IMG/VR virus record: IMGVR_UViG_3300002026_000069
Coordinates: 1 to 64,000 of that record
Length of the DNA: 64,000 bases
Direction: 5' to 3' (one strand)
From: a virus
Part shown: in pieces, positions 1 through 64,000 of the stretch
Layout: each line of letters begins with the position of its first letter
Position numbering within the stretch: the stretch's first letter is position 1
Notes under the pieces: model-generated
The model's database searches: none
Told to the model about the DNA's origin: nothing
Seen by the model: the letters and a program-made list of their open reading frames with translations, nothing else
Position numbers and translations under genes: made by a program

Positions 1-595
1 TGAATACATCGGATTCCTTCTCAGGTTGCTGAGATGCGATATTTTCAAGCCACCAATCCATACGATTGATAATCATTACAGTACGAAGCACAGTCCAGAC
101 ATCTTTCGGGAGTTCCGTGCGGTACAGAGGCTCCTTCTTTATTTCCTTCTTGATAACAAAGATATCAACCTTGAGAACAGTGAGGACTGCATCTCTCATG
201 AATTTAATAATTTCCCACTGTGAGAACTGAACGGTTGTTCTCTGTGATATTGCACCCATCATTGCGGCAATATCACGCATGTTGCTTTCAATGGCGTGAG
301 ATGCGGCTTTAAGCGGTTCTGTTTCTTGCTCAACTTCTTCAGCGTTGAGAATTTCTTTTACTTCAGAGATATGATAGCGGAAGGAATCACAACCCTCGCA
401 GTTCAAGCACTGTCTTCCTTTGCAAGGCATTCCATCTTCAAAAGGGGGAAGCGCCTTGATATCTGAAAGATAGGAATCAACCTTGTCTTTCTTTGATCCA
501 GGAACACGCAGTTTTCCAGCCTTGATAAGGATCTGGAATGCATCATTTATATTTTTCTTTTTTAGTTCTGGATTCGGAAGCTCGGCGTCTTGCAT
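1..595 (-). CDS. Hypothetical protein with Cys cluster, partial (runs off the left edge; not in ORF track)
   Basis: ATG at 595 with TAAGGAG SD; open frame to position 1 (MQDAELPNPELKKK...CKGRQCLNCEGCDS...). Confidence 0.8.
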   Translation of the reverse strand, partial: MQDAELPNPELKKKNINDAFQILIKAGKLRVPGSKKDKVDSYLSDIKALPPFEDGMPCKGRQCLNCEGCDSFRYHISEVKEILNAEEVEQETEPLKAASHAIESNMRDIAAMMGAISQRTTVQFSQWEIIKFMRDAVLTVLKVDIFVIKKEIKKEPLYRTELPKDVWTVLRTVMIINRMDWWLENIASQQPEKESDVF

Positions 596-601
596 GGTTT
601 A

Positions 602-630
602 TCTCCTTAGTGGTCTTATACCTAAAAAAA
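602..630 (-). promoter_or_regulatory. Class E promoter plus SD
   Basis: TTTTTTT-AGGTATAAG-accac-TAAGGAGA on - strand; same layout at 8 other sites. Confidence 0.65.
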
Positions 631-661
631 CAAGCCCCTGACTATGATAGTCAGGGGCTTG
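631..661 (-). terminator. Intrinsic terminator of 690..1040
   Basis: CAAGCCCCTGACTA/TAGTCAGGGGCTTG inverted repeat followed by T7 on - strand. Confidence 0.8.
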
Positions 662-689
662 AACTTTTCCACTTAAGGAAGAGTTTAAA

Positions 690-1040
690 TCAAACAGCAG
701 CAGGCTCGTCATAGGCGATGTCAAGACCGCCATTCTTAGCCTTGCCAGCCTCGACCTTAACGGCATCGCCGCTGAAGTCGAACTTGCTTGCGCCAGTGGA
801 CTTCTGACGAACAGCCTTGATCTTGCGGCTCAGACCACGGACTTCGAAGCTCAGATCCTTGTTTTCGGGCTTCTGAGTCTCCTTGGTCGCGTGAGAGAGC
901 TTGGCGATCAGTTCAGCGGGTTCCGCCATAACATAGGTGCCATCGCTGAACAACACCACGAAAGTGTTGAAGTTCTTGGGCTGCGGGGCCTTACGAGCCT
1001 TACGAGCCTTAGCGGGAGCGGTAGCAGATGCATCAGCCAT
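690..1040 (-). CDS. Small basic protein with Ala/Lys/Arg-rich N-terminus, possibly DNA-binding
   Basis: AKARKARKA repeat; AAGGA SD; own promoter and terminator; GC-richer codons. Confidence 0.6.
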   Translation of the reverse strand: MADASATAPAKARKARKAPQPKNFNTFVVLFSDGTYVMAEPAELIAKLSHATKETQKPENKDLSFEVRGLSRKIKAVRQKSTGASKFDFSGDAVKVEAGKAKNGGLDIAYDEPAAV

Positions 1041-1109
1041 GGTTATATTCCTTAACCGGGTTTGTTGATAGCAGTGGCGGGTTTGGTTTGGTTTGCCACT
1101 GCGATAGAT

Positions 1110-1137
1110 ATATTAAAGATTATGAGCGAATCGTCAA
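1110..1137 (-). promoter_or_regulatory. Class L (sigma70-like) promoter
   Basis: TTGACG-16-TAATAT. Confidence 0.6.
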
Positions 1138-1213
1138 GAGTAAATCTTTTGGGGACCATTGACTGCCTTCAAAGACTTTGTACCAGAATAATATATTTTT
1201 TTTCTTTTTAGGG

Positions 1214-1241
1214 TTGACTAGGAACCAGTTTAGAATATTAT
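1214..1241 (+). promoter_or_regulatory. Class L promoter of the portal operon
   Basis: TTGACT-16-TATTAT. Confidence 0.6.
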
Positions 1242-1267
1242 AGAACATAAGTCAAGGGGTTAACCTT

Positions 1268-2194
1268 ATGGGTCTTGCTGGAATTATCTTCGATATCTAC
1301 GACGATGCAAACTACTCCGTCCTACGGGAAGGTGGTGAGAAGATTGCTTCGTGCAGCTTTGAGTCTTCAGAAAAGCTTTCTAAGCTTTCTGATTCAGCTT
1401 TCGCTGTAATCATCAAGACAGCGGAGGGTGATATACTAAGAAAGTATCCCCGACATACTCCTGACTCTATAAAGGTTTCGGCCTTCTACTTGAATAAAGT
1501 AAAGAACACTCTGCCTGAAAACATCAAAGTAGCTGCAATAGATGGATTAGTAAACAAAAAGACGAACTACGTAGATATGACAAAAGAACCCGTAGCTATA
1601 TCTAAGACTGCAAATTATGGACTAACTATTAATGGAAAGTCATACTTCCCATTAGATACGAAAGAACAAGTCAAAACAGCAGTTGCAACATTTAAATTAA
1701 CTTGCGATAAGCTTATACCAAGTGAACGCTACGAACTAGCTCAAAATATTATTAAAGTTGCTAGTGTTCATAATGTGGAACTAAACAACGATATTCATAA
1801 GTATTCATTAACTGAAGTTAGTAAGCTCGCTTGGCTACAAGGTGTAAAAGCCCGTCAGTCTGAATGTCTCGATAAAGAAAAGATTGCAGCACTCAAGGCG
1901 TACAAGCCAGAGTCAACTAAAAATGCCTTGTCTTTTCTCGCTGAGTTTGATAAAAATGCAGGGTTAACCAATAAGGTTCCAGATATCTACACATCAGTCT
2001 TTGCTGACGTTATGAAGATAGCTGGGTTAAAGGTTGCTTCAAAGAGTGATAAGATTAAATCAATTTCGGTTGATCTTATCAAAGAAGCTTACGGAAAGGA
2101 ATTTGCAGACGGATGGGCTTCTGATCCTGTAGCGGTGTATGAATCAATGCCCGTTCCAGTGAAAGAAGAGTTAGATGCAAGATTCCTTAAATAA
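1268..2194 (+). CDS. Putative head-internal or scaffold-associated protein, K-x-A rich
   Basis: About 10 K-[TIVL]-A motifs (EKIA, KTA, KVA, KLA); in portal operon. Confidence 0.5.
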   Translation: MGLAGIIFDIYDDANYSVLREGGEKIASCSFESSEKLSKLSDSAFAVIIKTAEGDILRKYPRHTPDSIKVSAFYLNKVKNTLPENIKVAAIDGLVNKKTNYVDMTKEPVAISKTANYGLTINGKSYFPLDTKEQVKTAVATFKLTCDKLIPSERYELAQNIIKVASVHNVELNNDIHKYSLTEVSKLAWLQGVKARQSECLDKEKIAALKAYKPESTKNALSFLAEFDKNAGLTNKVPDIYTSVFADVMKIAGLKVASKSDKIKSISVDLIKEAYGKEFADGWASDPVAVYESMPVPVKEELDARFLK

Positions 2195-2888
2195 TGAAGA
2201 AAGAATTCAGCAGGATAAAAAGAGAGCAATTAAGTTAGCTTTAAGTCTTCCTGCTGGACATATAACCTCAAAGACGCCGGTTGCTTTAGCAATCGCTGCT
2301 GCTTTAAAAAATCGCCCTTATAAAGAAGAGATTAAATCTGGTTCCGTAAGCTTAGATAATCTCTCTCCAATTGATCTTCATGGAACATTAGGTTCCATTC
2401 ATCCTGATTGGTATACATGGCTTCCAGAAACTATCTGGAATGAGTTTCCATGTAATAAGAATACAAAAGAAAAAATCAGAGCAGTTCAGACTGTAATTAC
2501 GACTCCAGATACGCAATTTGATGTAGATGCATTCAGTCACATACTAGAAGCCTTCAATGGACATATTCCAGACTGGTCCATCTTACATCCATTACCTTGC
2601 GAAGAGATTGTATATGGATGGAATCAATTAAAGTTAATCAGAAAAGATTTTGAGCTTTGGCCTGATGTTATCAATTACATTAAGGCATGCATGATGGAAG
2701 ATGGAGTTGTATATTTACCTTGGCTGGACATTGAGTTCACAAATGGAGTTGAATTCCCTCTAACAAACCTTAAGATTGTTTGGGACAAACTTAAGGATGC
2801 TACTTTGAAGATCAACATTGAAGATCCTTTGCATGTTCAGATTGCGAACTTGCAAGACATTGCTGCTTACCTTAAGGCAATGCCATGA
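2175..2888 (+). CDS. Hypothetical protein
   Basis: 237-aa ORF overlapping both neighbours. Confidence 0.7.
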   Translation: MQDSLNNEERIQQDKKRAIKLALSLPAGHITSKTPVALAIAAALKNRPYKEEIKSGSVSLDNLSPIDLHGTLGSIHPDWYTWLPETIWNEFPCNKNTKEKIRAVQTVITTPDTQFDVDAFSHILEAFNGHIPDWSILHPLPCEEIVYGWNQLKLIRKDFELWPDVINYIKACMMEDGVVYLPWLDIEFTNGVEFPLTNLKIVWDKLKDATLKINIEDPLHVQIANLQDIAAYLKAMP

Positions 2889-3634
2889 GTGCATATGGAT
2901 GCATCTATCTATTAACTAGTCCATCTGGCAAACATTATGTTGGTCAGACGATAGAGGATTTTGAATCGTATTTTCATACACAATATGTAGTTAGAAAAGG
3001 TTCTTGCAGAACCGCTCTATTCAATGCTATTAATAAGTACGGCATAGAAAATTTTACCAAGCAAGTTATCATAACTTGCATGACTAAAGAATCTTTGGAT
3101 CAGGCTGAGATAGATTCAATTAAAGAATACAATTCAATTGAGAATGGTTACAATATAAGAGAAGGAGGATCACATGGTAAGCATGCTCCGACTTCAAAGG
3201 TTTTCTCTGAAGAATATAGACAAAATATGAGTGAGATGATGAAGGGTAGAGTGTTTACGGAAGAGCATAAGCTTAAAATTAGCAATACATTAAAAAACAA
3301 TAAAATTGTTATTGAACAAATAACTAAACTAGGAAAATCCAATTCTGGAAAAGTCATTTCAGAAGAACAAAGATTACAAATTAGTAATACGCTAAAAGGA
3401 AATCAGAACGCATTTGGAAATAAATGGACAGAAGAGGCAAAGACTGCTTTTTCTAAGAAAAAAGAAGTTTATAACTATATTATAAAAGATCCAGACGGGA
3501 AAGAGCATCATTGCTCTAATCTAAAAAAGTTTTGTAGGGAGAATAATCTTCCGAAATCTAATCTTGTTATGGGAAAATATAAGGGTTGGATTCTCCTTTC
3601 TAAGATCATGTTAGATAAAGGAGAAGTTGTATGA
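2885..3634 (+). CDS. GIY-YIG homing endonuclease with NUMOD3-like repeats
   Basis: GCIY...HYVGQT, conserved E and GYN; SEEYRQNMS/TEEHKLKIS/SEEQRLQIS repeats. Confidence 0.9.
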   Translation: MSAYGCIYLLTSPSGKHYVGQTIEDFESYFHTQYVVRKGSCRTALFNAINKYGIENFTKQVIITCMTKESLDQAEIDSIKEYNSIENGYNIREGGSHGKHAPTSKVFSEEYRQNMSEMMKGRVFTEEHKLKISNTLKNNKIVIEQITKLGKSNSGKVISEEQRLQISNTLKGNQNAFGNKWTEEAKTAFSKKKEVYNYIIKDPDGKEHHCSNLKKFCRENNLPKSNLVMGKYKGWILLSKIMLDKGEVV

Positions 3635-5508
3635 GTGCGTCTACTGAGTTCGTTGCCAACTATAGTCGTAAAAATATCGCATATCCAAGCCCCTTTTTCG
3701 ACATAGGGCAGAAATATATACCTCGTAGCGTAAAAGAGGTATTCCGCTGGACAAAATACCATTATGTTTCATCGAGTATTATATACCCGATTGTAAACAA
3801 GATGTGCGAATACCCGATGACAGGGTTAACGTACAGCATAGAGTCTGAGACTTGGAAGAAAACTCTTGAAGATGTATTAGATATTAGATCGTTTTTAATT
3901 TCTGTTCATCAGAGCGTATTCGTTTATGGAAACGCATTCGTTCTTATGAACTATCCGTTTGTAAGATATTTAATAACTCCATCTGGTAAGCGTATTAAAG
4001 CTGCTGAGATTGATTATAAAATAAAGTTCGAAAATAAGAAGTGGTTCTTCTACGGGAGAGATCCCGAAACGAAGATGGAATGCAAATTTAAAGTCCAAGA
4101 TATCTTCGTTGCTAATAAGAATATGGTTAAGTTGGTCATGATTGACCCGCTTAACGTAGATATCGATTATAACTCATTTACTGGTGATGCGTACTATAAG
4201 TACAGTATTCCAGCAGATGAGAAGCGTAAGATTCACGCTAACGCTAAAGTTTATCTCGATTCTACCCCTCAGATCATCTTTGATTCAATTGCTTCCAATA
4301 AAGCAATCCTCATGGATGAGAATCACTTCTTCCACTTCAAGCGTCCAACGATTGCTGGACTCTGGCCTGGATGGGGAACGCCTGGACTTGTTCCAGTTCT
4401 GAAAGACATTCATTACTTCAGCGTTCTCAGGAAAGCTAATGAAGCATTAGCTCTTCAGAGAATCGTTCCGCTGATGGTTCTCTTCCCGAATGCAAACGCT
4501 GATGTTACACCATTTAAGTCTTTAAACCTTTCAGATTGGAAACGTAAGGTCGAAGAAGAGTTAATGAAGTGGCGTCGTGATCCGAATTACATTCCGGTCA
4601 TGCCAGTTCCAATTGGACAAGAGCTTTTAGGTGGTGATGCTAAAGGCTTGATGGTAACTCAAGAGATGGAATTCATTGCTCGCGGAATTGCGGCTGCAAT
4701 TGGAGTTCCGTTAGAGTTTATTCAAGGTGGACTATCTTGGTCAGGTTCATCTGTAAGCTTACGTATCTTAGAAAATACATTTATTAAGCAACGTGAAGAA
4801 GATTTAAGCTTCTTAAATAACTTCTTAATTCCAAGATTAGCAAAGTATTTCAAGCTTCCTAAGATCAACATCGGTCTTAAGTCATTCAAGATGGCTGATG
4901 ATGTTCAGTTCCAGCAGATCATGTTCAACGCCATGCAGGGTGGCTTTATCTCACGTAAGAGATTCCTTGATCAGTTTGATATTCCTCATAGCGAGGAATA
5001 CACACAGATGAAGAAAGAACATGCTGAGCTATCATCTATTCAGCGTGACGATCTTATTCAGCAGACTGAGGTTCAAGCTCTTGCTAATTCTATAAACGCT
5101 AGATCGCAAGCAATAGCACAGATTGAAGCTCAAAAGATTCAGCAAGAATATAAAGAGAAATCAACTGCTGATATCAATACACAGGTTTCAACTCAAGATA
5201 TAGCTCATAAGTATGCTGCTCAGATATTAAGTATGCCTCCTGAATCTGCAAATGGAATTCTTGCTCAAATGCAGCAAGAGATGCCAACGATGTTTGAGTT
5301 GGTTCAGGAAGCAATGAAGGAGATGCAGGCTCAAGCTGTTGCGGAAGATCAACAGCCACAACAAGCTCCGCAAGTAGTGCAGGCTCCTGCACAACCACCT
5401 ATCGGTGGACATGTTGGGCTAAAGCCTCAAACTAAGCAAAAGCAAGTGAACATGAAGCCTCTTCCCACTACTAAGCCACCGCAACGGCAAGGCGGAAGTC
5501 CTGTATGA
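3631..5508 (+). CDS. Portal protein
   Basis: VYGNAFV, FHFKRP...GWGTP, IAAAIGVPLEF.GG motifs typical of portals; Q/P-rich tail; 625 aa. Confidence 0.8.
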   Translation: MSASTEFVANYSRKNIAYPSPFFDIGQKYIPRSVKEVFRWTKYHYVSSSIIYPIVNKMCEYPMTGLTYSIESETWKKTLEDVLDIRSFLISVHQSVFVYGNAFVLMNYPFVRYLITPSGKRIKAAEIDYKIKFENKKWFFYGRDPETKMECKFKVQDIFVANKNMVKLVMIDPLNVDIDYNSFTGDAYYKYSIPADEKRKIHANAKVYLDSTPQIIFDSIASNKAILMDENHFFHFKRPTIAGLWPGWGTPGLVPVLKDIHYFSVLRKANEALALQRIVPLMVLFPNANADVTPFKSLNLSDWKRKVEEELMKWRRDPNYIPVMPVPIGQELLGGDAKGLMVTQEMEFIARGIAAAIGVPLEFIQGGLSWSGSSVSLRILENTFIKQREEDLSFLNNFLIPRLAKYFKLPKINIGLKSFKMADDVQFQQIMFNAMQGGFISRKRFLDQFDIPHSEEYTQMKKEHAELSSIQRDDLIQQTEVQALANSINARSQAIAQIEAQKIQQEYKEKSTADINTQVSTQDIAHKYAAQILSMPPESANGILAQMQQEMPTMFELVQEAMKEMQAQAVAEDQQPQQAPQVVQAPAQPPIGGHVGLKPQTKQKQVNMKPLPTTKPPQRQGGSPV

Positions 5509-6905
5509 GTAGCGTAGATACATCAGTATATCCAAGTGCGTTTGATCCAGAGAAATTCTTTCTTCCGGCATCAAATAATACTAAGACTACATTAGCAACG
5601 TATGTTGCTCCTAACCAACTTAATAATATTAATGTTGTAAGCACTAACGGATTTCCAGATGAAGGCGTTATATCAATTGATAATGAAGTAATATACTATA
5701 GATCAAAAACTACTTCATCATTTAGAAATATCACAAGAGGTTACGACGGAACAATCAGCTTCCAACATGCCACGGGTTCCTCCGTTGAGCTTCGTTGGGT
5801 AGCTGCTCATCATAATCGTCTAAAGAATGCTGTTAAGGCAGTTCAGCGTACTTTAGGTATTAATCCACAAGGATCATTTCCTGATGTAGCATCACGCCTA
5901 AATGCCGCGTTCTCTTCTGCTAACAGAAGAACATCTATTATATTTAATAAGAATGATGGATTAACTGCATCTGAAACTGGATATAGTGATGGTCCGCACT
6001 TAGCCCGTATGTTTCTCTCACCAGAGAGATTTATTAATGTTTCGAAGTTTCATCCGGTAGTCTTCGTTGACGGACTAGCTCAACATCAGAATGATCCTTT
6101 TATTTTAGTTGATAACGCTCAGATCTCATCACTTGATGTAAACGATGGGACGAATAAGGGCATTATAACTTGTTCAACAGCATCATTCCTTGGTTCTGGT
6201 ATCCAGGTTGGAGATCTTGTTGTAGTTAAGGGAACTCCAACAAATAACGATGCATATATAATCGACTCAGTTCTTTCAAATACTCAGCTAAAGGTAACTG
6301 AAATTATCTTTGGAGTAGATCAGTTAGTTGGAGCAATTGGAACCATTACAGTTATAAGTGTAACAAGCATTACATCTCCAGTAAAAGATGTTGTTTGTGT
6401 TCCAGTTGGATTCGCATCTTCAGATGAAGCTGATGCGGTTATATTCCTAGATCCTCCAACAACAGATCAGGTTGTCAGAGTTAACTATGATGTAAAGAAC
6501 GCTAGTGCCGCAGTTATATACAGCACTCCAATTGCCATCGTTGCTGATTATAATGCTCCAACGAATTCAAGCTCTATAACAGCTAATGGAAATAGCATCT
6601 TCACCCTAAATATTGGCAGAAGCAGAGCATTAGCTTTTAAAGTAAGATTATCTTCAACGACATCTCCACAGCCAACTAATGTGAAGATAGAAATCTATGG
6701 CAAGAATGATCTAACAGAAAGGCAATATCTGGCTGAGTATGTAGATCTATCTACTGGTGAGTTTATAGATAATGGTGTGTGGCATTTTGAGAATAAAGAT
6801 TTAGTTGAAACTTCTCATGCATATGTAAAGATTACAGATCTTTCGAATCAAGCTTTCGACTACACATTCATATTTGAAGTAGAGGCCCTGGGAAACAATG
6901 TCTAA
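5505..6905 (+). CDS. Virion structural protein
   Basis: IDNEVIYY...ITRGYDGT...H..G..V module common in phage structural proteins; HHNRLKNAVKAVQRTLG. Confidence 0.6.
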   Translation: MSSVDTSVYPSAFDPEKFFLPASNNTKTTLATYVAPNQLNNINVVSTNGFPDEGVISIDNEVIYYRSKTTSSFRNITRGYDGTISFQHATGSSVELRWVAAHHNRLKNAVKAVQRTLGINPQGSFPDVASRLNAAFSSANRRTSIIFNKNDGLTASETGYSDGPHLARMFLSPERFINVSKFHPVVFVDGLAQHQNDPFILVDNAQISSLDVNDGTNKGIITCSTASFLGSGIQVGDLVVVKGTPTNNDAYIIDSVLSNTQLKVTEIIFGVDQLVGAIGTITVISVTSITSPVKDVVCVPVGFASSDEADAVIFLDPPTTDQVVRVNYDVKNASAAVIYSTPIAIVADYNAPTNSSSITANGNSIFTLNIGRSRALAFKVRLSSTTSPQPTNVKIEIYGKNDLTERQYLAEYVDLSTGEFIDNGVWHFENKDLVETSHAYVKITDLSNQAFDYTFIFEVEALGNNV

Positions 6906-8634
6906 AGATCTCTTTACCCTGCGTGATTCAGATGGCCGTCTATTAAAATATGATGGAGTTGGCTGGAATACCATTGGAACCTACACGCCTGTAAGCTGGC
7001 CTGCTGCTCAGTACAGATTATGGTCTTTGTTTTCATTCAGAGGTCAGCTACATACATTCTGGATGAGTAATAGCTCTTCATTAACTTATAACATTGGAAG
7101 ATATTCAGGAACAGATATAACTTTAGTTTCTTCTATCAATCCAGGTAGCTCAAACATCAATACCCGTATTTCGAATTGGGTAAACTACCGTGGAGTGATG
7201 TATTGCATTCTTAGAAGAACTAATTCTACAAACTTTCTAGTTCTTTCATTTGACGGCACTAACTTATTTATTAGAACAGCTACAGAAATGGGAGCTTGGA
7301 ATACCCCAAGTAATGATCAAGGTTTCAATATGGCGTCAATGAACTTATTTGTTCATGACGAAAGATTATTTCTTGGCGGAAGATGCTTAGTTGCACATTC
7401 TACAACTGAGTATAGAGTTAGAAATTGGCTATATGAATTAGATATTCAATCTTCAATTGTTACATCAGTTGCTATTCCACTTCTGAACGCAGCATCTACA
7501 AACATTCATTATTCGGCTACAAGCTCATTAACTGACTTGCAGTTATTCGATGCATTAAATGGAGGCATGCATTCATTTAGTTTAAACGGAAAACTCTACA
7601 GAATGGCCCCAAGCGGTATTCTTGCAGAGATTAGTGATATAAATTACGCCAAGACGCCAAAGTTTGATATCCGTGATGATGTTATCATGGCACGCGGAAC
7701 AGTTACAACAACCGCCGTTGGTGATTCTACTTATCCAATTAAGTTCGCAGCTACAGTTGACATGGGATCTTGGTTCCCAAATGTAGTTGGCGCTAAGGTT
7801 TCATATGGCGGCGAAGATGGTATAGTTGTTGGATTCAACACAGCAAATCTAAGAGAACTAAGAGTTCTTAAACTTGATGGCACTGCTTTCACTCCAGTAC
7901 CTAACGGTGCTGTGGTAACGGTCACATATGGCCTCGCCTATGGATTTAGCTCTGCTTCATTAACCGCATTCGCAACAACATATATAGACACTGAGATTGT
8001 AAATGGCGTTGCATATATATGCATAACTGGAAGAAATCCATTACAAGGATCTTCTAATAACGCTGCTGGAAATAAGACATTCATAATTAAGTATGATGGT
8101 GTTAATCCTCCATCATATTATGAATTAACTGTTCTAGGCAACAAACCTAATGCATGGGGCATGGATCTCTATAAAGATCCAGAAGATAATAAATTACATC
8201 TCACTTGGGCAGACGCATTCGGGGCATTGTATCATCATGCGTATTTCGATACATTAACTGATACATGGACTTATATAGGCTCATTCCAAGGATACACATA
8301 TAGCTCAGCGAGAGAATCAGCAAGTCAGAACAATGTATGGGGATGGGCTACGAACGAAGGCGATGCCACTATTACAGCAGTTGCAAACAACGCTACTGGA
8401 ACAAATTGCACCATTACATATATCCTGTATAGTCAGGACTCCCACACAATTAATGTGGCGGTCGAATACGATGTTGGAAATGGATATCAAACATCAACAT
8501 CTGCTGGTGGAGATGGCGTAACGAATCTCACTTCTTCTCCAAGTGGATTAACCAAGACATTCATTCACAACAACGCAGTTGATTTGCCTGCGTACTCAGG
8601 GCCGATACAATATCGGGTAAGAATACTTCCCTGA
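6898..8634 (+). CDS. Beta-rich virion protein, possible propeller plus C-terminal Ig-like domain
   Basis: S/T/G/N/aromatic-rich 578 aa within structural operon. Confidence 0.5.
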   Translation: MSKDLFTLRDSDGRLLKYDGVGWNTIGTYTPVSWPAAQYRLWSLFSFRGQLHTFWMSNSSSLTYNIGRYSGTDITLVSSINPGSSNINTRISNWVNYRGVMYCILRRTNSTNFLVLSFDGTNLFIRTATEMGAWNTPSNDQGFNMASMNLFVHDERLFLGGRCLVAHSTTEYRVRNWLYELDIQSSIVTSVAIPLLNAASTNIHYSATSSLTDLQLFDALNGGMHSFSLNGKLYRMAPSGILAEISDINYAKTPKFDIRDDVIMARGTVTTTAVGDSTYPIKFAATVDMGSWFPNVVGAKVSYGGEDGIVVGFNTANLRELRVLKLDGTAFTPVPNGAVVTVTYGLAYGFSSASLTAFATTYIDTEIVNGVAYICITGRNPLQGSSNNAAGNKTFIIKYDGVNPPSYYELTVLGNKPNAWGMDLYKDPEDNKLHLTWADAFGALYHHAYFDTLTDTWTYIGSFQGYTYSSARESASQNNVWGWATNEGDATITAVANNATGTNCTITYILYSQDSHTINVAVEYDVGNGYQTSTSAGGDGVTNLTSSPSGLTKTFIHNNAVDLPAYSGPIQYRVRILP

Positions 8635-8643
8635 GAGTGAATA

Positions 8644-11600
8644 ATGGACTCAAACTTCCCATCTCAATTATCGGCTTTAAGTAAAAGTGGGATTATAACC
8701 TCAAGACCAACGCGAGTTGGTGGATTGAGTGGTTATGGGTCAGTTTCCCATAATCCATCTATTATTTTCGCTTCTGAAAATTATCCATATGACGTTACAA
8801 TTTATTCTGTAACGAGAATGGACGGCAAGATTGAAATTCAATTTAAAGTTGCATGTACATTTCCTAATCCTCCTTGCCCGAATGTAAATTACAATTTATC
8901 ACAATGCAGGTTCTCTCCAGATAATGGAGTAACATGGGTTGTAATGACGCCAGATACGGGACATGTTGATCATGACGCTGGGCCATTCGTTGTAGATGAA
9001 ACAACTATTTATAAGTTTATTTGGGATTACACTGAAGATGTTCCTTCTACTTGCGTTATAGAGAAGTATCTTGTTAGAATTGAAGTAAATGATGGTGTCA
9101 TTTCCAACTCATCAAATAATGGCATCGGTTCTACCGATGACTTCATTAACGTTGTGTATACACATCCTGAAAACGGAAAATTATATCTTGGATTCATTGT
9201 AAACACTTTTGATACCGATGTATTCTGCCTACAGTCAGTTGAATGGTCTAGAGATAATATAAACTGGTTTCCAGCTACAAATGACGCTGCGGATCCAGCT
9301 AACTCAGCCATTCCAAGACAGACGCACCAGTTGAATGTGTTTGTTTGGGATTGGCAAAAAGATACAAATGATGCAAATAATACATGTGTAAGATTCTCAG
9401 TTTATAAACTTGGAGCTACTGAACCAGAGATTGATAGAATTGAACAAATTCGTTTTGATGTACAATATTCAAATAGCTCTGGTGTATTTTATGATGGATG
9501 GATTTATTCGCATGGTGGTGGATCAAGTTCACTTACTGAGATTTTAGATATAAAAGCTAACATTGGAGGAAGAGCGGAGATCACTATAGGTGATAGTACG
9601 TTAAATTCAGAGTTTGCGTTGGTTTTACAACCTGGGACTTTTATAAATATCTACGGATCATCTCTTGGAAACAATGTAACCAATGCCGTAATACATTCTT
9701 TTATTGGTAATGTTGTTACATTAACAACGACACTTGTTAATGACGAAAATCTACCAGCTAATTGTGTATTAACAGGCAGAGATCCACAGACATTAGATAG
9801 TGATAACCACAGAGAAACATTTTTTAGGTTTAATCCAACTACATATGAAGTCGAGTATAATCATATAAATGTTTGGAATAATACAAATACATTAAACCCA
9901 TCTCTCGATAAAGATGGTGTTGCGCTGTCCATGTCAAGACAGTTTAGCCAATCTCACTCATTCTTAGATGAAAAGAATGGTAATTGGGTAATTGTTAGAG
10001 GTATGCGTAATACAGCATTGGCTAGTTCGTTGGGTAGCCATCTGCATATTATGTATTACAACTTCGAAAAGAAGTTTTGGAAAGTGCTTTTCAAAGGAGC
10101 TAATGGATTACCGTATCCAAATAATCAACAGGCTGCAACATGGGTTCATGATGGCTGGTTTTATTGGATTGGTGGATACTTATTAGGTCAAGATGGTTCT
10201 GCTGGCGTTCCAATGTTCTATCGGATAAATATAGATTCAATGTATACTGGCAACTTGATCTGCGAAGATCTCATGCCAAATACAAATTCAGTTCCAGGAG
10301 TTGCAACTCAACCAGTAAGTCCATATCAAATTGGAACTTCTACTCTATCTCATAATCCAGTTACCGTTGGACCTGGAGTGTATACTGCAACTCCATCAAC
10401 TGGATATAACTCATTCGCCAGAAGCGATGCCAGAGCAATTATAATTCCAAACACAAATGGTAAGGCTATAATTCCTGGTGGAACTGTTATGTATAACAGA
10501 TACCAATTCAATCCATATGGTCACACCATATGGGGTGATTCTCTGATTTACGATCCAGTTGCTCATCATGTTGAATCAGTTCCGCTTCCAAATATAAATG
10601 GCGCACAAGGTTCAAGAGTATACGCGCAGAATGGCGCTGTGGTCATGGTTGGCGGAACTGATCGCTTAACCAGATCACCTGTTCTATATACCTATGATCC
10701 ATGCTTTAATCTCTGGAGAAACAGTGGATATCCAACAAACATTGGAGAAATCAGAAGGCCCTTCTCAGCTTTTGATGAGGCTAATAATCAATGGTATATT
10801 TGGGGAAGTCAGGATTCACAGTTAAATGTTCCTAATATTGAAGGAAGACTAGCTAATAGATTCTTCATTCAACAACCTCCAACTCAATCTTCTGGAACAA
10901 AGTGCTTCGTATTTACGAATCGTGCCGATACTTGGTCATTTGGACCTGGAGAAGAGTTTCCTGACTTCAATCAAGCCATGGAATCTATGGTTAACTTCTA
11001 CCATGGAACTCCGTTACCTGGGGACCAATTCTTGTTAGGAAGTGGTGGACCGTTCAGAGAAACGAAACCATTAAATTTCTATCCGTTCCGTTTAAATACG
11101 AATGGACATAAGATAGTTATTGCATCAAAAGATAAAGATAATAGAATCACATTTACTGGTGATCAGATTATTCCTAATAATACTTTTGTTAAGTACATTG
11201 AGAATCTTGAACCAAAAGAGAGTATGGAAGTATGGAAGAGTGATTGGCTGAAGTGTAAGTACACCAATACAACTTGGATAGATATTTATGAGAATGGAAA
11301 GTTCATTCTTCAGAAGAATACTCTCGCTGAAGTTGAAGCTACTCCAGGTAGCTACTTCATAGATAATGATTATACATTATACATACATGCCTCAGATTCT
11401 TCTCAGATAAGAATAAATCATCTTACTTTTGAAGCTACACTACAAAAAAATATATTTCAATGGGAATCCATTGACGAAACAGATAAATGTCAGGGAATTA
11501 ATTTCGTTGATATAGATATCGTACATGCAAATGGTTGCGCTATCGTCTTTAATAGATATCAAACTGAATATGATTCGTTTGATGGATTCACAATGCTTAA

Positions 11601-14121
11601 TTGCCGCGTGAAGACAAATTACGCATCTTTGCGATTAGATGCCGCATTAAATGGATTCACGATTAAAAATTGCAGCTTCATTTCTGAAGACAATGACAGA
11701 GGCGAATACTCTGGACATCTAGATATTGGCGGTGTAAAAGATAACATCGTCTTTAAGCAGAACTATCTCTGGCAATGGGGAAATGGATTCCATATTATTC
11801 TTGCAGCTATCCCATATGGTAGTGCAGATGTATCTGATAATATTTTCATTAATGGTGACTACCCTGTAGATATCGCCTGCGATGATATAAACTTCAATAG
11901 AAACATTCTAAGAGCGCAGAATCTCAATAGACCAACATATGAGAATCTCTTTGGATGCGTTAATCTGAATTTCATCGGAAACGCAATTCTTGGATTTGAA
12001 GATTTCTCTCCTGTCTCATTGTATCAAATTCCATCTGTAGTGAATGTTCAGAACAACACTTTCTGGACTGATCGTGGATCTAACGAAATATTAATTAATA
12101 ATGTTGATCCGTTAACTGAATTAAACTTCAGAATGAACATCGTAGCTCTTCATGGACAAGCTTACGATGATGATACTCTTGGCATTAAAGAAGGAAATGT
12201 TTATCTAGTTGAAAATGGAACTGCTCCAACAGGAGAGATTAAGAGCAGAACTGCTGCATGGAGAAATATATTCTCCAGACCATTCTCATATACAACGCCA
12301 ATAGATGCATTAGATATCATTCCCTCAGATTCCATTGTTAAGGCAATGAGAAGGAAGATTCCGACTGAACCAGTAGGTTTAGATGTCACTGGCGCTAATA
12401 CGCCCTGTCTCTTATCTGCTGGATGCATCCAGGCATTCAATGAGCATGGATCATATAAAGTTGAATCATTCAGATGGCTCCCATGGTGGGTTAATGAATG
12501 TTCAATGCCTGATAATATTCTTTCAGAGAACTTCTACAAGCTTCCAAATAGAAAGCGTAGCTTTGTAGAAGCTGACTGTATTAAGCTTCCGAAATTAGAT
12601 TATCAAAATAAGATCCTTCTCTTAGATAATCACATTGGAAATCAGAACTACTCATTCACTCTCACATTAGAGAATGTAGTTATCTATCCAATAACAGTTA
12701 ATTTGCAAACTGTTGATGGAACTGCATTAGCTGGAACTGATTACATCACTCTCACTCAGAGTGTTACTTTCGCTCCAGGTGAAACATCTAAGAATATTAC
12801 CGTCACAATAATTGGTGATGGAATAACCGAACAAGAAGAAAATTTCTTCATTGCCGTTTCATCAGACTACGCAGAGATTCATGGAGATATTGAAGTTATC
12901 ATTCAAGATAGCGGAGCTATACTTGATGCTGATTATCTTGTTATAAGAATGGTTGGAGATAGCGTAGTCACTGGTGGTGATTATATGGTTTCCAATACAT
13001 TCTTATCTGATCCGTACAATGGAGTTGAAGTTGGTGATCCTACATATAATTGGAATGACGGAAACAGACTGGAGTATGGTGGAGATGATCACTTAACAGA
13101 ATATCCAGATCCTCAAGAAGAGGAAGTTCTCATCAATGTCAACAACATTGATCAAAATATATTTACAGTATGTGTATATGGATATTGGAGAGCATTCATT
13201 TTAAATGGTGATAGAACAATCACTGTTAAAGCATTCAAGGGCGGAACAATGTCCGCTGTTAGTTCACGCTGGGTGAACACTGGTGGAACTCTTATCGGTG
13301 AAACCCCAGGAGTAGTTCGTAATACTACGCATTACGCTGATGGTCCAGATGACGGAGAATATCTTGTCACTGTAACTTACGATAAGACATCAAAGCGTGT
13401 TGGATTCATGACTCAAAATAACTGCCGTACTGGATGGGCGGATTACGAATGGAAGCTATTAGACATTCCCATGACGAATACAGGTGGAAGTCTTCGCCTG
13501 AATGTTGATAATGATAAGAGCATACAATTTCCTTATTCTGGCGCTCCATTATTTATTTACTGCAAGTTTACACCTACTCAAAGTGGCAACTACTATATCC
13601 GCACGAATAATGGTAGTAATGATCTTAGTCCATTCCAAGACACAGAATTATGGTGGTATGATGCTGATCGCTTTACTGGATCTGTAACAGAAACAGATTT
13701 TAGCGATGACTTCTATGGAGGTTCAAGCTATTCAAGAATTCCAAGTGGATTAGGACCGTATGGCGTTATTCCGCTTGTAGCGGGAACAACATACTATCTC
13801 ACGACTAGACCATATGATGGTGTCTATGATTCTGGATATGAATATGATATTGAAGTAAGACAGCTAGTTCCACCATCAATTACTTCAAGTAGTGATATAT
13901 TCATTACTTTAGGTGATTCTGTAAACTACCAAGCTACAGCAACGAATGGTCCTGTTACCTGGACATCTGGAACTCTTCCTGATGGATGGACGCTAAATGC
14001 AACGAGTGGACAGCTATCTGGAGTCTTGTCGAATATTAACATATTATCATTTACTCTAACCGCAACAAATATAGATGGTCCTACATCAATTACGGTTAAC
14101 ATATACCCTGGAGTGCCATGA
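8644..14121 (+). CDS. Giant multidomain fibre/adhesin-like protein (Kelch-like propeller, beta-helix, Calx-beta, C-terminal Ig)
   Basis: YWIGG/VMVGG kelch-like blades; N-rich beta-helix region; TVDGTALAGTDY...VTFAPGETSK..TV.I.GD (Calx-beta); LPDGWTLNATSGQLSG (He_PIG-type). Confidence 0.7.
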   Translation: MDSNFPSQLSALSKSGIITSRPTRVGGLSGYGSVSHNPSIIFASENYPYDVTIYSVTRMDGKIEIQFKVACTFPNPPCPNVNYNLSQCRFSPDNGVTWVVMTPDTGHVDHDAGPFVVDETTIYKFIWDYTEDVPSTCVIEKYLVRIEVNDGVISNSSNNGIGSTDDFINVVYTHPENGKLYLGFIVNTFDTDVFCLQSVEWSRDNINWFPATNDAADPANSAIPRQTHQLNVFVWDWQKDTNDANNTCVRFSVYKLGATEPEIDRIEQIRFDVQYSNSSGVFYDGWIYSHGGGSSSLTEILDIKANIGGRAEITIGDSTLNSEFALVLQPGTFINIYGSSLGNNVTNAVIHSFIGNVVTLTTTLVNDENLPANCVLTGRDPQTLDSDNHRETFFRFNPTTYEVEYNHINVWNNTNTLNPSLDKDGVALSMSRQFSQSHSFLDEKNGNWVIVRGMRNTALASSLGSHLHIMYYNFEKKFWKVLFKGANGLPYPNNQQAATWVHDGWFYWIGGYLLGQDGSAGVPMFYRINIDSMYTGNLICEDLMPNTNSVPGVATQPVSPYQIGTSTLSHNPVTVGPGVYTATPSTGYNSFARSDARAIIIPNTNGKAIIPGGTVMYNRYQFNPYGHTIWGDSLIYDPVAHHVESVPLPNINGAQGSRVYAQNGAVVMVGGTDRLTRSPVLYTYDPCFNLWRNSGYPTNIGEIRRPFSAFDEANNQWYIWGSQDSQLNVPNIEGRLANRFFIQQPPTQSSGTKCFVFTNRADTWSFGPGEEFPDFNQAMESMVNFYHGTPLPGDQFLLGSGGPFRETKPLNFYPFRLNTNGHKIVIASKDKDNRITFTGDQIIPNNTFVKYIENLEPKESMEVWKSDWLKCKYTNTTWIDIYENGKFILQKNTLAEVEATPGSYFIDNDYTLYIHASDSSQIRINHLTFEATLQKNIFQWESIDETDKCQGINFVDIDIVHANGCAIVFNRYQTEYDSFDGFTMLNCRVKTNYASLRLDAALNGFTIKNCSFISEDNDRGEYSGHLDIGGVKDNIVFKQNYLWQWGNGFHIILAAIPYGSADVSDNIFINGDYPVDIACDDINFNRNILRAQNLNRPTYENLFGCVNLNFIGNAILGFEDFSPVSLYQIPSVVNVQNNTFWTDRGSNEILINNVDPLTELNFRMNIVALHGQAYDDDTLGIKEGNVYLVENGTAPTGEIKSRTAAWRNIFSRPFSYTTPIDALDIIPSDSIVKAMRRKIPTEPVGLDVTGANTPCLLSAGCIQAFNEHGSYKVESFRWLPWWVNECSMPDNILSENFYKLPNRKRSFVEADCIKLPKLDYQNKILLLDNHIGNQNYSFTLTLENVVIYPITVNLQTVDGTALAGTDYITLTQSVTFAPGETSKNITVTIIGDGITEQEENFFIAVSSDYAEIHGDIEVIIQDSGAILDADYLVIRMVGDSVVTGGDYMVSNTFLSDPYNGVEVGDPTYNWNDGNRLEYGGDDHLTEYPDPQEEEVLINVNNIDQNIFTVCVYGYWRAFILNGDRTITVKAFKGGTMSAVSSRWVNTGGTLIGETPGVVRNTTHYADGPDDGEYLVTVTYDKTSKRVGFMTQNNCRTGWADYEWKLLDIPMTNTGGSLRLNVDNDKSIQFPYSGAPLFIYCKFTPTQSGNYYIRTNNGSNDLSPFQDTELWWYDADRFTGSVTETDFSDDFYGGSSYSRIPSGLGPYGVIPLVAGTTYYLTTRPYDGVYDSGYEYDIEVRQLVPPSITSSSDIFITLGDSVNYQATATNGPVTWTSGTLPDGWTLNATSGQLSGVLSNINILSFTLTATNIDGPTSITVNIYPGVP

Positions 14122-14471
14122 TTATTTCACAAAGCTGGAACTTCCTTCAAGATCCACCTATCTTCAATTTGCCTGGAGGTAGTAAGAGATCATTCATTAA
14201 GCTATCTGGATCTATAATAATTCATGAATCTATCATTATAGATGATAGATCTGTGAATATGATTATGCAATGCAGACAAGGATTAAATCCTGTTATTGAA
14301 AAAACATTTCAGGTCAAACAAGGCCATAACGAAATCATCTTAGATGAATTTGAAGCTTCTGGATTCTTAACCATTAAGTTTATCTTTGAAAACGAATCGC
14401 TTCCTTCTGGATGGTATCCAATACAGGAAAGCCAGATTAAATTCTCATTGATTGCTGAAAAGAGATTTTAA
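14118..14471 (+). CDS. Hypothetical protein
   Basis: ORF coupled by ATGA overlap. Confidence 0.6.
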   Translation: MIISQSWNFLQDPPIFNLPGGSKRSFIKLSGSIIIHESIIIDDRSVNMIMQCRQGLNPVIEKTFQVKQGHNEIILDEFEASGFLTIKFIFENESLPSGWYPIQESQIKFSLIAEKRF

Positions 14472-14956
14472 TGAGAACTGCATTAGTTATTATCAAGCGT
14501 CCAGTAATGATTCTGCCTCCTTTAGCAGAATTATGTATTGAATGTTATGATAGCTTAAAAGTTGATTGGAGATGCATAATAGATGAAGGTGAGCATACCT
14601 TTCATCATAAGATAAAAACTGATTTTCTCGTTAGAAGATTAACTGAAGATCTTTTCCAATTGGCAATTGATTTAGCTAAAGCTGAAGGAAAATGCGATAG
14701 AATTATCGTAGCTAATTTTGGTGACAGATGCGATATCAATTACACCAACATAAAAACAAATCATGTTGGAATATCACATCTATGTGACTACGAAGGAAAT
14801 ATCCTTGAAGAAAAGTCTTTTATTCAAGGTCAAAGCTTTACGTGCTACTCATGCACAGAAAAATCAACACTTGGATTAGATGGTTCATTAAATGTATTCG
14901 TATCTAAAATAGCAACTCCTGAAGACTTAGATCACTACAATCTTGACTGCAAATAG
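14471..14956 (+). CDS. Hypothetical protein
   Basis: ORF coupled by TAATG overlap. Confidence 0.6.
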   Translation: MRTALVIIKRPVMILPPLAELCIECYDSLKVDWRCIIDEGEHTFHHKIKTDFLVRRLTEDLFQLAIDLAKAEGKCDRIIVANFGDRCDINYTNIKTNHVGISHLCDYEGNILEEKSFIQGQSFTCYSCTEKSTLGLDGSLNVFVSKIATPEDLDHYNLDCK

Positions 14957-14970
14957 GTTTATTATAAAAT
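14943..14970 (+). promoter_or_regulatory. Class L promoter, leaderless
   Basis: TTGACT-16-TAAAAT, ATG 6 nt downstream. Confidence 0.65.
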
Positions 14971-14976
14971 ACACTT

Positions 14977-17163
14977 ATGGCTAATCCACTCGCAAAAGTA
15001 ATTCGTTATTTAGTAACTGGCGGCACAGTTACCGCTAATGATGTTCAAGGAGCCATAGAACAGCTAGAGGCGTTAACCACTGGTATTAATGCTATCTTGT
15101 TAGATCATAACGCTCGTCATGAAGATGGTGGCGCTGACGAGATGACTGTTAATGGTCTTCAGGGTATTTTAGCTGAACAACAAGATCCACAGCCTCACGC
15201 ATCTCGTCACGGCTTTGGTGGTATAGATCAGTTAAATGTAACTGGACTTCAAGGCGTTCTTGATGAAGAACAAGATGCAGGATGGCTTAAGGGTGCTGTA
15301 ATTAATGTTTCTGCGTTGAGTACAAATTATGTACTTCAATTTGATGGAGTAGACTGGATTTGCACGAATAATCTTGTTGGTGTAACTCCTGGTGTTCACG
15401 AATCCACTCATAGTGAAGGTGGATCAGATGAAATTCAGGGAGAGCTTGTAGATCCACAAAAGGCTGGAAAGATTTATTCTGCTGTTATTAGCATTGGTGG
15501 ATTAGCAGATAAATATCATCTGCGTTATGATCAAGGAATAGACCAGTGGGTAGCACAATCATTCTATCATGCTATTGATCATGAGCAGGGTGGTACTGAT
15601 GCTATTTCTTCGTTACCAACAGCTAGTGAAAAACTAGCATTAGTTGGAACCTCTGGCACTCCTGGGGTTGGAAATGAGTATGTTACAAAGTTGGATAAGA
15701 CTACGAATATAGATCCTTTTTTACCTGCTCAAAATGAAAAAGATGCTCTATTAGCTTCAAATGCTCCAAATTCAACTAATCCATTTGTAACATTTTCTGA
15801 TTTACAAGAATCAAATACAGGACTTAATTTATCAAAAGCATCAGCTTTTATATACGATATAGCAAATGATAAAAAGGGAAGTCCTGTTCATGTTGACGTA
15901 TCCAGACAAATATTAAAGTCGTCATCAATAATTGGATCTCCAGCGGATAAGCCATTTGGATTGATTGATAGATTCTGTAACAATATAAATGGTTTCAATC
16001 CTGGATCTACTGTATTTAGTTCTTCTGGAACTATAACACCAACAGTTACATCAGTAACGGATACTATTGTATCGATTGCTGTAACTGATGGATTTGGATA
16101 TGGAGTGTTAAATGTAACAAATCCAGTATCCGCAGATGTTCAAGTAAATGATAAGATCGTGTTATCTGGAACAGTAGATAATAATGGAACTTATACAGTT
16201 CAATCAATCTCTGGTTCTCAAATCAAAGTAACAACTCCATTTAATGTCGCTGAGTCTGGATTTGGATCATTTGTAATAGATAAATTCACAATCGGGTCTA
16301 TTGTTAGATTCTCTTCTACTGCGTCGAATAATGAATCGTTCCTAATTACAAATATACTACTTGGAGTCTTAGAAGTAACACCAAATCCAATAAATGAGAC
16401 TGTAACTCCAGTTGTGGATAGGTTTTTTCCAGATGGAGCAGTAATTTTATATGGTCAGATGACTTTAAATGATGGAAATCCACATAACTTCGATGCGACA
16501 CCTATCGCAATTGAATCGTATCAATATGATGGAACAGGAGATCATTACAGCTTAGCAACAAATGAAAAATGGTTAATTGGTGAGCAGTTAAGCAAAGATT
16601 TATTCTTTGTAAATATTCGTGAGAATATTTCAGTCTTGGCCTCTGGCGGAAGACTCTATACAAAGAGTTCGAATCCATTAAATACAGTCCCAAGCATTAC
16701 TGAATCTTCCCTGGAAGGAACTGGAACTGGAACTGGAAGTCTTGCTATACCAGCAAATACACTGACTGCTGGATCAGCAGTTAAGTTTAAGATGCATGGT
16801 GTATACTCTTCTAAGGCCGCTGCACCTGGAACGCTTACATTTAGAGTTACCATTGGATCTCACTCGATTGTTTTAATAATCAGCCCGTTACCATCTGGTA
16901 TTACAAATAAACCATATATTATAACTGGTGAATTCAGTTTTGATGACTCTGGAGCAGGAGTTGACATAAACATGTGTGCATCGCTTCAATATGGCGATAG
17001 TAATTCACTTCCTACTATTGGTGTATTAAGTAGCGCACAGCAAGGTATTGGATTTAATACCGAAGTAATGAATGCATTATCCTTCACATCGCAATATTCT
17101 GTATCTGATACAAATAATACAATTATTTCTTACTCAGTGGTTTTTGAACTTATAAAAATGTAA
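14977..17163 (+). CDS. Tail-fibre-like protein with HxxxHxxGGxD repeats
   Basis: NDVQGAIEQL; four HxxxH..GG.D repeats; PNSTNPFVT..D motif. Confidence 0.65.
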   Translation: MANPLAKVIRYLVTGGTVTANDVQGAIEQLEALTTGINAILLDHNARHEDGGADEMTVNGLQGILAEQQDPQPHASRHGFGGIDQLNVTGLQGVLDEEQDAGWLKGAVINVSALSTNYVLQFDGVDWICTNNLVGVTPGVHESTHSEGGSDEIQGELVDPQKAGKIYSAVISIGGLADKYHLRYDQGIDQWVAQSFYHAIDHEQGGTDAISSLPTASEKLALVGTSGTPGVGNEYVTKLDKTTNIDPFLPAQNEKDALLASNAPNSTNPFVTFSDLQESNTGLNLSKASAFIYDIANDKKGSPVHVDVSRQILKSSSIIGSPADKPFGLIDRFCNNINGFNPGSTVFSSSGTITPTVTSVTDTIVSIAVTDGFGYGVLNVTNPVSADVQVNDKIVLSGTVDNNGTYTVQSISGSQIKVTTPFNVAESGFGSFVIDKFTIGSIVRFSSTASNNESFLITNILLGVLEVTPNPINETVTPVVDRFFPDGAVILYGQMTLNDGNPHNFDATPIAIESYQYDGTGDHYSLATNEKWLIGEQLSKDLFFVNIRENISVLASGGRLYTKSSNPLNTVPSITESSLEGTGTGTGSLAIPANTLTAGSAVKFKMHGVYSSKAAAPGTLTFRVTIGSHSIVLIISPLPSGITNKPYIITGEFSFDDSGAGVDINMCASLQYGDSNSLPTIGVLSSAQQGIGFNTEVMNALSFTSQYSVSDTNNTIISYSVVFELIKM

Positions 17164-17173
17164 ATATTAGACC

Positions 17174-17201
17174 TTGAAAGTAAACATAAACAATATATAT
17201 T
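17174..17201 (+). promoter_or_regulatory. Class L promoter, leaderless
   Basis: TTGAAA-16-TATATT, ATG 6 nt downstream. Confidence 0.6.
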
Positions 17202-17207
17202 GAAGCC

Positions 17208-17546
17208 ATGAACTACATCGAACTACTCACTCCACTCGTTATTATGCTTATTGGCGCTGCCATTGCATACTTCCAGAGAAAGGGATATATCTCTGCTGAG
17301 CTTGCTAAGAAACTTGAACTCGACGTTCAGGGTTCAGTTGCAGCCGTTCAGCATGAATATGTCGCAGCTATTAAAGCTGCCAATGAAGACGGCGTTGTAA
17401 CTCCACAAGAAGCAGAGAATGCCCGTAAGATGGCACTCGCTAAGCTTATTGCAGTTGGTAAGGAAAAGGGAATCGACTACGCCAAGACTTATGGCGTCAC
17501 GGCTCTCGTTGGTCTGATTGAGAAGAAGGTCACAGAACTGAAATGA
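17208..17546 (+). CDS. Holin-like membrane protein (LL-H-type architecture)
   Basis: One N-terminal TM, then V.AV+...A+..AL..L...GI...LIE..V..LK helical tail. Confidence 0.55.
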   Translation: MNYIELLTPLVIMLIGAAIAYFQRKGYISAELAKKLELDVQGSVAAVQHEYVAAIKAANEDGVVTPQEAENARKMALAKLIAVGKEKGIDYAKTYGVTALVGLIEKKVTELK

Positions 17547-17803
17547 GATATCTCGTTTTAGTTTCTTTTCTCTCTCTAACCGGGTGTTGCCAAGGCACCC
17601 GCTTTGAACCAAACACAGTAACTCTTCTTAATAAGAGAGTGGAAACCAATGAAGCAACTATTAACCTTGCTCGTAAATCTGATCACACAACTGCTGTCAA
17701 GTTATATGAAGACGCCATCATCAGATCCAGCGCCCAACTCAAGCGCATTGCCGACACAATTGCCAATGACACCAGTTCAGGAGATCAAACAGGTAACAAG
17801 TGA
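17543..17803 (+). CDS. Small lipoprotein, possibly o-spanin-like
   Basis: MRYLVLVSFLSLTG|C lipobox; follows holin-like gene. Confidence 0.55.
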   Translation: MRYLVLVSFLSLTGCCQGTRFEPNTVTLLNKRVETNEATINLARKSDHTTAVKLYEDAIIRSSAQLKRIADTIANDTSSGDQTGNK

Positions 17804-18113
17804 TGCCCTAAAGGAAGAGGGGTTAAAGTTATCTGTTAAGTTTGCTGCGTACTTTAAAGGATGGTCGGAAAATGATAAAGAGATCGTTAAAAGAATCGCT
17901 ACTCTCAATGCTATTAAGGTTCACGACCTTAATGCAGATGAGATTCTTGAATACTCAGCACTTCTTGATAAGGCAAGTAAATTTTCAAGAGAGCAGAGCG
18001 TTTTGATGAATGAATTCAAGAGAGAGTTTTTCGATGCCGTTGAAGCTGTTGTGGTTAAGGCTGGAGAGATTGGATCTAAGATTGCAGTCGGTGCGTTGAT
18101 TGCACTTATATGA
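17649..18113 (+). CDS. Hypothetical helical protein (true start may be further downstream, near 17766)
   Basis: ORF overlaps the lipoprotein gene; hydrophobic C-terminus. Confidence 0.5.
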   Translation: MKQLLTLLVNLITQLLSSYMKTPSSDPAPNSSALPTQLPMTPVQEIKQVTSDALKEEGLKLSVKFAAYFKGWSENDKEIVKRIATLNAIKVHDLNADEILEYSALLDKASKFSREQSVLMNEFKREFFDAVEAVVVKAGEIGSKIAVGALIALI

Positions 18114-18385
18114 ATGAAACAGTAATAACATCTCTTTTGACTTCGTTGATTATCCTAACCCTAGGATATTCATATCATTTAGTTTATTGGCTTGGCTTTC
18201 GCCGTGGTGTAAAAGCTGGTGAAGATGCCGCTACAATTCGCTTATTTAGATTCAAGAATCCTGATGTTTGGGAAGTAGCTCACGCATTAGATCATGAGCT
18301 ACAATCAGAAAGAAAAACTGATAAGCATCCAGTTATTCGTCCAAGCAATGATAAAGACGAACATTTGCCGTTAGTTAAAAAGTAA
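18110..18385 (+). CDS. Small membrane protein
   Basis: N-terminal TM helix; ATGA coupling. Confidence 0.6.
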   Translation: MNETVITSLLTSLIILTLGYSYHLVYWLGFRRGVKAGEDAATIRLFRFKNPDVWEVAHALDHELQSERKTDKHPVIRPSNDKDEHLPLVKK

Positions 18386-18422
18386 TAGCTAAAGGAACTT
18401 TTCCTAGCTAAAACAACAGCCA

Positions 18423-18734
18423 TTACTGGCTGCTGTTTATCGACTTCAGGCGATGTAGAATCTCCTGAAGTGTATCAACGGCAGGAAAAGAAGCGGCAGA
18501 ACATGTTATGTTTCTAACGACATCTACATCAAGCTTATGCTTGATGCAGAAATCTCTTGTTGTTCCTTTCCCAATCATGGGAAGAATCGTCTTCCTTATT
18601 TCCTCCCTAAGACGTTCCCTTATCTGCCTTTCTTCGATTTTTCTGAACCGATTTATTGCTAAATTTGCATCTTCAGGCAGGATGAGATCCTTGAAGTGAC
18701 ACTCCACATCATGATTTCTTGATCTTGATGGCAT
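18423..18734 (-). CDS. Hypothetical protein, possible C-terminal HTH
   Basis: Class E promoter and SD; TTRDFCIKHKLDVDVVRNI resembles an HTH. Confidence 0.6.
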   Translation of the reverse strand: MPSRSRNHDVECHFKDLILPEDANLAINRFRKIEERQIRERLREEIRKTILPMIGKGTTRDFCIKHKLDVDVVRNITCSAASFPAVDTLQEILHRLKSINSSQ

Positions 18735-18740
18735 AGTGAA

Positions 18741-18769
18741 TCTCCTTAGATATATTATACCTAAAAAAA
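18741..18769 (-). promoter_or_regulatory. Class E promoter plus SD
   Basis: T7-AGGTATAAT-atatc-TAAGGAGA. Confidence 0.65.
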
Positions 18770-18771
18770 GA

Positions 18772-18796
18772 ATCCCCAGGTTGTTAGCCTGGGGAT
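18772..18796 (-). terminator. Intrinsic terminator
   Basis: ATCCCCAGG/CCTGGGGAT hairpin with T tract on - strand. Confidence 0.75.
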
Positions 18797-18803
18797 CTTT
18801 GTT

Positions 18804-19205
18804 TCAAGTAATATTTCGTAATACTTGGCTAATTTCTTCTCTGTATACAATCATTTCCCTCATTGGGCGACAAAATGGCTCATACATAAATGGATAAGCC
18901 CTATAAAAGTTCCAAGATCCTAAATTCAATGGAAAGTCTCTCTGGACTAACACAGCAAGAAAATGGAATGGTCCGGTTTGTTTTTGTATATTAATATATC
19001 GTTCATCGCATAAAGTAGTGCAAACAACTTTATATCTTAAGATTGGATATTTAGTAAAATACAACACTGATTTTTTCTGATCTAATTCAATCATTTCTTC
19101 ATTCACAAGTCCAGACAACGCATTGAGTAGATACTTATGGGTTAAGTTATTCCCAAAAAGATTATTTACATAAATAGGCTCATCTAGAACAGTAATTGCG
19201 GACAT
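18804..19205 (-). CDS. Hypothetical protein
   Basis: ORF in - strand cluster. Confidence 0.6.
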   Translation of the reverse strand: MSAITVLDEPIYVNNLFGNNLTHKYLLNALSGLVNEEMIELDQKKSVLYFTKYPILRYKVVCTTLCDERYINIQKQTGPFHFLAVLVQRDFPLNLGSWNFYRAYPFMYEPFCRPMREMIVYREEISQVLRNIT

Positions 19206-19944
19206 AATCCCACGTTGCCTTTCCTCTTACTCTCTTTTGACGACGCCAATCCATGTATGGAGCAACGTCAATCACTTCGCCTGACACTCCACCCTCAACA
19301 ACATCCCCGACACAGATATCATCAACAATATGAGAAGCTAATGTTCCCCTATTGAGATGTTCGTATCGAAGAATGATATACTCGCTATGATTCTGAGGGT
19401 TGTAGAATCTAGCGTTCGGAACAGTGCTATGCGTTTGATAGCAGTATGGCGCACGCCTTCTTCCAGGTTGTTGATTGATAGTTAATACAGATCTAAATGG
19501 TTGTCCATTTGCTAAGATAATTGCATCGTACAGAGAGTTTTCTTCAACCGGAAGAGATGGATGAAGAAACTCAAAGAGTTGCATTGCGTTAGCAATAGCA
19601 ATAATATCATTAGGATAGTTAGGATGAGGAACGTGAGTTAGAAAACAAAATCTATCTGTTTGTGCTGTTAAGAATGATATTTCAAAAGGAAATCTCATTC
19701 CATCATTCATGAGATGTGCTTGGTAAACCGTACCGGGCTGAGAAAGCACATAATATGTGCTTGCTCCACCATAAACATCATGAACAGCACCAGTTCTTCC
19801 AACTTGCTTTTCCTTTGGAGCGCCATATAGATAGCCAAGCGTATTAGTTGGAACTGAGCCGTTTGGGTTATTTAAAACACCAAATGGTTGTCCATTCACC
19901 ATATTTGTTGCATATCTAGTAACAGACGGCAATCTTGCAGTCAT
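19180..19944 (-). CDS. Hypothetical protein
   Basis: 254-aa ORF. Confidence 0.65.
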   Translation of the reverse strand: MTARLPSVTRYATNMVNGQPFGVLNNPNGSVPTNTLGYLYGAPKEKQVGRTGAVHDVYGGASTYYVLSQPGTVYQAHLMNDGMRFPFEISFLTAQTDRFCFLTHVPHPNYPNDIIAIANAMQLFEFLHPSLPVEENSLYDAIILANGQPFRSVLTINQQPGRRRAPYCYQTHSTVPNARFYNPQNHSEYIILRYEHLNRGTLASHIVDDICVGDVVEGGVSGEVIDVAPYMDWRRQKRVRGKATWDYVRNYCSR

Positions 19945-19951
19945 TTTAATC

Positions 19952-20140
19952 TCAAAACAGAGTTTGCTGACCTGGAATATCTTTTGGTGTTTCTTTTACC
20001 AAAGCCTCTTCAGGCGGATTTCTCAGTACAGCGGTGACTATTTCTTTGTGAACAATTACGATATATTTTTCTGTCCAATAGATCTCACCTTGAACTGCAA
20101 TAGTTTTACCATAAAATGACACCAAGGAATCAATATCCAT
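19952..20140 (-). CDS. Hypothetical protein
   Basis: 62 aa, GAGG SD, ends in IPGQQTLF. Confidence 0.55.
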   Translation of the reverse strand: MDIDSLVSFYGKTIAVQGEIYWTEKYIVIVHKEIVTAVLRNPPEEALVKETPKDIPGQQTLF

Positions 20141-20339
20141 GGATAAGACCTCTCATATCAAAGTGTTCGATGCGATGTCAGAAGAGCGTGCATACTCTGA
20201 GCTTGTGTCGAATCCCAACATAGAAGTTCAAGATAATCAGACTCTTCTTCCAAAGTCTGGTGAACCGCTTGTTGTTTTAAAATACACGAAGAAGCAGGAA
20301 GTTGAGCCTGATTTGAAGGCTCCAATTTTAGGATTTTAA
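20139..20339 (+). CDS. Hypothetical protein
   Basis: TTGAAC-16-TAAAAT promoter (20090-20117) and AAGGA SD. Confidence 0.65.
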   Translation: MDKTSHIKVFDAMSEERAYSELVSNPNIEVQDNQTLLPKSGEPLVVLKYTKKQEVEPDLKAPILGF

Positions 20340-20340
20340 C

Positions 20341-21315
20341 GTGTCTAAAATCCTCACATCAGCCGTACACCCCCTGGCCTTGCGCTCAGCCCTATCTTCG
20401 ATTTTAGCTACCGTAGAAACGCCGCGTGGGCCTACGGCGAAGGTACTACGACCCCTCATTCGTGAAGTGGCGATTGCTGGTCATGGGTGGGCTAGATCAT
20501 TCCTTGGAGGGATAACTAAAACAGCATTTAAAATTGGATCTTATGATGTAGAGGAAGATTTAGATAAGATGTTGGATACATTAAAGGCTACCACGAAGGA
20601 ACGTAGTTATGTTAAAACTACACTCCCTCACGGTGGGCCAAGAATCATACATGGTCATAACAGAACAGTTGCCCGTACAGCAACGATGAACATCTACTGC
20701 AAATCATCGTTGAAAGAATACAAAGAAGATGGGTTGACACATGTTAGGAGAATGGAAGTTCATGATGATCGTACATCGCCCATCTGTCGTGTTCTAAACG
20801 GTACGATTCATCGTATCGACAAATTGTTGTCTTACGAACTTCCACAAAGTCACGATAGCCATCCAAACTGTCGCGGGACCTTCGTACCGTTTTTTGACGT
20901 TGGAGGCTACAAACCAATACATCGTGACATAGCCACTAAGATCAATTTTCTCAAATACGAAAACGCACCAAGGGAATTCGAACCTTGGCTTCGTGGAATT
21001 AACAAGCATATTACTTTTAATAAAGTTGTTTTTACTCCCAAAGTTCAAGGCGCAAAGGTTGAGGGGAATTTACTGTTTCTTAATTTAATAGACGAAACTG
21101 ATCCCCGCGATGTTATCCTTGAAGAGGAAGCAAAAAAGGTTTTTGATCCAAAGAAATTTAAAGAACTTGAGACTATGACTGAAGCTGGATTAATTCATCC
21201 AGAGAAAACTCACGAGACTCCTCTTGAACATTTCAGTCATTTATTCGTAGCTTATAAGTTAAACCAACTAGAAGATCCTGTGATCTATAGATGGTTCAAA
21301 AATAACAAGTTATAG
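20341..21315 (+). CDS. MuF / SPP1 gp7-like head morphogenesis protein
   Basis: VART; D.RTSPICRVLNG; HPNCRG. Confidence 0.8.
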   Translation: MSKILTSAVHPLALRSALSSILATVETPRGPTAKVLRPLIREVAIAGHGWARSFLGGITKTAFKIGSYDVEEDLDKMLDTLKATTKERSYVKTTLPHGGPRIIHGHNRTVARTATMNIYCKSSLKEYKEDGLTHVRRMEVHDDRTSPICRVLNGTIHRIDKLLSYELPQSHDSHPNCRGTFVPFFDVGGYKPIHRDIATKINFLKYENAPREFEPWLRGINKHITFNKVVFTPKVQGAKVEGNLLFLNLIDETDPRDVILEEEAKKVFDPKKFKELETMTEAGLIHPEKTHETPLEHFSHLFVAYKLNQLEDPVIYRWFKNNKL

Positions 21316-21331
21316 TCTTTTCTCTCGCAGC

Positions 21332-21388
21332 TTATTTCTTAGAAATAGCAGCGATAAGAGAGAAGATAGCTACGAAAACACCACTCAT
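21332..21388 (-). CDS. Putative 18-aa hydrophobic peptide MSGVFVAIFSLIAAISKK
   Basis: AAAGGA SD 6 nt before ATG; class E-like motif at 21458-21466. Confidence 0.35.
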   Translation of the reverse strand: MSGVFVAIFSLIAAISKK

Positions 21389-21673
21389 GTGGTTTCCTTT
21401 TGCGAAGTGATAGTAACAATAATATATGTTACTGAATTTAAAATTCTATATCTATTTATTATATCATAAAATTAATCTTTAAAATTCAAAAAACATATGC
21501 GAAGAGTCCTGAGAAAAAACCCCTCACCCTCACCGCCAAAAACACACAGCCCTCCCAACTTCCCCCAACCTCGCACGCGATAAGAGACTTTTTAACTTTT
21601 TTACAGATAGATAGATTATTATTATTATTATTACATATGTATTGTAGTATTGTATTCGGAAGGGTATATTGAC

Positions 21674-21894
21674 GTAAATACGTATCTAATACTAGACTTA
21701 TGGATTGTGAGAATTTGTGAATCGATGTAAATACGTATCTAATACTAGAGTTACAGATTATTTTACCTTACTTAGAAAAGTCCAAAAACACCCAAAAGTT
21801 GTAAATACGTATATAATACTAGGCTTATGGCTTTTGAGAAATAGGGTCAAAACACAGGTTTATTGTCTTAAATACGTATCTACTACAAGACTTA
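21674..21894. repeat. Four ~27-bp imperfect direct repeats (iteron-like)
   Basis: gTAAATACGTATcTAaTACtAGacTTA at 21674, 21727, 21801, 21868. Confidence 0.85.
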
Positions 21895-22018
21895 CATGAC
21901 AAAAAGGCTATACGATACCCTGGAAGTCAAACCTACCTTTTTTCACAGGATATTGTGTGACACACTGACCTATTTCGTAAGTAAATATTTCATTACATAA
22001 CAAAAAATTTACTTCCCG

Positions 22019-22045
22019 TTGAAATGCCTAGAAAAAGAATATAAT
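22019..22045 (+). promoter_or_regulatory. Class L-like promoter of RNAP, leaderless
   Basis: TTGAAA-15-TATAAT, ATG at 22052 is 6 nt downstream. Confidence 0.55.
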
Positions 22046-22051
22046 GTCCGT

Positions 22052-25000
22052 ATGCAAGAACCGTCAGTGATGTACGCTGAGTTGAAAAAGAAGATAATTG
22101 ATTCAATTCAGGCTATCTTTCCTGTTGAAGGCAAGAAAAACGTAATCTCAATTGGAGATATAGTAGTTAATGATGTAGATCCAGGAAATTATAGAGAACA
22201 GATGGATCTTAAGGCTAAGGGTGGAACTTTAGCTTCTCCTATTAATGCAACTGTAACTTTGAAAGATAAAGTTACAAATAAAGTAATTAATCAAGCCAAG
22301 ATGAAAGTTGGATCAGTTCCCCGTGTAACTGATCGTGGATCATACATTGTTGATGGAAATGAATATCAAGTTCCACATCAGCTTTTACTTCGTCCAGGCA
22401 TCTTCCATCGCGTTAAGGAAAATGGAGAGCTAGAAGCCTTCATTAACGTTAAGGGATTCCAGGCTAAAATTCTTTTTGATCCTGAGAAGTCTGTTTTCTT
22501 ACTTAGCTATGGAACAAATAACATTCAGCTACTTCCGTTACTCGTTGGCTTAGGAGTAACTGAAGATCAATTCGTTAAGGCATGGGGTAAGGAAACCTAT
22601 GACTTAATGAAAAAGAATTCGAAGTCTGATCCAGAATCAGAATTAGCCAAGCTAAATAAAGCATCTAACGGTCGCGCAACAACAGATGCGATGGCTGTAA
22701 ATATGTGGCTCAAGTCTTGGAAACTTGATGATAGGGTCACGAAGAAGACCCTACAGGGTCAGACTGACATATCTCCTACAACATTATTAGCCAGTTCGGC
22801 TAAACTTCTTGAGATTAACAGAGGTCATAGCGAACAAGACGAACGTGACTCATTAGAGTTTAAGTCGATTCATAGCGTTGATGATTTCATTAAGAATCGT
22901 TTCGTTCAGAATGCAAATAAGATCAAGGGTAAGATTAAGACGAATCTCGACATTCGTGAGAATGTGAAGCAGATTGTTTCTTCTGGATTACTGAGTGATC
23001 CTGTTCATAGTTTCTTCGTAGAATCATCTTTATCCAACACCACTGAACAAACCAATCACCTAAACATGTTAGGTGAGACTAATAAGGTTATTATCACTGG
23101 TGAAGGTGGCATTGAGAATGATCATGCAATTACTGACCAAGCCCGCATGGCCCATCCTTCTCAGCTTGGTTTTATTGACCCTGTTCATACTCCTGAGAAG
23201 CTTGTCGGTGTAGCTCAGCATCTTTCTGTTTTAGCTCATAAAGAGAATAACGATCTCTATTCGTATGTGTACGATACGAAGTCTAAAGCAACAAAGAGAG
23301 TTAGAGTTGATGATATCTCTAACGCAACTGTAAGTTTCGCTGATCAGTTTGATAAGAATTACAAGCCTAAGACAGATCAGGTATCTGCATCTGTTAAGGG
23401 TAAGTTTGGAATGATCGACTCTAATAAAGTCGATTTCATTCTTATCTCTGATAAGACAATGTTTGACTTTGCTACGAATCTCAGTCCATTCTTGCCTTCT
23501 AACTCTGGAAACAGGGCAGCATTCGCTGGTAAGCAACTTGAGCAGGCTGTTATTCTCAAGCATCGTGAAGCTCCACTTGTTCAGACTGAAATGAAGGATG
23601 GAGTTACATTTGAACAGAATCTCGGTAAGAGCTTTGCTTTAACTTCAAGAGAAGATGGAATCGTAACTAAGGTTACGAAAGACTCTATCTTCATTGGTAA
23701 AGATGAACACTTCTTCTACGATCACTTTCCTTTAAGATCAAAGCAATATCTTCACCATACACCTGTCGTAAAGGTTGGAGATAAAGTTAAGAAGGGTCAA
23801 GTAATTGCTGAATCAAACAGCAATAAAGATGGCGCTCTTGCTTTAGGAACTAACTTAAATACTGCATATGTTTCATATAAGGGTTACACCTTTGAAGATG
23901 GTGTGACGATTACAGAGCATGCCTCTCATAGACTAACTTCTGAGCATATGTATAAAGAAGAGATGGATATTGATGCTAATTCCATTCTCGATAAGAAACG
24001 CTTCTTGGCTATCTATCCAAATAAGTTCACTGCAAAGCAGATGGAAAAGATTGGATCGGATGGAATTGTTAAAGAAGGACAGATTCTAGAAGTTGGCGAT
24101 CCGATTTGTGTACATCTTCACAAGGAAGATTATACGAAGGAAGATGTTATACTTGCAGCTTTCAGAAAATCTTCAATAAAGCCTTTCAAGGATCGTTCGC
24201 ATATCTGGTCTGAAGAAGACAAGGGTAAAGTTCTTCGTGTCTATAAGAAGGCTAAATCCATAGAGGTTCAGATTCTTACTGAAGAACCTATGAAGGTAGG
24301 AGATAAGCTTGCTGGTCGCCATGGAAATAAGGGAATTGTCGTTAAGATTATTCCTGACAATGAGGCTCTTCATACTGAAGAGGGTAAGCGCATTGATGTT
24401 TATCTCGACCCTCACGGCATTCCAGGTCGTATTAATCCTTCACAGAATCTTGAACTAGCCGCTTCGAAGATTGCTGAGCATGAAGGTAAGCCATTCGTTG
24501 TAGATAACTTCTCTGGAAGAAACTTCCTACATGAGATTGATGATAAGCTTGATAAGCTAAAGATTAAAGATAAAGAATATCTCATTGATCCAGTAAACGG
24601 AAATAAACTAGATGCCCCAGTTCAAACTGGTAAGCAGTTCATCTTAAAGCTTGATCACTCAGTTCGTAAGAAGTTCTCTGCTCGCGCACAGGATGGCTAT
24701 TCATCTGACTTAACTCCATTACAAGGTGGTGGAGTTGGTGGACAGTCGATTGATAAGCTTACTCTTTATAGTTTGTTAGCTCATGGAGCTAATCATAATC
24801 TCAAGGAGATGACGACATATAAAAGTGAAAAAAGTGATGACTTCTGGAATGCATATCAATCTGGCTTACCGCTTCCTCCACCTAAAGTTCCATTTGTATT
24901 TGAAAAGTTTAGAGCAATGCTTGCGGCTTCTGGAGTGAATCTTCAGAAGAATGGTTCTAATATAGATTTAATTCCTGTTACAGAGCGACATGTAAAAGAG

Positions 25001-28000
25001 ATGTCGCATGGAGCTATCAACTCTCCATACTTAGTAAGAGCTAAAGATCTAGCCCCTGAAAAAGGCGGATTATTTGATACACCAAATCCTGACGCATGGA
25101 TGCATATTGAGCTTAATGAGCCAATGCCTATGCCGATGTATGAAGAAGCGATTCTTGCTCTGACTGGTCTGCGTAAAGCTGATCTTGATGCCATACTAAG
25201 TCATCAGAAGTTTGTTCTTGCTAACGGAGAGATATCTGAGGATGAAACAAAAGGAATCTCTGGAGGCAAGGGACTTAAGAGAATTCTTGATTCACTAGAT
25301 CTTGATGTAGAAAGAATTAAGCTTACGGCTCTAGCTAAGAAGGCTGAAGGTTCTGAGCTTGATAAGATCAATCGTAAACTTAAGTATATTATAAATCTCA
25401 AGAAGAATGATCTAAAGTTGTCAGACTACATGACAACGAAGATTCCTGTTATTCCAACAAAGTTTAGAACCATTATCGAACAGAAGAATGGCTCAATCAT
25501 CACACCAGATGTGAACCAGCTTTATGCTGATATCATCAAGGTGAATAACCAACTTGGTAATATCGGACATCTTCCTGATTCAGAGAAGGCAAACCTACGC
25601 AAAGATCTCTATCAGGGCATGAAGGCTCTGGTTGGAACTGGCGATGCATTAACTAAAAAGGGAAGCCGTGATTGGAAAGGATTCGTTAAACAGATTGCCG
25701 GATCAAGTCCTAAATTTGGATTCTACCAACACAAGGTTATTTCTAAGCGCCAGGATTTTACCGGACGTTCGACTATTATTCCCGAACCAGAATACGGACT
25801 TGATGAAGTCGGAATTCCATTCGACATGGCATGGGAGATTTATCGTCCCCACGTTATTAAAGCCCTTGTTCGTCTCGGTTACAAGCCCATTGATGCGCGT
25901 AACGCAGTAGAAGAGAGAACTGAGATAGCCAAGCGTGCATTAGAGAATGAAGTCAAGGAACGTCCAGCGATTATCAATCGTTCGCCATCGCTACATAAGT
26001 TTAGCGTTATGGCTTTCCAACCGAAGTTAATCGAAGGCAAGGCTATTAAGATTAATCCTCTCGTTGTTGGCGGATTCAACGCTGACTTCGATGGCGATAC
26101 AATGTCTGTACATGTTCCTGTGTCAGAAGAAGCTCGTAAAGAAGCTTTCTTGATGATGCCTTCGAATAACTTGTTTAATCCACAAAGCAATTCTCTGGAA
26201 CATAAGCCATCCAAAGAACAAGTCAGCGGGCTTTACATGCTGACGCTACCACCTGTGTCAGTAACACCTAAGAAGGTTTACAACAACATCTCTGAGCTAA
26301 AATCTGACTATAAAGCTCTTAAAGTTAGTGTCAGAGATGTTGTTGTTGTAAATAAAGTTGTTAATACTGTTGGCCGTCATCTAGCTAATGATTCATTGCC
26401 AGCTAAGTATCAATCTAAAGATATTGTATTAGATAAGAAGGGGCTATCTACATTATTAGATAAAATAGCTCATGATGATCCAAAAGATTACGGCCCAATC
26501 GTTTCAAGACTCAAGGATCTTGGAAACGCAGCTTCTTACTCTTCTGGAGTGAGCTTTGGCATTAAAGATCTTCGCTTAGCCAATCCGAATATCATCAAGA
26601 ATGAGTTCCTTCGTATGGAGAAGGAACTTATCAAGGCTAAAGATCCTGTTAAGTGGGTTCAGGACTTCGCAGCTAAGGATATGAAAGATTCTATTATCCT
26701 TAAAGAGGTTCACAAGGATCTTAAGGATAAAGATTCTGGACTCTATCATCTCGTTCAATCTTCTCTATCAGGCAAGAAGAACCAAGTCGAACAGATGCTT
26801 GCTGGTCCAATGTTCGTTACTGACCACAATGGCGAACCAGTTCCAGTTCTTATCAAGAACTCATACGCTGACGGATTATCTGCTTCAGAATACTGGACAA
26901 CGATGGCTGGTGTTCGTAAGGGCATGATGGATCGTGCGCTTGAAACCATGGACACTGGTGCTTTCTCTAAGGAAGTTATTAACTCTGGATTATATGGAAA
27001 GATAACAGAGAAGGATTGTGGAACAGACGAAGGTATCTCTGTATCAATTAAAGATAAAGCCGTTCATTATCTTGATCGCTTTACAGCTAAGGGAAATGCT
27101 GGAATTAAAGTAAATACCTTAGTTACTAAAGAATTACTAAAAACATTTAAAGGTGAATTCATTAGAGTTCGTTCGCCTCTAACATGCAAGGCCAGAACAC
27201 AGCCATGTGCTATGTGCTTTGGATTAAAAGAGAACGGCAAGCTTCCTGATGTTGGTGACAATATTGGTGTAACCGCCGCTCAATCACTTGCTGAGCCTTC
27301 CGTTCAGCTTGGTATGAGAACTTTCCACTCTGGCGGTGCAGTTGGAGCGCAAAGCATCTCTGGATTCGATAGAGCTAAGCAGCTTGTTGAATTACCAAAG
27401 ATTGTTCACGACAAAGCTGCATTAGCTGAAAGCTCTGGAACAGTATCGAAAGTCTCAGAAGCTCCACAGGGAGGCCATTACATCTCTGTTGGAGGAAATG
27501 TTCAGTTCTCTATGATGAAACCAATCGTCAAAGAAGGCGATAAGGTAAAGAGAGGCGATGCTCTTTCATTAGGAAACATCAAGCCTCAAGTTCATTAGGA
27601 AACATCAAGCCTCAAGAACTTGCTGAACTCAAGGGAACGCTTGATGCGAAGCAGTATATCGTTAATGAAGTTGTTAAGCTCTACGAAGATGCTGGAAGAA
27701 CTATTCGCCGTCCATTAGTAGAGACTGCCATTGGTCAGGTGATTCGTTACGCTCAAGTCGTTGATCCAGGTGATAGCGAAACAACCATTGGTGATTACTT
27801 ACCAGTGAATGAGATTGAGTTTAGGAACAGAACTCTTAAGAAGAAGATCACTTACAAGGAAATGGTGAAGGGAATCACTTACAAGGAAATGGTGAAGGGA
27901 ATTGGCCTTGCACCATTCATGCATAATGACTTCCTTGCTCGCTTGAACTTTGAGAGAATTCCCGAAGTCATTCAGAGGGGCGCTGCACAAGGATGGAAGT

Positions 28001-28128
28001 CCGAACTTTCAGGAACGCATCCTATACCTGGATATGCATTTGGAGCAGAATTTAATCAATTACCTACGGCTGGAGCTAAACTTCCAGAGAAGAAGGTAGA
28101 AATGCCAATTCTATTCAAGAAGAAATAA
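22052..28128 (+). CDS. rpoBC: Single-chain fused beta-beta' DNA-directed RNA polymerase (~2010 aa; frame broken at 27565-27616 by a 26-bp duplication)
   Basis: Beta: GSYIVDGNE, HPSQLGFIDPVHTPE, GYTFED, GDKLAGRHGNKG, PHGIPGRIN, KLDH..KKFSAR. Beta': KRQDFTGRSTI, NRSPSLH, catalytic NADFDGD, DCGT, RSPLTC..CAMCFG, AAQSLAEPSVQLGMRTFH. Deleting one repeat copy joins 22052 to 28128 in frame. Confidence 0.95.
27565..27616 (+). repeat. Exact 26-bp tandem duplication, frameshifting
   Basis: TTCATTAGGAAACATCAAGCCTCAAG x2. Confidence 0.95.
27847..27900 (+). repeat. Exact 27-bp tandem duplication, in frame
   Basis: ATCACTTACAAGGAAATGGTGAAGGGA x2 (ITYKEMVKG x2). Confidence 0.95.
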
Positions 28129-28130
28129 TA

Positions 28131-28916
28131 ATGATAGATAAGATAGCTGATGCCATCTCTCAGCTTCGTCGCATGGCGATGAAGAAGAATCGTGGATTGT
28201 TTCCAAATTTAGGACATCAAGCTAGAACCGATGCGGTTAGAGAATCTATATATAAAAACAATAATCATTTAGTATCTGAATATCCTGTAGGCACTAAACA
28301 GAAACCTGGGACTGTTTTTAGAGGGGAAAGCGAGAAAGGAAGGGGACTTTCCTATACGATGAATAGAGATAGAGGGGTTAAGTTCCAAGAGACAAAAAAG
28401 AGATTTTGGACAACTGATCCACACTTCGCTATAGCTTATGGAGATAATGGTCCTAAGTCTAGAGTTTTAGTTGGAAAAGTTCCTCTTAATAAAAGAGTTT
28501 ATCCAAAAGAATCAGCAGACCCTAAAGTTCAAAGAATAACAGATGGACGCAAGGTTGTTAATAAATTCATAGAAGATGCAAAAGGCGATAAATCGAGAGC
28601 ATTAAAGATGCTTGATAAAAGCGAAGCATCTAGACAATATAGAGATGCGGAACGAACAGTTTCTTCTTTAGAAGAAGCTAAAGGTGGAGTTACAGCTAAG
28701 AGACTCCAAGATTGGAAGAATAAACACTTAAATAATTCAAGTTTTGCAACTGATCTATCTCAGCCTACAGAATTAACAAGATTAAAGAATGCTAAAAGTG
28801 AAGTAGCAAAAAAGCACATTTTATCAGACGATAGAAAAATGTGGAGAACTAATTCTGGAAATACGATAGGCACTCAAGGTCTTCGTAAGACAGATATGTT
28901 TAGACCATCTAATTAA
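28131..28916 (+). CDS. Basic protein with ADP-ribosyltransferase-like motifs; putative virion cargo
   Basis: MIDKIA leader; TVFRGE...FWTTDPHFAIAYG...VLVGKV. Confidence 0.45.
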   Translation: MIDKIADAISQLRRMAMKKNRGLFPNLGHQARTDAVRESIYKNNNHLVSEYPVGTKQKPGTVFRGESEKGRGLSYTMNRDRGVKFQETKKRFWTTDPHFAIAYGDNGPKSRVLVGKVPLNKRVYPKESADPKVQRITDGRKVVNKFIEDAKGDKSRALKMLDKSEASRQYRDAERTVSSLEEAKGGVTAKRLQDWKNKHLNNSSFATDLSQPTELTRLKNAKSEVAKKHILSDDRKMWRTNSGNTIGTQGLRKTDMFRPSN

Positions 28917-28947
28917 TTAATATATAACATATGATATATTTAAACAA

Positions 28948-30021
28948 ATGAGTGATAATCAAGATTTACTTAATCTTCTAAACGAAGCAATCAAGAAAAA
29001 GCTCTTATCTATAAAAGATAAAGACAATCTCATTTCATCGATCAACGCTGGCGTAGAAAAGAAATCTGAATATATTAATCACATGGAATCAACTTCAGAT
29101 CAGTTGAAGAAGCCAATGTCATTCGCTAAGAAGACACTTCTTAGTGCAGGCGGCTTAGCTGTTCTGTCTGGATTGGTTAAACCTGGAACATTAGCCAAGA
29201 ACCTCATGGTTAATAGAGCGCATGTAACTGCTCTTAAGAATGCTAAAGAAAAGATTGTAAATCACTATGATGATTTAATTTCCGCTGTTCAAGCTTCCGC
29301 AAAGGCTAAAGATAAAGCATTGGATAAGGCTTGGATTCTTAGGAATAAACGTAAACTATGGAATGAAACTGAACACGGAATAAAGCAGATAAAACTTCAA
29401 TCCGATACGGTTCAGGATATTATTAGAGCAGAGAATGATATCTCTAAGAATAGAGATAAGCTAATTGCTGAATTACCTTGGGCAACTAGAAATCTAGATA
29501 AGTTAGATGTTATATTACCTACTTTAGGTGCTATGTCTGTAGCTGGAACTCTTATGACTAAAAAAGCAGAGAAAGAACTTCCTTTCCAAGCTACAAAAGA
29601 ATCACAAGAGCTTCCAAAAGTCCTCATTAGACCAGATCTGGTTAAAGAGCCTACGTATTATACGAGAGGCTTTCAATCAGGTCCTATCATAGAGAATGCA
29701 AATAAAATGGATAAAATCGCATCCCTGGAAAAGATTGCTGAAGCAGTTAATTCTCTCTTCCCTAAAGTTCCAACTGATCCAAGAGACATTCAGTTAGAGC
29801 AGCAAGAGAAAGTCCTTTCTAAACAAGAGAAGGGCATTATTAAGCGTGATGAAATGCTCGCTCAGCATGAGCAGGCTCATGAAGAGAAAGACATGAAGCT
29901 TAAAGAGCTTCAGAAGGCCATCAAGCAAGTTAACGGACAAGCCCAGGCTTACAGAGCTAAGGCTATTGAACATTTTACGAATTCACTAGATGCTGAAGTA
30001 GCTGGAACTCCTGGTAGATAA
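28948..30021 (+). CDS. Putative head-internal protein with hydrophobic segments and coiled coil
   Basis: DKIASLEKIA, TKKA; two Gly/Ala hydrophobic stretches. Confidence 0.5.
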   Translation: MSDNQDLLNLLNEAIKKKLLSIKDKDNLISSINAGVEKKSEYINHMESTSDQLKKPMSFAKKTLLSAGGLAVLSGLVKPGTLAKNLMVNRAHVTALKNAKEKIVNHYDDLISAVQASAKAKDKALDKAWILRNKRKLWNETEHGIKQIKLQSDTVQDIIRAENDISKNRDKLIAELPWATRNLDKLDVILPTLGAMSVAGTLMTKKAEKELPFQATKESQELPKVLIRPDLVKEPTYYTRGFQSGPIIENANKMDKIASLEKIAEAVNSLFPKVPTDPRDIQLEQQEKVLSKQEKGIIKRDEMLAQHEQAHEEKDMKLKELQKAIKQVNGQAQAYRAKAIEHFTNSLDAEVAGTPGR

Positions 30022-30022
30022 A

Positions 30023-31330
30023 ATGCTATTCCAGTCAGAAGCTCAACGTCGTTATCTTTGGGCTAAGCATCCGAAGATTGCTCAGAAGTGGGCCGACGAG
30101 GAAAAGATTTCTCGTCGTAAGAGAAAAATTAATCCAGATCTTGCTCTTGGTTCAGGCCAAAGTCGTTTTACTACATATGATCCTCTTGTAGATAAGGTAC
30201 TTTCAAAAGTAGCTGAGTTACGCGTAGAACGTGGACTTCTTTCAAATACCGTTAAGGTAGATGGTCAGGATTATAAAGTTAATGAAGGCTATTTAAAGCC
30301 AGCCTTAGTCGGTGCTGGTGCAGCCGCTTTAGTCCATGGATTAATTGGCATATTTCAGCATGGAGCGAATAGAAAGGTTCTCTTTGATTCATTCAAGTCA
30401 GGAATACCTGGAGCCATTGCTGGATTAGCTTTAACTGAGGCTAAGAGAAGATCAATCGAAGGCATACTTAATTCAGATCCAACATCAGCTAGATCGTTAG
30501 CTAAAAAAGGATTTGACATAAAGCCTCGTACTACGAGTGAGTTTGGAAAGATTCAAAGAGATTTATCCACACATCTTCCAGGTGTTGTTAGAGATTCTTT
30601 CCATGTAACTGGAATTGAATCGTTAGCGGAAGAAGGTTTAAAGGTATCGTCTTTGGATGAATCCAAGATGATAGCCAATTTGGATGATGTTGAAGACAAG
30701 GCGCATCACATGCATCTTGTCTATGAGGGATCGACTTTAGCTGCGGTATTAGCTGATTCTTCAAAACCTGAAAAATTCAAACAGATAATGTCTGAAGTAT
30801 CGAATCCAAGCACTGTATATCTAGTTGCTCCAGCTTCATATAAAGAAGGTACTAAATTATTTACATTCGATGAATGGAACAAGAGATTTCCAGAGGATGT
30901 AAAGAAGTACAGCCAAAAAATGATTGATGCTGTAAAACAACATGGAGTTGTTTTAGTAGCGCCATCAGATGTAAATAAAGCTGCAATTCTCAGAGAATTA
31001 TCTAGATCAAGAGATTCAAAGCTGAAGTTCATAGAAGAACTTCCAAATAATAGGGCTTTTAAAGCTTTAAGTAAAGCGAATATTATTTATTCTCTAGCTG
31101 CAAGATCGGATGATCGTGTTGCTGATGCTTCTGCTGGCGCTCAGTTTGCAATGTATATTCCTAGAGTTCTTAGTGATATTAAAGCTACTGTAGGAGCCAA
31201 TAAACTAAGTAAGGGAACATTGTTTAAGAATATTGCATTCACATCAACTAGAGCTATTCCAGGCTTACTCCCTGCTGCTGGAAGAGCGTTTAGAAAATAT
31301 CAAGACAAGCCATTATCTAAAAAAGAATAG
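30023..31330 (+). CDS. Putative head-internal protein
   Basis: N-terminal FQSEAQRRYLWAKHPKIAQKW motif, which I recognise from small phage proteins; SKVA; glycine-zipper segment. Confidence 0.5.
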   Translation: MLFQSEAQRRYLWAKHPKIAQKWADEEKISRRKRKINPDLALGSGQSRFTTYDPLVDKVLSKVAELRVERGLLSNTVKVDGQDYKVNEGYLKPALVGAGAAALVHGLIGIFQHGANRKVLFDSFKSGIPGAIAGLALTEAKRRSIEGILNSDPTSARSLAKKGFDIKPRTTSEFGKIQRDLSTHLPGVVRDSFHVTGIESLAEEGLKVSSLDESKMIANLDDVEDKAHHMHLVYEGSTLAAVLADSSKPEKFKQIMSEVSNPSTVYLVAPASYKEGTKLFTFDEWNKRFPEDVKKYSQKMIDAVKQHGVVLVAPSDVNKAAILRELSRSRDSKLKFIEELPNNRAFKALSKANIIYSLAARSDDRVADASAGAQFAMYIPRVLSDIKATVGANKLSKGTLFKNIAFTSTRAIPGLLPAAGRAFRKYQDKPLSKKE

Positions 31331-31331
31331 C

Positions 31332-31367
31332 CATATGGAGTTGTTAACTCCATATGGTTTTTCTTTT
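31332..31367 (+). terminator. Terminator between convergent genes
   Basis: CCATATGGAGTT/AACTCCATATGG plus T tract. Confidence 0.8.
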
Positions 31368-31557
31368 ATTTTTTGTCACTAGGAGACTGTGGCGGCAACA
31401 CAGCCTTCTTCTCCCCAAAGCAGTTAGCCACAATAGTTGTAAGCACGAAACCGCATGCGAATGTGACTATTGCCACATCGGCTATGCCAGATTTTTCACC
31501 TGATGCTTTTACTTTGATGGACTCTTCAAGGAGTTCTTGAAAGTTGATTTGCGACAT
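31366..31557 (-). CDS. Small single-TM protein
   Basis: GGAG SD; IADVAIVTFACGFVLTTIVANCF. Confidence 0.6.
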   Translation of the reverse strand: MSQINFQELLEESIKVKASGEKSGIADVAIVTFACGFVLTTIVANCFGEKKAVLPPQSPSDKK

Positions 31558-31877
31558 AATTTCTCTCCAACGCGAAGAACGAATTCTTGGCGTTCGAATA
31601 GTTCATTTAGAGTGGAATAATAAATTTTCAACTTCCAACGTCTTTTTCCCGCTGTGATTTCAGCATGAATTGCTATTCCTTCAATATCAGTTAACGCTTC
31701 CCTAAATTGCTCAAATAAAGGTTGGGTTACTGGATTGATGGTGACATAGCAGTAATCTTTCCCATGTCCATCACAAGAGAACATGGTTCTGAACAACGGG
31801 CCTAGATGTCGGTTGGCATACCAAATGAAATACCTAACATTGGAGTCAATGGTTCCAAGGATCTTTTCATTTAGCAT
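31509..31877 (-). CDS. Hypothetical protein
   Basis: GAGG SD; TMFSCDGH motif. Confidence 0.6.
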   Translation of the reverse strand: MLNEKILGTIDSNVRYFIWYANRHLGPLFRTMFSCDGHGKDYCYVTINPVTQPLFEQFREALTDIEGIAIHAEITAGKRRWKLKIYYSTLNELFERQEFVLRVGEKLCRKSTFKNSLKSPSK

Positions 31878-31952
31878 TCAGGACCTCTGTTTGTTTTAGA
31901 AACTAAAACATCACAAAAGGGATCAGTTAAGATCCCCTTTGTGATTGGGCAG

Positions 31953-33197
31953 TCAGTGGTCCTGATTCTCATGAGCCTTGGAAGTGTTCTCCAAGCCCAC
32001 CTGGATTGCGGACATTATACCCACAATTTTTTGGGCGATTTCCGTTTCGAAGTTCAAGGCGATCTTCAGCTTGGTAGCTGCGTACTCCAATTGCTTCGAA
32101 ATGATCATGTGCAGCTTGCGTGAGCAATCGGGCTGATTCATGATGAGTTCAGCCTTTTCGACACACTCAAGAGCATCCTGTTCGTTCATGATGCGCTTGT
32201 CCATCATCCACTTGGCTTTGGCGATGTTATACATGCGGCGCATGTGTAACAGCGTCTGGTCGCCATAGCAGTCTTTGTCGATGAACATGCCGTTAAAATT
32301 GTTTGATACGGAAAAGAGATTCCTATCGACACGAAGCTCCTTCATCTTCGTAGCGAGTCCCTTTGCCCAATCATGGACCTTGAGGCGATACTTCTTGGTT
32401 CCTATGGTATAGATCTTACCATCGTACTCAGCCTTCGTTCCATATGGCTGTCTGTCCAAGATTTCGCTGAAAGTTCCCGTATTCCAGTCCTGATGGGCAT
32501 GAATCTCTTCGGAACCGACATTGATGATCAGCTTCCCGTTAACACGGCTGATGGAATCAATGTCTCTCTTCGGCCACACACGCGGCATGTGATCCTCTTC
32601 GAAGTACATCCCACTGTTCAGAAGGCCCTGAAGGTAGCCTCCGAACTCAGCCTTCAATGGCTTGATGATCTTCTCGTTGCACTCACGGCAGTATCCAGGA
32701 ACACCGTGAAACAGAGGAACCTTCTTCACTTCTCCACAGCAACGGCACTTGCCCTCTGCGAAGTTCTTGGCGCGTTCCAAATCCATGAGGCGAATTGAAG
32801 CGCGAGCGGGAATCGACACAGACTTTTCAAGCTGAATCGATTCCTTGTTGACCTTGAGGATCTTGACGCGAGTGTTATCAAACAGCGCCGAAATGTCAGC
32901 GTGCGTTGCCGAAACGAGATCACCAATAAATGGAATCTCATTTGAGCAGATTGGCTCCTTGAGCCGAACGATAGCCACAACATGGCTATCCATTCTGATA
33001 TCCGCTTTGAATGATCCTTCCTTGAAATCATTCACAGTACCATCCACTTCCAGATGGATGATTCTTTCGACCTTCTCGTTCTCAGTGATAACAAAAGGCT
33101 TCCTACGCACGATGGCACGAGCATCGACATCACTTGTCGATTCGTTTACCAGATTTTTTACTTGATCAGCGAAGCGTTCAACGAGGTTCATTTGCAT
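31953..33197 (-). CDS. Hypothetical protein with a CxxC...CxxC zinc ribbon
   Basis: CRCC...CREC; GC-richer than flanks; class E-like motif at 33253-33261. Confidence 0.7.
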   Translation of the reverse strand: MQMNLVERFADQVKNLVNESTSDVDARAIVRRKPFVITENEKVERIIHLEVDGTVNDFKEGSFKADIRMDSHVVAIVRLKEPICSNEIPFIGDLVSATHADISALFDNTRVKILKVNKESIQLEKSVSIPARASIRLMDLERAKNFAEGKCRCCGEVKKVPLFHGVPGYCRECNEKIIKPLKAEFGGYLQGLLNSGMYFEEDHMPRVWPKRDIDSISRVNGKLIINVGSEEIHAHQDWNTGTFSEILDRQPYGTKAEYDGKIYTIGTKKYRLKVHDWAKGLATKMKELRVDRNLFSVSNNFNGMFIDKDCYGDQTLLHMRRMYNIAKAKWMMDKRIMNEQDALECVEKAELIMNQPDCSRKLHMIISKQLEYAATKLKIALNFETEIAQKIVGIMSAIQVGLENTSKAHENQDH

Positions 33198-33282
33198 CCC
33201 GACGGGATAGAGTGTTCAATGGGTGGTATTCGACTTGAATACCTTCAGAAATATTATATCATAATACTTAGGGAACTTTTTT

Positions 33283-34707
33283 ATGCTTCATAGACAGTTT
33301 GGTAATCTTGATTTGGCTCTTCCATGGAAGAATGATGAGAAGCCAATTTTTCAAGATGTACCAACTACGATGAGAATTGGAATAGTTGAAGAGGTTGATT
33401 CGAAAACTTATGTCATTAAAGTAAGAGATAGCCAAAGTGGACAACGTGGCATCATTTGTGTTATGGCTCAACCTCAGTTTTCCACTCTAGAAAAAACTGG
33501 AGCCTATAATCTACCTATTCCAGAATCTAAAGTCATTTATTACATGGATGGCGGAAATTCTGGAATCATTCTAGGAAATATTGTTAAAGGAACATTTGAT
33601 CCAAAGAAGACACTTGAAGATGGAATTAATGCAAATCCTGGATTTGAATCATTTGTTGATTCTGGATCTTTAGTTGCCGCTGATCTACCATCTGATTTTG
33701 GATGGGTTCCTGGCGATCAAGGATTTATGAATGAACGCGGAAAAATCAAATTAACCACTGCTGGTGTTTTAATTTTAAAGAGTTCACCTTTCTGCTATAT
33801 GTATATGTTACCTGCTAAGCAGGCTCGTCTATCGCATTTCTTATATGATGAAGAACGCGGTATTGGATATTTAAAAAGAAGAAGGTCCTTCTTCACTAAT
33901 CTTACTGGTGCGTCTTTAAATGCTAACTATAAAGTTGAACAGTTAGAGGATATTCCAACTGCACCAGAAGCTGTCATTAGAGAAGAAACAGGATTCTTAG
34001 ATAGAAACGCAGCAGTTAGCTCTGCTAATCACCAATCTGATATGGATATATCAGGACATATATTATCTGCGCTATCATCGGCTGTTGAAGTTCTTAAAGC
34101 TAGAGCTATTCGAAGAACAATGATCGCTAAGACGATAAAAGTACAAGGTCAAAGAACTGTATTCTCTCCAGTATACAAAGAAGAGAAAAGAGTTGATGGA
34201 ACTGTTGTTGAACAAGTAGGTCATCTACCGGGGAAGCCATTCTATAACTTAGAGATTATTAAATCTCCAGTAGGGTATGTACATATAATCTGTAGAGATG
34301 AAAAACAGATGCCAACTGCCGTATTTAAAATGAATGCGATTGACGGGTCAATAAATATCGCAGCTAATGCTTTAACGTTATCATCACTACTTCAACCTCT
34401 AACTATCGTTGGAAGTGCTATAACTCTCAACGCAACCACTTCATTTGAAGTTAATGCGCCTATTATAAATCTGAATGCTTCAGCGCAGTTAGGATTAATT
34501 TCTCAGGGCGCAGCACAACTTGCTGGAGCTATGGTCGATATTAATGCTCAAGCAGCCATGACAATCAATGCGCCTTCGATTAATTCGTATCCAGTACCGG
34601 CTGCACTGCCCCCAGGCGTTCCTGCCGCTGCTCCAGCACCGATTACGGCTGGGATACTTCCTATTATTCAAGACAACTCTCCATTAGACGAAATTGTAGT
34701 AGACTAA
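33283..34707 (+). CDS. Baseplate hub/central spike protein (gp5/gpV-like)
   Basis: N-terminal OB-like GIVEEVD...LPIPESKV...ILG; C-terminal beta repeats (ITLNA..FEVNA..INLNA); TTGAAT-16-TATCAT promoter. Confidence 0.7.
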   Translation: MLHRQFGNLDLALPWKNDEKPIFQDVPTTMRIGIVEEVDSKTYVIKVRDSQSGQRGIICVMAQPQFSTLEKTGAYNLPIPESKVIYYMDGGNSGIILGNIVKGTFDPKKTLEDGINANPGFESFVDSGSLVAADLPSDFGWVPGDQGFMNERGKIKLTTAGVLILKSSPFCYMYMLPAKQARLSHFLYDEERGIGYLKRRRSFFTNLTGASLNANYKVEQLEDIPTAPEAVIREETGFLDRNAAVSSANHQSDMDISGHILSALSSAVEVLKARAIRRTMIAKTIKVQGQRTVFSPVYKEEKRVDGTVVEQVGHLPGKPFYNLEIIKSPVGYVHIICRDEKQMPTAVFKMNAIDGSINIAANALTLSSLLQPLTIVGSAITLNATTSFEVNAPIINLNASAQLGLISQGAAQLAGAMVDINAQAAMTINAPSINSYPVPAALPPGVPAAAPAPITAGILPIIQDNSPLDEIVVD

Positions 34708-34708
34708 C

Positions 34709-35422
34709 ATGGCAAGTTTTATTTGTGTAGGAAGAACTTTTTTATCTACATATGAGCCAAGGTGGACATCTACACCTTTGTATACGCAAGAATTGCCTAC
34801 ATTCTATCTTCCAGATGTTCCAGGCAATGATGAATCATCCACTTTACCATGGATGAGATATAACACGCAGTTATTATCTACACCGATAATGATTCCTGGT
34901 TTTTCGGGTTTGATGGCTATTCCAACGGAATTTCCTCAATTACCTGATGACTTTTGGTTTGCGTTTAAGCCTAGTTTAATTTCCTATTTAACTATTCATG
35001 TTACGTATCCCAATCCAGATCCAATTGATGCTTTGATAAACCCACTTGTAACAGTTGATCAGCATATAGCTCAAGGATTACCAGACTTAGATCCAACTAT
35101 AGTTCCCATTGAACAATGGTTTAGAATCAATGGTCAGCCAGTTGTTACCGCTGGAGACATAATAACATTGGTTTGGAGTGGAAATTATGCAATTCCAGTT
35201 CCAGTTCCAGTTGGACTCGATATTCCTGCAATTACGCCTTTGATGCCTTATCCTCCTTATGATCCAACATGGTCATCTTATTATCCAGTTACAGCTACTA
35301 TAACCGGAGCTTCTCATTGGAAGGTAAACGGTAAACCAATGGCACAAATGGGAATATCAATGGCACCACCCTTAGCTGTTAACTTTTTTTCTGGACAAGC
35401 GTTTCCTTTCTTCTCAGCTTGA
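34709..35422 (+). CDS. PAAR-like spike-tip protein with Pro-rich insertions
   Basis: FRINGQPVVTAGD and ITGASHWKVNGKPMAQMG; follows spike gene. Confidence 0.55.
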   Translation: MASFICVGRTFLSTYEPRWTSTPLYTQELPTFYLPDVPGNDESSTLPWMRYNTQLLSTPIMIPGFSGLMAIPTEFPQLPDDFWFAFKPSLISYLTIHVTYPNPDPIDALINPLVTVDQHIAQGLPDLDPTIVPIEQWFRINGQPVVTAGDIITLVWSGNYAIPVPVPVGLDIPAITPLMPYPPYDPTWSSYYPVTATITGASHWKVNGKPMAQMGISMAPPLAVNFFSGQAFPFFSA

Positions 35423-36030
35423 ATATGAATCACTACGGTTGTATTTACGGACTATTATCACCATCTAATAAATGGTATATAGGACAGACTACTTGTATTG
35501 ATCCAATGAGATATATTACAATTACATATAAGTATGGAAAGGGTGCAGGGAGATGTAAAATTCAAAATGCTATTAATAAATATGGATTCGATTCGTTTAA
35601 GATTTTTATATTTGTTTATTTAGAAGATTCCAAATCTCTAGATTTAGCGGAAACTGGATTCATAGAGCTTTATGATTCTATATCGTATGGTTATAATATA
35701 AAGTTAGGAGGATGTAGTTCTAAGATGTCCGAAGAGACTAAAGAAAAGCTTAGGATCTCGCATACTGGAAAGGTATGTAGTCTAGATACAAGAGAGAAGA
35801 TGAGAAATTCTAGGATAGACTACCTAAGTAATATCTCAAAAGATATTTTAAGTAAAAGATCAGAGAAATATGAGTATGAAGTAAGGAAGCCGGATGGTGA
35901 GTTGATATACACTACGAATCTTTTACAATTCTCAAGAGAAAATAATATTAGATCTAATCATCTCTCGGATAGAGGAATAAGTAGGGGTTGGCGTCTTATA
36001 TCTAAGAAGTCGTTAGACTTGATAGTTTAA
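35419..36030 (+). CDS. GIY-YIG homing endonuclease with NUMOD3-like repeats
   Basis: GCIY...WYIGQT, GYNIKLGG, SEETKEKLR; paralog of 2885..3634. Confidence 0.9.
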   Translation: MNMNHYGCIYGLLSPSNKWYIGQTTCIDPMRYITITYKYGKGAGRCKIQNAINKYGFDSFKIFIFVYLEDSKSLDLAETGFIELYDSISYGYNIKLGGCSSKMSEETKEKLRISHTGKVCSLDTREKMRNSRIDYLSNISKDILSKRSEKYEYEVRKPDGELIYTTNLLQFSRENNIRSNHLSDRGISRGWRLISKKSLDLIV

Positions 36031-36067
36031 CGTTAGTTACTAATATAAATCAGCGAGACAAAATACC

Positions 36068-37681
36068 ATGATTCCAGTAAATCACATCGACTTATTTGTT
36101 CAGCCTGTAAAAGTAGATGTTGAGAAGGTCGCGGAGGTTAAGCTCAGCGATAACATTAATAATTGGGAAACTGAGTTAATCGAACACATAAACAGTGATC
36201 TTCCATATCTAGCTAAGATCCCGTATGAGATCCAGATTAAGCAGAAGGATAAAGAACTAGGCTATGCTCTAGGTTCTATTGTTCTAAAAATCGAAGGTAT
36301 TCAAGCTGCCATTCCGATCATTATTAAGAAGAGAAAACTTCAAGCTCTTGATGTTCTCATGGAAGGCGAAGAGAACGCCACTCCCTTAACTGAAGACACT
36401 CTTATGTCTTTAGTTCAAAAGAAGCAATCACTTGGCAAGTTAACAGATACGAAGAACACTGGACTTGTTGATAGAGTTACAGCCGGTGCTTCAGATGAAT
36501 CTGGACATATGCCACCGAATTATGGCAAGTATACATTTGCTTCGGTAAATAACGCGGATCCTAAAGCCATTAAGGAATATGAGGATCTTCTTAAAGAAGC
36601 TGCCTTCATAGCTGGATTCAAGGCTAAGAATCTTAATGGTCCACAATTATCTTTTAAGCCAAGATTAGTTACAAAAACTGGTGGAATTAAGAAGGTAGCT
36701 GGTCACATCATTAAAGAACCCAAGTCCATTCTAAGCTTATTAGAAAAGACAGGCTCTGCTCTCGTTGTTGATAAGAATAACGAACTCCATAAGGGTTTAT
36801 TCATCGACAATGTAAGAACCCTTGATGGTGAGAAGGTCGCTCAGAAACTCTTCATTACCGATAAGGCTTATGCCTATCAGGAGAAGATCGCTGGACGCGC
36901 TGGATCATTTAAGGTTAGCGGCGAAACGGATTACTCAATTAACGATGAAGTTGTGTTCGTTATTAACGGTGTAGCTACTGAGCCTGTTAAAATAGCAATG
37001 AAAGCTAATGGCGAGAAGCTCGCTTGTGTTAATCATTTTGGTCGTAGATTTAATGCTTATCTAACGAATGTTGATAGCATTGTAAAGACTGCTTCAGGAT
37101 ACTTAATCCCGAAGAAAGCCGCCATTATCAAGCTTGGCAAGCGTATCGTTGCAAGAACTTCTGATGAGGCAATTCTCAAGACTGCTCAAGCTAAGCTTGG
37201 AAATAAGACCTATATCACTTGCGCTCCTGAATCCTATTCATTCAGCAACGAGAAGGTTGGAACATTCAATAATCTTCCTCATCTGAGAATGATGACTCTG
37301 ATGAATGGATTCTATGAGAATGGCGTTGAACTATTAGAACAAGCTGAAAAGACCGGATCAGCGGTTATTTCAGCAATAGATATGGGTGTAGAGAAGAAGG
37401 CTTACAAAGTTCCTAAAGTCCTTTCTATTACCGATTCAGTGAAGCTCGCGGCCAATCTCGCTGATCCTGATTCAGTAGATGCAGTGCTATCACTAGGATT
37501 TATTAACGAAGATAACGTTGCTGATTTCGTAGAGATGGTTCCTCAGTTTGAGGAAGTTGTTAACCATCTTGCTAAGATCCTTATCTCTGTAAGACTTGGC
37601 ATGGCAGGCGATCAAAATGTTATTAAGCATGCCATGAAGTACCTTCAGAGAGTTATCGACAATCTAAAGGCATTAAGATGA
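36068..37681 (+). CDS. K-x-A-rich putative inner-head or core protein
   Basis: About 10 K-x-A motifs; TTGATA-16-TAATAT promoter at 36019-36046. Confidence 0.5.
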   Translation: MIPVNHIDLFVQPVKVDVEKVAEVKLSDNINNWETELIEHINSDLPYLAKIPYEIQIKQKDKELGYALGSIVLKIEGIQAAIPIIIKKRKLQALDVLMEGEENATPLTEDTLMSLVQKKQSLGKLTDTKNTGLVDRVTAGASDESGHMPPNYGKYTFASVNNADPKAIKEYEDLLKEAAFIAGFKAKNLNGPQLSFKPRLVTKTGGIKKVAGHIIKEPKSILSLLEKTGSALVVDKNNELHKGLFIDNVRTLDGEKVAQKLFITDKAYAYQEKIAGRAGSFKVSGETDYSINDEVVFVINGVATEPVKIAMKANGEKLACVNHFGRRFNAYLTNVDSIVKTASGYLIPKKAAIIKLGKRIVARTSDEAILKTAQAKLGNKTYITCAPESYSFSNEKVGTFNNLPHLRMMTLMNGFYENGVELLEQAEKTGSAVISAIDMGVEKKAYKVPKVLSITDSVKLAANLADPDSVDAVLSLGFINEDNVADFVEMVPQFEEVVNHLAKILISVRLGMAGDQNVIKHAMKYLQRVIDNLKALR

Positions 37682-38622
37682 GAAGATCTGAACAGATTCT
37701 TAACACCATAGATGAATTAAGTGCAGCAACAAGAAAAGGCGAATTAAGACGCCTACTAGCTCACGTTGGCGTGGGCGGCGTTGGCGGTGGCTATGTAGGC
37801 CATAAAGTCGATCTTACTGAAAATAATCCTGACTTAAAATTAAGTAAGGGTCAGAGAAAGCTTCAATCCATACTTAAGGGTGCAATAGGTGGCGGAACGC
37901 TTGGAGTTGCAACTGGAGCATTGCACGCTGCTCATTTTAGTGATTCTCAAAATAAAGTAAAAAATAAGTTATTTGGTGAGTTTCATAAAGCTCGCAACGC
38001 AGAAGAAGCCACTGAATGGGCTGAAAGAGAAAAGAGGCGTGCGGATAGAGCAAGGGAATGGGCTGAGAGAGATAGAAAAAGTCAGCAAGAATACGAAGAG
38101 GCTAAAAAGAAATACGACGACACTTTTGATTCTTTCAGAAAAAAGTATAGTGGATCTGGATCTGGATCTGGACAACAAAGACGTAGCTACGAAGACTTCG
38201 CTGGATCAGCTAGATCATCTTATAGATCTAGACAGAAATCCATTCCAGATATCTTTAAGGAAAGAACTGGAGGCGAGATAAAAACTAAGGCTGATCTCAA
38301 GGCTTGGTATAGAAGGAAAGCTAAAGAGCATCATCCAGATAGACATATGCAGGCTCCTGAATTAGTTCGTAAAGAACACGAAGCTAAGTTCAAGGCTGCT
38401 GAAACGCTCCATTCAGAACTTCAAAAGCATCCAGACTTTGATAAGTTTGCCGCTTTGAAGTTAGCTGTTTTAAAAGTTGAAGGCTTATACGCTGATCCTG
38501 AATACCAAAAGGTTCAGAGAAAGTATAATGATGGTAATTTAGAAGATAAGTTCCAATATCACGCCTATAAGCGTGCATTAGATAGAGCTACCTATAATTA
38601 CCATGCTAAAACACACCACTAA
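37678..38622 (+). CDS. J-domain (DnaJ-like) protein with N-terminal glycine-zipper hairpin
   Basis: LKAWYRRKAKEHHPDR...KFK; GxxxG helices; coiled coil. Confidence 0.75.
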   Translation: MRRSEQILNTIDELSAATRKGELRRLLAHVGVGGVGGGYVGHKVDLTENNPDLKLSKGQRKLQSILKGAIGGGTLGVATGALHAAHFSDSQNKVKNKLFGEFHKARNAEEATEWAEREKRRADRAREWAERDRKSQQEYEEAKKKYDDTFDSFRKKYSGSGSGSGQQRRSYEDFAGSARSSYRSRQKSIPDIFKERTGGEIKTKADLKAWYRRKAKEHHPDRHMQAPELVRKEHEAKFKAAETLHSELQKHPDFDKFAALKLAVLKVEGLYADPEYQKVQRKYNDGNLEDKFQYHAYKRALDRATYNYHAKTHH

Positions 38623-38737
38623 GCTTGCGGCTATTAAAGCTGCCATTAAGAAGTATAAACTCACCGCTTTACCTACCTATGGTGGAACAAATCTATCTAT
38701 GGTTAAGAGCGACTTACCAAGGAATGCATATCCATGA
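38603..38737 (+). CDS. 44-aa basic peptide (not in ORF track)
   Basis: MLKHTTKLAAIKAAIKK...; fills the gap, ATGA-coupled to next gene. Confidence 0.5.
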   Translation: MLKHTTKLAAIKAAIKKYKLTALPTYGGTNLSMVKSDLPRNAYP

Positions 38738-39042
38738 ATCTAGAACTTATTGAAGATGCAATTGAGAAGATTGCCGATGGTGCCGCTATGGCTAGGAAGG
38801 CTTTAGGATCGGCTAAATTAATTAAACCTGACACTCAACTCTCTAAGGGTCTTATTACACAAGGAGAGCATAGGAGTAAAATTAAAACTATGCTTTCATC
38901 TGCAAGACTACAGAGAGATAGTAAAGCTGGTAAATTAGCTCCTTTGGGTTCTGGTCATAAAGCGTACCCAGGTGTATATGAAGCTCCAATTAAATATGAA
39001 CACGATGTATCAAGACCTGGATTCTTAAAAGTAATTAAATGA
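38734..39042 (+). CDS. Leader-bearing basic protein
   Basis: MNLELIEDAIEKIA leader. Confidence 0.65.
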   Translation: MNLELIEDAIEKIADGAAMARKALGSAKLIKPDTQLSKGLITQGEHRSKIKTMLSSARLQRDSKAGKLAPLGSGHKAYPGVYEAPIKYEHDVSRPGFLKVIK

Positions 39043-40433
39043 AACCCATCCCAGGCTTCCCTGGCTATCACATCTCTGAGGATGGTAAAATTACCAATCC
39101 TAAAGGGAAGTTGTTAACCAGAAAGGATGCCTGGGAAGGTTATCCAAGAGCGCGTCTAAAGAACGAAGAAGGTAAGTTCGTTAATAGAAAGATTCATCGT
39201 CTTGTAGCCTTGGCACATCTTGGCGTTAACGACGGTGAGATTCGTCATAAAGATAACAACAGAGCTAATGTAGCCGTTCATAATCTTGAGTGGGGAGATA
39301 GATTCTCAAACGCTCAAGATAGATTAGCTCGCGGGTCATATCATCTAAAGACAAAGCTTGTGGGTGGGAAAAGCCTACTTGTCTTAGGTGACGATAAGTA
39401 CCTAGATCCTGAAGCTAAGAAAGTTTATAAGGTTACTGATCATCCTATTGGCGAAGAAGGTGTGATACCTGTAACATCATTAGAGAAGGTTGCATATTAT
39501 CGTAAATATGCTCTCATTGATTTAGATACAGGAAAAATTCAAAGTGGATTAAATACATATGTTAATTCTGAAGAGTTTAGAAAAAGGCATATAGAGAAGA
39601 AGGCTTTCCTACGTCGTTTTTTAAAACCAAATGTAGCTGAACATGCATTTGATGCCGTATCCAGCGTTCAACTGCCTGGAGGTATGATTGGCAATGCAGT
39701 GACATCTGCAAAGCATGCTTATCAAGGCATTAAACCACATTTAGGTGGACCTGAAACATTACTTACTAAGAAGAAGATACTTAAGCCATCACCTGTATTT
39801 AAGGGACTTAACATCCCGTCTGTTCAGCACGGAGTTTACACAAAGAGAGGACTAAAGGAAGTAACTGCTTCTAAGCTATATCCAGAAGCTCATGAGTTAC
39901 TATTTAATAGATTTACTCCTATAGAGCTATTAAAGGGTATTAAGAATAATCGTAAGTTTGACGGTAATTCCATTGATTATATTAAAGCCAACTTCCATCC
40001 AAGGAAGCTTGTAGATAAAGCTAACGCTGGTCATGAAGAGGCAAGAAAACTCGTAAAAGAGTTTGACTATGCAAGATCTGGCTTTGTTAAGAAAGCCGAA
40101 TGGACTTCCAAGAAGAACGCTGATAGTCACGCATTAAAGCATGCAGATGAAATGGGATTAACAAAAGAGCAATATATTGCTCTGGCTAAATCAGCATTGA
40201 ATGATAAGAAGTCTTTAATTAGCATTAGGGGTGATATACATAAGTCTCGTCATGGTAAGAATATTTTAGTTCATAAAGATGGAAAAGTAATTACTTATTA
40301 CTCAAAAGTGGCTTACATTCGTAAAATTAAGAAGGGACTAGAGAGAGGTATTGATAACTTCCAAGATTGGGGTTATCATCAGGATGTCATTCAAACACAT
40401 CAAGATATCAAAGAGAAGCGAAAGAAGAAATAG
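39039..40433 (+). CDS. NUMOD4-HNH endonuclease fused to further modules
   Basis: KPIPGFPGY.IS..G; HRLVA; HKDNNRAN...NLEW; later modules bounded by EKVA, EKKA, KKA, KVA. Confidence 0.75.
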   Translation: MKPIPGFPGYHISEDGKITNPKGKLLTRKDAWEGYPRARLKNEEGKFVNRKIHRLVALAHLGVNDGEIRHKDNNRANVAVHNLEWGDRFSNAQDRLARGSYHLKTKLVGGKSLLVLGDDKYLDPEAKKVYKVTDHPIGEEGVIPVTSLEKVAYYRKYALIDLDTGKIQSGLNTYVNSEEFRKRHIEKKAFLRRFLKPNVAEHAFDAVSSVQLPGGMIGNAVTSAKHAYQGIKPHLGGPETLLTKKKILKPSPVFKGLNIPSVQHGVYTKRGLKEVTASKLYPEAHELLFNRFTPIELLKGIKNNRKFDGNSIDYIKANFHPRKLVDKANAGHEEARKLVKEFDYARSGFVKKAEWTSKKNADSHALKHADEMGLTKEQYIALAKSALNDKKSLISIRGDIHKSRHGKNILVHKDGKVITYYSKVAYIRKIKKGLERGIDNFQDWGYHQDVIQTHQDIKEKRKKK

Positions 40434-40469
40434 ATTTACTTCGCTTGTCTAACATCTACTATATAGTAG

Positions 40470-41306
40470 ATGCTCCCCTATGACCGACTACTGCGTGGGC
40501 TTTTCGTAGTCCACAACAGACGGTTCGACCTCATCTCAAAACAGATGAGATCGTTTGGGATTGCTCTGGCTGAAGATGTTCTGGAAAGTTACTACCACCA
40601 AGAGTTTATAACACTCCTGGCTGATGAGGACCAGATTTTTTTCAGCGGATCTGAGTTTCATTCGGTTCATCCGAATGTCCTAAAGAAGATCGTGGTTCAG
40701 TTAGACATCGGGGCATACTTCAGCCCCCGTTGGGATATATCTCGCTTTGAGAATATCTATCGTAATAGATTATTACAAAGACATATCGAAGCTTCGTTCA
40801 TAGGTAAGTTAAACTCTGAGACAATCTCACAAGATATCTTAGATACATATCAGATCGAAGTTCCCATTCCTCTGATAGCAGAGTATAGAAGACTCTTCAT
40901 CGATCTAAGCTGTGTAAAGAACCAGGACGACTGGTTTTTTTACATGAGAACTCTTCCAAGAGATGAACAACTATTCCGTAATGCTGTAATTACACAGCCT
41001 TCGGAATATGTCCGTTGGAAGCTAGGATGCAAGGTTTACATTGATCCTCTTGAAGCAACCAGACAAATCGCAACTGATATGTTCTGGAAGTACAAAGAGA
41101 GTCTTACGGATCAGACCATGCAAGGGCTTGAAACCACTCGGCGTGTGGCTGAGTTGGCGTTTAAGGCTATTGATCGCGTCCATAAGATTGATAAAGACAA
41201 GAAGCCTCTTAATAAGGCCAAGAACTTCAACCAGTTACTTCTCTCCTTTGGTGGGGCAGATGAGACTACGGTTGACGATCTACGCATTCCTACTAATAAT
41301 GGGTAA
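40470..41306 (+). CDS. Hypothetical helical protein upstream of terminase (small-subunit candidate)
   Basis: Position only; TTTACT-16-TACTAT leaderless promoter. Confidence 0.45.
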   Translation: MLPYDRLLRGLFVVHNRRFDLISKQMRSFGIALAEDVLESYYHQEFITLLADEDQIFFSGSEFHSVHPNVLKKIVVQLDIGAYFSPRWDISRFENIYRNRLLQRHIEASFIGKLNSETISQDILDTYQIEVPIPLIAEYRRLFIDLSCVKNQDDWFFYMRTLPRDEQLFRNAVITQPSEYVRWKLGCKVYIDPLEATRQIATDMFWKYKESLTDQTMQGLETTRRVAELAFKAIDRVHKIDKDKKPLNKAKNFNQLLLSFGGADETTVDDLRIPTNNG

Positions 41307-41318
41307 CAGGAACCAATC

Positions 41319-41786
41319 ATGTCATTAGAACTTATTGAGCAAGCAATCGAAAAAGTAGCATTCTTACCCGCTGGGTCAGGTGCGGTACTCAAGGGAGCCT
41401 TCTCAAAGGGTTCTACCTGGAAGGGCATCGGAACTAGAGCCGCAATCGGCGCTGGTGTCGGAGGCGTAGGAAACGTACTTCTTGGCGATAAAGATCAATC
41501 AGTCATGGAACGCGCTACAAAGGGCGCTGTTGGTGGTGGATTGGTTGGTGGACTCTATGGAGCGGGTCGTGCTGCTCATGGAGCCATTAGGGGTGATGCC
41601 GTAGGTAAGGTTCGTAGTGCAGTGAGACAAAATAGATTCGTGAATAATGATCAAATTCACGGAACTATGGGAAATAGAAACGCCGATCAATTAGCTAGAT
41701 ATCAATCTGACTTAAAGGCTCATAAAGCTACGATTAGAGCCAAGATGAATCCAAGTGCAACTCCAGCACCAGCCGCCGCTCCTTAA
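41319..41786 (+). CDS. Leader-bearing glycine-zipper protein
   Basis: MSLELIEQAIEKVA leader; GAGVGG...GAVGGGLVGG. Confidence 0.65.
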   Translation: MSLELIEQAIEKVAFLPAGSGAVLKGAFSKGSTWKGIGTRAAIGAGVGGVGNVLLGDKDQSVMERATKGAVGGGLVGGLYGAGRAAHGAIRGDAVGKVRSAVRQNRFVNNDQIHGTMGNRNADQLARYQSDLKAHKATIRAKMNPSATPAPAAAP

Positions 41787-41901
41787 GATAAAGCATGCTA
41801 TCGCTAAGATAGCTGCTTTTAAGCTTAAAGCACCGGAAAAGAAACCGGAACAGACTCCAACACCTGTTCCGGCTATTGCTCCAACGAATGTCCCACCTTG
41901 A
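41755..41901 (+). CDS. Possible 48-aa peptide (not in ORF track)
   Basis: GTG start; ...IKHAIAKIAAFKLKAPEKKP...; resembles the IEDAIEKIA leader. Confidence 0.35.
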   Translation: MQLQHQPPLLKIKHAIAKIAAFKLKAPEKKPEQTPTPVPAIAPTNVPP

Positions 41902-41931
41902 ATGGTGGGATTTTTCGTTTAGTATGTATTC

Positions 41932-43467
41932 GTGAAGCCATCTACCCTTGCTCAAAAGATGTTGTCCCTTAAGGGTGGACCTTTAGACCTGAGAGGCAGA
42001 CCATATCTCAAAGATGTATATGATTCAGATGCACAGAGAGTTCTCTTAAAGTTTGGCCGTCAGTCTGAAAAGTCTACTACTTTAAGTGCTAAAATAACAT
42101 TAAATACAGCGTGCATCCCATACTTTAATACGCTGTTCGTTTCGCCTTCAGCTTCTCAGACGAAAGACTTTAGTAATGATCGTCTAAATCAGTTCATGAA
42201 GAATAGTGATTATATTGTAGATAATCTATTCGACCAAACATGTACTGATAGAGTAGATCAAAAGTCTCTTTTAAATGGTTCGAATGTATATCTGAGATAT
42301 GCATTCCATAACGCTGACAGAACCCGTGGTATATCTGCTGATCAGGTAGTTCTTGATGAGCTTCAAGATATTCGAACTGATAATATTTCGGTTATTGAAG
42401 AATCTGCGTCTCACTCTGAGAGAGGTTTAAAGGGTCATCCATATAAGTCTTTCATCTTCGCAGGCACTCCTAAGACTACGAATAACTCAATGGAGTTCTT
42501 TTGGCGTAGATCCTCAATGCGTGAGTGGGGTATTAAATGCGAAGGTTGCGGACATTGGGCATTAGAACTCTCTACAAAGAACATTGGTAAAGAGTATCTT
42601 ATATGCGAGAAATGCGGACATAGACTATATCCTCAAACTGGACGCTGGATTATCACGAATCCAGGTGCAGCTATTGAAGGATATCATATTTGTCAGTTAG
42701 CCGTTCCTTGGCTTGATTGGCAAAAAGACATTCTATTCAAATTAAATACCTATCCTCAGAATCGTTTCTATAACGAGGTTCTCGGGCTATCATACGATAG
42801 CGGTTCTAAGCCGTTAACCATGGCTCAACTTCGTCAATGCTGTAATCCTGATCGTAAGGATTGGTGGAAGCATGATGAAGGATATATACCAAGACCTTTG
42901 TTTGCTGGGATAGATTGGGCTTTAACAGCAGAGAAGTCCTTTACTATCCTAACCATAGGCGCTTGGCTTCCATTCCCTGAGAAGTTTGTTATTCTCTATC
43001 AGAAGAAGTATGAGGCTAATCTAGACCTACTCCAGCAAATTGAAGATATTAAGCTCGTTTGCGACCAATACGGCGTAGATCTTATTGGAGCGGATTGGGG
43101 TGCTGGTGTTCATAGTAACTTAAAGCTTATTGAACACTTCGGTTCCGATAGGGTTGCTCAGTATTATAACTCTGGATCTCAGAAGAACCGCATTCAGTGG
43201 AATGATAAGCGTCAGATGTTTACGATTAGCAGAACAACGGTAATGACAGATTTGTTTAACTATATACAAAAGTCTCGTATTGAATGGCCAGCATATGAAG
43301 TCTGTCAGGGATTCCTAACTGACTTCCTGAATGAAGATATCGAATACAATAAAGATGGTGTATTGTATTACGATCACAATCCAGATAGTCCTGATGATGC
43401 TATTCACTCGACTATGTATTGTATGTTAGCTGGAGAACTATTCTATACGAATAGGGGTAATAGCTAA
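41932..43467 (+). CDS. terL: Terminase large subunit
   Basis: Walker A GRQSEKST, Walker B VVLDE, coupling motif GTPK, CxxC..CxxC, nuclease GIDW and PDDAIH; TTGAAT-16-TAGTAT leaderless promoter. Confidence 0.92.
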   Translation: MKPSTLAQKMLSLKGGPLDLRGRPYLKDVYDSDAQRVLLKFGRQSEKSTTLSAKITLNTACIPYFNTLFVSPSASQTKDFSNDRLNQFMKNSDYIVDNLFDQTCTDRVDQKSLLNGSNVYLRYAFHNADRTRGISADQVVLDELQDIRTDNISVIEESASHSERGLKGHPYKSFIFAGTPKTTNNSMEFFWRRSSMREWGIKCEGCGHWALELSTKNIGKEYLICEKCGHRLYPQTGRWIITNPGAAIEGYHICQLAVPWLDWQKDILFKLNTYPQNRFYNEVLGLSYDSGSKPLTMAQLRQCCNPDRKDWWKHDEGYIPRPLFAGIDWALTAEKSFTILTIGAWLPFPEKFVILYQKKYEANLDLLQQIEDIKLVCDQYGVDLIGADWGAGVHSNLKLIEHFGSDRVAQYYNSGSQKNRIQWNDKRQMFTISRTTVMTDLFNYIQKSRIEWPAYEVCQGFLTDFLNEDIEYNKDGVLYYDHNPDSPDDAIHSTMYCMLAGELFYTNRGNS

Positions 43468-43491
43468 AGAAAGGCGCTCATGCGCCATGGT

Positions 43492-43716
43492 TCAATCAAC
43501 CATTCCTTCATTGGACTGAAGGAATTCAATCTCAGCCTGAGATACCTCGACATGTTGATTGTCGATCATCTCTTCAGAGATACTAGGATCTCCTTCTTCC
43601 TGCTTCTTGAGCATATCAAGCAACTTCTTCGATTCCATCACATAGGCATTCCACTTTGGTGTGGTTGCATCTGTGAGATCAACCCCGATGATATCGGGGC
43701 ATTGGATTTCAGACAT
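43492..43716 (-). CDS. Small acidic protein
   Basis: Class E promoter and SD at 43724-43745. Confidence 0.7.
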   Translation of the reverse strand: MSEIQCPDIIGVDLTDATTPKWNAYVMESKKLLDMLKKQEEGDPSISEEMIDNQHVEVSQAEIEFLQSNEGMVD

Positions 43717-43763
43717 GGTTATGTCTCCTTATTAGTATTATACCTCATAGCTAAAAAAGACAC

Positions 43764-44075
43764 TCATGGGAGTGTCCTAGCCTTCAATATGGCTTCGAAT
43801 GTCTTTTGGTATTCAGACTTATTCTTGTCTTCTTCCTCTTCCCACTTCATATCTTTGAATGCTTCTTTTATCAAATAATACTGGCATATAGCATTCGCTA
43901 TACCCAAAGCGATACTAGCAACAGCAAATCCGGTCAAGAACCTATCTGCCGCTACATTGGATTCATAAGCATTATGAATGCTATTGAATTCATTTAAAGT
44001 TGATATAGACTTGTTTATTTGAATTCCACGTAGCGTTGTATCAAGACGCATTGGAATCATTGGTTGATATGTCAT
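43764..44075 (-). CDS. Small single-TM protein (start moved to MTYQP)
   Basis: AGGTATAAC motif 6 nt before ATG; FLTGFAVASIALGIANAI. Confidence 0.6.
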   Translation of the reverse strand: MTYQPMIPMRLDTTLRGIQINKSISTLNEFNSIHNAYESNVAADRFLTGFAVASIALGIANAICQYYLIKEAFKDMKWEEEEDKNKSEYQKTFEAILKARTLP

Positions 44076-44094
44076 ATGGATGTTATACCTAAAA

Positions 44095-44156
44095 AACATC
44101 AACCGTGCCTCAGTATTGCTACTGAGGTCACTTTAAACCTTTCGGTGGTTGATGTT
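44095..44156 (-). other. Three-way-junction RNA structure or terminator
   Basis: AACATCAACC/GGTTGATGTT closing stem, ACC-GAAA-GGT and CCTCAGTA-GCAA-TACTGAGG hairpins, then T tract. Confidence 0.55.
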
Positions 44157-44166
44157 CTCCTTGGCC

Positions 44167-44382
44167 TTACTTCTTCAGTTCGGCCAACTCCTGCTTCAGC
44201 TCTTCCAGGTAGCTCTTGCGCTTGATCTTGTTGATCTCGCGTTCGATCTCCCGGATCTCCTTCTGTTCCTCGTCTTCCTGCTTCTTCTTCTCGATCTGCT
44301 CTTTCACGACCTCGGAACCCGCCACCAACATGGCGGCGAGGCTGGTCATGCAGAGGTTCTGGAACTCGCGCTCCTTGGACAT
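44167..44382 (-). CDS. Small coiled-coil protein with hydrophobic N-terminus
   Basis: Class E promoter and SD at 44391-44412. Confidence 0.7.
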   Translation of the reverse strand: MSKEREFQNLCMTSLAAMLVAGSEVVKEQIEKKKQEDEEQKEIREIEREINKIKRKSYLEELKQELAELKK

Positions 44383-44424
44383 GTTAATGCCCTCCTTACT
44401 ATTCTTATACCTAAAAACAACCCC

Positions 44425-44745
44425 CTATTTGGGGGTCATCTTCAGCCGACAGATTTGCCTCAATAACTCGTGACTTGAGTTTTCGATGACAAATCCTGGG
44501 AAGTTCTCCCAATCGGCTATATCGACCTCCATCAAGAACTTGATAGCCAGTTCTATGACTTCAATCTGATATTCCTGGTCTAGAGAAACCAAGAAATCCA
44601 GATGCGGAATCTGTCTCTCAACCATATTGAAATCATCCATCTCAAGATGACGCTTCTTGGCTTTCGCCAGCGTATTCTTAAGAAGAATAATCTTCGCACC
44701 CCGTAAACAGGCGATGGTGCCGATGATCGCCCCTAGCCCTAGCAT
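44425..44745 (-). CDS. Small protein with N-terminal TM
   Basis: Class E promoter and SD at 44752-44773. Confidence 0.7.
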   Translation of the reverse strand: MLGLGAIIGTIACLRGAKIILLKNTLAKAKKRHLEMDDFNMVERQIPHLDFLVSLDQEYQIEVIELAIKFLMEVDIADWENFPGFVIENSSHELLRQICRLKMTPK

Positions 44746-44774
44746 AAATTTTCTCCTTAGTTATATTATACCAT

Positions 44775-45960
44775 ATGGAAAAGAAGTCATTCTTGGGCGG
44801 ATTGTTTATGAAGTCCGGTCTTCATCAGGCTGCAAACTTTGGATTGAGAAGGCTTGGTTGGGGTAAACATTACTACACTGGATCTTCTGCCGCTGGAATA
44901 AGGGCTGCATTAACTGGAAAAGCTCACTTTCCAACTATAAGAAGAACTATTGGAGGTATAGCTCCAGATTTAACTGGATTAAGCGATTATGAGTTATCTA
45001 AAGGATTAACAGAAGCAGCTAAGCATCATATAAGTAAAGCATCAAAAGGTAAAGTTTCACACGAAGATATCATTCATATGTTGGGTGGAAAGACAAACCT
45101 TCCAAAAGACAGAATAGAGCTTTTAGATAAGCTTAAGCAGAATAAAGAATTAAAGATGCATTTTAGTGGATTAGGTGTTAATCCACAATCCGTACTTGGG
45201 AAAAACCTAAAGGGCGGTATTGAGAAGTTCAAAAAGGAAGGTTTAGAACCTAAACGTGGTGCTATAGGAAGATTCTTTAGAAAATACGCTAAGGGACAAG
45301 ATAAGCAAAAAGAGCTATTTACAGAACCAATTGCTCAATTATCTCTAGGTCAAATTCCAACAACTTCAGTAATTAGTAGCGGAGCAACCCATGCGGCAAA
45401 TAAAGGATTCACTTCTCCTATATTAGCTGCCAAGGGTCATGTAATGGAGTCCGGGATACGCTGATGTTGCTAGAGCGAAGAGATCTTATCTTGATAAAAT
45501 GAAGGATAAAGGAATTTCAACAATAGGAACAATTGATCCTGCTGTGTCTGAATTTAAAGATTTAGGAAGAGATTTCGGAAGAGCGGATTTAGCAGCTAGA
45601 AAGAAAGTAATTCTTGCTAATCAAGCTTTATTACATAAAGCAAAGGGATTAGGTCTATCTAAGCAGGAATTACTAAATAAGTATAAAGAAGCTAAATCAA
45701 TAATACCAGAATCAGCTAATGATCCAATCAGACAAGGCATTCTCGGATACAGGAAAGGATATAGAGCAGTAAGGGAATTTATACCTAAGATTCAACCAAT
45801 GAAAACTGAAATTACAAATATAATAAATAACGCTCAAAGAGATATATCTGTTAATGCTAGATTGGCATATAGGAAAGCTAGAGGGGCTGTAGGGGATGCT
45901 TATAGTAATACTACGTCATTAGCTAAAAAAGGATACGATAGGTTGATGGGTAATAGTTAG
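44775..45960 (+). CDS. Lys-rich putative virion protein split by a 1-nt frameshift near 45452
   Basis: Removing one G from CCGGGA gives ...VMESGYADVARAKRSYLDKM..., joining both ORFs (394 aa). Confidence 0.55.
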
Positions 45961-45961
45961 A

Positions 45962-46025
45962 ACACTCCATGAAGGAGTGCCGACAAACTCGTTAAGCATC
46001 CTTTCGGGTAGCTGTTGAGCTTGTC
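45962..46025 (-). other. Structured 3' RNA element (two hairpins)
   Basis: GACAAGCTC/GAGTTTGTC stem capped by CC-GAAA-GG, then CACTCC/GGAGTG hairpin. Confidence 0.45.
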
Positions 46026-46040
46026 TGATTTGTTCGCCGG

Positions 46041-46190
46041 TCAGGGCTTCTTGGCGGCAGCGTGGGCCGCCAGCACCGCCGCCTGTTCGGCGTTGGGCTT
46101 GGTGACGAAGTACGTGACGAGGCTTCCCGTCACCGCGCCAGCCACGAAGCCAGCGGAGAAAGCCTGAACCGGGGTGAGGCTGCTGAGCAT
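46041..46190 (-). CDS. 49-aa single-TM protein (start moved to MLSSL)
   Basis: AAGGAGG SD; AFSAGFVAGAVTGSLVTYFV; class E motif at 46251-46259. Confidence 0.7.
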   Translation of the reverse strand: MLSSLTPVQAFSAGFVAGAVTGSLVTYFVTKPNAEQAAVLAAHAAAKKP

Positions 46191-46340
46191 GCTGATATCC
46201 TCCTTCAAGGACGAGAACCCATGATCTTCTGGATCACTTTCTCTAAATATATTATACCATTTGGAGGGTCCTTTTTCCCTTAAAGTGTCCCTGTGCAGGG
46301 ACATATTGATTTTAGGCTTCTTATCTATACTATGTTTCAT

Positions 46341-47165
46341 ATGTTCGATAGCGACTCTTGCAGGACTTGGGCTAAGGAAGCGTCTGATGCTTATCTAGCT
46401 GATAGCACCCCTCTAGGGGACACTATCGCTGGAATAGCTAAAAAGAACTCCTTAAACCCCAATCAGATACAAAGAGTCGTGGAATTGACTAATTCCATCA
46501 CTCATGCTAGACTATTCCAGAAGGAAAAGGATAAGACCTTTACCTTCCCACTGGCTAAATTAGACGATATTCTAGCTAAAACTAAGGAAACTACCGTGAA
46601 AGTAGCTGAAGCATACGTTTCAATGCCCGATATTCAACGTCCAGTGGAATCCACTAAGATAGCTGAGTTATTTGATAGCCCTGAAGTCTTGGATATTAAT
46701 AAGATAGCCACTCTAAAGAAGGCTCAAATCTACATTGAGAAGATGGAAAAGGCTGCTGAATGCCTAAATGACGCTCTAATTCTAGCCGATCTTAATGCCG
46801 TCCAGTATCTCAAGGATGCCAAAACGGTCATTAAACAGATGCTTTTAGACTCATATCATATGGAAGACCTCTTTGCGGCTATGATTGGGGCTATGCCAGA
46901 TAAGAAAATGGAGCTTTTAAGCTTATTTAGCTCTATCTGCAAGGAGCTTTCAGAAGAAGGGGTTAAGATTGCTTCCCTTTCAGTAGATCCAAACTATATA
47001 TCTTCTCTATTAAAGACTCAGAATATCAGAGTTGTCAATGGTCAGCACCCTCTTTACATGAATGTAAAGGGATATTTCGACCAAGTTGATGAAGTTGCAG
47101 CCAAAAAGAATAGCATCGAATGGCTTGGAAGCAAGATCAACGAGCTAAAACATGCAATTAAATGA
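46341..47165 (+). CDS. K-x-A-rich head-associated protein (start moved to MFDSD)
   Basis: TTGATT-16-TACTAT promoter ends 7 nt before ATG; LNPNQIQRVVE..N motif; KVA, KIA x3. Confidence 0.6.
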   Translation: MFDSDSCRTWAKEASDAYLADSTPLGDTIAGIAKKNSLNPNQIQRVVELTNSITHARLFQKEKDKTFTFPLAKLDDILAKTKETTVKVAEAYVSMPDIQRPVESTKIAELFDSPEVLDINKIATLKKAQIYIEKMEKAAECLNDALILADLNAVQYLKDAKTVIKQMLLDSYHMEDLFAAMIGAMPDKKMELLSLFSSICKELSEEGVKIASLSVDPNYISSLLKTQNIRVVNGQHPLYMNVKGYFDQVDEVAAKKNSIEWLGSKINELKHAIK

Positions 47166-47457
47166 GCATTCTATTAACGGCATGCTGAAATTAGCAGGTA
47201 TATACTCCAGTGTTATGACTGGCGGATATAATCTAGCTAAGAAAGGGATTTCTTCTTTAAAGCCTTTAGTCTCCAAAGAAGTCTCTCCAGGTGTCAGACG
47301 CCTCTCATTAAAGAGAATGGCTATGACAGGAGCAGGTCTTTATGGTGCCAAGAAGCTAACAGATCAAGTCTTAGAAAATCAACGTAACCTTTCAAGAGAC
47401 TATATGGATGATATTCATCCGTATCGTCAATCAGACACACTAAGGATGGCAAGATGA
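47152..47457 (+). CDS. Small basic protein with KLA leader
   Basis: MQLNEHSINGMLKLA. Confidence 0.6.
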   Translation: MQLNEHSINGMLKLAGIYSSVMTGGYNLAKKGISSLKPLVSKEVSPGVRRLSLKRMAMTGAGLYGAKKLTDQVLENQRNLSRDYMDDIHPYRQSDTLRMAR

Positions 47458-48097
47458 ACACTCAATTATACAATGAGTTACTAGAAGCTAAGGCAAATGG
47501 TACTTTGGGTACTGTTCTCCTTGAGAAATTCGCCTCTCTAAACATTAAGTCTGAAGATGAAGTTCGGCATTTATTTGATTGCACGAATGAAAAGCTTGCA
47601 TGGAAGGGTGGTGGCGGTGGTCCAGCACCAACACCTAGTAAATCAACCACTTTAGGCAAGGTAATTCTAGGCTTATCATTAGCTGGAATTGCATCAGTTC
47701 CTATTGGAGCCATGATTTCTAAGGCAAACCAGAAGAAGTCCACATTTGATAAGATCAAAGCTTCTAATCCTGCATTAGCTCAGGATGCCAAGACTAAGGA
47801 TCATTACGACATGCTATGGCATGAGCTTCTAATCCTGCATTAGCTCAGGATGCCAAGACTAAGGATCATTACGACATGCTATGGCATGTTGCTCCTAATC
47901 TTGCTGGAAATCATGTTATTGCCGCTTCTGTTCTTGAACAGCTTAAGGCTTATGACATGATTGATCACCAGATGATCGCTAAGCTTGTTGAAGCCGATAA
48001 GAACATGGCAGAGAGCAAGTCGAAGAGCGGTATGATTCAGAATGCCAGTAACCTCTCAACAATCGGAAAGAACATTTCCGATATGGCGAACAAGTAA
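47454..48097 (+). CDS. Head-associated protein (192 aa after removing a 65-bp duplication)
   Basis: Duplication removal restores frame; EKFA, EKLA; hydrophobic helix. Confidence 0.7.
47759..47888 (+). repeat. Exact 65-bp tandem duplication, frameshifting
   Basis: AGCTTCTAATCC...GCTATGGCATG x2. Confidence 0.95.
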
Positions 48098-48640
48098 ATG
48101 GACGGCAAAAAGATTGTAGAGCAATATCTTAAGATTGCTCCATATCTTGGTGCTGCTGGAACCGGCGCTGCCATTGGTGGCGCTGTTTCCGATGATCGTA
48201 AGAAGGGCGCTATGAAAGGCGCTCTTATTGGACTTGGTTCGTTGGTTGGTGGAAGATTGGCTGCAAAAGGTGGATCTTCTATTGCTAATAGGTTCCTAGG
48301 TAAGGATAAATTGAAATTTGCAAACGAGTTCCGTGAACTAGAAAAGAAAATTGGAACGGATGCAGCTATTCATAAAGTAAATATAGACGCTTTAGTTGCA
48401 AACGGAAAAGTAGATGCTGCTAATACATACATATCTAAACTTCAAACTGAAGGTTTAGGCGCAGCATATGCATCTCTTGGCGAGAATCATAAATATATTC
48501 CAGAAATTCCAAAGGATATGTTTGCAAAGCTTCTTTCTAAAGAAAGCGGAATTATCGGTGGCGCAGCAACTATTGGTTCTTCTGCTGGTTTAGCTGGAAC
48601 CGCATACGCATTAAGAAATGGTAATAGTTCTAAAAAATAA
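48098..48640 (+). CDS. Glycine-zipper protein with KIA leader
   Basis: MDGKKIVEQYLKIA; three GxxxG helices. Confidence 0.65.
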   Translation: MDGKKIVEQYLKIAPYLGAAGTGAAIGGAVSDDRKKGAMKGALIGLGSLVGGRLAAKGGSSIANRFLGKDKLKFANEFRELEKKIGTDAAIHKVNIDALVANGKVDAANTYISKLQTEGLGAAYASLGENHKYIPEIPKDMFAKLLSKESGIIGGAATIGSSAGLAGTAYALRNGNSSKK

Positions 48641-48845
48641 GAACATCGTAGGTTACTACGATGGAATGATTCATGCGGACAATGAGCATGACATTCGCTT
48701 AATAAATACATGTCTTAATGTAAATCTTGACAAAGCAGACGAATATCATAAGCTAAAAGATAGATTACACGCCCCTTACTTCTGTAAGCGTGGAACAACT
48801 AACCAATCCTTTAGGATAAAGCAAAATGTCATTAAATCTCATTGA
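48618..48845 (+). CDS. Hypothetical protein
   Basis: 75-aa ORF overlapping both neighbours. Confidence 0.45.
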   Translation: MVIVLKNKNIVGYYDGMIHADNEHDIRLINTCLNVNLDKADEYHKLKDRLHAPYFCKRGTTNQSFRIKQNVIKSH

Positions 48846-49197
48846 AGATGCAATTGAGAAAATAGCTTTATTATCAGCCGCAAACACAGCAGCACGATTT
48901 GGATTAATCGGTGGCGCTGTTGGCGCTTTTAGAAAGAAAGATAAAGACGAGTCTCGTCTTCATTCCATTCTTAGAAGTGCTGGAACTGGCGCTGCCGTTG
49001 GAGCAGGCGGAAACATAGCTGCAAGAGGCTTAGCTAAGGCTGTTAAATTTAGCCCTGGCAAAGCTGAAGTAGCAAAGCTCGTTGGAGATAAGAAGACTTA
49101 TAACAAAGAAATGCTTAAAGCATTGGCTGTACTTGGTGGTGGAACCGCTGGTAGTATTGGTGCTTATCACCTTGCCAAGAGAAAAGAAAATAAGTAA
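48826..49197 (+). CDS. Leader-bearing glycine-zipper protein
   Basis: MSLNLIEDAIEKIA leader; three Gly/Ala helices. Confidence 0.65.
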   Translation: MSLNLIEDAIEKIALLSAANTAARFGLIGGAVGAFRKKDKDESRLHSILRSAGTGAAVGAGGNIAARGLAKAVKFSPGKAEVAKLVGDKKTYNKEMLKALAVLGGGTAGSIGAYHLAKRKENK

Positions 49198-51041
49198 TGT
49201 TTAAAGCCATCGACATCGGACCATTGCTGGATGACGGCGAATTAGCCGTTAAACTCATGCCCGTTGGCGATGAGGAAAAGACAGCTTCCGTACTTGGAAA
49301 GCATATTCCTGATGAGATCGCTCTCTTCGCTAAAGCGGCTAAGTCTTCTGAAGACTGTGTTTGGCTTCATGTTATCGCCATGACGGCTGGAGACTTTTAT
49401 GGTCCCAATCGTAATGGCGATTTCTTCTATGAAGCTGATCTTCTTGGAATGCAAGATCAAGAAGAAGCTAATAAGAATATTGGCGAATATACTGGAAAGC
49501 CACTTCAACGCTATAAGACATTCTTACAGGCTTCATTCTATCATCATCATAAGAATAAGCCAGATCTAGGGCATCCTCGCTTTGGTCGTGTTGTAGTTGT
49601 AGCTTACAACCACATCATGCATCGTGTTGAGCTTGTTCTACAAGTATTCAGAATTACTAAGAAGATTGGTGATATCACCTATCTTGGTGATCCTGATACT
49701 TGCGGAAAGGCTATGAGAGGCGAACAAATCGCTTTCTCCATGGGATGCAAGGTTCCTGGTGACTATTGCTCAATTACTGGTGTATGGAATAAGACGGTTG
49801 CTAACTATGGATTGCACTTAAAGACCATGATGGGTCGTATAATGCCTGATGGAAGGCGTGTATACGCAATTAATAGAAAACCAAGATTCTTCGATATCTC
49901 AAAGGTTCTTATTCCCGCAGACCCACTTGGGCTATCCATTACTAAAGTAGCTTCAGTAATCATTGGATCTGCTCAGAAAGCTCTGGATTACGGCATGGAA
50001 GATAACGAGAAGCTTTCAATCTTAAAGAAGTCTGAAATAAAGAAAATAATTCCAGATGGCAAACTGATTGGTGAATTAGCCGATCAGCATGAGATGCCTG
50101 GATTAGAATATACTGATGATGATCTTCCTAGTAATGTATTAGATAGTCTAGGCAACCTATCTTTAGGCAAGGCTCTTACTAACCTATTAGCTTCAGGCAT
50201 GCTTGCTTCACCAAGAGAAGTTGGCACTATCATTACTATTCGTATTCAACGTTCTCCTAACTGGATGAAAGAGACTCCTGATATTGATTGGAATGGTGGA
50301 GTGGATTCTGATGTTCAGAAAGAACTCGCTAAGCATGCTGCAAGTCGTTCTTTCTTTGGGCATCTTCCATTAAATAGAATGGAGAAGCTGGCTAATGTTG
50401 AAGAGAAGGCTGAAAAGTCTCTTCCAGATAAGATTTACGAGAAGTTTAACAAGCAACTTCCAGTTGGTGTGACGATGGGTGCATTGATTGCATCTATATA
50501 TACGTTGTATCGTGCCAACATTCGTAGCGGAACATTAGAAAGTTTCTTTAAACTAATCGATAAGAATCCATATATTCTTCCTGCTGTCATTGGTGGTGGA
50601 ACTTTGGCAAGTTCAACCATATCAGCAGCTATGGAGAAGAAAGCTGATATGCACAAGCATATCAATAAACTTCTTTTAGCTACTGCTATTCCATATGTTG
50701 GATCTGCCTATCTGACTCAAAGAGAGAAGGAAGGCAAGCAACTTGGTGCTGTCTCAAGATTCATTAAAGACAATCCAGGTGCTTTGGCTATCGGCAGCAA
50801 CATAGCTGCTTTTGGTGGAGCAAAAGCCCTAAAGGACAAACTGACTTCAAAAGTTGCTCACTTGAAAAAGTGCGCGGGCTTAGATAAGATGGATGTGATA
50901 GATAACTTTGTCGTGCAGCCAATGACATCACTTTCGGGAAGCATTCCGCATTCGATGGTTGGTGGTTCGATAGATAGTTATGTCCTAAACAAACTTCTCA
51001 ATCGTAAGAGAAAAACCCTTCCTTCCTCAACGGAGAAATAA
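49197..51041 (+). CDS. Prohead (capsid maturation) protease candidate with long C-terminal extension
   Basis: NRNGD.F, HH.NK, FSMG, FFDIS.V..PAD, comparable to HK97/assemblin-fold protease motifs; upstream of scaffold-like genes and capsid. Confidence 0.65.
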   Translation: MFKAIDIGPLLDDGELAVKLMPVGDEEKTASVLGKHIPDEIALFAKAAKSSEDCVWLHVIAMTAGDFYGPNRNGDFFYEADLLGMQDQEEANKNIGEYTGKPLQRYKTFLQASFYHHHKNKPDLGHPRFGRVVVVAYNHIMHRVELVLQVFRITKKIGDITYLGDPDTCGKAMRGEQIAFSMGCKVPGDYCSITGVWNKTVANYGLHLKTMMGRIMPDGRRVYAINRKPRFFDISKVLIPADPLGLSITKVASVIIGSAQKALDYGMEDNEKLSILKKSEIKKIIPDGKLIGELADQHEMPGLEYTDDDLPSNVLDSLGNLSLGKALTNLLASGMLASPREVGTIITIRIQRSPNWMKETPDIDWNGGVDSDVQKELAKHAASRSFFGHLPLNRMEKLANVEEKAEKSLPDKIYEKFNKQLPVGVTMGALIASIYTLYRANIRSGTLESFFKLIDKNPYILPAVIGGGTLASSTISAAMEKKADMHKHINKLLLATAIPYVGSAYLTQREKEGKQLGAVSRFIKDNPGALAIGSNIAAFGGAKALKDKLTSKVAHLKKCAGLDKMDVIDNFVVQPMTSLSGSIPHSMVGGSIDSYVLNKLLNRKRKTLPSSTEK

Positions 51042-51042
51042 A

Positions 51043-51606
51043 ATGCAGATCGAAGATTTACTCGCACAGCTTGCTGCTGGTAGCGAAAAAACTGGCACTG
51101 AGGCTGAAAAGACCGCTGCTGCCGCATCAACCACCCTTCCTGAAGGTATTTCTGCTGAAGTCTTAGCTATGGCTAAGGCTCTCTCAGAAGACAAGGAAGC
51201 TCTCGCTGCTCTTCAGAGCATGAGCGAGGACTCAGAGAAGACTGCTGAAGCTGAGAAGCTTGCAGAAGAGCTTGAGTTCCAAGGCCGTCTGTTTGCTCGC
51301 GGTTTAATCGCTGAGCAGACCAAGATTGCCTATCTTTCAGACCAGATCGACGAAGATGCCGTTATTAAGACTGCCGAAGCACTTCACATGACTCTCGATG
51401 AGATTATGGGCGAGAAGATCGCTGATGCTCATGAGCAGGCTTACACCGCTGCCCAGAATAATTCTGGCGCTGGTCATGTCGAAGTTGCTCAGAACGCTCA
51501 TGAGCGTCCTGTTGCAAAGGCAGAAGAACTCAAGGGCTTAGCCGCAGTTGCGAATGCTCTTAAGAAGGTCAAAGTCAACAAAACCGATCAGCCCGTTAAC
51601 GGCTAA
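51043..51606 (+). CDS. Acidic scaffold-like protein
   Basis: E/A-rich helical; EKTA, EKLA, KIA, KTA repeats; GRLFARG. Confidence 0.6.
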   Translation: MQIEDLLAQLAAGSEKTGTEAEKTAAAASTTLPEGISAEVLAMAKALSEDKEALAALQSMSEDSEKTAEAEKLAEELEFQGRLFARGLIAEQTKIAYLSDQIDEDAVIKTAEALHMTLDEIMGEKIADAHEQAYTAAQNNSGAGHVEVAQNAHERPVAKAEELKGLAAVANALKKVKVNKTDQPVNG

Positions 51607-51639
51607 TCATAAACAATCCATACCTACAAGGAAAATAAC

Positions 51640-52056
51640 ATGGATCTCGCAGAATACTACGAAGAAGTCACCAAGACCGCTGGCCTGAAAGAGGAAGCCG
51701 ACGTTAGCGAAGAGAAGGTAGCTGCCATCGTTGCAGTTTCCGAACAATTCGATATCGACGGAATCGCTTTCGAAAACGAAGACGAGAAGATTGCTGCCGC
51801 AGTCGCTATCGTTGAAGGATTCGAGTCAGTTGTTGAGGAATCAGAGAAGGACGCAGGCGTTGGCGAAATGTACAACAAGGTCAAGGGTCATCTCGCTGCT
51901 GGATATGCAAAGGTGAAGGAAAAGGCTGGAAAGGCTTACGCCGCCACCAAGGAACACCTAAAGACGCATAAGGGCAAGTATTACGCTGGCGCTGGCGGTG
52001 CTGCCGCTGGTGGAGTTGCTGGATACGTCGCTGGCCGCAGAAGCAAGAGCAAGTAA
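51640..52056 (+). CDS. Scaffold/internal protein: acidic N-half, basic Gly-rich C-half
   Basis: KTA, EKVA, EKIA; EKDA sits at the charge switch. Confidence 0.6.
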   Translation: MDLAEYYEEVTKTAGLKEEADVSEEKVAAIVAVSEQFDIDGIAFENEDEKIAAAVAIVEGFESVVEESEKDAGVGEMYNKVKGHLAAGYAKVKEKAGKAYAATKEHLKTHKGKYYAGAGGAAAGGVAGYVAGRRSKSK

Positions 52057-52075
52057 GCTTTTAAAAGCTTACTAT

Positions 52076-52111
52076 ACGAAAACCCCGCTCTTGTAGCGGG
52101 GTTTTTCGTTT
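52076..52111 (+). terminator. Intrinsic terminator
   Basis: AAAACCCCGCT/AGCGGGGTTTT. Confidence 0.8.
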
Positions 52112-52158
52112 CGCTTGTCATTTATAAGTAAAATCATACACTATCTACGGAGTAATAT

Positions 52159-52392
52159 ATGAACCTTTCAGTAGAAGATATTGTTAAAGAAGCCGTAGCT
52201 AAGGGAAAGAGCTTCGTTCCAGTTCCTAAGCATTCAGATGAATCTGAGCCTGCTAAGTTAGCTTCAGCCTTAGAAGCTCTTGCCGAAGATGCAGATGAAG
52301 AAGCTCAGGCTTATGCTAAGCATACAGAAGAAAAAAACGAAAAGTTAGCTTCAATTAAAGAATTCGTGGATACACTACACGAAGTTTTATGA
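52159..52392 (+). CDS. Small acidic head-associated protein
   Basis: KLAS x2; TTGTCA-16-TACACT promoter at 52115-52142. Confidence 0.6.
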   Translation: MNLSVEDIVKEAVAKGKSFVPVPKHSDESEPAKLASALEALAEDADEEAQAYAKHTEEKNEKLASIKEFVDTLHEVL

Positions 52393-53231
52393 TAGAGCAG
52401 AGGAATAAATTTAGAGAGGCTGAATTTGCCCGTCAAGGAAGCGGATCTCTAACAGTAGATGCCGCTAAGGGTCTTACTGGTTTAGCTGGTGGAGCCGTTG
52501 GTGCTGCGAGAGGTAAGGGATTTTCTGAATCAAGAAAGAAAACCTCTGAAGCAGTTGGAAAAGGTCTTTGGCATGGATTTGGAAAGCATGTAGATTATGC
52601 AGATAGATACTTAGGTGGAGCAGCTTCTAAGATTCCAATTCTTGGAAGAATGTTTAAATCAAAAGAGAGATTTGAACACGCTTTAACACCTGAAATTAAA
52701 GCTAAGTTAGGAAAAGAAGTCCTTAATCCAGCGGAACGTCATGCAGTTACCGCTGCAACAGAAGGTGTGAATGTTCGTAGACTTTCAACGCCAATTAAAG
52801 GTGTTGCTAAGGTTGCCGTTCCAATTGCCGCATCTATGTATATAGGTGATAAGATGATGAAATATAAAGAACGAAAAGCAGCAGAGCAACAACAAAAGAA
52901 CGCTGAATTAAGCGTTGTTGTTCAAAAATCAGTCCTCTTGAAAACAGCAGGGGTTCTCCGTAATCTAGATCAGGAGAAAAAAGCAGCCCTAGCTGAACTT
53001 GCAGAGACTACCAAACTCGCTACTGCTCAGAAGGCAGTTTTATCTTTAGTCAGAGAAGGTTTAATAGACCTTGATGACATAGACGAAAAGATAGCAGAGT
53101 TAGTTGAGCATCCAGATAGAGCAGAATCATTCTTCAATGTTCCAAAGACTTCAAACTTCGGAACTCTTTCGACTTCAACAACCTCTTCTTCGAATCCCCT
53201 AGAAGACTTCCTACTCAACGGAGAAAAATAA
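52389..53231 (+). CDS. Scaffold-like protein (basic N-part, acidic helical C-part)
   Basis: KTA, KLA, EKIA; C-terminal NPLEDFLL. Confidence 0.55.
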   Translation: MIEQRNKFREAEFARQGSGSLTVDAAKGLTGLAGGAVGAARGKGFSESRKKTSEAVGKGLWHGFGKHVDYADRYLGGAASKIPILGRMFKSKERFEHALTPEIKAKLGKEVLNPAERHAVTAATEGVNVRRLSTPIKGVAKVAVPIAASMYIGDKMMKYKERKAAEQQQKNAELSVVVQKSVLLKTAGVLRNLDQEKKAALAELAETTKLATAQKAVLSLVREGLIDLDDIDEKIAELVEHPDRAESFFNVPKTSNFGTLSTSTTSSSNPLEDFLLNGEK

Positions 53232-53232
53232 G

Positions 53233-53658
53233 ATGTCACTAGAAATGCTTACCCGCACAGAAGACATTCGCCGCAATGTCCTGAACAATAGCGGCAACGC
53301 TGTTGTTCGTTCAGGCTCATGGGTTGCCCGTGATGCCAATGGCAATGCCAAAACCCCTTCAGCAGGTGAAGTTTCCGCTGGCGTTGCTCAGCTTGTCATT
53401 CTCGGCAACGAGAATGCTCGTCCTGATAGCATCGGCAGCGAAACAGTCACCGTCCAGTATGGCCAGAATCGTTTCGCTGTAACAAGCGAAGGATTCGTTG
53501 ATACAAGCGTAGTAGTTGGTTGCGAGCTTCAGATCGTCAATACACCATCAGGTGTAGGTGAGATTGGTTACAAGCTCGGATTCAAGGCTGCTGGCGCGAC
53601 TGTTGCCATCTGCGAAGAGATCTCAGGCGGAAGACTCGTCTTCCGTACCCTCCGCTAA
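53233..53658 (+). CDS. Capsid decoration/cement-like protein
   Basis: 141-aa beta-rich ORF directly before capsid gene, similar GC-richer codon style. Confidence 0.55.
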   Translation: MSLEMLTRTEDIRRNVLNNSGNAVVRSGSWVARDANGNAKTPSAGEVSAGVAQLVILGNENARPDSIGSETVTVQYGQNRFAVTSEGFVDTSVVVGCELQIVNTPSGVGEIGYKLGFKAAGATVAICEEISGGRLVFRTLR

Positions 53659-53692
53659 ACTTATATACTAAAAATATAAAGGACAACATTCA

Positions 53693-54844
53693 ATGAGCGA
53701 CAATTCAGCAATCCTAAATGGCCTCTTCGTAGATGCCGTTTCAACATCAGACGGGCTTGAAAAGCTCGCTGAAGTCGGTGGAGCTTACATCCAGAAGATC
53801 CTGCGTGAGACTTCGTTCGCACGCCAGATTCTTCCTCCGGTCAATGTAACTCGTACCGATGTTACCCGTAGCGTTGATCACGATGGATTCGTCAAGATCA
53901 TCGACATTGAGCCTGATTCGAAGGCTATGGCGATGAACTTCCTTGGCGAGCCAGATGGCCGCTACATCACTGGCGCTCGTTACGCCGTTCCTTTCTTCCG
54001 CGTTGCTTCGGAAGACTTCAGCAAGGATGAAACCGAACTGATGGCCTATGACTACCCGATCACAAGAGTGATTGAGGAAAATAGCGTCAAGGATATTCAG
54101 GAGATCGAAGATAAGGTCTTCATGAAGTATGTTGACTCAGGCATTCGTTCGAATGCTATGTTCGTCAACTATGTCGGCACCAGCAAGAATCTCAGCAAGG
54201 CAGCCGTTAAGACTCTGATCAATCTGATCGAAGCCAAGCGTCTGAAGTGCGAAGTTCTTCTGATGGCAACGACCACCTGGAACGACGTTCTGGAGTTCGA
54301 CTACAGCGTTCTTGGCTCGGATCTGATCTCAAAGGTAACTGTTGAAGGATACACCTACAACACGTTCCTTGGCCGCAAGGTGATCACTTCGATCAAGGAA
54401 TCGATGTTCTTCAAGAACGCCAAGTTCCAGAATGCAGGAACCGTAACGGTAGTTGCTTCGACATCGGCTGTCGTAACAACCAATATCTTCAACGGAACCT
54501 TCGACACTGCCATCATCGGCATTGGCGACACCGTTGTAGTCTCGGGTGCTGGTGCCAACACTGGCAAGACCGGAACCGTGGTTTCAGTCTCAGCAACCCA
54601 GCTTGTTGTTACTGCCACGCTTGCCAACGAAGCTGCCGCTGAAACCCTGACCATCACGGCTAAGAGCCTGAAGACGATCTACGCCTTCACCGCCCCACGC
54701 TTCCTTGGTCACTTCTTCATCCTGAACCAGACGAAGTTCGTGATCAAGAAGGATATGAACATCATCACCTTCCGCGCTTGGGAAGATGTTGCTATCGGTA
54801 TCGGCAACCTGAATGCCGCCGCTGGCGTAACTCTCGACTCATAA
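53693..54844 (+). CDS. Major capsid protein with an ~85-aa inserted domain
   Basis: LRE.SFAR.ILPP, DIQEIED..F, FLGRKVI..IK, AWED...GIGN; high-expression codon bias; synteny; terminator after. Confidence 0.8.
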   Translation: MSDNSAILNGLFVDAVSTSDGLEKLAEVGGAYIQKILRETSFARQILPPVNVTRTDVTRSVDHDGFVKIIDIEPDSKAMAMNFLGEPDGRYITGARYAVPFFRVASEDFSKDETELMAYDYPITRVIEENSVKDIQEIEDKVFMKYVDSGIRSNAMFVNYVGTSKNLSKAAVKTLINLIEAKRLKCEVLLMATTTWNDVLEFDYSVLGSDLISKVTVEGYTYNTFLGRKVITSIKESMFFKNAKFQNAGTVTVVASTSAVVTTNIFNGTFDTAIIGIGDTVVVSGAGANTGKTGTVVSVSATQLVVTATLANEAAAETLTITAKSLKTIYAFTAPRFLGHFFILNQTKFVIKKDMNIITFRAWEDVAIGIGNLNAAAGVTLDS

Positions 54845-54868
54845 TCGAGATTAGCTTCATAAGCTATG

Positions 54869-54904
54869 CTAAACCCAGGACTAACACTCCTGGGTTTAGT
54901 TTTT
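54869..54904 (+). terminator. Intrinsic terminator
   Basis: CTAAACCCAGGA/TCCTGGGTTTAG plus T tract. Confidence 0.8.
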
Positions 54905-54968
54905 AAAACTTTCCCTCTTGTAAAATTCAAACATACCTCTACTATAAAGCACAGATAGGAAACATAAA

Positions 54969-55322
54969 ATGTTCTCGGTCAAAAATCGCTCTAATATCCG
55001 TCAGGTTACGCCCTACGGCGAATTTGGCGCGTTTGAGTCTAAGACATTCTATCCAGTTTCTAAGATTTATGCGAATGCTCGGGCTTTCTTTATTCAAAAG
55101 CCTCAATTTGAGACTTTTGATAATTTATTGCCTGTAGAACCAGCTAAAGCTCCTGTTGCCAAGGTTGATCCACCAAAACCAGTAGATCCACCAGCAGCCC
55201 CAACTGAAGAGAAACTGAAGCAAGAAGAGGTAGTTGCTCCTTCGACTGAAAAAGTTGACGAAGTAGTACCCGCTGAAGTACCAGTTGTGGAAAAGAAGCC
55301 GAAGGGCAAGCGTTCGTTCTAA
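54969..55322 (+). CDS. Hypothetical protein with P/E/K-rich tail
   Basis: TTGTAA-16-TACTAT promoter at 54918-54945; AGGA SD. Confidence 0.65.
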   Translation: MFSVKNRSNIRQVTPYGEFGAFESKTFYPVSKIYANARAFFIQKPQFETFDNLLPVEPAKAPVAKVDPPKPVDPPAAPTEEKLKQEEVVAPSTEKVDEVVPAEVPVVEKKPKGKRSF

Positions 55323-55395
55323 ATCTAAAAATTCTCAGTGAATTTTAGAGCTAGGATCTACTTGATCCTAGCTCTTTTTGTTTTAGACTATATTC

Positions 55396-56355
55396 ATGTC
55401 AACTCCGCATTTGTTTGATTTCGTAATTAACAGAGTTCGAATCTATATTCGTGATTCTAAAGAGTTAAATAAGCTTTTAGGTAACAAGTTTGAATCAGAC
55501 GATACTGCTGTTCGTCAGGCTATCATTGATGCAATTAATGATTGGAATATCTCTCAGCCTCCACTTACTCCAATTGATCTGAGAACACATCCAGCTAAGA
55601 TTTTACTCGTAAGAAAAGCTTGTGTTGAATTAATGAAGTCTGCAATGATTTGGCATAGCAGAGAACACATGCCATCACAAGATGGCGGAACATCTGCTGA
55701 TGACCATGCGAAGTTTGCTGAGTATTCGCAATGGATTGGAATGATTGAAGCTGATTATGAAACTAAGAAATCAGCATTAAAAGTCTCAATGAATGTTGCT
55801 CAGTGTTTCGGTGGTTTAGCATCGGAATACTCATATGGATGGGAAGATTGGGGCTACAATTTCCGCTCTGTGGATATGGTTTCTGGATACCCTCCAAATC
55901 AATCTGGCACAGGAACAGGTGGAAGTCCAGCTACGGGGGGCGATCCGTTCTTTGACCCCATGGAAGAAGGCCAAGCACCCGTTGGTGGGCCTCCTGTAGC
56001 AGAGCCTACACTACCAGAGCGCACAGGCGATGTTCTTACATTCATTCTTACACATACTAATGCACCTTCGAAGAAGTTGTTCCGTATTCCAGCTAATGCG
56101 ACAGTTTACGAGATAAGAGTTCAAGTTGAGAATGCATTTACTGGATTAGGTGGTCCAATCGAATTAACCGTTGGAGATGTTGGACAAACAGATCGTCTAG
56201 CACAAGCCATTGAATCTGATATGGCCACAGTTGGAACATATGTAATTAACGTTGATTACACATATGCCGCAGCAGAAGATATTTATGTGTACATTGGCAA
56301 TGTTCCTATCATTGGTAAGTGTAAGGTCATTCTAACCTACGATACGGCACAGTAA
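55396..56355 (+). CDS. Head-tail adaptor-like protein with C-terminal beta domain
   Basis: VRIYIRD...N.L...E..D...AI..WN...P helical N-domain; post-capsid position; TTGATC-16-TAGACT leaderless promoter. Confidence 0.55.
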   Translation: MSTPHLFDFVINRVRIYIRDSKELNKLLGNKFESDDTAVRQAIIDAINDWNISQPPLTPIDLRTHPAKILLVRKACVELMKSAMIWHSREHMPSQDGGTSADDHAKFAEYSQWIGMIEADYETKKSALKVSMNVAQCFGGLASEYSYGWEDWGYNFRSVDMVSGYPPNQSGTGTGGSPATGGDPFFDPMEEGQAPVGGPPVAEPTLPERTGDVLTFILTHTNAPSKKLFRIPANATVYEIRVQVENAFTGLGGPIELTVGDVGQTDRLAQAIESDMATVGTYVINVDYTYAAAEDIYVYIGNVPIIGKCKVILTYDTAQ

Positions 56356-56888
56356 TGGCAGAGAAGGCTGAAAACATCAAGCGCATCATGTCATCCTATC
56401 TTAGGATGGCTGGTGGGCGTATTAAATGGGTTATGGGTGTTTTACATCTCAGAAATGAGAGTGACACATCATATCAGAATCTTTCTGCTGGAGATGCAGA
56501 ACTAGATTCAGTTACATTAAAAGATGTAACTAGAACAAATTCGTTAAGAATAAAGCCAGATCCGAATACCGGCACATATGATATCACACTTCCTCAATCA
56601 TCGCCAAATCCTGGGGATACTCTTAGAGTAATTAATCCAGCAGGCGATACGGAATGGTCAGATCAGATCACAGCATTAGGAAATCCATTCTTCGAAGAAA
56701 CCACCATGTCATATGGACAGGTGACATATCCGCTTCAATTTGCGCCATCTTTATCAAACCCAATTCAAGCATTAGTTAATGGCATTGAGGTTGAATTTAC
56801 CATCTTAGCTAATACAATCACTATAACAACTTATTCATCAGGAGAAATAGAGAACACGGATATTCTTCGTGTTTACTATTACAAATAA
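56355..56888 (+). CDS. Virion structural protein
   Basis: TLPQSSPNPGDTL..G.TEWS fibre-like motif; VNG beta module. Confidence 0.55.
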   Translation: MAEKAENIKRIMSSYLRMAGGRIKWVMGVLHLRNESDTSYQNLSAGDAELDSVTLKDVTRTNSLRIKPDPNTGTYDITLPQSSPNPGDTLRVINPAGDTEWSDQITALGNPFFEETTMSYGQVTYPLQFAPSLSNPIQALVNGIEVEFTILANTITITTYSSGEIENTDILRVYYYK

Positions 56889-56891
56889 TCT

Positions 56892-57566
56892 ATGAAGCCC
56901 ACAGCCAAACAACTTAACGTTCTTGTAGGTCAGGCTAAATGGAACAGCGTATTTGCTGGAACCATTCCGGCATCGACTGGAATTATTGTCACTACAGCCT
57001 TTGCTGGTATGGTGAATGGTGGAACTGATTCGGTGGCTGGTGTTTATACAACAGCACCGCAGAATAAGATCTTCCTAAGAAATCGCGCTACTGGTAAAGC
57101 TTTCGAAGACTCATCGAATTGTCAGATTATTGGTCGATTGACATACTCGGCTACTGTCTGGACCATTAACTTCTACTACATCAGCGGTGGAGCAGAAGTA
57201 GCCTATAACTTCACGGGTAATCCTGACGTAGGTGCAAACTTTGACTTTAGATGGTGTGAGTCGATTCAGCTTAAGGATGCAAGTCCAACGGCTGTTGTTG
57301 ACTTTGGCGAGGGTATTGACGAGCTTGAAGCAAGCTCACCATTATCTCACGATCATATCGTTGATAAGATCGTAGCGACTTCTCTTCAAACATCATTTGC
57401 TTTATCTCAAACGCCCAAGACTGCAACTGAAGTTGCTATGTTTGTTAATGGTATTCGTTACAATTACACAACTGACTACACTATAGCTGTAGTCACATTA
57501 ACTTGGCTAGATACTGACTTTACCATGGCAGCCGGTGATGTTGTAACCCTTGTCTACATGAAATGA
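56892..57566 (+). CDS. Virion structural protein
   Basis: QTSFALS..P...FVNGI..DYTI...GDVV...Y module. Confidence 0.6.
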   Translation: MKPTAKQLNVLVGQAKWNSVFAGTIPASTGIIVTTAFAGMVNGGTDSVAGVYTTAPQNKIFLRNRATGKAFEDSSNCQIIGRLTYSATVWTINFYYISGGAEVAYNFTGNPDVGANFDFRWCESIQLKDASPTAVVDFGEGIDELEASSPLSHDHIVDKIVATSLQTSFALSQTPKTATEVAMFVNGIRYNYTTDYTIAVVTLTWLDTDFTMAAGDVVTLVYMK

Positions 57567-59768
57567 TTCAATCTAAGCAAATCACCAATCAGTTCGTTAA
57601 TGACCAATCGGAGAAAACTTCGATTGTAGATAACGATACTATTTTAATATCAGATAGTGCTGATAGTGGAAAGTCTAAGAAGATAAAAAAGGAAAATCTT
57701 TTAGCTGATTATCTTACAAATGAAACTGGAGTAGAGTTTCTTGTAGATTCAATTGATAACGGTGGTATAGAGTATATTGACGGCGATGGTGCTTCTTGGA
57801 ATACAACTACTTCTATTATTGGAAGTTCATCTGGAGCAACTGCCACAGTAAGAGGAACTACTGGCACTACTACTGGTTTCTTAGCACTAACTGGAATAGT
57901 TGGCAATTTCCAAGTTGGTGAAACTATTACAAGTCAACAATCACCATTTAAAGTATCAAAAGTTGCTCAATTCAAGAAGCAGATGGTTTCTGTTGAGAGA
58001 GTCCAATCTGGTTGCTCAATTCAAGAAGCAGATGGTTTCTGTTGAGAGAGTCCAATCTGGAAGTAACGATGTATTCCTTTATGGCGCTCCTTGGGGATTA
58101 AATGAGAGAATAAAGGAACTTGGTTCTGCATCACCAAACCAAATATTTTGGGCTGGACAGAACGCTAGTTGGTTATTTGCATCTACTGGTTTTAATAGTG
58201 ATATTGTAATTCAAAAGCAATTTACTGGTGCAATAGTCCCAAGCAACTCCATTAGGCTCGGATGGGAAGGTAGTTACGCACAGTTAACTGTTGGCGGTGT
58301 TACCATAATGAATATCATAGGTGGGAATACAACCTATGTCGGAACGGTATTAGTACCTAAATTAAATTTAATAAATACTAATGTAACTTCAAGTGTCGAT
58401 GGTGATTTATGGTATTATGAAGATGTTCCAGGAGAAGGAAGTGGTATATTCTTCAATTCTGGCGGAAATGTCAAACAACTTGATTTTGATTCTAATACAG
58501 TTGGTCCAATCCAAAAAGTTGTATTAAATGATAATGGTAATGGAACAATCAATGTTCCTGCATTACCAGTATTCCTTTATTCAACTGCAAGTTGGATAGG
58601 AACATATAGACATTATCATATTCCAGAAGCATTAAATCTTTCTCTTACAGATAATGCAATTAACTATCTGGTTGCTAACTATAATTCTGGATCACCTGTT
58701 TACCAGATAACAACAAACTCAGCGATTATAAACAACTCTAATATTGCTCTTATAGCAACTATGAGTCGTTATGGAACTGAGATACATTGGATACCTGTTG
58801 ATTGGGGATTAGCAACTGCTGTTAAATTAAATAATCGTCAAGTTAATATTCAGAGATTTCAGAGAAGCTCTGGATTAATGCTGAGCGAAACTCCAACAAG
58901 AATAATAAATATTTCCAGTGGTGTTATATGGTATGGTCATACGAGTTACGCTGAAAGTGCAGTAGTATCATCCAGTAATAATGCTGACTTCTGGTATCAT
59001 TCTGGCGGAAATTGGACAAAGAGTATCGTATCTGAGTATAATAACACTCAGTATGACGATGGAACTGATCTACAAATTTTAGGTAATAATAATTATACAG
59101 TCAATTGGGTATACCGTTATATTGATGGTGCTGGATTACCTAAGATAGCTTATGTTCTTAGTAATGGAAACTATAATAACATTGCCAATGCAAAATCTGC
59201 AACGGCTCCAATAATATCAACTATTCTTGACAGAACGGCTATTTTAGTTGGAAGAATAATAGTTCAGAAGAATGCAACCGTAGCAACTCAAATTGACTCA
59301 GCGTTCATACAAACATTTGCTGGAAGCACTGTTACCAACCATGATAGTCTGAGCGGATTACAGGGTGGAATTACTGGTGAGTATTATCATTTAACTAATC
59401 AACAGCATACAGGTTTAATTACTAAGACTCTTACATTCGTCATTGATGGTGGAGGTAGTGTTCCAGCTACAGGAGCTTATGCTTCAATTCGTATTCCATT
59501 TTCTGGAACTATAACAGGATGGTCTATTGTTGCTGATGTTTCTGGATCGGTAGTATTGGATATTTGGAAGCTTAATGGAGTAAAGCCAACAAATGTTGAT
59601 TCAATTACAGCTTTAGATAAACCAACGCTAACTACGAGTGATATTGCTACATCAAGCACTCTTACCGGATGGACAACTGCCGTTCTAGCTGGAGATGTAA
59701 TGACAGTTGAATTAGAGTCTGTTACTACATCAACAAGACTAACACTTCAATTGGATATTGAGCTATGA
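57563..59768 (+). CDS. Tail-fibre-like protein (718 aa after removing a 49-bp duplication)
   Basis: Frame restored by removing the repeat; HDSLSGLQGG..GEYYHLT; C-terminal IDGGG...PFSGTITGW...GSVVLDIWK domain. Confidence 0.7.
57962..58059 (+). repeat. Exact 49-bp tandem duplication, frameshifting
   Basis: GTTGCTCAATTCAAG...GTCCAATCTG x2. Confidence 0.95.
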
Positions 59769-59968
59769 GTGATATAGAGAAACAGATAAATGAGTTCATG
59801 GCTGAAGAATTTAAAAAATTTATTTTAGATTCCCTAAATAGCAGAGAATTACTATCTAGAAGAATAGAAATTCCTTATCTTGGAACATATAAAGCAGTTG
59901 TATTATCTGCACCAAGAGATAGCGAAGGTATTCTTCTTGAAGGCACTATTCTTTTTAAGAAAGATTAA
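59765..59968 (+). CDS. Hypothetical protein
   Basis: ATGA-coupled 67-aa ORF. Confidence 0.55.
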   Translation: MSDIEKQINEFMAEEFKKFILDSLNSRELLSRRIEIPYLGTYKAVVLSAPRDSEGILLEGTILFKKD

Positions 59969-59970
59969 GT

Positions 59971-62880
59971 ATGGTTGCCAAGAATACTTTATTCTATCCA
60001 TTTCCGACTGTTCCAGAACAATATTCTCCTGTTTTTGATAGTGTTCAGATTTTTAATGGAACGACATTCGCAGATGAAACAGTTGATTCAACCAGTGTGA
60101 CATCGGGAGATGTAACATTAGGATCAGTTGTAAACTCTGCGTATTATTTTGGTGATACGGCAGACGCTCATTGGTCTGGATTTAGAGGCTCGCTTTCCAT
60201 TGCTGGATTAACTCAATCGTTTACATCAGTAAAAACATTCAATGGAACTACATGGGTAACTGAAACCACAGACGCAAACAGTACAGGTTCAAACGATATT
60301 AGTTTAACATCAAATGTAGGACATAAATGGTTCTTTGGCTGTGCGAATCTGTTTGAAGGACTTAGAGTTCAGAAAAACACAAGCTTTTCATATCTTGGCA
60401 GTGTTTTGAAATGGGAATATTCAACAGGTGGAAATACATGGGTTGAATTTGCTCCATCTATTTCTTTCGGAGTTGATACTCATTTAAATAATAATGATCC
60501 AACTGGCATTACGAATTGCCAGATGAATGAACTGTGCTGGGATTCATCAGCACTGTCTGGATGGACAACAGACACGCAAGATGGTGTATCTGCGTATTAT
60601 ATACGAGTCACTATTATAACTCCATATGTAAATGTATCTGGCACTTTAGTAACAACAGTTACATTTACAAGATTTCAAGCCATAAATGGGAAATGGCAAT
60701 ATTGGAATGGCGCAAGTTGGGTATTTTTTGCGCCTAAAACAACTGATATATTTAGTGCGAACTATACTGCTTCATCTGGATTCTTTCTTGCTACAAGTTT
60801 ATATTTTTCATTTAATCCATTTGCATTAACTGGATGGGCTAATACATCTGGAGTTAATAGTCCAAATTTGGTTAACGGAAGATATATTCGTTATCTTATA
60901 ACATCTGATTTCGTTACAGTTCCAATCGGATCATATTTTACGCATGGATTTTATAATTATCTCAATAAAACCATATACTGTTCTGAAGTAAATGCACGAA
61001 CAATCACAAGTGCATGGCTTCGTGCAACTGCAATCATTAATGATGACAGTACAGATTACAAGGGTGGAGCAGTATATGTTCGTGTAAATGGTGGAAGTTG
61101 GAGTGAATATGTTGATCAATTAGTATACGCAGATACGGGTGAATCTTTTACAACATTCATTGGGACAGATATTACTAGCCAGTTAAATAGTAATTTCACC
61201 GGATCATCAACTACTATAGAAATAGCAACGATTATAAATTGTGATTTTGAAGCCACTACTACATCTTATATTTCCAATAGTCAGGTTGAACTTGGATTTA
61301 CTTATGAATTTAATGAAGTTGGACAAAATATTTTAACTAAAACAGTTAAATATCCGTTACCTACTCCAATTAACTATTTCACGACTTCATATCAAACTAT
61401 TGATACACTTCCTGCTTGGGATACATTTCTTCCAGAAGTCAATAAGAATATTAGAAATATTGTTATTGTCATGGAGGGTTCTAGCCAATGCAACGTTGCA
61501 ACCGCACATACTTTCAAATATAGATTCGATGCAGGGGCAGATAATGTCTTTGGAGATGTCACTAACCCAGCTTCATCTGAATACAATGTATTCGCTGCAA
61601 TAGATTTATCTGCATTAGCAACAAATGCAACTCATCTATTTGAGGGTAGCTCAACGAACTCTGGTGCAAAATACAATCCTATTGCATTTACTGTTTATGT
61701 AACATATGATTATGATATTTCATTAAGTACAAGAGTTCTAAACTCTATCGTTAGTTCATATGATCCTTACCTAGATCATATGTTTCCAACTGGAATTGCT
61801 ATAATTATTAAACTTAATAAAATTATTAGAATTGCAGAACCAGGGACGATTACAATAAAACAAAGTGCAGTAAGGAGTCTTTTCAACGAAAACGCCTCTC
61901 TGAAATTTAGATGTAAGGTTGGTGCTGGATCAGTAAGAGATTATCAAGGTTCTGCTATTACAATTAATGGATCATCTCAGATATTTAATACTGTGTTTTC
62001 AAGCGTAGAAGTTCCGCTAGTTCGTGGAGCAAATAATATTACAACGGAAATTGATACCGGAGGTACTGGTTCAATTGCTTTTTATGCAAAGGGATCAAAT
62101 CACGAAATAATTTTAAATTACGAAAGCGACATCGCTCCAAGTGGAGTAAATAATCATAATAAAACTATTTATAAATATTTTTCTGGATATAGCGAAGGTG
62201 TAGCTGCGGCTAGTACCAGAACAATTTTACTAGAATTTGCAACGATTGTAGAAAGTACATTCTTTATTAATGAAGCTGCGTTTGAAATTAAGACGAAATC
62301 TTCTACATCAAATGAGGTTGGAGCAATCGGAATCTTTTCTGTTTCTGGAGATGATGTTGGCTCTGGATATCATATTAGTAACACATATGCGTTAGCTAAT
62401 TTCCAAGAGAGAGGCATAAAATGCTCTGTATGTTCTATATTAAATGCATTCAAACAATATCCAGAGCAACCTCCGCTATCTAATCCATCTTCTTATTCTC
62501 AGAGATTTGATATAGAACTGAAAAGAAGATTTACATTCTTTAATTCTTATTCTCCATATAGAGATATATGGAGCCGTTATACTTATCATAGTATAAGTAA
62601 GGTACTTACTGGAACAATAACAGGGTTCTCTGGAGATGGCAGTGGAATAACAGTAAACATTTATTGTGTATCAAATGGAAATCAGTTGGTCGCAACAGTT
62701 ACAACTTCTATAGGTGGAACCTTCTCGTTCACATGCTACGATGAAACAGAAGTATTATTTGCTACTGCCGAAAGAGATGATGGAATCATCATTAGTAGTC
62801 AGAAAGAGGCTAACTCCACCAGCTATGATATTAGTTTTAACTCAGGTTCTTCTGTAACCAGTTATGCATTCATCGGTTGA
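59971..62880 (+). CDS. Large beta-rich virion appendage/fibre protein
   Basis: Repeated WEYS/WQYWNG..W...Y.IR modules; S/T/N/aromatic-rich. Confidence 0.6.
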   Translation: MVAKNTLFYPFPTVPEQYSPVFDSVQIFNGTTFADETVDSTSVTSGDVTLGSVVNSAYYFGDTADAHWSGFRGSLSIAGLTQSFTSVKTFNGTTWVTETTDANSTGSNDISLTSNVGHKWFFGCANLFEGLRVQKNTSFSYLGSVLKWEYSTGGNTWVEFAPSISFGVDTHLNNNDPTGITNCQMNELCWDSSALSGWTTDTQDGVSAYYIRVTIITPYVNVSGTLVTTVTFTRFQAINGKWQYWNGASWVFFAPKTTDIFSANYTASSGFFLATSLYFSFNPFALTGWANTSGVNSPNLVNGRYIRYLITSDFVTVPIGSYFTHGFYNYLNKTIYCSEVNARTITSAWLRATAIINDDSTDYKGGAVYVRVNGGSWSEYVDQLVYADTGESFTTFIGTDITSQLNSNFTGSSTTIEIATIINCDFEATTTSYISNSQVELGFTYEFNEVGQNILTKTVKYPLPTPINYFTTSYQTIDTLPAWDTFLPEVNKNIRNIVIVMEGSSQCNVATAHTFKYRFDAGADNVFGDVTNPASSEYNVFAAIDLSALATNATHLFEGSSTNSGAKYNPIAFTVYVTYDYDISLSTRVLNSIVSSYDPYLDHMFPTGIAIIIKLNKIIRIAEPGTITIKQSAVRSLFNENASLKFRCKVGAGSVRDYQGSAITINGSSQIFNTVFSSVEVPLVRGANNITTEIDTGGTGSIAFYAKGSNHEIILNYESDIAPSGVNNHNKTIYKYFSGYSEGVAAASTRTILLEFATIVESTFFINEAAFEIKTKSSTSNEVGAIGIFSVSGDDVGSGYHISNTYALANFQERGIKCSVCSILNAFKQYPEQPPLSNPSSYSQRFDIELKRRFTFFNSYSPYRDIWSRYTYHSISKVLTGTITGFSGDGSGITVNIYCVSNGNQLVATVTTSIGGTFSFTCYDETEVLFATAERDDGIIISSQKEANSTSYDISFNSGSSVTSYAFIG

Positions 62881-62925
62881 ATATACCCATACATTGGATA
62901 ATATACATATGGGAATTTCAACACA

Positions 62926-63777
62926 ATGTCTGATCCAGTACCCATTTCGCCGCAAGAAATTCAAGCTCTTGCAGAGTCAGTTAATTCACTCAAAACAGGA
63001 GGGATGATTTTCATTGTCGTAATGACAGTGATCATCTTAGCCTATATGATGATATCTAAATACTTTACCTGGAAGAAAGAGAAGGCAATAAGCGATCAGA
63101 AGTCTGCTAGGGTGGAAGCTCAGATAAAAGCATTAACGAGTATAAATGATTCATTATCTCTTGTTAAGTCAGAACTAACGACTCTTGGACAAGATAACAA
63201 GCGGCATAATGAAGCTCTTCTTTTAGCTCATAATCATGTTAATTTTCAGCTAGATCAAATGGGAAAGAAGATTCGTGGAATAATTCCTGATGTTGATGCC
63301 AGTAAGATCATAAAAGTTTATTTTAATTCTATTATAAGAAAAGAAGTTTCATTCTTGGTTGAAGCTCAGATTATTGAGAACGGATTTCATGAATCGGCTG
63401 ATTTTATAAGACGCAGAATGAAATCAAACACCAAAGATGTACTTGATCGTTGCCAGGATGAACTTAAGGGCCTCAAGCTTCCCATATCAGTTAGAAGTAT
63501 CTTTTTAACTTACAAAGATAAAGATGGAGATCGTTATCAGGTCTGTGATGTCATTTGGGAGGCCATCCAACCAATTCTAGCTCGCGGTGGAGATAAAAAG
63601 AAGAATATTGAAGAGGCTAAACTTATTATTCAAAATGTTCTTAATGATTATATTAATCCAGTCATCAAAGAACTCACAGAAACAGCAACAGATAAATATG
63701 AAGCTGCACTAGAGAAGAAGCCTTCAAGTGGCACCGCTGCTTCATTTAAACCTATTAGAACACCCTTACCAGGATGA
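62926..63777 (+). CDS. Membrane-anchored coiled-coil protein
   Basis: N-terminal TM; TTGAAT-16-TAATAT promoter at 62877-62904. Confidence 0.6.
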   Translation: MSDPVPISPQEIQALAESVNSLKTGGMIFIVVMTVIILAYMMISKYFTWKKEKAISDQKSARVEAQIKALTSINDSLSLVKSELTTLGQDNKRHNEALLLAHNHVNFQLDQMGKKIRGIIPDVDASKIIKVYFNSIIRKEVSFLVEAQIIENGFHESADFIRRRMKSNTKDVLDRCQDELKGLKLPISVRSIFLTYKDKDGDRYQVCDVIWEAIQPILARGGDKKKNIEEAKLIIQNVLNDYINPVIKELTETATDKYEAALEKKPSSGTAASFKPIRTPLPG

Positions 63778-64000
63778 TTAAGCTTAATGAATTCAGAGTA
63801 GTCATGGTTGAAGTCGAAGCCCTTCGACTATACTGGACTATTGAACCTACTACTGAAGACATTGAAGAATATGATTTCAGTGTTTTGAGATCTGGAGCAG
63901 AAGAAGGACCTTGGCAATTAATAGCTAGTAATCTACAGTTTCAATATGTAGATCACGAAGCAAATAACTATTCAAGTGATAGAATTTACTATTACATAGT
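63774..64000 (+). CDS. Partial protein with FN3-like N-terminus, possibly neck/head completion
   Basis: ATGA-coupled; LYW...FSVLRS...GPW....YVD......YYY; runs off the right edge. Confidence 0.55.
   Translation, partial: MIKLNEFRVVMVEVEALRLYWTIEPTTEDIEEYDFSVLRSGAEEGPWQLIASNLQFQYVDHEANNYSSDRIYYYI

What the first reader, a model, noticed from the sequence alone, without database searches (positions are those of the whole stretch)
602..46259. Class E promoter WGRTATAAN-5nt-TA heads the minus-strand islands
Seen on the - strand at 615-623, 18754-62, 21458-66, 33253-61, 43737-45, 44082-90, 44404-12, 44765-73 and 46251-59. In five cases exactly 5 nt separate the motif from TAAGGAG, so the mRNA would start at the SD. 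No consistent -35 is visible. The last T of TATAAT, nearly invariant for sigma70, is G or C in three copies, while GRTATAA is fixed. Inference: this is a phage-specific early promoter, plausibly read by the fused RNAP.
Basis: partly seen in the sequence, partly recalled or inferred. Interest (0 to 1): 0.75.

Follow-up and report, generated by a model that had tools for sequence, protein, structure and literature searches.

The report
Phage-family promoter GGTATAA(G), often fused to terminators
The motif is real: GGTATAA, then six bases, then TA, is the -10-like core of a promoter that this phage shares with distant relatives (including Salmonella phage Arash), so it most likely serves the phage's own transcription machinery rather than the host's.

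Summary
Seven share the core GGTATAA-N6-TA (7 hits against 1.2 expected). The other two, at 21458 and 33253, are TATGATATAAT, a canonical extended -10 of a different type.

GGTATAA occurs 17 times on the minus strand of the 100-kb contig and never on the plus strand. It is the joint top 7-mer in the contig's intergenic DNA.

The same core shows the same strand exclusivity in relatives whose RNA polymerases are 38-64% identical:
- G001: 43 against 4
- Salmonella phage Arash: 40 against 1
- G002 (GGTATAAG): 15 against 0
- G006: 14 against 1
- 47 family loci pooled: 55 against 22

T(-1)/R(+1) is kept at fixed spacing. The "-7" base is mostly G, not T, so this is not a sigma70 -10 box.

The contig is only about 55% complete. 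Its closest relative carries two sigma genes in the missing part. One is the ortholog of Arash gp10, which was found in virions together with the RNA polymerase.

Best reading: a lineage-specific promoter for non-structural genes, read through a phage sigma, probably with the fused RNA polymerase. The enzyme and the timing are inferred, not shown. In this phage five copies abut intrinsic terminators, forming cassettes like the PeSL (promoter-early stem-loop) units of T4-type phages. Other notes of this scan on the same genome had already seen the terminator junction and the cassettes.

The parts
615..623 (-). Class E core AGGTATAAG. Next come 5 nt, TAAGGAG (603-609) and ATG at 595, heading ORF 2-595, which runs off the contig end.
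   Evidence: matrix score 22.7
631..661 (-). 14-bp G+C-rich hairpin followed by T7, the intrinsic terminator of gene 690-1040. Its T-run continues directly into the core at 615-623.
   Evidence: fold -27.6 kcal/mol
18754..18762 (-). Class E core AGGTATAAT. Next come 5 nt, TAAGGAG (18742-18748) and ATG at 18734, heading ORF 18423-18734.
   Evidence: matrix score 18.4
18771..18797 (-). Terminator hairpin plus T7 that runs into the core at 18754-18762.
   Evidence: fold -18.6 kcal/mol
43737..43745 (-). Class E core AGGTATAAT. Next come 5 nt, TAAGGAG (43725-43731) and ATG at 43716, heading ORF 43492-43716. That ORF ends at its own terminator, 43473-43486.
   Evidence: matrix score 12.4
43757..43778 (-). 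Terminator hairpin plus T6, 11 nt upstream of the core at 43737-43745.
   Evidence: fold -16.6 kcal/mol
44082..44090 (-). Class E core AGGTATAAC. The conserved T-A, 6 nt after the core, opens an in-frame ATG at 44075, which predicts a leaderless mRNA for ORF 43764-44075. A hairpin lies at 44108-44127 and a T6 run abuts the core.
   Evidence: matrix score 23.2; the frame was read from the sequence
44404..44412 (-). Class E core AGGTATAAG. Next come 5 nt, TAAGGAG (44392-44398) and ATG at 44382, heading ORF 44167-44382. A hairpin at 44420-44436 plus T5 abuts the core.
   Evidence: matrix score 21.5
44765..44773 (-). Class E core TGGTATAAT, which also fits TRTGnTATAAT. Next come 5 nt, TAAGGAG (44753-44759) and ATG at 44745, heading ORF 44425-44745. 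This is the head of the four-cassette island that follows the large terminase gene (41932-43467, plus strand).
   Evidence: matrix score 13.3
46251..46259 (-). Class E core TGGTATAAT, followed by a leader of about 55 nt, GAAGGAGG and ATG at 46190, heading ORF 46041-46190.
   Evidence: matrix score 12.3
33253..33261 (-). TATGATATAAT, a different type (canonical extended -10, GA instead of GG, no downstream TA). It lies 55 nt before ORF 31953-33191, back to back with a plus-strand TTGAAT-N16-TATCAT promoter. The G001 ortholog of that ORF is preceded by TGTGATATAAT-N5-TA.
   Evidence: below 9 bits with the class E matrix
21458..21466 (-). TATGATATAAT in an A+T-rich non-coding stretch beside four iteron-like repeats. 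No ORF follows it. Its membership and function are doubtful.

Best explanation
GGTATAA(N)-N5-T-A is the -10-like core of a promoter class specific to this phage lineage. The lineage comprises phages of about 100-190 kb that encode a fused beta-beta' RNA polymerase.

Reading of the core. It is G(-14) G(-13) T A T A A N(-7), with transcription starting at the purine 7 nt after the hexamer. In this contig that start is either the first A of TAAGGAG or the A of a leaderless ATG.

What it drives. It drives the non-structural genes: small orphan ORFs, tRNA genes and, in relatives, nucleotide-metabolism genes. These genes lie on the strand opposite the virion genes.

What is inferred. Recognition is through a phage-encoded sigma70-family factor. 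The best candidate is the ortholog of Arash gp10, which has regions 2.3-3.0 and a C-terminal helix-turn-helix motif and is packaged in virions. It would be bound to the virion-packaged fused RNA polymerase, which would make these early promoters.

Local arrangement. In this phage and in G001 the core is often welded to the T-run of the preceding intrinsic terminator. The result is self-contained terminator-promoter-SD-ORF cassettes set antisense within the late operons.
For: Shown in this contig.
- The pattern is non-random and confined to one strand.
- GGTATAA is the joint top intergenic 7-mer in G000 and the top one in G001 and Arash.
- At five sites the only DNA between a terminator and the SD is this motif, so it must supply the promoter.

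Shown in relatives.
- A matrix trained only on G001 finds 12 hits on the minus strand of G000 and 1 on the plus strand at 12 bits or more.
- Strand counts of the core are 43:4 in G001, 40:1 in Arash, 15:0 in G002 for GGTATAAG, 14:1 in G006 and 55:22 over 47 loci, where control words show no such bias.
- The motif is depleted on the late strand in each genome (0, 4 and 1 observed against 5-19 expected). That fits a short motif that is sufficient on its own.
- T(-1) is kept in 29 of 35 and R(+1) in 35 of 35 sites from other relatives, and likewise in Arash.
- Two predicted leaderless starts place +1 exactly on the A of ATG: G000 44075, and G001 upstream of the ortholog of 690-1040.
- The base at '-7' is G in 30 of 39 Arash sites and T in 1. 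It is T in 5 of 43 sites in G001 and 6 of 17 in G000.
- In Arash the sites sit 18-35 nt before annotated starts of ribonucleotide-reductase operon genes, tRNA genes and orphan ORFs.

Sigma link.
- G001 encodes two sigmas, one with regions 2 and 4 and one with region 3.
- The second is 37% identical to Arash gp10 (E 2e-23).
- Mass spectrometry found gp10 in Arash virions together with the polymerase beta and beta' proteins (PMC10585845).
- Orthologs occur across the family.
Against: - There are no transcription start-site, timing or biochemical data for any member of the family.
- G000 itself has no sigma gene on the 100 kb available, so the sigma link rests on relatives.
- Several family members that keep a gp10-like sigma lack the motif: G003, G004, G005 and Vibrio phage D69. 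The sigma-to-motif assignment is therefore not proven.
- The motif keeps G(-14) and often T(-15), so some copies (TGGTATAAT at 44765 and 46251) could also be used by a host housekeeping sigma as extended -10 promoters.
- About 40% of GGTATAA copies lie inside ORFs and may be silent.
Confidence: 0.6

Rival explanations
1. These are host-dependent extended -10 promoters. The host housekeeping sigma holoenzyme reads G(-14) plus TATAAN without a -35 element, as it reads TGnTATAAT promoters. The motif would then be shared among relatives only because the -10 consensus is universal.
For: The core contains TATAA and an invariant G at -14. T(-15) is present in 6 of 17 G000 sites, 23 of 39 Arash sites and 18 of 35 other sites. 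The sites at 44765, 46251, 33253 and 21458 are perfect TGnTATAAT.
Against: T(-7) is one of the two bases that sigma70 region 2 flips out and binds (PMC7598289). Here it is T in only 1 of 39 sites in Arash, 5 of 43 in G001 and 6 of 17 in G000, with G preferred. G(-13) is invariant, which sigma70 does not require. The 7-mer is strongly avoided on the opposite strand. The same motif is kept in genomes of 36-61% G+C with different hosts. The upstream element in relatives is A-rich or TCCAAAA-like, not TTGACA.
Confidence: 0.15
2. The motif is read by a phage sigma bound to the HOST core RNA polymerase, in the manner of T4 gp55 or SPO1 gp28. It could also be read by the other phage sigma, the one with regions 2 and 4. 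In either case it would be a middle-class rather than an immediate-early promoter.
For: Two phage sigmas exist in G001. The region 2+4 sigma lies on the motif-bearing strand, about 500 nt downstream of an AGGTATAAT site. Phage sigmas that redirect the host core are well established; that statement is from memory.
Against: In Arash the region-3-bearing sigma travels in the virion with the phage polymerase. The region 2+4 sigma resembles RpoD and RpoS closely (E 7e-38). It fits better the second promoter class, TTGAnn-N16-TAnnnT, seen before the virion genes.
Confidence: 0.2
3. It is not a promoter. The motif would instead be an RNA-level signal, such as a processing or stability site at the 5' end of cistrons, or a protein-binding or recombination site that marks cassette borders.
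For: The motif is orientation-specific, sits in leaders and is tied to terminator hairpins and cassette borders.
Against: Genes that follow a strong intrinsic terminator need a promoter, and no other candidate fits in the 15-25 nt available. The motif also precedes tRNA genes and operon heads that have no hairpin. Its sequence and its spacing to a conserved pyrimidine-purine step are those of a -10 element and a start site.
Confidence: 0.05

Closest known systems
Early promoters of jumbo phages with virion multisubunit RNA polymerases (phiKZ, AR9 and relatives)
   Same: [quoted passage not shown] The polymerase is carried in the virion; in this family that is known only for Arash.
   Different: Those polymerases are split into several subunits and have no sigma (PMC7824862). 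Here beta and beta' are fused, sigma70-family genes are present, and the motif looks like a modified bacterial -10 box.
Bacterial extended -10 promoters (TGnTATAAT)
   Same: No -35 is needed. There is a G at -14, a TATAA hexamer, and a start about 7 nt downstream.
   Different: G(-13) is invariant. The -7 base is mostly G rather than T. T(-15) is optional. The motif follows the phage lineage rather than the host and is avoided on the late strand.
PeSLs, the composite terminator/early-promoter motifs of T4-type phages (PMC2839356, PMC4122927)
   Same: A stem-loop terminator lies directly next to an early-type promoter, and the unit is repeated around small variable ORFs. The island after the large terminase gene holds 4 cassettes here and 10 cassettes at the syntenic place in G001. 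None of the four G000 cassette ORFs has a homolog anywhere in G001.
   Different: The promoter sequence is different and is presumably read by the phage's own machinery. Recombination at these motifs was not tested, because no close relatives were available.
T4 late promoters (TATAAATA, gp55/gp33/gp45). This comparison is from memory.
   Same: A single -10-like element without a -35, read through a phage-encoded member of the sigma family.
   Different: The sequence differs. T4 uses the host core polymerase, and that motif serves late virion genes. Here the virion genes are on the other strand and carry TTGAnn-N16-TAnnnT.

Membership tests
sigma70-type extended -10 promoter read by the host housekeeping sigma | TG at -15/-14 | tested here: inconclusive
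   G(-14) is invariant by construction of the anchor. T(-15) is present in 6 of 17 sites in G000, 15 of 43 in G001 and 23 of 39 in Arash.
sigma70-type extended -10 promoter read by the host housekeeping sigma | T at -7, the last base of the hexamer, is conserved | tested here: not met
   T is present in 6 of 17 sites in G000, 5 of 43 in G001 and 1 of 39 in Arash. G is the preferred base in G001 and Arash and in most GGTATAA sites shown from the other relatives.
sigma70-type extended -10 promoter read by the host housekeeping sigma | Initiation by host holoenzyme alone | not testable with these tools
   This needs in vitro transcription or a rifampicin time course.
Lineage-specific promoter of a phage-encoded transcription system (virion-polymerase early-promoter type) | A conserved motif near -10, upstream of non-structural operons, in one orientation | tested here: met
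Lineage-specific promoter of a phage-encoded transcription system (virion-polymerase early-promoter type) | The motif follows the phage lineage across different hosts and base compositions | tested here: met
   It is present in G000, G001, G002, G006, Arash and several loci of 36-61% G+C. It is absent from G003-G005 and Vibrio phage D69.
Lineage-specific promoter of a phage-encoded transcription system (virion-polymerase early-promoter type) | The polymerase and its specificity factor are present in the virion | not testable with these tools
   The only evidence is from the literature on Arash: the beta and beta' proteins and the gp10 sigma were found by mass spectrometry (PMC10585845). In G000 the polymerase gene sits among late genes behind a late-type promoter.
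Lineage-specific promoter of a phage-encoded transcription system (virion-polymerase early-promoter type) | Mapped start sites and early timing | not testable with these tools
   No transcript data are available. The start is inferred from the T(-1)/R(+1) conservation and from two leaderless ATGs.
PeSL-like composite terminator/promoter cassette | A stem-loop terminator directly adjoining the promoter | tested here: met
   Five of seven sites in the window and about ten sites in G001.
PeSL-like composite terminator/promoter cassette | The units flank variable small ORFs, and gene content differs between relatives at the same place | tested here: met
   Four orphan cassettes at 43492-44745 stand against ten cassettes at the syntenic G001 161-165.5 kb. 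The G000 cassette ORFs have no homolog in G001.
PeSL-like composite terminator/promoter cassette | Recombination breakpoints fall in the motifs | not tested
   This needs near-identical genome pairs.

The most novel reading that the evidence does not exclude
A large, mostly uncultured phage family injects a complete bacterial-type holoenzyme: a single-chain beta-beta' polymerase plus its own sigma70-family factor. This holoenzyme reads a private promoter, an A-rich element at -33 to -28 followed by TGGTATAAG and T(-1)R(+1), in which G replaces the T(-7) that sigma70 requires. A second phage sigma, made from such a promoter, then switches on the TTGAnn-N16-TAnnnT leaderless late genes. The terminator-promoter junctions double as portable cassette borders.
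Probability: 0.4. Interest if true: 0.78.

Novelty: new variant of a known kind. Interest (0 to 1): 0.6.

Why it matters
The result gives a concrete, testable promoter consensus for an uncharacterised but widespread phage family. More than 1,000 database proteins match the fused polymerase, and one member, Arash, is cultured. If the virion sigma reads the motif, this would be a virion polymerase that uses a sigma70-family factor, unlike phiKZ-type and N4 polymerases. It would also be a natural case of a sigma that accepts G at -7. The motif further lets early and late transcription units be annotated in metagenomic relatives.

Tried and rejected
- Megablast of 43-47 kb against the phage collection found nothing. 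A single-protein scan of IMG/VR also found nothing. A profile was needed to reach relatives.
The 83%-identical relative P0002 could therefore not be fetched.
- Pfam finds nothing in any island ORF, so the cassette genes remain orphans.
- Rfam finds nothing in the window.
- Sigma70 region 2 and region 4 models and tblastn with the G001 sigmas find no sigma in G000. This is explained by the missing ~72 kb, not by true absence.
- A literature search for the motif as a word returned only unrelated papers. No paper in the held library describes promoters of this family.
- An alternative register for Arash was considered, with TAAAGT as the -10 hexamer. It was rejected because G000 and G001 lack TA at those positions.
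- The reading that the motif is merely the tail of the terminator was rejected, because Arash and other relatives have the motif without hairpins.
Full report
**What the window is.** The window is the first 64 kb of a 100,160-bp IMG/VR viral contig (G000) of 39% G+C, which CheckV rates about 55% complete.
- The plus strand carries virion and packaging genes: the large terminase at 41932-43467, the major head protein at 53693-54844 and a Mu-F-like gene at 20341-21315.
- It also carries a fused beta-beta' RNA polymerase gene starting at 22052.
- The minus strand carries small islands inside this block and, beyond the window, a long arm (70.8-100 kb) of small ORFs and 13 tRNA genes.

**Checking the observation.**
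- The full pattern WGRTATAAN-N5-TA has 7 hits, all on the minus strand, against 1.22 expected.
- The five cases of GGTATAA-N6-TAAGGAG have an expectation of 0.00. Four sites read TTTTAGGTATAA against 0.03 expected.
- GRTATAA as such is not enriched. The informative core is GGTATAA: 17 copies on the minus strand of the contig and none on the plus strand, against 5-10 expected per strand.
- Ten of the 17 copies lie in the 12% of the contig that is intergenic, where GGTATAA ties for the top 7-mer.
- No -35 element is visible, and the two-hexamer sigma70 scan calls none of the sites.
- Five sites follow hairpins of -16 to -28 kcal/mol, and at four of them the T-run continues straight into the core.
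- The sites at 21458 and 33253 differ. They read TATGATATAAT (canonical TRTGnTATAAT), lack the downstream TA, and score below 9 bits with a matrix that recovers the other seven at 12-23 bits.

**Relatives.** The polymerase belongs to a very large family of fused proteins of about 2,000 residues from metagenomes.
- A profile search fetched 47 loci.
- The closest complete relative is G001: 184 kb, 64% polymerase identity, collinear with G000 but diverged at the DNA level. It has GGTATAA 43 times on the equivalent strand and 4 times on the other.
- At the place syntenic to 43.4-44.8 kb, G001 holds ten cassettes of the form hairpin-TTTT-AGGTATAAG-N5-TA...SD-ATG. None of the four G000 cassette ORFs has a homolog anywhere in G001.
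- Salmonella phage Arash (53% G+C, 39% polymerase identity) has 40 copies on one strand and 1 on the other. Thirty-one are intergenic, and they sit 18-35 nt before annotated gene starts or tRNA genes of the non-structural arm.
- G002 has GGTATAAG 15:0 and G006 has the core 14:1.
- Over the 47 loci the core is 55 on the strand opposite the polymerase gene and 22 on its strand, while control words show no such bias. Sites from loci of 36-61% G+C look alike.
- G003, G004, G005 and Vibrio phage D69 lack the bias.

**Anatomy of the family motif.** The numbering below takes the first G as position 0.
- Positions 0-6 are GGTATAA.
- Position 7 is G in 30 of 39 Arash sites and 19 of 43 G001 sites. T occupies it in only 1 of 39 Arash sites, 5 of 43 in G001 and 6 of 17 in G000.
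- Position 13 is T and position 14 is a purine in all sets. Among 35 sites from other relatives, position 13 is T in 29 and position 14 is a purine in all 35.
- Read as a -10 hexamer (TATAAN = -12 to -7), this puts T at -1 and a purine at +1.
- Two predicted leaderless genes place that purine exactly on the A of ATG: G000 44075 and the G001 ortholog of 690-1040.
- In this contig +1 otherwise falls on the first A of TAAGGAG. That strong SD occurs 9 times in the window, 8 of them on the minus strand and 5 joined to the motif.
- Arash and other relatives add a weak A-rich or TCCAAAA-like element at -35 to -28. G000 and G001 have a T-tract there instead.

**Who reads it (inferred).**
- Sigma70 region 2 flips out and binds A(-11) and T(-7) (PMC7598289). 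A motif that prefers G at -7, fixes G(-13), follows the phage lineage across hosts and is avoided on the late strand is unlikely to be a host housekeeping promoter.
- G000 has no sigma gene, but it lacks the ~72 kb that corresponds to G001 26-98 kb. In that stretch G001 encodes two sigma70-family proteins.
- One sigma has 268 residues with regions 2 and 4 and is very like RpoD and RpoS. It lies on the motif strand about 500 nt after an AGGTATAAT site.
- The other has 236 residues with regions 2.3-3.0 and a C-terminal helix-turn-helix motif. It lies on the late strand and is 37% identical to Arash gp10.
- Mass spectrometry found gp10 in Arash virions together with the polymerase beta and beta' proteins, which were among the most abundant proteins detected (PMC10585845). 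gp10-like genes occur across the family.
- In the alignment to RpoS, the residues matching the sigma70 melting aromatics and the TG-contacting Glu of region 3.0 are changed (my reading). This fits an altered -10 or extended -10 specificity.
- The virion genes, including the polymerase gene, carry a second promoter class, TTGAnn-N15/16-TAnnnT, which is often leaderless. That class suits the region 2+4 sigma.
- The resulting model is a cascade. A virion-delivered holoenzyme reads GGTATAA(G) promoters. The second sigma is made from one of them. Late promoters are then switched on. Every step of this model is inference.

**Rivals.** Four alternatives were weighed:
- host extended -10 use, which remains possible for the TGGTATAAT and TATGATATAAT copies;
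- a phage sigma on the host core polymerase;
- the other phage sigma;
- an RNA-level or recombination signal.

The last is unlikely, because genes behind strong terminators need a promoter and no other candidate fits in the space.

**Comparison with known systems.**
- The motif behaves like the early promoters of jumbo phages with virion polymerases, but it has sigma-type anatomy.
- The terminator-promoter junctions resemble the PeSLs of T4-type phages (PMC2839356, PMC4122927).
- No paper in the held library describes promoters of this family. The Arash paper does not mention promoters.

**Limits.**
- There are no transcript data.
- The contig is incomplete.
- Gene calls were made with a simple script of my own.
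- Other notes of this scan on the same genome had already recorded the terminator-promoter junction and the antisense cassettes. I re-tested both.

Noticed in passing
window 27590-27740: The fused polymerase gene is not one open frame. Relatives align in frame 2 up to about 27660 and in frame 1 from about 27592 to 28125. So there is a frameshift near 27.6 kb, which could be an assembly error or a programmed shift. The gene starts at ATG 22052, 6 nt after TTGAAA-N15-TATAAT, which predicts a leaderless mRNA.
   Followed up: partly
window 21674-21907 (with an (AAT)n run near 21620): Four copies of a 40-nt iteron-like repeat (GTAAATACGTATCTAATACTAG...), spaced 53-74 nt apart, lie in the 700-nt non-coding gap before the polymerase gene. 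This could be an origin of replication or an operator array.
   Followed up: partly
window, whole: TAAGGAG occurs 9 times, 8 of them on the minus strand and 5 joined to class E cores. Plus-strand virion genes use weak AGGA-type SDs or are leaderless behind TTGAnn-N16-TAnnnT.
   Followed up: partly
G000 beyond the window: 82905-82913, 94642-94650, 78646-78654, 88934-88942 (minus strand): Further class E cores lie here. AGGTATAAT sits just before tRNA-Lys, AGGTATAAC sits just after tRNA-Asn, and two more lie in the early arm.
   Followed up: partly
G001 (L048 1177-1983 plus strand; L049 1045-1755 minus strand): Two sigma70-family genes lie in the region of the closest relative that is missing from this contig.
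   Followed up: yes
Arash OQ632216 at about 26.7, 66.4, 100.2, 138.5 and 173.3 kb: A repeat of about 100 bp or more, containing three TATATAA boxes, occurs five times, spaced 33-40 kb apart around the genome.
   Followed up: no
window 1712-1720 and 45778-45786 (minus strand): GGTATAA cores lie antisense inside plus-strand genes. The one at 1719 scores 17.3 bits. They could be internal antisense promoters or silent copies.
   Followed up: no

What the first reader, a model, noticed from the sequence alone, without database searches (positions are those of the whole stretch)
22052..28128. Minimal single-chain beta-beta' RNA polymerase among virion genes
Seen: all core beta and beta' motifs lie in one ~2010-aa frame with a seamless junction (...FRAMLAASGVNL...VKEMSHGAI...). 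The beta' N-terminal zinc-binding domain is gone (PEKGGLFD runs almost directly into HIEL with no Cys), while the second Zn site and trigger loop remain. No alpha, omega or sigma gene is recognisable in this window. Known: bacterial beta plus beta' total ~2700 aa; phiKZ/AR9 enzymes are split into several chains; fused rpoBC occurs in Helicobacter and Wolbachia. Inference: this is a compact phage enzyme with bacterial-like motifs. It is expressed from a structural-type promoter next to cargo-like genes, so it may be virion-packaged.
Basis: partly seen in the sequence, partly recalled or inferred. Interest (0 to 1): 0.8.

Follow-up and report, generated by a model that had tools for sequence, protein, structure and literature searches.

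The report
Single-chain phage RNA polymerase, frame-broken
An uncultured large phage encodes both catalytic subunits of a bacterial-type RNA polymerase as one slimmed-down protein, a member of a large and apparently undescribed phage enzyme family, but in this contig a 26-base duplication, probably an assembly error, breaks the gene near its end.

Summary
The motifs are real. From ATG 22052 the frame carries the beta modules, then a gap-free junction (24958/24959), then the beta' modules. The beta' N-terminal zinc ribbon is missing. The second zinc site, bridge helix and trigger loop are kept.

It is not one open frame. A perfect 26-nt tandem duplication (27565-27616) stops it at 27598. Removing one copy gives 2016 codons ending at 28128, colinear with an intact 2005-aa relative (83% identical).

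The contig holds four perfect duplications. The three not divisible by 3 each break an ORF, so I suspect assembly artefacts.

The protein belongs to a large phage family: over 120 protein clusters and over 500 IMG/VR loci, in 178-205 kb genomes. Each of five relatives' genomes checked (93-100% complete) has one polymerase gene, set between portal and terminase. Five complete genomes show no alpha or omega, and several relatives carry sigma-like genes.

On beta' trees the family lies outside 13 bacteria from six phyla, so it is not a recent capture.

The nearest isolates are Salmonella phage Arash and Vibrio phage D69, which have two chains. Arash virion proteomics detected the polymerase and a sigma, which supports packaging only indirectly.

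I found no paper describing the fused form. This scan has already reported the family on other DNA.

The parts
22019..22045 (+). Promoter-like site: TTGAAA (22019-22024), 15-nt spacer, TATAAT (22040-22045), then 6 nt to ATG 22052. There is no Shine-Dalgarno sequence, so the mRNA would be leaderless.
   Evidence: Read directly. The same TTGAAA-15-TATAAT-6-ATG layout is kept in the closest relative L183, although the surrounding upstream DNA does not align. The TTG that the ORF listing used as a start (22019) is the -35 hexamer.
22052..24958 (+). Beta module (aa 1-969): lobe and protrusion remnants, fork region, flap, beta double-psi barrel (GDKLAGRHGNKG at 24299-24334), C-terminal clamp helix.
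   Evidence: Pfam Rpb2_3 and Rpb2_6. BLASTP to E. coli RpoB residues 84-224, 404-881 and 1048-1338. E. coli inserts SI1, SI2 and 1123-1176 have no counterpart.
24128..24175 (+). Flap-tip helix equivalent (DYTKEDVILAAFRKSS).
   Evidence: Aligns with E. coli beta 895-910. A helix in the AlphaFold model at model residues 48-56, with lower pLDDT.
24959..28128 (+). Beta' module (aa 970-2016 after removing one copy of the 26-nt duplication). As deposited, the frame shifts at 27591-27616.
   Evidence: Pfam Rpb1_1, _2, _3 and _5. BLASTP to E. coli RpoC 78-939 and 1137-1346. Foldseek top hits are bacterial beta' chains, probability 1.00.
25055..25114 (+). Site where the beta' N-terminal zinc ribbon is missing (PEKGGLFDTPNPDAWMHIEL, no Cys).
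   Evidence: E. coli beta' 68-99 has no counterpart in this protein, 16 family members, Arash or D69. The family consensus is PEKGGLFDPxxTGGxxGxKWxHIxL. The model shows only short loops there, pLDDT 87-92.
25508..25639 (+). Clamp helices (the coiled-coil that docks sigma in bacteria).
   Evidence: Aligned to E. coli beta' 264-306. Helical hairpin H505-522/H528-546 in the model, pLDDT above 90. The positions of E. coli R275, E295 and A302 are V, L and G here.
26078..26104 (+). Catalytic NADFDGDTM motif.
   Evidence: D1356, D1358, G1359, D1360 and T1361 (P0001 numbering) are invariant in 45 family members.
27008..27223 (+). Second zinc site: C in EKDCGTDEG, and three C in LTCKARTQPCAMCFG.
   Evidence: Aligned to E. 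coli C814, C888, C895 and C898. Nearly invariant in the family.
27275..27340 (+). Trigger loop N-terminal arm (…QLGMRTFHSGGA); the SI3 insert is absent.
   Evidence: The model has helices 1090-1112 and 1123-1136, with a low-confidence tip at 1119-1122.
27565..27616 (+). Perfect 26-nt tandem duplication that shifts the frame and creates the stop at 27596-27598.
   Evidence: TRF: 2.0 copies, 100% identical. Removing one copy restores a single frame. The closest relative L183 has a 26-nt gap here.
27847..27902 (+). Perfect 27-nt in-frame tandem duplication (ITYKEMVKG twice).
   Evidence: TRF. Absent from P0003/L183.

Best explanation
This is the gene for a single-chain, bacterial-type, two-barrel RNA polymerase of an uncultured tailed phage whose full genome is probably about 180 kb. 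Beta (about 969 aa) is joined directly to beta' (about 1047 aa).

Shown:
- The chain keeps the catalytic core: both double-psi barrels, NADFDGD, bridge helix, trigger loop and second zinc site.
- It also keeps the flap-tip helix and the clamp coiled-coil.
- It lacks the beta' zinc ribbon and the lineage-specific inserts of E. coli.
- It belongs to a large phage-only lineage with one polymerase gene per genome. That lineage has no recognisable alpha or omega, and often has its own sigma70-type genes.
- It lies far outside the sampled bacteria.
- In this contig a perfect 26-nt duplication interrupts the frame 168 codons before the end.

Inferred:
- The duplication is an assembly or sequencing artefact, and the phage makes the full 2007-2016-aa protein.
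- The covalent join replaces the alpha-dimer scaffold that bacteria use to assemble beta with beta'.
- The enzyme starts at -35/-10-type promoters with a phage sigma. That sigma is not on this 55% fragment.
- The enzyme is loaded into the capsid and injected, so it starts phage transcription independently of the host. New copies then carry on.
- It is insensitive to rifampicin.
For: Identity: Pfam domains; E. coli alignment and feature map; AlphaFold model of residues 660-1859 as one chain, pLDDT 85.6 and pTM 0.77, with the junction as a confident beta-hairpin; Foldseek top hits are all bacterial beta'.

Family: over 120 clusters of 1985-2170 aa, plus intein-bearing forms; at least 509 IMG/VR loci; 45-sequence alignment without Cys at the zinc-ribbon site.

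One polymerase per genome: the beta' barrel family (PF00623) matches only the fused frame in five relatives' genomes, 93-100% complete.

No alpha or omega in five complete genomes.

Sigma70_r2/r4 matches over the Pfam cut-off in G001, G002, G006 and Arash.

Not bacterial: 13 bacteria and the phage clade lie on opposite sides of a branch (SH-aLRT 100), joined by roughly 1.6 changes per site. Identity to bacterial beta' is 27-31%. E. coli beta' is 47-54% identical to that of other phyla.

Artefact: all four perfect duplications of 15 nt or more in the 100-kb contig lie in this window. The three not divisible by 3 each break an ORF, and removing a copy lengthens it. The closest relative lacks both duplications in this gene.

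Packaging: conserved portal...RNAP...TerL order. In Arash virion MS, Gp206 had 3516 spectra (the most of any protein), Gp216 had 1210, and sigma Gp10 was present.

Promoter: TTGAAA-15-TATAAT-6-ATG, conserved in L183.

Rifampicin pocket: Q513N, D516E, H526E, R529K, S531I, L533T.
Against: - No sigma-like gene was found on this contig by Pfam, BLAST or phmmer.
- Three complete relatives show no sigma hit at E 0.1 or better.
- The positions of three E. coli beta' residues I recall as needed for sigma70 docking (R275, E295, A302) are V, L and G here. A sigma-less mechanism is therefore not excluded.
- Packaging evidence comes from a relative about 32% identical. Its virion preparation listed 116 proteins, including ribonucleotide reductases, and its authors raise carry-over as a possibility.
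- Without reads I cannot prove that the duplication is an artefact.
- The three genes just downstream (28131-31330) are not conserved next to the polymerase in other family members, so no partner subunit is evident.
Confidence: 0.6

Rival explanations
1. The polymerase is not carried in the virion. Host RNA polymerase with sigma70 reads the consensus-like promoters early. The phage enzyme is made after infection and takes over middle or late genes.
For: The promoter in front of the gene is close to the host sigma70 consensus. The Arash virion list holds many non-structural enzymes, and its authors mention carry-over of abundant proteins. No capsid-targeting extension is visible: the N-terminus aligns from residue 1 with the family.
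Against: Gp206 is the most-detected protein in Arash particles, ahead of the major capsid protein, and sigma Gp10 is detected too. The gene sits between portal and terminase across the family. With only one polymerase gene per genome, it cannot be the post-infection partner of a second, packaged phage polymerase as in phiKZ.
Confidence: 0.3
2. The 26-nt duplication is real. This genome carries a broken polymerase gene: a defective variant, or an 1848-aa truncated protein with or without a separate C-terminal piece.
For: The sequence as deposited has the stop at 27596-27598. A GTG-started ORF at 27739-28128 exists. Natural splits of beta' are known: in Arash/D69 at about residue 1434, and in cyanobacteria (my knowledge).
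Against: A restart at 27739 would drop about 45 residues that are conserved in the two closest relatives (ELAELKGTL...RRPLVETA). The closest relatives are intact. The contig has three more perfect duplications, two of which also break ORFs. That pattern is unlikely in a viable phage and typical of assembly joins. The copies have 0-2 nt of flanking microhomology, which does not suggest replication slippage.
Confidence: 0.2
3. The fused chain is only a core that needs host alpha, omega and host sigma70 to assemble and initiate, as the fused RpoBC of Helicobacter does.
For: No alpha, omega or sigma gene on this contig. The promoter resembles the sigma70 consensus. The flap-tip helix and clamp coiled-coil are retained.
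Against: Relatives encode their own sigma-type proteins, and one was found in Arash virions. The positions of E. coli R275 and E295 in the clamp helices are not conserved. At 27-31% identity to bacterial subunits, conserved alpha contacts are doubtful. phiKZ and AR9 enzymes work without alpha or omega (PMC7598289, abstract, and my knowledge).
Confidence: 0.15
4. It is a recently captured bacterial rpoBC, a host gene in a phage or a bacterial contaminant.
For: Bacterial-type motifs. Fused rpoBC occurs in bacteria, and one was seen here in a Paceibacterota MAG.
Against: A long separate stem on the trees. Only 27-31% identity to any bacterial beta'. Over 500 phage-contig relatives with portal and terminase neighbours. 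Only 1 of the best 80 loci kept from the scan of 185,579 species genomes is a true member, and it lies on a 204-kb phage-sized contig.
Confidence: 0.02

Closest known systems
RNA polymerase of Salmonella phage Arash (Gp206 + Gp216; OQ632216.1; PMC10585845) and of Vibrio phages D69/D181/D148
   Same: Same beta-to-beta' junction. Same loss of the zinc ribbon. Same DFDGD-type core. Homologous portal and terminase (27-31% identity). About 31-32% identity over the polymerase. They group with the fused family at SH-aLRT 100. Arash virion MS detects the enzyme.
   Different: Those enzymes are two chains: beta plus the beta' N-half (about 1525 aa), and a separate beta' C-half (about 606 aa). In the isolates the polymerase directly follows the portal and a small gene. 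Here it is one chain, and 16 kb separate the portal from the polymerase. The Arash record and the passages of its paper I read label Gp206 as the beta subunit and Gp216 as beta' and do not mention the fusion.
mReC phages (Weinheimer and Aylward 2020, PMC7481178)
   Same: Uncultured large tailed phages with sequence-recognisable beta and beta' that branch outside cellular polymerases. Some of their subunits are similarly compact (beta about 1000-1019 aa, beta' about 887-904 aa).
   Different: Every mReC row in the part of the supplementary table I read lists beta and beta' as two proteins, and some contigs have two sets. The paper uses 'fused' only for crAssphage. No Gp23-type capsid match (PF07068) on this contig. 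I could not place this protein on a tree with mReC sequences.
Fused RpoBC of Helicobacter and Wolbachia (my knowledge), and of a Paceibacterota MAG seen here
   Same: Beta C-terminus joined to beta' N-terminus in one polypeptide. The Paceibacterota example has a linker of about 10 aa.
   Different: Those are ordinary cellular orthologues. The Paceibacterota protein is 47-55% identical to E. coli and keeps a zinc-ribbon segment. They work with alpha, omega and sigma in a cell (my knowledge). The phage family is 27-31% identical, lacks the ribbon and is about 270 aa shorter.
phiKZ / AR9 multisubunit phage RNA polymerases (PMC7598289)
   Same: Phage-encoded relatives of bacterial beta/beta' that work without alpha and omega. 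One of their two sets is virion-packaged.
   Different: There, beta and beta' are each split into two or more chains. There are two polymerase sets per genome and no sigma70-type factor (PMC7824862). Here there is one chain and one set, and relatives have sigma-type genes.
Single-chain virion polymerases of crAss-like phages (phi14:2 gp66) and Thermus phage P23-45 gp96
   Same: One polypeptide holding both barrels, carried in the virion.
   Different: Those have no sequence similarity to bacterial beta/beta' beyond DFDxD (PMC7481178). This protein matches six Pfam beta/beta' domains strongly, and its best structural matches are bacterial beta'.

Membership tests
Bacterial-type two-barrel RNAP catalytic core (beta/beta') | Beta double-psi barrel with the GDK..GRHGNKG motif, and Rpb2 domains | tested here: met
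   Pfam Rpb2_6 (4.8e-53) and Rpb2_3; motif at aa 750-761.
Bacterial-type two-barrel RNAP catalytic core (beta/beta') | Beta' barrel with NADFDGD, bridge helix, trigger loop | tested here: met
   Pfam Rpb1_2 and Rpb1_5; alignment to E. coli; model helices; Foldseek probability 1.00 to bacterial beta'.
Bacterial-type two-barrel RNAP catalytic core (beta/beta') | Beta' N-terminal zinc ribbon (E. coli C70, C72, C85, C88) | tested here: not met
   E. coli beta' 68-99 has no counterpart and the segment has no Cys. The same holds across the family.
Bacterial-type two-barrel RNAP catalytic core (beta/beta') | Second zinc site (E. coli C814, C888, C895, C898) | tested here: met
   All four Cys aligned and nearly invariant in the family.
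Bacterial RNAP holoenzyme (alpha2-beta-beta'-omega-sigma) | Alpha and omega subunits encoded or used | tested here: inconclusive
   No PF01000 or PF01192 match on this contig or in five complete relatives. Use of host alpha or omega cannot be tested with these tools.
Bacterial RNAP holoenzyme (alpha2-beta-beta'-omega-sigma) | Sigma70-family initiation factor | tested here: inconclusive
   None on this 55% fragment. Over the cut-off in G001, G002, G006 and Arash; weak or absent in six other genomes. The clamp helices are present, but the positions of E. coli R275 and E295 are changed.
Fused beta-beta' phage RNAP lineage (no published name found; Arash and D69 are its nearest isolates) | Direct beta C-end to beta' N-end junction, and the PEKGGLFD...W.HI.L segment in place of the zinc ribbon | tested here: met
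   83% identity to P0003 and 64% to P0004.
Fused beta-beta' phage RNAP lineage (no published name found; Arash and D69 are its nearest isolates) | One uninterrupted chain of about 2000 aa | tested here: not met
   As deposited, the frame stops at 27598. It is met only after removing one copy of the 26-nt duplication.
Fused beta-beta' phage RNAP lineage (no published name found; Arash and D69 are its nearest isolates) | Placement inside the clade on a beta' tree, and portal/TerL neighbourhood | tested here: met
   Clade at SH-aLRT 100. Portal homologue in 65 of 80 loci and TerL in 46 of 80. The window's own portal is at 3631-5508 and TerL at 41932-43467.
mReC (Weinheimer and Aylward 2020) | Separate beta and beta' proteins, each 800 aa or more, on one contig | tested here: not met
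   Here one fused gene carries both. The part of the mReC table I read lists two proteins per set.
mReC (Weinheimer and Aylward 2020) | Gp23-type capsid (PF07068), and grouping with the mReC RNAP clade | tested here: inconclusive
   No PF07068 match on the 100-kb fragment.
phiKZ/AR9-type phage RNAPs | Beta and beta' each split into several chains; two sets per genome | tested here: not met
   One match on this contig. One beta' barrel per genome in five relatives, 93-100% complete.
Virion-packaged RNA polymerases | Protein present in purified virions | not testable with these tools
   Only indirect: Arash Gp206, Gp216 and Gp10 in virion MS, and the position in the head module.

The most novel reading that the evidence does not exclude
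The family is a minimal, self-sufficient bacterial-type transcription machine. It is one roughly 225-kDa chain that needs no alpha or omega. It pairs only with a phage sigma, is packaged in the capsid, passes through the tail and refolds to start transcription in the host. The covalent beta-beta' join would then be the adaptation that lets a cellular-type polymerase be injected and reassembled.
Probability: 0.35. Interest if true: 0.8.

Novelty: new variant of a known kind. Interest (0 to 1): 0.6.

Why it matters
Bacterial RNA polymerase needs an alpha dimer to bring beta and beta' together, and its beta' zinc ribbon is important for function in E. coli (my knowledge). Here a natural, widespread lineage dispenses with both in one chain about 730 residues shorter than E. 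coli beta plus beta'.

If the chain is active alone or with one phage sigma, it would be the simplest bacterial-type polymerase available for structural and mechanistic work. It would also be a compact, probably rifampicin-insensitive expression tool.

It also bears on how phages gain independence from host transcription, and on the origin of the two-chain enzymes of cultured phages such as Arash. Those phages can be grown, so the ideas are directly testable.

For this contig, the practical point is that the gene call is truncated by a probable assembly error. Three other duplications in the contig need the same caution.

Tried and rejected
I reached the closest relatives' contigs through a metagenome scan instead.
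- A megablast of 10 kb against isolated phages found nothing.
- The search for related loci with the single protein found no IMG/VR relative. The alignment query did.
- PHROGs and Pfam left nearly all neighbouring genes unnamed. The three genes after the polymerase are not conserved partners.
- I searched this contig for a sigma with Arash and relatives' sigma proteins, by BLASTP and phmmer. Nothing scored better than E 0.098.
- The 'shorter' homologue search was meant to find unfused relatives. All 11 of its hits that I put on the tree fell among bacterial beta' sequences.
- I rejected programmed frameshifting or a functional split at the 26-nt duplication, because relatives lack the duplication.
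- I rejected TTG 22019 as the start codon, because it is the -35 hexamer and relatives begin at the MQ.P Met.
- The four 21-nt repeats upstream are not a general promoter motif. They occur nowhere else in the contig or in IMG/VR.
- The consensus promoter scan of 14-34 kb found no more sites than shuffles did (51 against 55.3). The 'structural-type promoter' class rests on position, not on counts.
- Paper searches for a fused phage rpoBC found no description.
Full report
**Where the window lies.** The window is the first 64 kb of a 100,160-bp linear IMG/VR virus contig that CheckV rates 55% complete. G+C content is about 39%. Most genes lie on the + strand and have no named family.

**The frame.** Under table 11 the largest ORF runs 22019..27598 (1859 aa from TTG, 1848 aa from ATG 22052). 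A separate frame covers 27544..28128.

The sequence shows why. TTCATTAGGAAACATCAAGCCTCAAG occurs twice in perfect tandem at 27565-27616. Deleting one copy gives a single frame of 2016 codons from ATG 22052 to the stop at 28126-28128. It reads ...GDALSLGNIKPQELAELKGTLDAKQYIVNE... and is colinear with the intact 2005-aa protein P0003 (83% identical) and with P0004 (2028 aa, 64%).

At the DNA level the P0003 contig (L183, 76% nt identity over 6.1 kb) has a 26-nt gap there. It also lacks a second perfect 27-nt in-frame duplication at 27847-27902.

The 100-kb contig has exactly four perfect tandem duplications of 15 nt or more: 26, 27, 49 and 65 nt. All lie in this window. The three not divisible by 3 each interrupt an ORF. 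Removing a copy of the 49-nt and 65-nt duplications lengthens the open frame from 622 to 726 aa and from 180 to 206 aa. The copies have 0-2 nt of flanking microhomology.

I read this as an assembly or sequencing artefact, with about 65-80% confidence. Only the reads can settle it.

**What the protein is.** Pfam finds Rpb2_3 and Rpb2_6, then Rpb1_1, _2, _3 and _5. Against E. coli:
- Residues 52-965 align with RpoB 84-1338.
- Residues 957-1979 align with RpoC 78-1346, at 26-30% identity.

A MAFFT alignment with 16 family members, Arash, D69 and E. coli RpoB+RpoC shows the following.
- The last beta helix and strand (VPFVFEKFRAMLAASGVNLQKNGS) run directly into the first beta' strand (NIDLIPVTERHVKEM).
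- E. coli beta' 68-99, the zinc ribbon, has no counterpart in any family member. Here PEKGGLFD is followed by five residues and then WMHIEL.
- E. coli beta segments 221-353, 934-1045 and 1123-1176 are absent. So is the beta' segment 946-1099, apart from a short aligned stretch. These correspond to the inserts I know as SI1, SI2, beta-i11 and SI3.
- Kept: flap-tip helix, lid, clamp helices, rudder, NADFDGD(TM), bridge helix, the four Cys of the second zinc site and the trigger loop (MRTFH).

AlphaFold2 on residues 660-1859 with a 45-sequence alignment gave pLDDT 85.6 and pTM 0.77.
- The junction is a confident beta-hairpin (model residues 314-327).
- The ribbon site is a short loop.
- The clamp helices form a helical hairpin.

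Foldseek's best matches are all bacterial beta' chains. The sequence search of solved structures also returned only bacterial beta' chains as best matches.

In the rifampicin pocket, the positions of E. coli Q513, D516, H526, R529, S531 and L533 are N, E, E, K, I and T. From the known resistance positions I infer insensitivity.

**The family.** The protein search returned over 120 clusters of 1985-2170 aa, all carrying both beta and beta' domains. Longer intein-bearing forms also appeared. They come from contigs of up to 217 kb.

An alignment-based scan of IMG/VR confirmed at least 509 loci. A metagenome scan added 48 more, including the two closest relatives.

In five relatives' genomes (178-205 kb, 93-100% complete), the beta' barrel family (PF00623) matches only the fused frame, so each phage has one polymerase. 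In one of them the frame looks split under table 11, but all four internal stops are TGA. One of these falls on the family's invariant Trp, so that phage reads TGA as Trp.

Gene order is conserved. A portal homologue lies upstream in 65 of 80 loci and the large terminase downstream in 46 of 80. In this window the portal is at 3631-5508 and TerL at 41932-43467. Both are 27-31% identical to those of Salmonella phage Arash.

**Isolated relatives.** The phage collection holds no fully fused form. The best hits are Vibrio phages D69, D181 and D148, and Salmonella phage Arash, at about 31-32% identity. In D69 and Arash, beta plus the N-half of beta' is one protein of about 1525 aa, and the C-half is a separate protein of about 606 aa. 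They share the junction and the missing ribbon.

**Not a bacterial capture.** I built two beta' trees (IQ-TREE, LG+C20+F+G4, SH-aLRT).
- With 51 rows, the fused proteins plus Arash/D69 form a clade at 100, and the 33 fused rows form one side of a branch at 90.
- With 13 bacteria from six phyla, bacteria and phage enzymes lie on opposite sides of a branch at 100. They are joined by roughly 1.6 changes per site, far more than the distances between bacterial phyla.
- Whether the two-chain form arose from within the fused clade is not resolved.

E. coli beta' is 47-54% identical to that of other phyla. This protein is 27-31% identical to any bacterial one. Of the best 80 loci kept from the scan of 185,579 species genomes, only one is a true member. 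It is a 204-kb contig binned with a Bacteroidales MAG.

**Partners.**
- This contig has no Sigma70_r2, Sigma70_r4, alpha-NTD or omega match. It also has no homologue of relatives' sigma proteins.
- Five complete relatives lack alpha and omega too.
- Sigma70-type genes exceed the Pfam cut-off in three relatives and in Arash. They are weak in three genomes and undetected in three. In one relative the sigma lies 3 kb downstream of the polymerase.
- The clamp coiled-coil is kept. The positions of E. coli R275, E295 and A302, which I recall as needed for sigma70 docking, are V, L and G. A co-evolved phage sigma therefore seems likelier than host sigma70.

**Expression.** TTGAAA-15 nt-TATAAT lies 6 nt before ATG 22052, with no Shine-Dalgarno sequence. 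The same layout is kept in L183, where the rest of the upstream DNA has diverged beyond alignment. This argues for a real -35/-10 promoter and a leaderless mRNA. No terminator-like site follows until 31329-31359, so the three unnamed downstream genes may be co-transcribed.

**Packaging.** For this phage there is only context. In Arash, LC-MS of phage particles gave the following spectral counts (PMC10585845):
- Gp206: 3516 spectra, the most of any protein.
- Gp216: 1210 spectra.
- Sigma Gp10: 467 spectra.

That list holds 116 proteins, including ribonucleotide reductases. The authors allow that abundant proteins may have been carried over. I put packaging at about 55%.

**Literature.**
- The mReC paper describes large phages with deep-branching beta and beta'. 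The part of its supplementary table I read lists the two as separate proteins, and it uses 'fused' only for crAssphage.
- In the passages my term search returned, the jumbo-phage review covers split phiKZ-type and YonO-type enzymes and no fused beta-beta' form.
- Searches for fused phage rpoBC found nothing.

I therefore call the fused, ribbon-less, sigma-associated single chain a new variant of a known kind.

**Earlier notes of this scan.** This scan has already reported the same family on other DNA. My results agree with those notes. One first-reader note says the architecture matches mReC. The table I read does not support that.

Noticed in passing
window 21675-21889 (+): Four direct copies of a 21-nt motif, TAAATACGTATCTAATACTAG (0, 0, 1 and 2 mismatches; starts spaced 53, 74 and 67 nt apart), lie in the 700-nt gap upstream of the polymerase gene. 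They occur nowhere else in the 100-kb contig or in IMG/VR, and are not kept in the closest relative. They could be tandem promoters, operators or iterons.
   Followed up: partly
window 47759-47888 and 57962-58060: Perfect 65-nt and 49-nt tandem duplications each interrupt an ORF. Removing one copy of the 49-nt unit merges open frames of 168 and 622 aa into 726 aa. This is the same kind of probable assembly artefact as in the polymerase gene.
   Followed up: partly
L064 10157, 10463, 11027, 12839 (G002, 205-kb IMG/VR genome): The polymerase frame of this relative has four in-frame TGA codons and no other stops. One falls on the family's invariant Trp (DEY*RD against NDExW). This phage therefore probably reads TGA as Trp (code 4).
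   Followed up: partly
L166 163-7017 (Candidatus Paceibacterota MAG, DATJQA010000074.1): A bacterial-type rpoB and rpoC fused in one 2284-aa frame, 47-55% identical to E. coli, with a linker of about 10 aa. The zinc-ribbon segment has only three of the four Cys.
   Followed up: partly
window 20341-21315 (+): The gene just upstream of the polymerase has a Mu F / SPP1 gp7-like minor head protein domain (PHROGs, E about 1e-8). The same neighbour is kept in the closest relative L183.
   Followed up: partly
window 35419-36030 and 39039-40433 (+): GIY-YIG-type and HNH-type homing endonuclease genes sit between the polymerase and the terminase. Many family members also carry inteins inside the polymerase gene (PF14528, PF14890).
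   Followed up: no
window 21500-21570: An unusually C-rich stretch (ccctcaccctcaccgcc...ccctcccaacttcccccaacc) lies in the intergenic gap. Part of this region (21563-21651) weakly aligns with L183 327-410.
   Followed up: no

Follow-up and report, generated by a model that had tools for sequence, protein, structure and literature searches.

A K-x-A motif enriched in head-module proteins of a large phage marks candidate substrates of a prohead protease that probably cuts after alanine

The window analysed here comprises 64,000 nucleotides (positions 1 to 64,000) of the virus record IMGVR_UViG_3300002026_000069, from a large uncultured phage, in which portal, terminase and capsid genes lie among genes for proteins that carry the tripeptide motif K-x-A. 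The following genes and features are relevant, with each ORF named by its first nucleotide:

1268..2194, + strand: 308-aa protein encoded two genes upstream of the portal gene, 13 K-x-A motifs (K-[TIVLK]-A excess)
3631..5508, + strand: portal protein, for context (27% identical over 574 aa to the Arash gp204 portal)
36068..37681, + strand: 537-aa protein, 14 K-x-A motifs (K-[TIVLK]-A excess)
38734..39042, + strand: small basic protein, 14-aa leader as in ORF 48826 (leader survey, segment map)
41319..41786, + strand: Gly-rich basic protein, leader as in ORF 48826 but ending in E-K-V-A (PSSM, leader survey, segment map)
41932..43467, + strand: large terminase, for context (phrog_675, E 7e-73)
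46341..47165, + strand: head protein, Arash gp220 ortholog (match to Arash gp220, K-x-A excess)
47152..47457, + strand: small basic protein, 15-aa leader ending in K-L-A (leader survey, segment map)
47454..47843, + strand: small protein, basic 80-aa part preceded by sites at aa 25-27 and 47-49 (PSSM, segment map)
48098..48640, + strand: Gly/Ala-rich protein, 14-aa leader ending in K-I-A (leader survey, segment map)
48826..49197, + strand: basic (+13) Gly/Ala-rich protein, shared 14-aa acidic leader ending in E-K-I-A (leader survey, segment map)
49197..51041, + strand: predicted prohead protease with a long helical C-terminal region, 614 aa (fold, homologs)
51043..51606, + strand: Ala/Glu-rich scaffold-like protein, seven K-x-A sites (shuffle excess, segment map)
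51640..52056, + strand: basic Gly-rich C-terminal piece of 66 aa behind four acidic pieces, each with K-x-A at its end (segment charges)
52159..52392, + strand: small acidic protein, three K-x-A sites, the first at aa 10-12 (site list, PSSM, segment map)
52389..53231, + strand: basic, site-free N-terminal 143 aa, with eight K-x-A sites in the C-terminal region (shuffles, segment map)
53693..54844, + strand: major capsid protein (phrog_2522), predicted cut after Ala26 with loss of a 26-aa N-terminal leader
53762..53770, + strand: capsid site K24-L-A26 (PSSM score 3.8, alignment)

A preliminary description of this DNA had reported K-[TIVLK]-A as a mark of about 20 head proteins, dense in ten of the ORFs it listed. 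Our recount matched its per-protein tallies: 10 in ORF 1268, 11 in 36068, five each in 46293/46341, 49197 and 52389, six in 51043, three in 51640, two in 52159, three in 28948 and four in 39039, together with a single occurrence near the capsid N-terminus (GLEKLA, aa 24-26). Against 2000 within-protein shuffles, the excess of this motif was significant for ORFs 1268 (10 vs 1.6 expected), 36068 (11 vs 2.2), 51043 (6 vs 1.0, p 0.0005), 46293 (5 vs 1.1), 52389 (5 vs 1.3, p 0.0085) and 49197 (5 vs 1.7). It was marginal for 51640 and 52159 and not significant for 28948 (p 0.27) and 39039 (p 0.09), neither of which is supported as a substrate. The figure of about 20 proteins was too high; 13-17 candidate substrates were counted.

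The over-representation of K-x-A in the head-module proteins is real. Approximately 15 proteins around the portal, terminase and capsid genes contain it at about twice the residue-shuffle expectation. In an unbiased ranking of every gapped pair X-x-Y (400 in all), with protein sets chosen by position rather than motif count, K-x-A came first both in block 46293-53693 and in block 36068-39039, and second in ORF 1268, where only a single-count pair stood above it. Pooling of 15 candidate substrates, a set partly picked by motif count, gave 82 K-x-A against 41 expected (z 7.4). In contrast, the portal, terminase, RNA polymerase and tail-size proteins together were at chance level (33 vs 35 expected), as were the early genes (27 vs 31), and the virion RNA polymerase was also at chance in within-protein shuffles. 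The portal features just three K-x-A in 625 aa, which is no excess, and the large terminase has none, in keeping with the earlier impression that the motif is rarer in these proteins.

The twofold excess persisted when residues were shuffled locally within 12-residue stretches. The mirror motif A-x-K, as well as R-x-A, K-x-G and K-x-S, were not enriched in the candidate substrates, and K-x-L and E-x-A were at expectation in the local-shuffle test. Because the first four are unenriched, the Lys/Ala richness that the preliminary description had named as a possible cause does not explain this head-specific signal. Lys and Ala codon usage at the sites equals the overall usage of the same proteins, and K-x-A is therefore not a DNA-level motif. 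Its placement is also skewed, as 10 of 14 window-block proteins carry it in their first 35 aa (4.9 expected in shuffles). As a method control, the same statistic recovered the I/L-x-E code of T4 core proteins, at ranks 1 and 3.

The imprint extends to 75 viral contigs or loci with proteases 24-43% identical to that of ORF 49197. Among same-strand genes neighbouring the protease, K-x-A occurred 2354 times against 1222 expected (z 36.8) and topped the 400 gapped pairs, whereas the other genes of these loci were at chance level (ratio 1.04). In the relatives, 62% of neighbour proteins have a K-x-A in the first 35 aa, compared with 25% in shuffles. A logo of the flanking residues carried information only in the head-module proteins, with a small P1 residue and a Ser/Ala bias at P1'. 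Within the window, a PSSM trained only on relatives picked the same proteins, and it gave almost no hits across the 36 kb beyond. The middle residue in relatives includes E, Q, S and A, and middle Lys is not favoured even in the window (0.7x); the T/I/V/L class is a local habit of this phage and not a family rule. K-x-A is also enriched in Arash gp220 (10 vs 2.9 expected) and in gp19, gp7 and gp21 of Bacillus phage G.

ORF 49197 is an ortholog of Salmonella phage Arash gp222 (34% identical). None of its more than 1150 homologs has a Pfam family for this region, and the protease domain itself showed no match to any Pfam or PHROG protease family and no detectable sequence similarity to solved proteases; the closest Pfam-bearing Atlas clusters were Peptidase_S77 and S80. 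Its AlphaFold2 (AF2) model has a core (aa 35-250) with pLDDT above 90, and a search of 48,161 chains placed varicella-zoster virus (VZV) protease (1vzv, MEROPS S21) first with Z 9.5, followed by T4 gp21 (PDB 5jbl, MEROPS S77) with Z 9.3 and rmsd 2.9 over 130 residues, then HCMV protease (Z 6.8), while the first unrelated chain scored Z 5.8. The modelled N-terminal domain has the herpesvirus-assemblin/T4 gp21 protease fold. Neither His118 nor Ser181 varies across 41 homologs (28-85% identity), and Ser181 is the serine of the FSMG motif singled out previously. It is aligned with T4 gp21 Ser140 by hhalign, in a weak and statistically insignificant match. A second catalytic His was not identified in 49197. 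In most of the family a Cys-x2-Cys...Cys-x-His cluster follows the catalytic Ser; 49197 lacks two of its four ligands. The core and the K-x-A sites of 49197, with their occurrence in the family, are as follows:

49278..49286, + strand: predicted N-terminal self-cut site K28-T-A30, then Ser (K-x-A in 38/41 members)
49287..49952, + strand: protease core, aa 31-252, with invariant His118 and Ser181 in Ser-Met-Gly (41-sequence alignment)
49944..49952, + strand: predicted release site K250-V-A252, then Ser, at the end of the core (K-x-A in 39/41 members)
50637..50645, + strand: conserved site K481-K-A483 in the helical C-terminal region (K-x-A in 36/41 members)
50868..50876, + strand: site K558-C-A560 near the C-terminus (K-x-A in 18/41 members)

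The two sites with the strongest conservation stand precisely at the two ends of the protease core, as the preliminary description had noted, and both lie in disordered linkers: K28-T-A30 is within a low-confidence segment (aa 20-33), and K250-V-A252, with Ser at P1' in 25 members, is followed by a disordered linker (aa 254-301). Similarly, K481-K-A483 is inside a low-pLDDT segment (aa 466-487) and K558-C-A560 is inside a disordered tail (aa 548-614), where it is a candidate counterpart of the herpesvirus M-site. In both the 49197 and 36068 families, invariant K-x-A islands stand in otherwise variable linkers.

Among the candidate substrates, one 14-aa leader is common to three otherwise unrelated proteins (ORFs 48826, 38734 and 41319), and K-E-A ends a 14-aa leader in ORF 46341 when read from its ATG; nine K-x-A are counted from the GTG at 46293. 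ORF 51043 is predicted to yield seven acidic fragments (6-28 aa) plus a C-terminal one of 60 aa. In ORF 51640, where three sites score at least 2 on the PSSM trained on relatives, segment charges of -3, -3, -6 and -5 give way to +11 after EKDA, which matches the charge boundary described earlier. Motifs in ORF 1268 are mostly spaced 20-35 aa apart; this protein has no detectable relatives among cultured phages and is unrelated to ORF 46293. ORF 36068 has conserved motifs at aa 20, 273, 459 and 520, but six of its 14 K-x-A fall within a beta domain predicted with confidence (pLDDT 81-90, AF2) and not at boundaries, so not every K-x-A can be an accessible cut site.

The capsid protein is 34% identical to Arash gp226, and Gly21 and Ala26 are invariant across four aligned capsid proteins. 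The phage G capsid protein (gp27) was shown by N-terminal sequencing to be shortened from 282 to 255 aa (31.2 to 28.2 kDa; PMC5646251, Table 1), and only cleavage after Ala27 accounts for the published mass and length. This residue shares the invariant column with Ala26 here and with the Ala of K-E-A in Arash and Vibrio D181, although the phage G site is A-L-A then Gln, with Ala rather than Lys at P3. By this alignment, the measured cut fits the predicted cut after Ala26. For Arash, virion proteomics covered 86.64% of the 307-aa capsid protein (PMC10585845, Table 2), leaving approximately 41 aa unseen. Three N-terminal tryptic peptides that would be removed or shortened by a cut after Ala29 total 38 aa, and the gap seems to agree with such a cut, as far as can be judged from a percentage only.

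Collectively, we consider it likely (probability roughly 0.8) that ORF 49197 encodes a capsid-maturation serine protease that cuts head proteins after the Ala of K-x-A. This specificity, proposed in the preliminary description, is supported by the fold, the invariant His118 and Ser181, the conservation of the bracketing sites, the 75-locus imprint, the leader architecture and the phage G alignment. The fold, invariant residues, statistics, conservation and alignment to the published cut were obtained directly; from these we infer that cleavage takes place, at which bond, what becomes of the fragments and what they do. The protease would act inside the assembled prohead on an extended motif in which P7 and P6 are acidic, P5 is Leu, Met or Ile, P4 is Glu, P3 is Lys, P2 is Thr or aliphatic and P1 is Ala, followed by Ser, Glu or Ala. 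It would free its own 222-aa core via cuts at aa 30/31 and 252/253, strip the 26-aa leader from the capsid protein, fragment scaffold-like ORF 51043 together with the acidic halves of neighbouring proteins, and remove 12-15-aa, mostly acidic leaders from several small basic Gly/Ala-rich proteins, which would then remain inside the head and might be ejected. If true, capsid maturation here involves a cut after alanine, unlike the glutamate of T4 and phiKZ-type phages.

Alternatively, K-x-A could serve for docking or capsid targeting, drawing proteins into the prohead through binding to protease, scaffold or shell without being scissile, with cutting elsewhere or absent. This is improbable: the motif is concentrated in N-terminal leaders common to unrelated proteins, like targeting sequences, and partly lies within the folded domain of ORF 36068, but its two best-conserved copies flank the protease core in disordered linkers, and a small P1 with Ser/Ala bias at P1' is typical of a scissile bond. 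The orthologous Arash head proteins gp220, gp221, gp223 and gp224 had 96-100% proteomics coverage, so that, at face value, uncut tryptic peptides were present, in a preparation that also held many non-virion enzymes (PMC10585845); against this, the measured phage G capsid N-terminus starts right after the aligned alanine (PMC5646251). Docking and cutting are not mutually exclusive, since the T4 targeting leader and cut site are one element.

Even less probable is cleavage by a host protease, or at another bond (e.g. after Lys), instead of by 49197 after Ala. The specificity of the 49197 family is a predicted one and the phage G site has no Lys at P3, but the published mass and length of that capsid protein fit no other bond, the motif accompanies the phage protease gene in hosts as different as Salmonella, Vibrio and Bacillus-group bacteria, and the protease bears K-x-A at its own domain borders. 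Furthermore, the candidate substrates have no signal peptides, and bacterial signal peptidase favours small residues at -3, not Lys. Several candidates are rich in K, A and E, but a functionless by-product of such helical or low-complexity scaffold-like sequence is very improbable, being contradicted by the composition-keeping local shuffles, A-x-K, K-x-L and E-x-A at expectation, the 75-locus imprint, the head-specific flanking logo and the invariant islands in variable linkers.

The predicted system of cutting after K-x-A resembles that of T4, where the protease gene also adjoins scaffold-like and capsid genes, many head proteins (core gp22, gp67 and gp68, and internal proteins) begin with a short leader that has the cut motif at its end, the scaffold-like protein yields small acidic peptides while basic internal proteins remain, and the same statistical imprint is found with I/L-x-E. 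However, T4 cuts after Glu, whereas the cut here is predicted after Ala with Lys at P3, and 49197 has no detectable sequence similarity to gp21 and is fused to a helical region of approximately 360 aa. Assemblin, the best fold match, cuts its R and M sites at Ala-Ser, and the predicted sites likewise have P1 Ala and often P1' Ser. The layout of 49197 is also assemblin-like, with an N-terminal protease, release site, linker, scaffold-like region and further site near the C-terminus. At P3 or P4, herpesvirus protease sites carry an aliphatic residue, unlike the Lys at P3 here, and herpesviruses lack the many separate leader-bearing candidate substrates.

Like phiKZ and SPN3US (gp175 and gp245, MEROPS S80), this is a large phage with a virion-packaged RNA polymerase. 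In those phages one protease processes many head proteins, mostly by N-terminal propeptide removal (PMC10052503, PMC5694885), and a single protease here would likewise process a dozen head proteins or more, mostly in this way. Their enzymes cut after Glu in (S/A/G)-x-E, unlike the predicted cut here; 49197 has no Pfam S80 match, and the RNA polymerase here has no motif excess. Phage G gp19, published as a head maturation protease (PMC12484599) and encoded between the portal and capsid genes, is a detectable homolog of 49197, 27% identical over the core. It has 300 aa and no long helical tail, its measured capsid site is not K-x-A, and the phage G genome is approximately five times larger.

The source record is a 100,160-bp viral contig, estimated to be ~55% complete, of which the window covers the first 64 kb. 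A megablast search of 50,697 phage records with 49197-54844 gave no match, so that no close DNA relative was found there; most head-block proteins had no match in Pfam or PHROGs. Several genes were named by comparing their proteins with those of Salmonella phage Arash (180.8 kb).

Principal genes of the window
3631-5508, portal, matching Arash gp204
22019-27598, + strand, RNA polymerase (1859 aa), matching Arash gp206 (32% identity over about 1500 aa)
41932-43467, large terminase
46293-47165, head protein, matching Arash gp220
ORF 49197, predicted prohead protease (614 aa), matching Arash gp222
53693-54844, major capsid protein, matching Arash gp226

The head module runs from the terminase (41932) through the protease (49197) and an Ala/Glu-rich scaffold-like protein (51043) to the capsid protein (53693), and this order is identical in Arash, Vibrio phage D181 and Bacillus phage G. 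The position of the 49197 gene within the head module, beside the scaffold-like and capsid genes, is that of a prohead protease.

The preliminary description had proposed that the motif K-[TIVLK]-A, a form of K-x-A (Lys-x-Ala), marks about 20 head proteins for cleavage by ORF 49197. Its counts were correct on recount, and comparison with 2000 within-protein shuffles showed a significant excess in ORFs 1268, 36068, 46293, 49197, 51043 and 52389 and a marginal one in 51640 and 52159. ORFs 28948 and 39039, which had also been called enriched, were both non-significant, and 13–17 candidate substrates is a better figure than 20. ORF 39039 was rejected as a substrate, as an HNH homing endonuclease forms its N-terminus and the flanking consensus is missing around its motifs. 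The proposed difference between head proteins and the remainder was borne out by pooled counts: K-x-A occurs 82 times in candidate substrates versus 41 expected, and is at chance in portal, terminase, polymerase and tail-size proteins (33 versus 35) and in early genes (27 versus 31). Flanking residues are informative in the head set only, with Glu at P4 (4.4-fold), an acidic residue at P6 and Ile, Val, Leu or Thr at P2.

The motif also emerged when none was picked beforehand and all 400 gapped pairs X-x-Y were ranked. K-x-A was first in the positional block 46293-53693, first in 36068-39039 and second in ORF 1268, where only a singleton pair stood above it; elsewhere in the record it was not a leading pair. 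L-x-E and I-x-E, the T4-type pairs that are cut after Glu, were absent from the top pairs in the head blocks, which thus do not display the T4 pattern. As a positive control, the same scan of T4 gp67, gp68, gp21 and gp22 placed I/L-x-E, the experimentally known code, at ranks 1 and 3, with an effect size similar to that of K-x-A. A composition or helix artefact, in which the motif would simply reflect local residue content, is rejected because the excess was unchanged when shuffling was confined to 12-residue blocks that keep local composition, and because no excess was seen for the reversed motif A-x-K or for the close variants R-x-A, K-x-G and K-x-S. A DNA-level motif fails as well, since codon usage at K-x-A sites equals the overall usage of the same proteins.

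Conservation of the motif was assessed by scanning viral contigs with the protease family alignment, which confirmed 513 loci; 80 of these were kept and 75 were analysable. Among protease neighbours, defined as same-strand genes from -4 to +5 kb of the protease, K-x-A was found 2354 times versus 1222 expected (z 36.8), so the pattern that had been noticed in a single genome is conserved in its relatives. The 400-pair scan ranked K-x-A top in these neighbours, followed by L-x-K and M-x-K, and its ratio in all other genes of the same 75 loci was 1.04. The logo from the relatives has acidic residues at P7 and P6, Leu, Met or Ile at P5 and Glu at P4 upstream of the Lys, which is followed by a variable P2 (mostly aliphatic, Thr or Glu), Ala and then Ser, Glu or Ala. 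A log-odds matrix built from the relatives only re-found ORFs 1268, 36068, 46293, 47454, 49197, 51043, 51640, 52159, 52389 and 41319 and the capsid protein, as well as 28948 and 30023 with single or double sites; in the 36 kb of the record that lie beyond the window it gave just two hits. Cultured relatives with the K-x-A pattern include Arash (gp220, gp222, gp223 and gp225), D181 (several head proteins) and phage G (gp19, gp7 and gp21).

ORF 49197 belongs to a family of >1150 proteins, many of them on 140-217 kb contigs. It matched no family in Pfam (E up to 0.01; including Peptidase_S77, S78, S80 and S21) or PHROG, all 120 homologs listed for it lack a Pfam protease domain, and a family profile run against all PDB sequences returned chance helical matches only. 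As no curated sequence family matched, its membership in MEROPS clan SH (S21, S77, S78, S80) is at the level of fold. In the AlphaFold model, aa 35-250 form a confident core (pLDDT >90) between two low-confidence segments (aa 20-33 and 254-301), and the C-terminal region beyond is helical. This predicted core has the assemblin/gp21 protease fold, in agreement with the role first proposed for the protein: an exhaustive structural search with VIA-align placed 1vzv (varicella-zoster virus protease; Z 9.5, rmsd 3.3, 119 aligned) and 5jbl (T4 gp21; Z 9.3, rmsd 2.9, 130 aligned) at the top, with 8j3s at Z 6.8 and the best unrelated structure at 5.8. Foldseek with the full-length model retrieved the pseudorabies, VZV, EBV and HCMV proteases and T4 gp21 as weak matches (E 0.15 or worse), while an hhalign comparison of the family with T4 gp21 fell short of significance (E 0.18) but paired Ser181 with T4 Ser140; the two signals are weak and concordant. 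Protein-atlas neighbours that bear a family are Peptidase_S77 and S80.

His118 and Ser181 (in Ser-Met-Gly) are invariant in a 41-sequence alignment and lie 63 residues apart, which as a predicted catalytic pair matches the clan SH arrangement of an invariant His with a Ser ~55-70 residues on. They may correspond to two members of a Ser-His-His triad like that of herpesviruses, with His117 and His207 (each in 34/41) as candidates for the third; Asp233 and Asp189 are conserved too. A distant homolog, phage G gp19, is encoded between the portal and capsid genes and has been described as a head maturation protease (PMC12484599). Just past the catalytic Ser, at aa 191-207, 34/41 family members have a Cys-x2-Cys...Cys-x-His cluster that looks like a metal-binding knuckle, apparently lost in the sub-clade of the window protein and its close relatives, which have Thr194 and Gly205. 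Some homologs (P0080, P0116, P0058 and others) have intein-type domains (PF14528, PF05203) and some longer forms carry PF18823, which points to invasion by inteins and to domain fusions among family members.

The observation that K-x-A brackets the protease core holds across the family, where the sites at aa 28 and aa 250 are present in 38/41 and 39/41 members, respectively; further sites are conserved at aa 481 (36/41) and aa 558 (18/41). All four lie within stretches that are disordered in the model. Herpesvirus assemblin cuts Ala-Ser, and Ser is the commonest residue after the Ala at both aa 28 (21/41) and aa 250 (25/41), so P1 Ala and P1' Ser of the herpesvirus type occur at these putative self-sites at the level of motif. 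The layout resembles the release-site and maturation-site arrangement of the assemblin precursor and looks like the picture expected of self-release of the protease core.

Within this protease clade a single cut is known from experiment, in phage G, where N-terminal sequencing showed that the capsid protein is shortened from 282 aa (31.2 kDa) to 255 aa (28.2 kDa) (Hua et al., PMC5646251 Table 1). Length and mass together fit a cut after Ala27 and no other. An alignment of four capsid proteins places phage G Ala27, Ala26 of the window protein and the alanine of K-E-A in Arash and D181 in one invariant column, with an invariant Gly five residues before it; the known cut therefore follows the aligned alanine, although P3 in phage G is Ala, not Lys. 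Proteomic coverage of the Arash capsid protein is 86.64% (PMC10585845), which leaves ~41 residues unseen, and its three N-terminal tryptic peptides sum to 38. This percentage-based gap is consistent with, but not diagnostic of, a cut after Ala29 that deletes or truncates these peptides. Virion preparations of Arash contained the orthologs gp220, gp222 and gp226 together with the adjacent gene products gp221 and gp223-225 (PMC10585845 Table 2), several orthologous head proteins at 96-100% coverage (PMC10585845), which, if taken literally, implies some uncut molecules. The presence of ribonucleotide reductase and helicases shows that the preparation was not pure virions (PMC10585845).

The sites are concentrated towards N-termini: 62% of neighbour proteins in the relatives have a K-x-A within the first 35 residues versus 25% in shuffles, and the same applies to 10/14 proteins of block 46293-53693 versus 4.9 expected. 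Short motif-ended leaders thus occur on several unrelated head proteins, as in T4. The unrelated ORFs 38734, 41319 and 48826 have the same acidic leader of 14 aa, which ends in E-K-(I/V)-A, and leaders of 12-15 aa are found on 47152, 48098, 51640, 52159 and, if its ATG start is used, 46341. Most leaders are acidic, and the sequence behind them is basic and Gly/Ala-rich (net charge +13 in 48826, for example). Six such small, strongly basic proteins or protein parts have glycine-zipper-like stretches and may be internal head proteins that associate with DNA or act on membranes.

Basic Gly/Ala-rich proteins behind leaders
38734-39042
41319-41786
47152-47457
48098-48640
48826-49197
51640-52056 (C-terminal half)

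In ORF 51640, the charge boundary that had been placed at its motif was confirmed, with a +11 piece behind four acidic ones, and ORF 51043 would yield seven acidic pieces of 6-28 aa and a 60-aa C-terminal piece. Predicted products of these types mirror T4, where gp21 action gives acidic core peptides and basic internal proteins (reviewed in PMC9026906). ORF 1268-2194 (+ strand), an orphan two genes upstream of the portal gene, has a K-x-A every 20-35 aa; cut everywhere, it would leave only ~5-37-aa peptides, like a second sacrificial core protein. It has no relative among cultured phages and was rejected on comparison as a paralog of 46293.

ORF 36068 shows that motif presence does not equal cleavage. 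Six of its motifs (aa 256-350) lie in a confidently predicted beta domain (pLDDT 81-90), so the concern that motifs might be buried in folded cores applies to these, of which distant homologs share only the one at aa 273; conservation is also seen at aa 20, 459 and 520, which fall in low-confidence regions. A fold search with the model matched the C-terminal helical hairpin to generic helices only and left the beta domain unmatched.

The best explanation of these data, with a probability of roughly 0.8, is a prohead protease of assemblin/gp21 fold that is predicted to cut after Ala at K-x-A, with leader-tagged substrates. Such a code is not described in the searchable literature, where no report links K-X-A with capsid, protease and phage and where prohead-protease specificity is represented by Glu-specific systems only (T4 and the phiKZ/SPN3US group). 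We put at about even odds the broader, joint claim that a gp21/assemblin-fold protease cutting after Ala at (L/M)-E-K-x-A is used by a very large clade of 100-500-kb phages, most of them uncultured, with short portable leaders that end in the motif acting as address and release tags. These tags would load variable basic, glycine-zipper-like and enzymatic cargo into the capsid, and the Ala/Ser specificity that herpesvirus assemblin shares would, within a single protease fold, be either an ancestral trait or the result of convergence. Prohead proteases determine the contents of the mature virus head, and an alanine code would allow prediction, from metagenomic sequence, of the mature forms of capsid and scaffold proteins and of proteins that are internal to the head or ejected; if the broader claim is true, the whole packaged and processed proteome becomes readable from sequence alone. 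Conservation of the motif extends over >500 viral contigs, and it is found in cultured Arash, Vibrio D181/D148/D69 and Bacillus phage G. The code would also inform how specificity evolved in a fold common to tailed-phage and herpesvirus proteases, and a short tag would serve to load foreign proteins into these capsids.

The RNA polymerase at 22019-27598 has no K-x-A excess (5 versus 4.8 expected). Its Arash homolog, gp206 ('RNAP beta'), ranks highest in abundance in virion proteomics (PMC10585845), so the window polymerase is likely to be virion-packaged, judging from this homology. Two GIY-YIG-type homing endonucleases and one HNH/NUMOD4 endonuclease have inserted between structural genes (2885-3634, 35419-36030 and 39039-40433); functional assignment of ORF 39039 stops short of its C-terminal 330 aa. 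The capsid protein (53693-54844) has a ~75-aa insertion near aa 255-330 that is missing from the Arash, D181 and phage G capsid proteins and may be an extra surface domain. Directly upstream, 53233-53658 (+ strand) encodes a Lys-poor (2.1%) 141-aa protein without a leader motif, at the place that the decoration gene gp26 occupies in phage G; this leaderless product would fit an outside protein that is added after maturation.

Follow-up and report, generated by a model that had tools for sequence, protein, structure and literature searches.

Three small basic proteins of a phage head-gene block share an N-terminal leader

The window analysed here, the first 64,000 nucleotides of the 100,160-bp genome of an uncultivated phage, contains a head-gene block that encodes three small basic proteins with a common 14-residue N-terminal peptide (all genes of the window given with start and end positions are on the plus strand). 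P1 (38734-39042, 102 aa) consists of the leader MNLELIEDAIEKIA (38734-38775) followed by an 88-aa basic cargo with a pI of 10.2, and its stop overlaps the start of an HNH ORF (39039). P2 (41319-41786, 155 aa) carries the leader MSLELIEQAIEKVA (41319-41360) ahead of a basic, Gly/Ala-rich helical-hairpin cargo with a pI of 11.0, and is encoded directly 5′ of the gene for the large terminase subunit. P3 (48826-49197, 123 aa) carries the leader MSLNLIEDAIEKIA (48826-48867) ahead of a basic glycine-zipper cargo with a pI of 10.5, and is encoded directly 5′ of a protease-like gene starting at 49197. The first-pass annotation gave all three ORFs and their N-termini correctly, and over residues 2-14 the leaders share 10/13, 10/13 and 11/13 residues pairwise, compared with at most 6 residues for other N-termini (n = 11,473 ORF pairs). 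A six-frame search of the whole genome with the pattern [LIVM]IE.AI[EA]K[IV]A returned three matches only, corresponding to the starts of P1-P3. If helical, the leaders are strongly amphipathic (93rd-95th percentile for hydrophobic moment), with L3, I6, I10 and I13 in heptad-like spacing, and have a net charge of approximately -3 (four acidic residues, one basic). A low-confidence AF2 model of P2 has a helix at leader residues 4-13, then a break, then the hairpin.

Past residue 14, blastp detected no similarity among the three cargos (pairwise E of at least 1.4), consistent with the annotation's observation that similarity stops at the Ala. The P1 cargo is unrelated to the P2 and P3 cargos by blastp and has no glycine zipper. 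A G-T-x-A-A-[IV]-G glycine-zipper motif is present in P2, in P3 and in the protein encoded at 48098, in the segment directly after the leader, and remote paralogy of these three is possible because all of them carry it; when the P2 and P3 families were compared by hhalign with the leader removed, the probability was 1.6% (E 0.03, 15 columns). The earlier description of the cargo as unrelated therefore holds for P1 but not without reservation for the zipper proteins, and "mostly basic" holds for P1-P3 (cargo pI 10.2-11.0) but not for the protein encoded at 51640 (pI 5.7). To speak of a shuffled cassette was generous, as the leader does occur on differing cargo but has three bearers, two of which are possibly remote paralogues. 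What is present is the first hallmark of a capsid targeting sequence (CTS): a short N-terminal peptide common to proteins whose cargo lacks detectable homology, with the caveat of the 15-residue glycine-zipper motif in P2 and P3.

The leader is conserved as a peptide

The match claimed by the annotation at the DNA level was also recovered. The 20-nt string ATTGAAGATGCAATTGAGAA is identical in 38734 and 48826, and nucleotide identity among the three genes is 29-32/42 within the leader versus 8-19/42 in each flanking 42 nt. Each pair of leaders uses different codons at 5-6 of the 10-11 conserved residues, the peptide persists although synonymous sites are approximately half saturated, and no conserved RNA fold was found over the leader (consensus fold -1.5 kcal/mol, with no covariation or compensatory pairs). 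Selection on the peptide is indicated because about half of the conserved residues differ in codon and an RNA fold is lacking; judged by its codons, the leader is a module that purifying selection conserves at the peptide level. A shared translation-initiation or regulatory RNA site with no role for the peptide would account for the 20-nt identical stretch in two copies, but is highly improbable in view of the synonymous differences and the absence of a fold, of upstream identity that is at the level of chance, and of the retention of the peptide in orthologues.

Leaders in relatives vary by lineage

In alignments with relatives the leader is usually better kept than the cargo, with identities of 14/14 versus 36% to P0010, 12/14 versus 65% to P0004, and 9/14 versus 34% and 37% to P0006 and P0007, respectively. 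All P2 orthologues (P0004-P0007 and P0010) keep M-S-L-x-x-I-x-x-x-I-E-K. P0008 is a 96%-identical copy of P1 in which the 88 cargo residues are identical and all four differences fall at leader positions 2, 4, 5 and 8 (p = 1.8e-4). Orthologues of P3 are P0002, with the leader MSLDKIQSSIEKIA, and 10001-10348 of the relative L002, with the leader MSLEKIADAIKQA. Three leader types can be distinguished: LIE[DQ]AIEK[IV]A on P1, P2 and P3 of the present phage, IQSSIEKI on the P2-like P0005 and the P3-like P0002, and MS[LF]EKIADAI in L002, on the P3 orthologue and an unrelated 167-aa protein, with four such small genes in tandem. Within one lineage, leaders on different cargo are more alike than same-cargo leaders are between lineages. 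Leader positions 3, 6, 9 and 10, all outside the generic K-x-A motif described below, are invariant across lineages, which suggests that they form a specific binding surface and do not simply supply charge.

The L002 leaders have EKIA at residues 4-7, a position that counts against cleavage, which would leave a propeptide of only 7 residues; an uncut docking helix would fit equally well. Elsewhere in L002, EKIA-x-AI is found at internal positions and at one C-terminus. A leader-only profile search of 1.84 billion proteins recovered orthologues of the P1, P2 and P3 families only and no further cargo families. The 68 kb of Salmonella phage Arash that were sampled yielded no shared leaders.

A K-x-A motif marks the head module

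The C-terminal end of the leader reads [DE]-K-[IVLT]-A. In plus-strand proteins of the 28-55 kb region, [DE]K[IVLT]A was observed 23 times versus 2.2 times in shuffles (maximum 9 in 1000 shuffles), an enrichment of approximately 10-fold, whereas outside this set it was observed 5 times versus 3.3 expected. A K-x-A ending within residues 5-30 is present in 12/33 head-module proteins versus 7/108 others (p = 7e-5), and in five proteins it ends exactly at residue 14. The motif is absent from tail proteins, and the large terminase subunit (41932-43467), which anchors the head and packaging module, is also without it. K-x-A is also enriched, approximately 3-fold, in the head-module proteins sampled from Arash and Vibrio phage D181, two phages that have the protease-like domain of 49197 as well; in D181 it is often directly followed by Ser. 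The paper on the Arash virion proteome reports neither processing nor N-termini. The 537-aa protein encoded at 36068 has 9 internal K-x-A sites, and therefore not all sites can be cut.

Of the looser leader versions listed in the first-pass annotation, two have K-x-A ending at residue 14 and one at residue 15. The protein at 48098-48640 has the 14-residue N-terminus MDGKKIVEQYLKIA, whose hydrophobic moment ranks at the 96th percentile and after which comes a GTGAAIGG glycine zipper; this N-terminus is a candidate short propeptide in the length class of the P1-P3 leaders. The acidic protein at 51640-52056 has the 14-residue N-terminus MDLAEYYEEVTKTA and extra EKVA and EKIA sites, and the basic 101-aa protein at 47152-47457, in which the motif ends at residue 15, begins with MQLNEHSINGMLKLA. 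Of the remaining two versions, the protein at 28131-28916 shows a second leader register (MIDKIADAIS...), of the MS[LF]EKIADAI type of L002, and the IKHAIAKIA at 41755 is inside a doubtful 48-aa overlapping ORF.

The protease-like protein (49197-51041, 614 aa) has a domain at residues 27-253 (nt 49275-49955) that is bracketed by EEKTA (ending at residue 30) and ITKVA (ending at residue 252), and K-x-A brackets this domain in five distant phages. Alignment of homologues showed that His118, Ser181 and His207 are invariant. By tblastn, the domain matched Vibrio phage D181 (3e-28), Arash gp222 (4e-27), gp19 of Bacillus phage G (4e-5) and, weakly, a "head maturation protease" of PhiXhv (5e-3). The Atlas, a language-model lead only, placed Peptidase_S77 and S80 as the nearest named clusters (0.91 and 0.90), whereas sequence searches of Pfam, NCBIfam and PDB returned no match for the protein, Peptidase_S77 included; a single-sequence fold prediction gave no usable model (pLDDT 31). 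The N-terminal domain is a putative head-maturation protease, weakly homologous to an annotated one.

The major capsid protein (53693-54844; phrog_2522 7e-8, Arash major capsid protein 7e-26; NF042927 HK97-fold 1.5e-8, which is below the NF042927 cut-off) has a G-L-E-K-L-A that ends at residue 26, ahead of the protein body (K-L-A at nt 53762-53770), and K-E-A is at the equal position in the capsid proteins of Arash and D181. The K-x-A positions at the capsid protein or the protease-like domain are conserved in Arash, D181 and phage G. An HNH/NUMOD4 protein (39039-40433; Pfam HNH_3 6.7e-6), which has an orthologue in L002, contains a conserved C-terminal module of approximately 75 aa between K-x-A sites (KKA and KVA; KLA and KVA in L002). 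Matches of the terminase, capsid and protease-like proteins lead to the Arash/D181 group at 30-35% identity; the phage is not T4-like, and encodes a single-chain beta-beta′ RNA polymerase. Taken from its distribution, K-x-A is a putative cleavage motif that marks the capsid protein and the protease-like domain, and differs from the L/I-x-E of T4.

A cleavable loading tag is the favoured interpretation

The reading we favour, with a probability of roughly one half, is that the leader is a cleavable loading tag resembling the T4 CTS, in a non-T4 lineage and with a different cutting code. The 14 residues would form a removable N-terminal propeptide on small basic internal-head proteins. The first part, M-S-L-x-x-I-E-x-A, which makes up the hydrophobic stripe of the helix, would dock the precursor on the prohead's scaffold or core during assembly, and the phage-encoded head-maturation protease, located in the N-terminal domain of the 49197 product, would recognise the last part, [IL]-E-K-[IV]-A. 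Cleavage by this protease behind Ala14 would release the cargo inside the head, and the released basic, partly glycine-zipper cargo would probably be ejected with the DNA. We infer cleavage, the scissile bond, virion presence, targeting and ejection of P1-P3 from sequence, and the support for the capsid-targeting idea of the first-pass annotation is circumstantial, consisting of a T4 CTS pattern in the head module position, the amphipathic leader, K-x-A and the relatives. If the K-x-A tag reading is true, the tag would vary by lineage with matching changes on different cargo, and the prohead core should then contain a specific receptor for it. Somewhat short of even odds, the tag system may lie outside the Glu-specific T4/phiKZ world, as a portable 14-residue helix plus K-x-A code served by a different protease lineage, and we hold equally tentatively that, under the K-x-A tag reading, this protease lineage is common to the RNA polymerase-carrying uncultivated clade, the culturable phages Arash and D181, and Bacillus phage G.

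The same K-x-A statistics would be expected if the leader were a propeptide and not an address, removed by the protease after having kept a membrane-active glycine-zipper cargo harmless or soluble until in the prohead, the acidic leader masking the basic cargo and loading depending on other parts of the protein. The excess of acidic over basic residues in the leader (four to one) against cargo of pI 10.2-11.0, and the zipper directly after the leader in P2, P3 and 48098, are in keeping with this account, but P1 bears the leader without a zipper and the invariant positions outside K-x-A suggest a binding surface, and we regard it as unlikely. Rather more doubtful is a helix that stays on the mature proteins for docking or oligomerisation (with the portal, DNA, a membrane or one another), K-x-A being a helix-forming habit of head proteins and no cut site. 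The heptad-like spacing, the internal and C-terminal EKIA-x-AI elements of L002 and the many sites of 36068 that cannot all be cut are compatible with retention, but such a habit leaves unexplained why the protease-like domain of five distant phages is bracketed by K-x-A, why three capsid proteins have it at the equal N-terminal position, and why five proteins have it end precisely at residue 14; it is also absent from tail proteins.

A leftover of duplication or gene conversion, in which diverged paralogues or recombined 5′ ends share an N-terminus that has no dedicated role, is improbable: the 15-column match of P2 and P3 and the leader-only differences between P0008 and P1 (compatible with 5′-end recombination) point that way, but the peptide is kept at half-saturated synonymous sites, the leader is better kept than the cargo in distant relatives, and the P1 cargo has no similarity to that of P2 or P3. 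The chance that the leader is of the bacteriocin type, a double-glycine-like signal for the export of small glycine-rich peptides, is very slight. The leader has L at -12 and E at -8 from the putative cut, which we take to resemble double-glycine bacteriocin leaders, and the cargo is small and glycine-rich, but the genes are in a phage head module and the K-x-A ending is also found on the capsid protein and protease; Pfam or NCBIfam searches of 20 head-module proteins returned no peptidase-C39 or ABC exporter. Double-glycine leaders are defined by G-G, G-A or G-S at -2/-1, and the present leaders end in I-A or V-A.

If the loading-tag reading is true, the proteins that lie inside the head, and are probably injected, could be listed directly from genomes for a little-studied phage clade that has its protease, capsid protein and terminase in common with Arash and oyster-associated Vibrio phages; capsid loading by an address tag plus protease code would also have arisen with a code other than x-x-Glu; and a second, short, portable, orthogonal loading tag would be available, testable in culturable phages with the same protease. 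Even if it is false, the 14-residue leader stands as a sharply conserved module.

Comparison with known capsid-loading and maturation systems

In T4, the CTS on IPI, IPII, IPIII and Alt is removed by the prohead protease gp21 (Mullaney and Black 1996; PMC9026906, PMC3012670). The propeptides of T4 internal proteins are 10-19 residues long and identical or similar on unrelated mature parts, with an N-terminal part that targets and a C-terminal part that is processed (PMC9026906). The present leader is likewise a short N-terminal peptide on differing, predicted internal-head cargo of basic character, whose end motif recurs at predicted sites on other head proteins, including the capsid protein and protease. 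In contrast to T4, the ending is K-[IVL]-A rather than L/I-x-E, and the protease-like domain does not reach Pfam Peptidase_S77. In the giant phages phiKZ, 201phi2-1 and SPN3US, propeptides are cut by gp175/gp245 at S/A-x-E (PMC5694885, PMC10052503), and SPN3US gp53 and gp54 have 15 identical N-terminal residues (PMC5694885). Similarities to these phages are a single code, here putative, on many head and ejection proteins, conserved N-termini shared by paralogues or unrelated proteins, a transmembrane-like segment after the propeptide (SPN3US gp47; compare P2 and P3), and a protease that there cuts itself and here has K-x-A bracketing its domain. Unlike the predicted 14-residue propeptides with an Ala end, sites in giant phages have a terminal Glu and most of the propeptides are longer than 100 residues.

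In Staphylococcus phage 80alpha, leaders of the capsid and scaffold proteins mimic ribosomal protein L27 and are cut after F-A by the host protease Prp. The two systems have in common a leader of 13-14 residues at the N-terminus of unrelated head proteins and a cut, here putative, after Ala; they differ in the sequence (KLNLQ-F-F-A in 80alpha) and in the enzyme, which there is from the host, whereas the present motif goes with a protease-like domain encoded by the phage. The L27/Prp-type consensus is K-L-N-L-Q-x-F-A, and the present leaders read ...A-I-E-K-I-A, with no Phe. Herpesvirus assemblin, reportedly the subject of Welch et al. in 1991 (a reference in PMC5512222), is a serine protease of capsid maturation that has Ser, His and His in its active site and cuts after Ala at (V/L/I)-x-A|S. 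The herpesvirus motif does not include a Lys at P3, and the likeness, which is one of residues and motif, comprises the invariant Ser181, His118 and His207, the hydrophobic-x-Ala type of ending and the Ser often found after K-x-A in D181.

Three proteins share a 14-residue leader

The window covers the opening 64 kb of one phage contig of 100,160 bp, whose plus strand carries the structural genes as far as about 70 kb and whose minus strand carries the early genes. The strict leader pattern, searched in six frames across the entire genome, matched only at the starts of P1 (ORF 38734; 102 aa; leader MNLELIEDAIEKIA), P2 (41319; 155 aa; MSLELIEQAIEKVA) and P3 (48826; 123 aa; MSLNLIEDAIEKIA). Over residues 2-14 the three pairs of leaders are identical at 10/13, 10/13 and 11/13 positions, against a maximum of 6/13 among other ORF N-terminus pairs (n = 11,473), so the three near-identical N-termini described in the first-pass annotation are present and far beyond chance; the 20-nt DNA identity that it reported between P1 and P3 is also real. 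Nucleotide identity is 29-32/42 within the leader and 8-19/42 on both flanks, the level expected by chance, and blastp among the three proteins minus their first 14 residues gave no match (pairwise E ≥ 1.4), in agreement with the claim that similarity ends directly after the leader.

Codons differ at 5-6 of the 10-11 conserved residues in each pair of leaders, and the consensus fold of the three 5′ regions reached -1.5 kcal/mol with zero compensatory pairs, and the reading as an RNA element was rejected. Together, the codon differences at conserved residues and the absent RNA fold argue that the leader is selected as a peptide. The shared leader is real and old, and its copies are not fresh duplications. 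Just 5′ of P2 lies a sigma-70-like promoter match (TTGACG-17-AATAAT; 41272-41300), and a terminator-like hairpin (41890-41911) lies just 5′ of the TerL gene (41932); P2 and a doubtful 48-aa ORF at 41755 may form their own transcription unit.

The cargo, that is the remainder of each protein, is basic in all of P1-P3 (pI 10.2-11.0), as had been proposed. The proposal that the cargo is unrelated holds for P1, which by sequence comparison is unrelated to P2 and P3, and is less secure for the others. The profile-profile score of the P2 family against the P3 family was 95.9% with the leader and 1.6% without it, the leftover match being a glycine-zipper motif 15 columns long (G-T-x-A-A-[IV]-G-A), found 3′ of the looser 48098 leader as well; the P1 cargo has no such segment. 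Given this common motif, P2, P3 and 48098 may be distant paralogues, or may resemble one another in composition only. Searches of P1-P3 against Pfam returned nothing, the sole PHROGs match among them was a weak one of P3 to a family of unknown function (E 0.0015), and no usable match was obtained for P1-P3 or the 49197 and 36068 proteins in PDB (phmmer), Pfam, PHROGs and NCBIfam. An Atlas search with the 36068 protein gave nothing usable, so its 'portal' label remains a guess. Between the 36068 gene and P1, positions 37678-38622 encode a protein of 314 aa that contains a glycine-rich stretch and matches DnaJ weakly (E 7.9e-4, short of the Pfam cut-off).

Leader conservation and lineage-specific variants

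Nothing in the phage collection is close to this phage, whose TerL shares 31% identity with the Salmonella phage Arash protein. Zero relatives emerged from a GTDB genome scan or from IMG/VR scans that used TerL, the family alignments of P2 and P3, and a degenerate DNA pattern for the leader. Two candidates were rejected: a remote TerL match (L001), of no use, and a false positive (L003), an FAD oxidase with the string YHLAKRK in common. Orthologues came from a large protein collection, and comprise one of P3 (P0002, leader MSLDKIQSSIEKIA), five of P2 (P0004, MSLKAIEQAIEKVA; P0005, MSLKEIQSSIEKIS; P0006, MSLNSIEASIEKLA; P0007, MSLSKIEDSIEKLA; P0010, MSLELIEQAIEKVA) and one of P1, 96% identical (P0008, MSLQQIEEAIEKIA). 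All members of the P2 family keep M1, S2, L3, I6, I10, E11 and K12. The leader is usually better kept than the cargo (14/14 vs 36%; 12/14 vs 65%; 9/14 vs 34% and 37%), with P0005 as the one exception (7/14 vs 53%). P0008 is identical to P1 at 88/88 cargo residues and all four differences fall in the leader, at positions 2, 4, 5 and 8 (p = 1.8e-4, assuming an even spread of differences), consistent with a 5′-end swap or with rapid change along the polar side of a helix. A leader-only HMM run against 1.84 billion representatives recovered only the three known families and P0010; signals as short as 14 residues lie close to the detection limit of such a search, so this argues only weakly against wider shuffling. 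No shared leaders were found in the 68 kb of Arash sampled, and the published Arash proteome gives no information on processing.

The syntenic relative L002, a 20-kb part of a soil-type metagenome contig of 184 kb (Ga0210388_10000044), matches the present phage in the order of the RNA polymerase, 36068 homologue, HNH protein, 278-aa protein and TerL genes, at 43-68% identity. Its P3 orthologue begins MSLEKIADAIKQA and is followed by a 167-aa protein (N-terminus MSFEKIADAINTV) with no homologue in the present phage, and by two further small genes downstream with N-termini MSKHLSKIASAAKL and MSSIEKIAKAICDS. These four small genes form a tandem array (L002 10001-11524) directly 3′ of the 36068 homologue, their products starting MSLEKIADAI, MSFEKIADAI, MSKHLSKIA and MSSIEKIAKAI, and the EKIA-x-AI element also occurs inside a protein (CEKIAKAI) and at a C-terminus (SLDKIAQAI). 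The 28131 product (MIDKIADAIS), previously listed as a looser version of the leader, belongs to this second register, that of L002. Beyond the window, a 100-aa protein (genome 70546-70848; N-terminus MNKLAAIRDAVEEI) has a register of K-x-A then A-I.

From the leaders of P1-P3, P0002/P0005 and L002, three lineages therefore each have their own variant across different cargo: LIE[DQ]AIEK[IV]A in the present phage, IQSSIEKI in P0002 and P0005, which we infer to come from one phage lineage, and EKIADAI in L002. Leaders on different cargo within one lineage are more alike (9-11/14) than those on the same cargo in different lineages (7-9/14), the pattern expected if leaders were exchanged or if all co-evolved with a single common partner. 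The shuffled cassette of the first-pass annotation is an overstatement of scale, with three bearers here, four in L002 and no new cargo families from the leader-only search. GIY-YIG-like (homing-endonuclease-type) paralogues were also observed at 2885-3634 and 35419-36030 of the window and 13530-14204 of L002; their positions in the structural modules differ between the two phages, one L002 gene lying between the glycine-zipper gene and TerL.

The leader ends in a motif of the head module

The leader ends in K-x-A (fuller form [DE]-K-[IVLT]-A). In plus-strand proteins of 28-55 kb (8,075 residues) there are 23 [DE]-K-[IVLT]-A sites, against a shuffle mean of 2.2 and a maximum of 9 (1000 shuffles), and in the remaining genome 5 were observed vs 3.3 expected. 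A K-x-A end within residues 5-30 was found in 12/33 head-module vs 7/108 other proteins (p = 7e-5). Five proteins have this end exactly at residue 14 (P1, P2, P3 and two of the reported looser leaders, 48098 and 51640); in another looser leader, 47152, it falls at residue 15. Further K-x-A ends lie at residue 26 of the major capsid protein (53693; phrog_2522, 7e-8), at residue 22 of the 36068 protein, with the same place in L002, and at residues 30 and 252 of the 49197 protein. The HNH/NUMOD4 protein (39039-40433) has a conserved C-terminal module of about 75 aa with K-x-A on both sides in both the present phage and L002; it is 464 aa long vs 245 aa in L002, the N-terminal HNH part being common to both and about 200 extra residues lying between that part and the C-terminal module in the present phage.

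Residues 27-253 of the 49197 protein match Vibrio phages D181, D148 and D69 (3e-28), Arash gp222 (4e-27), Bacillus phage G gp19 (4e-5) and, weakly, an annotated head maturation protease of Xanthomonas PhiXhv phages (5e-3). His118, Ser181 and His207 are invariant in the aligned domains, and 4/5 sequences end ...PAD...[ET/Q]-K-V-A-[SN], with K-x-A also preceding the domain. A prohead protease that processes itself would look like this, and 49197 is the likely candidate for the enzyme. Pfam, NCBIfam and PDB sequence searches with 49197 were blank; the nearest named clusters in a protein-language-model search were Peptidase_S77 (0.91) and S80 (0.90), which serve as a lead only, and the AF2 single-sequence model of the domain had a pLDDT of only 31.

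As in the present phage, the head modules of Arash (137803-156399) and Vibrio phage D181 (150375-162968) encode the protease-like domain and the capsid protein, together with homologues of 46293 and 40470. Their sampled head-module proteins show a roughly threefold enrichment of K-x-A (38 vs 11.9 and 27 vs 9.3, respectively), K-[VLQEIT]-A-[SA] is frequent in both modules (for example, 8 sites in Vibrio 0275 and 6 in Arash gp220), and their capsid proteins carry G-L-x-K-E-A at the N-terminal position where the present phage has G-L-E-K-L-A. The leader is thus linked to a K-x-A motif specific to the head, and this motif accompanies the protease-like domain across a wider phage group. Both Arash and D181 are cultured and usable as test systems for the K-x-A code.

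Possible roles of the leader

In T4, internal proteins carry N-terminal propeptides of 10-19 residues that are identical or similar though the mature parts are unrelated; the N-terminal part targets the scaffolding core, the C-terminal part is the gp21 site L/I-x-E, and the first ten residues are enough to load foreign proteins (PMC9026906; PMC3012670). Giant phages use an S/A-x-E code, and SPN3US gp53 and gp54 have 15 identical N-terminal residues (PMC5694885). The present leader has the same anatomy as the T4 capsid targeting sequence (CTS); however, because it ends in K-x-A and the protease lineage falls short of the S77 model, it was filed as CTS-like in working and not as a member of the T4 family. 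The best reading, at a probability of about one half, is that the leader would be a cleavable tag for capsid loading. Two less likely rivals are a propeptide that is not an address and, somewhat less probable again, a retained docking helix. The leaders are strongly amphipathic if helical (93rd-95th percentile among the genome's N-termini), with a hydrophobic stripe of L3, I6, I10 and I13, and an AF2 model of P2 (6 sequences; low confidence, 57.9) has a helix at 4-13, a break and a helical hairpin. Bacteriocin-leader and L27/Prp-mimic readings were rejected, as the defining motif of each is missing.

RNA polymerase gene

Within the single-chain beta-beta′ RNA polymerase gene, the 20-nt AGGAAACATCAAGCCTCAAG occurs twice, 26 nt apart (27571-27620), and as a result 'LGNIKPQ' is encoded twice and the frame shifts. 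The ORF stops at 27598 and picks up again in a different frame as the 27739 ORF; in L002 the orthologue is uninterrupted. An assembly artefact could explain this, as could a programmed event or a duplication that inactivates the gene.
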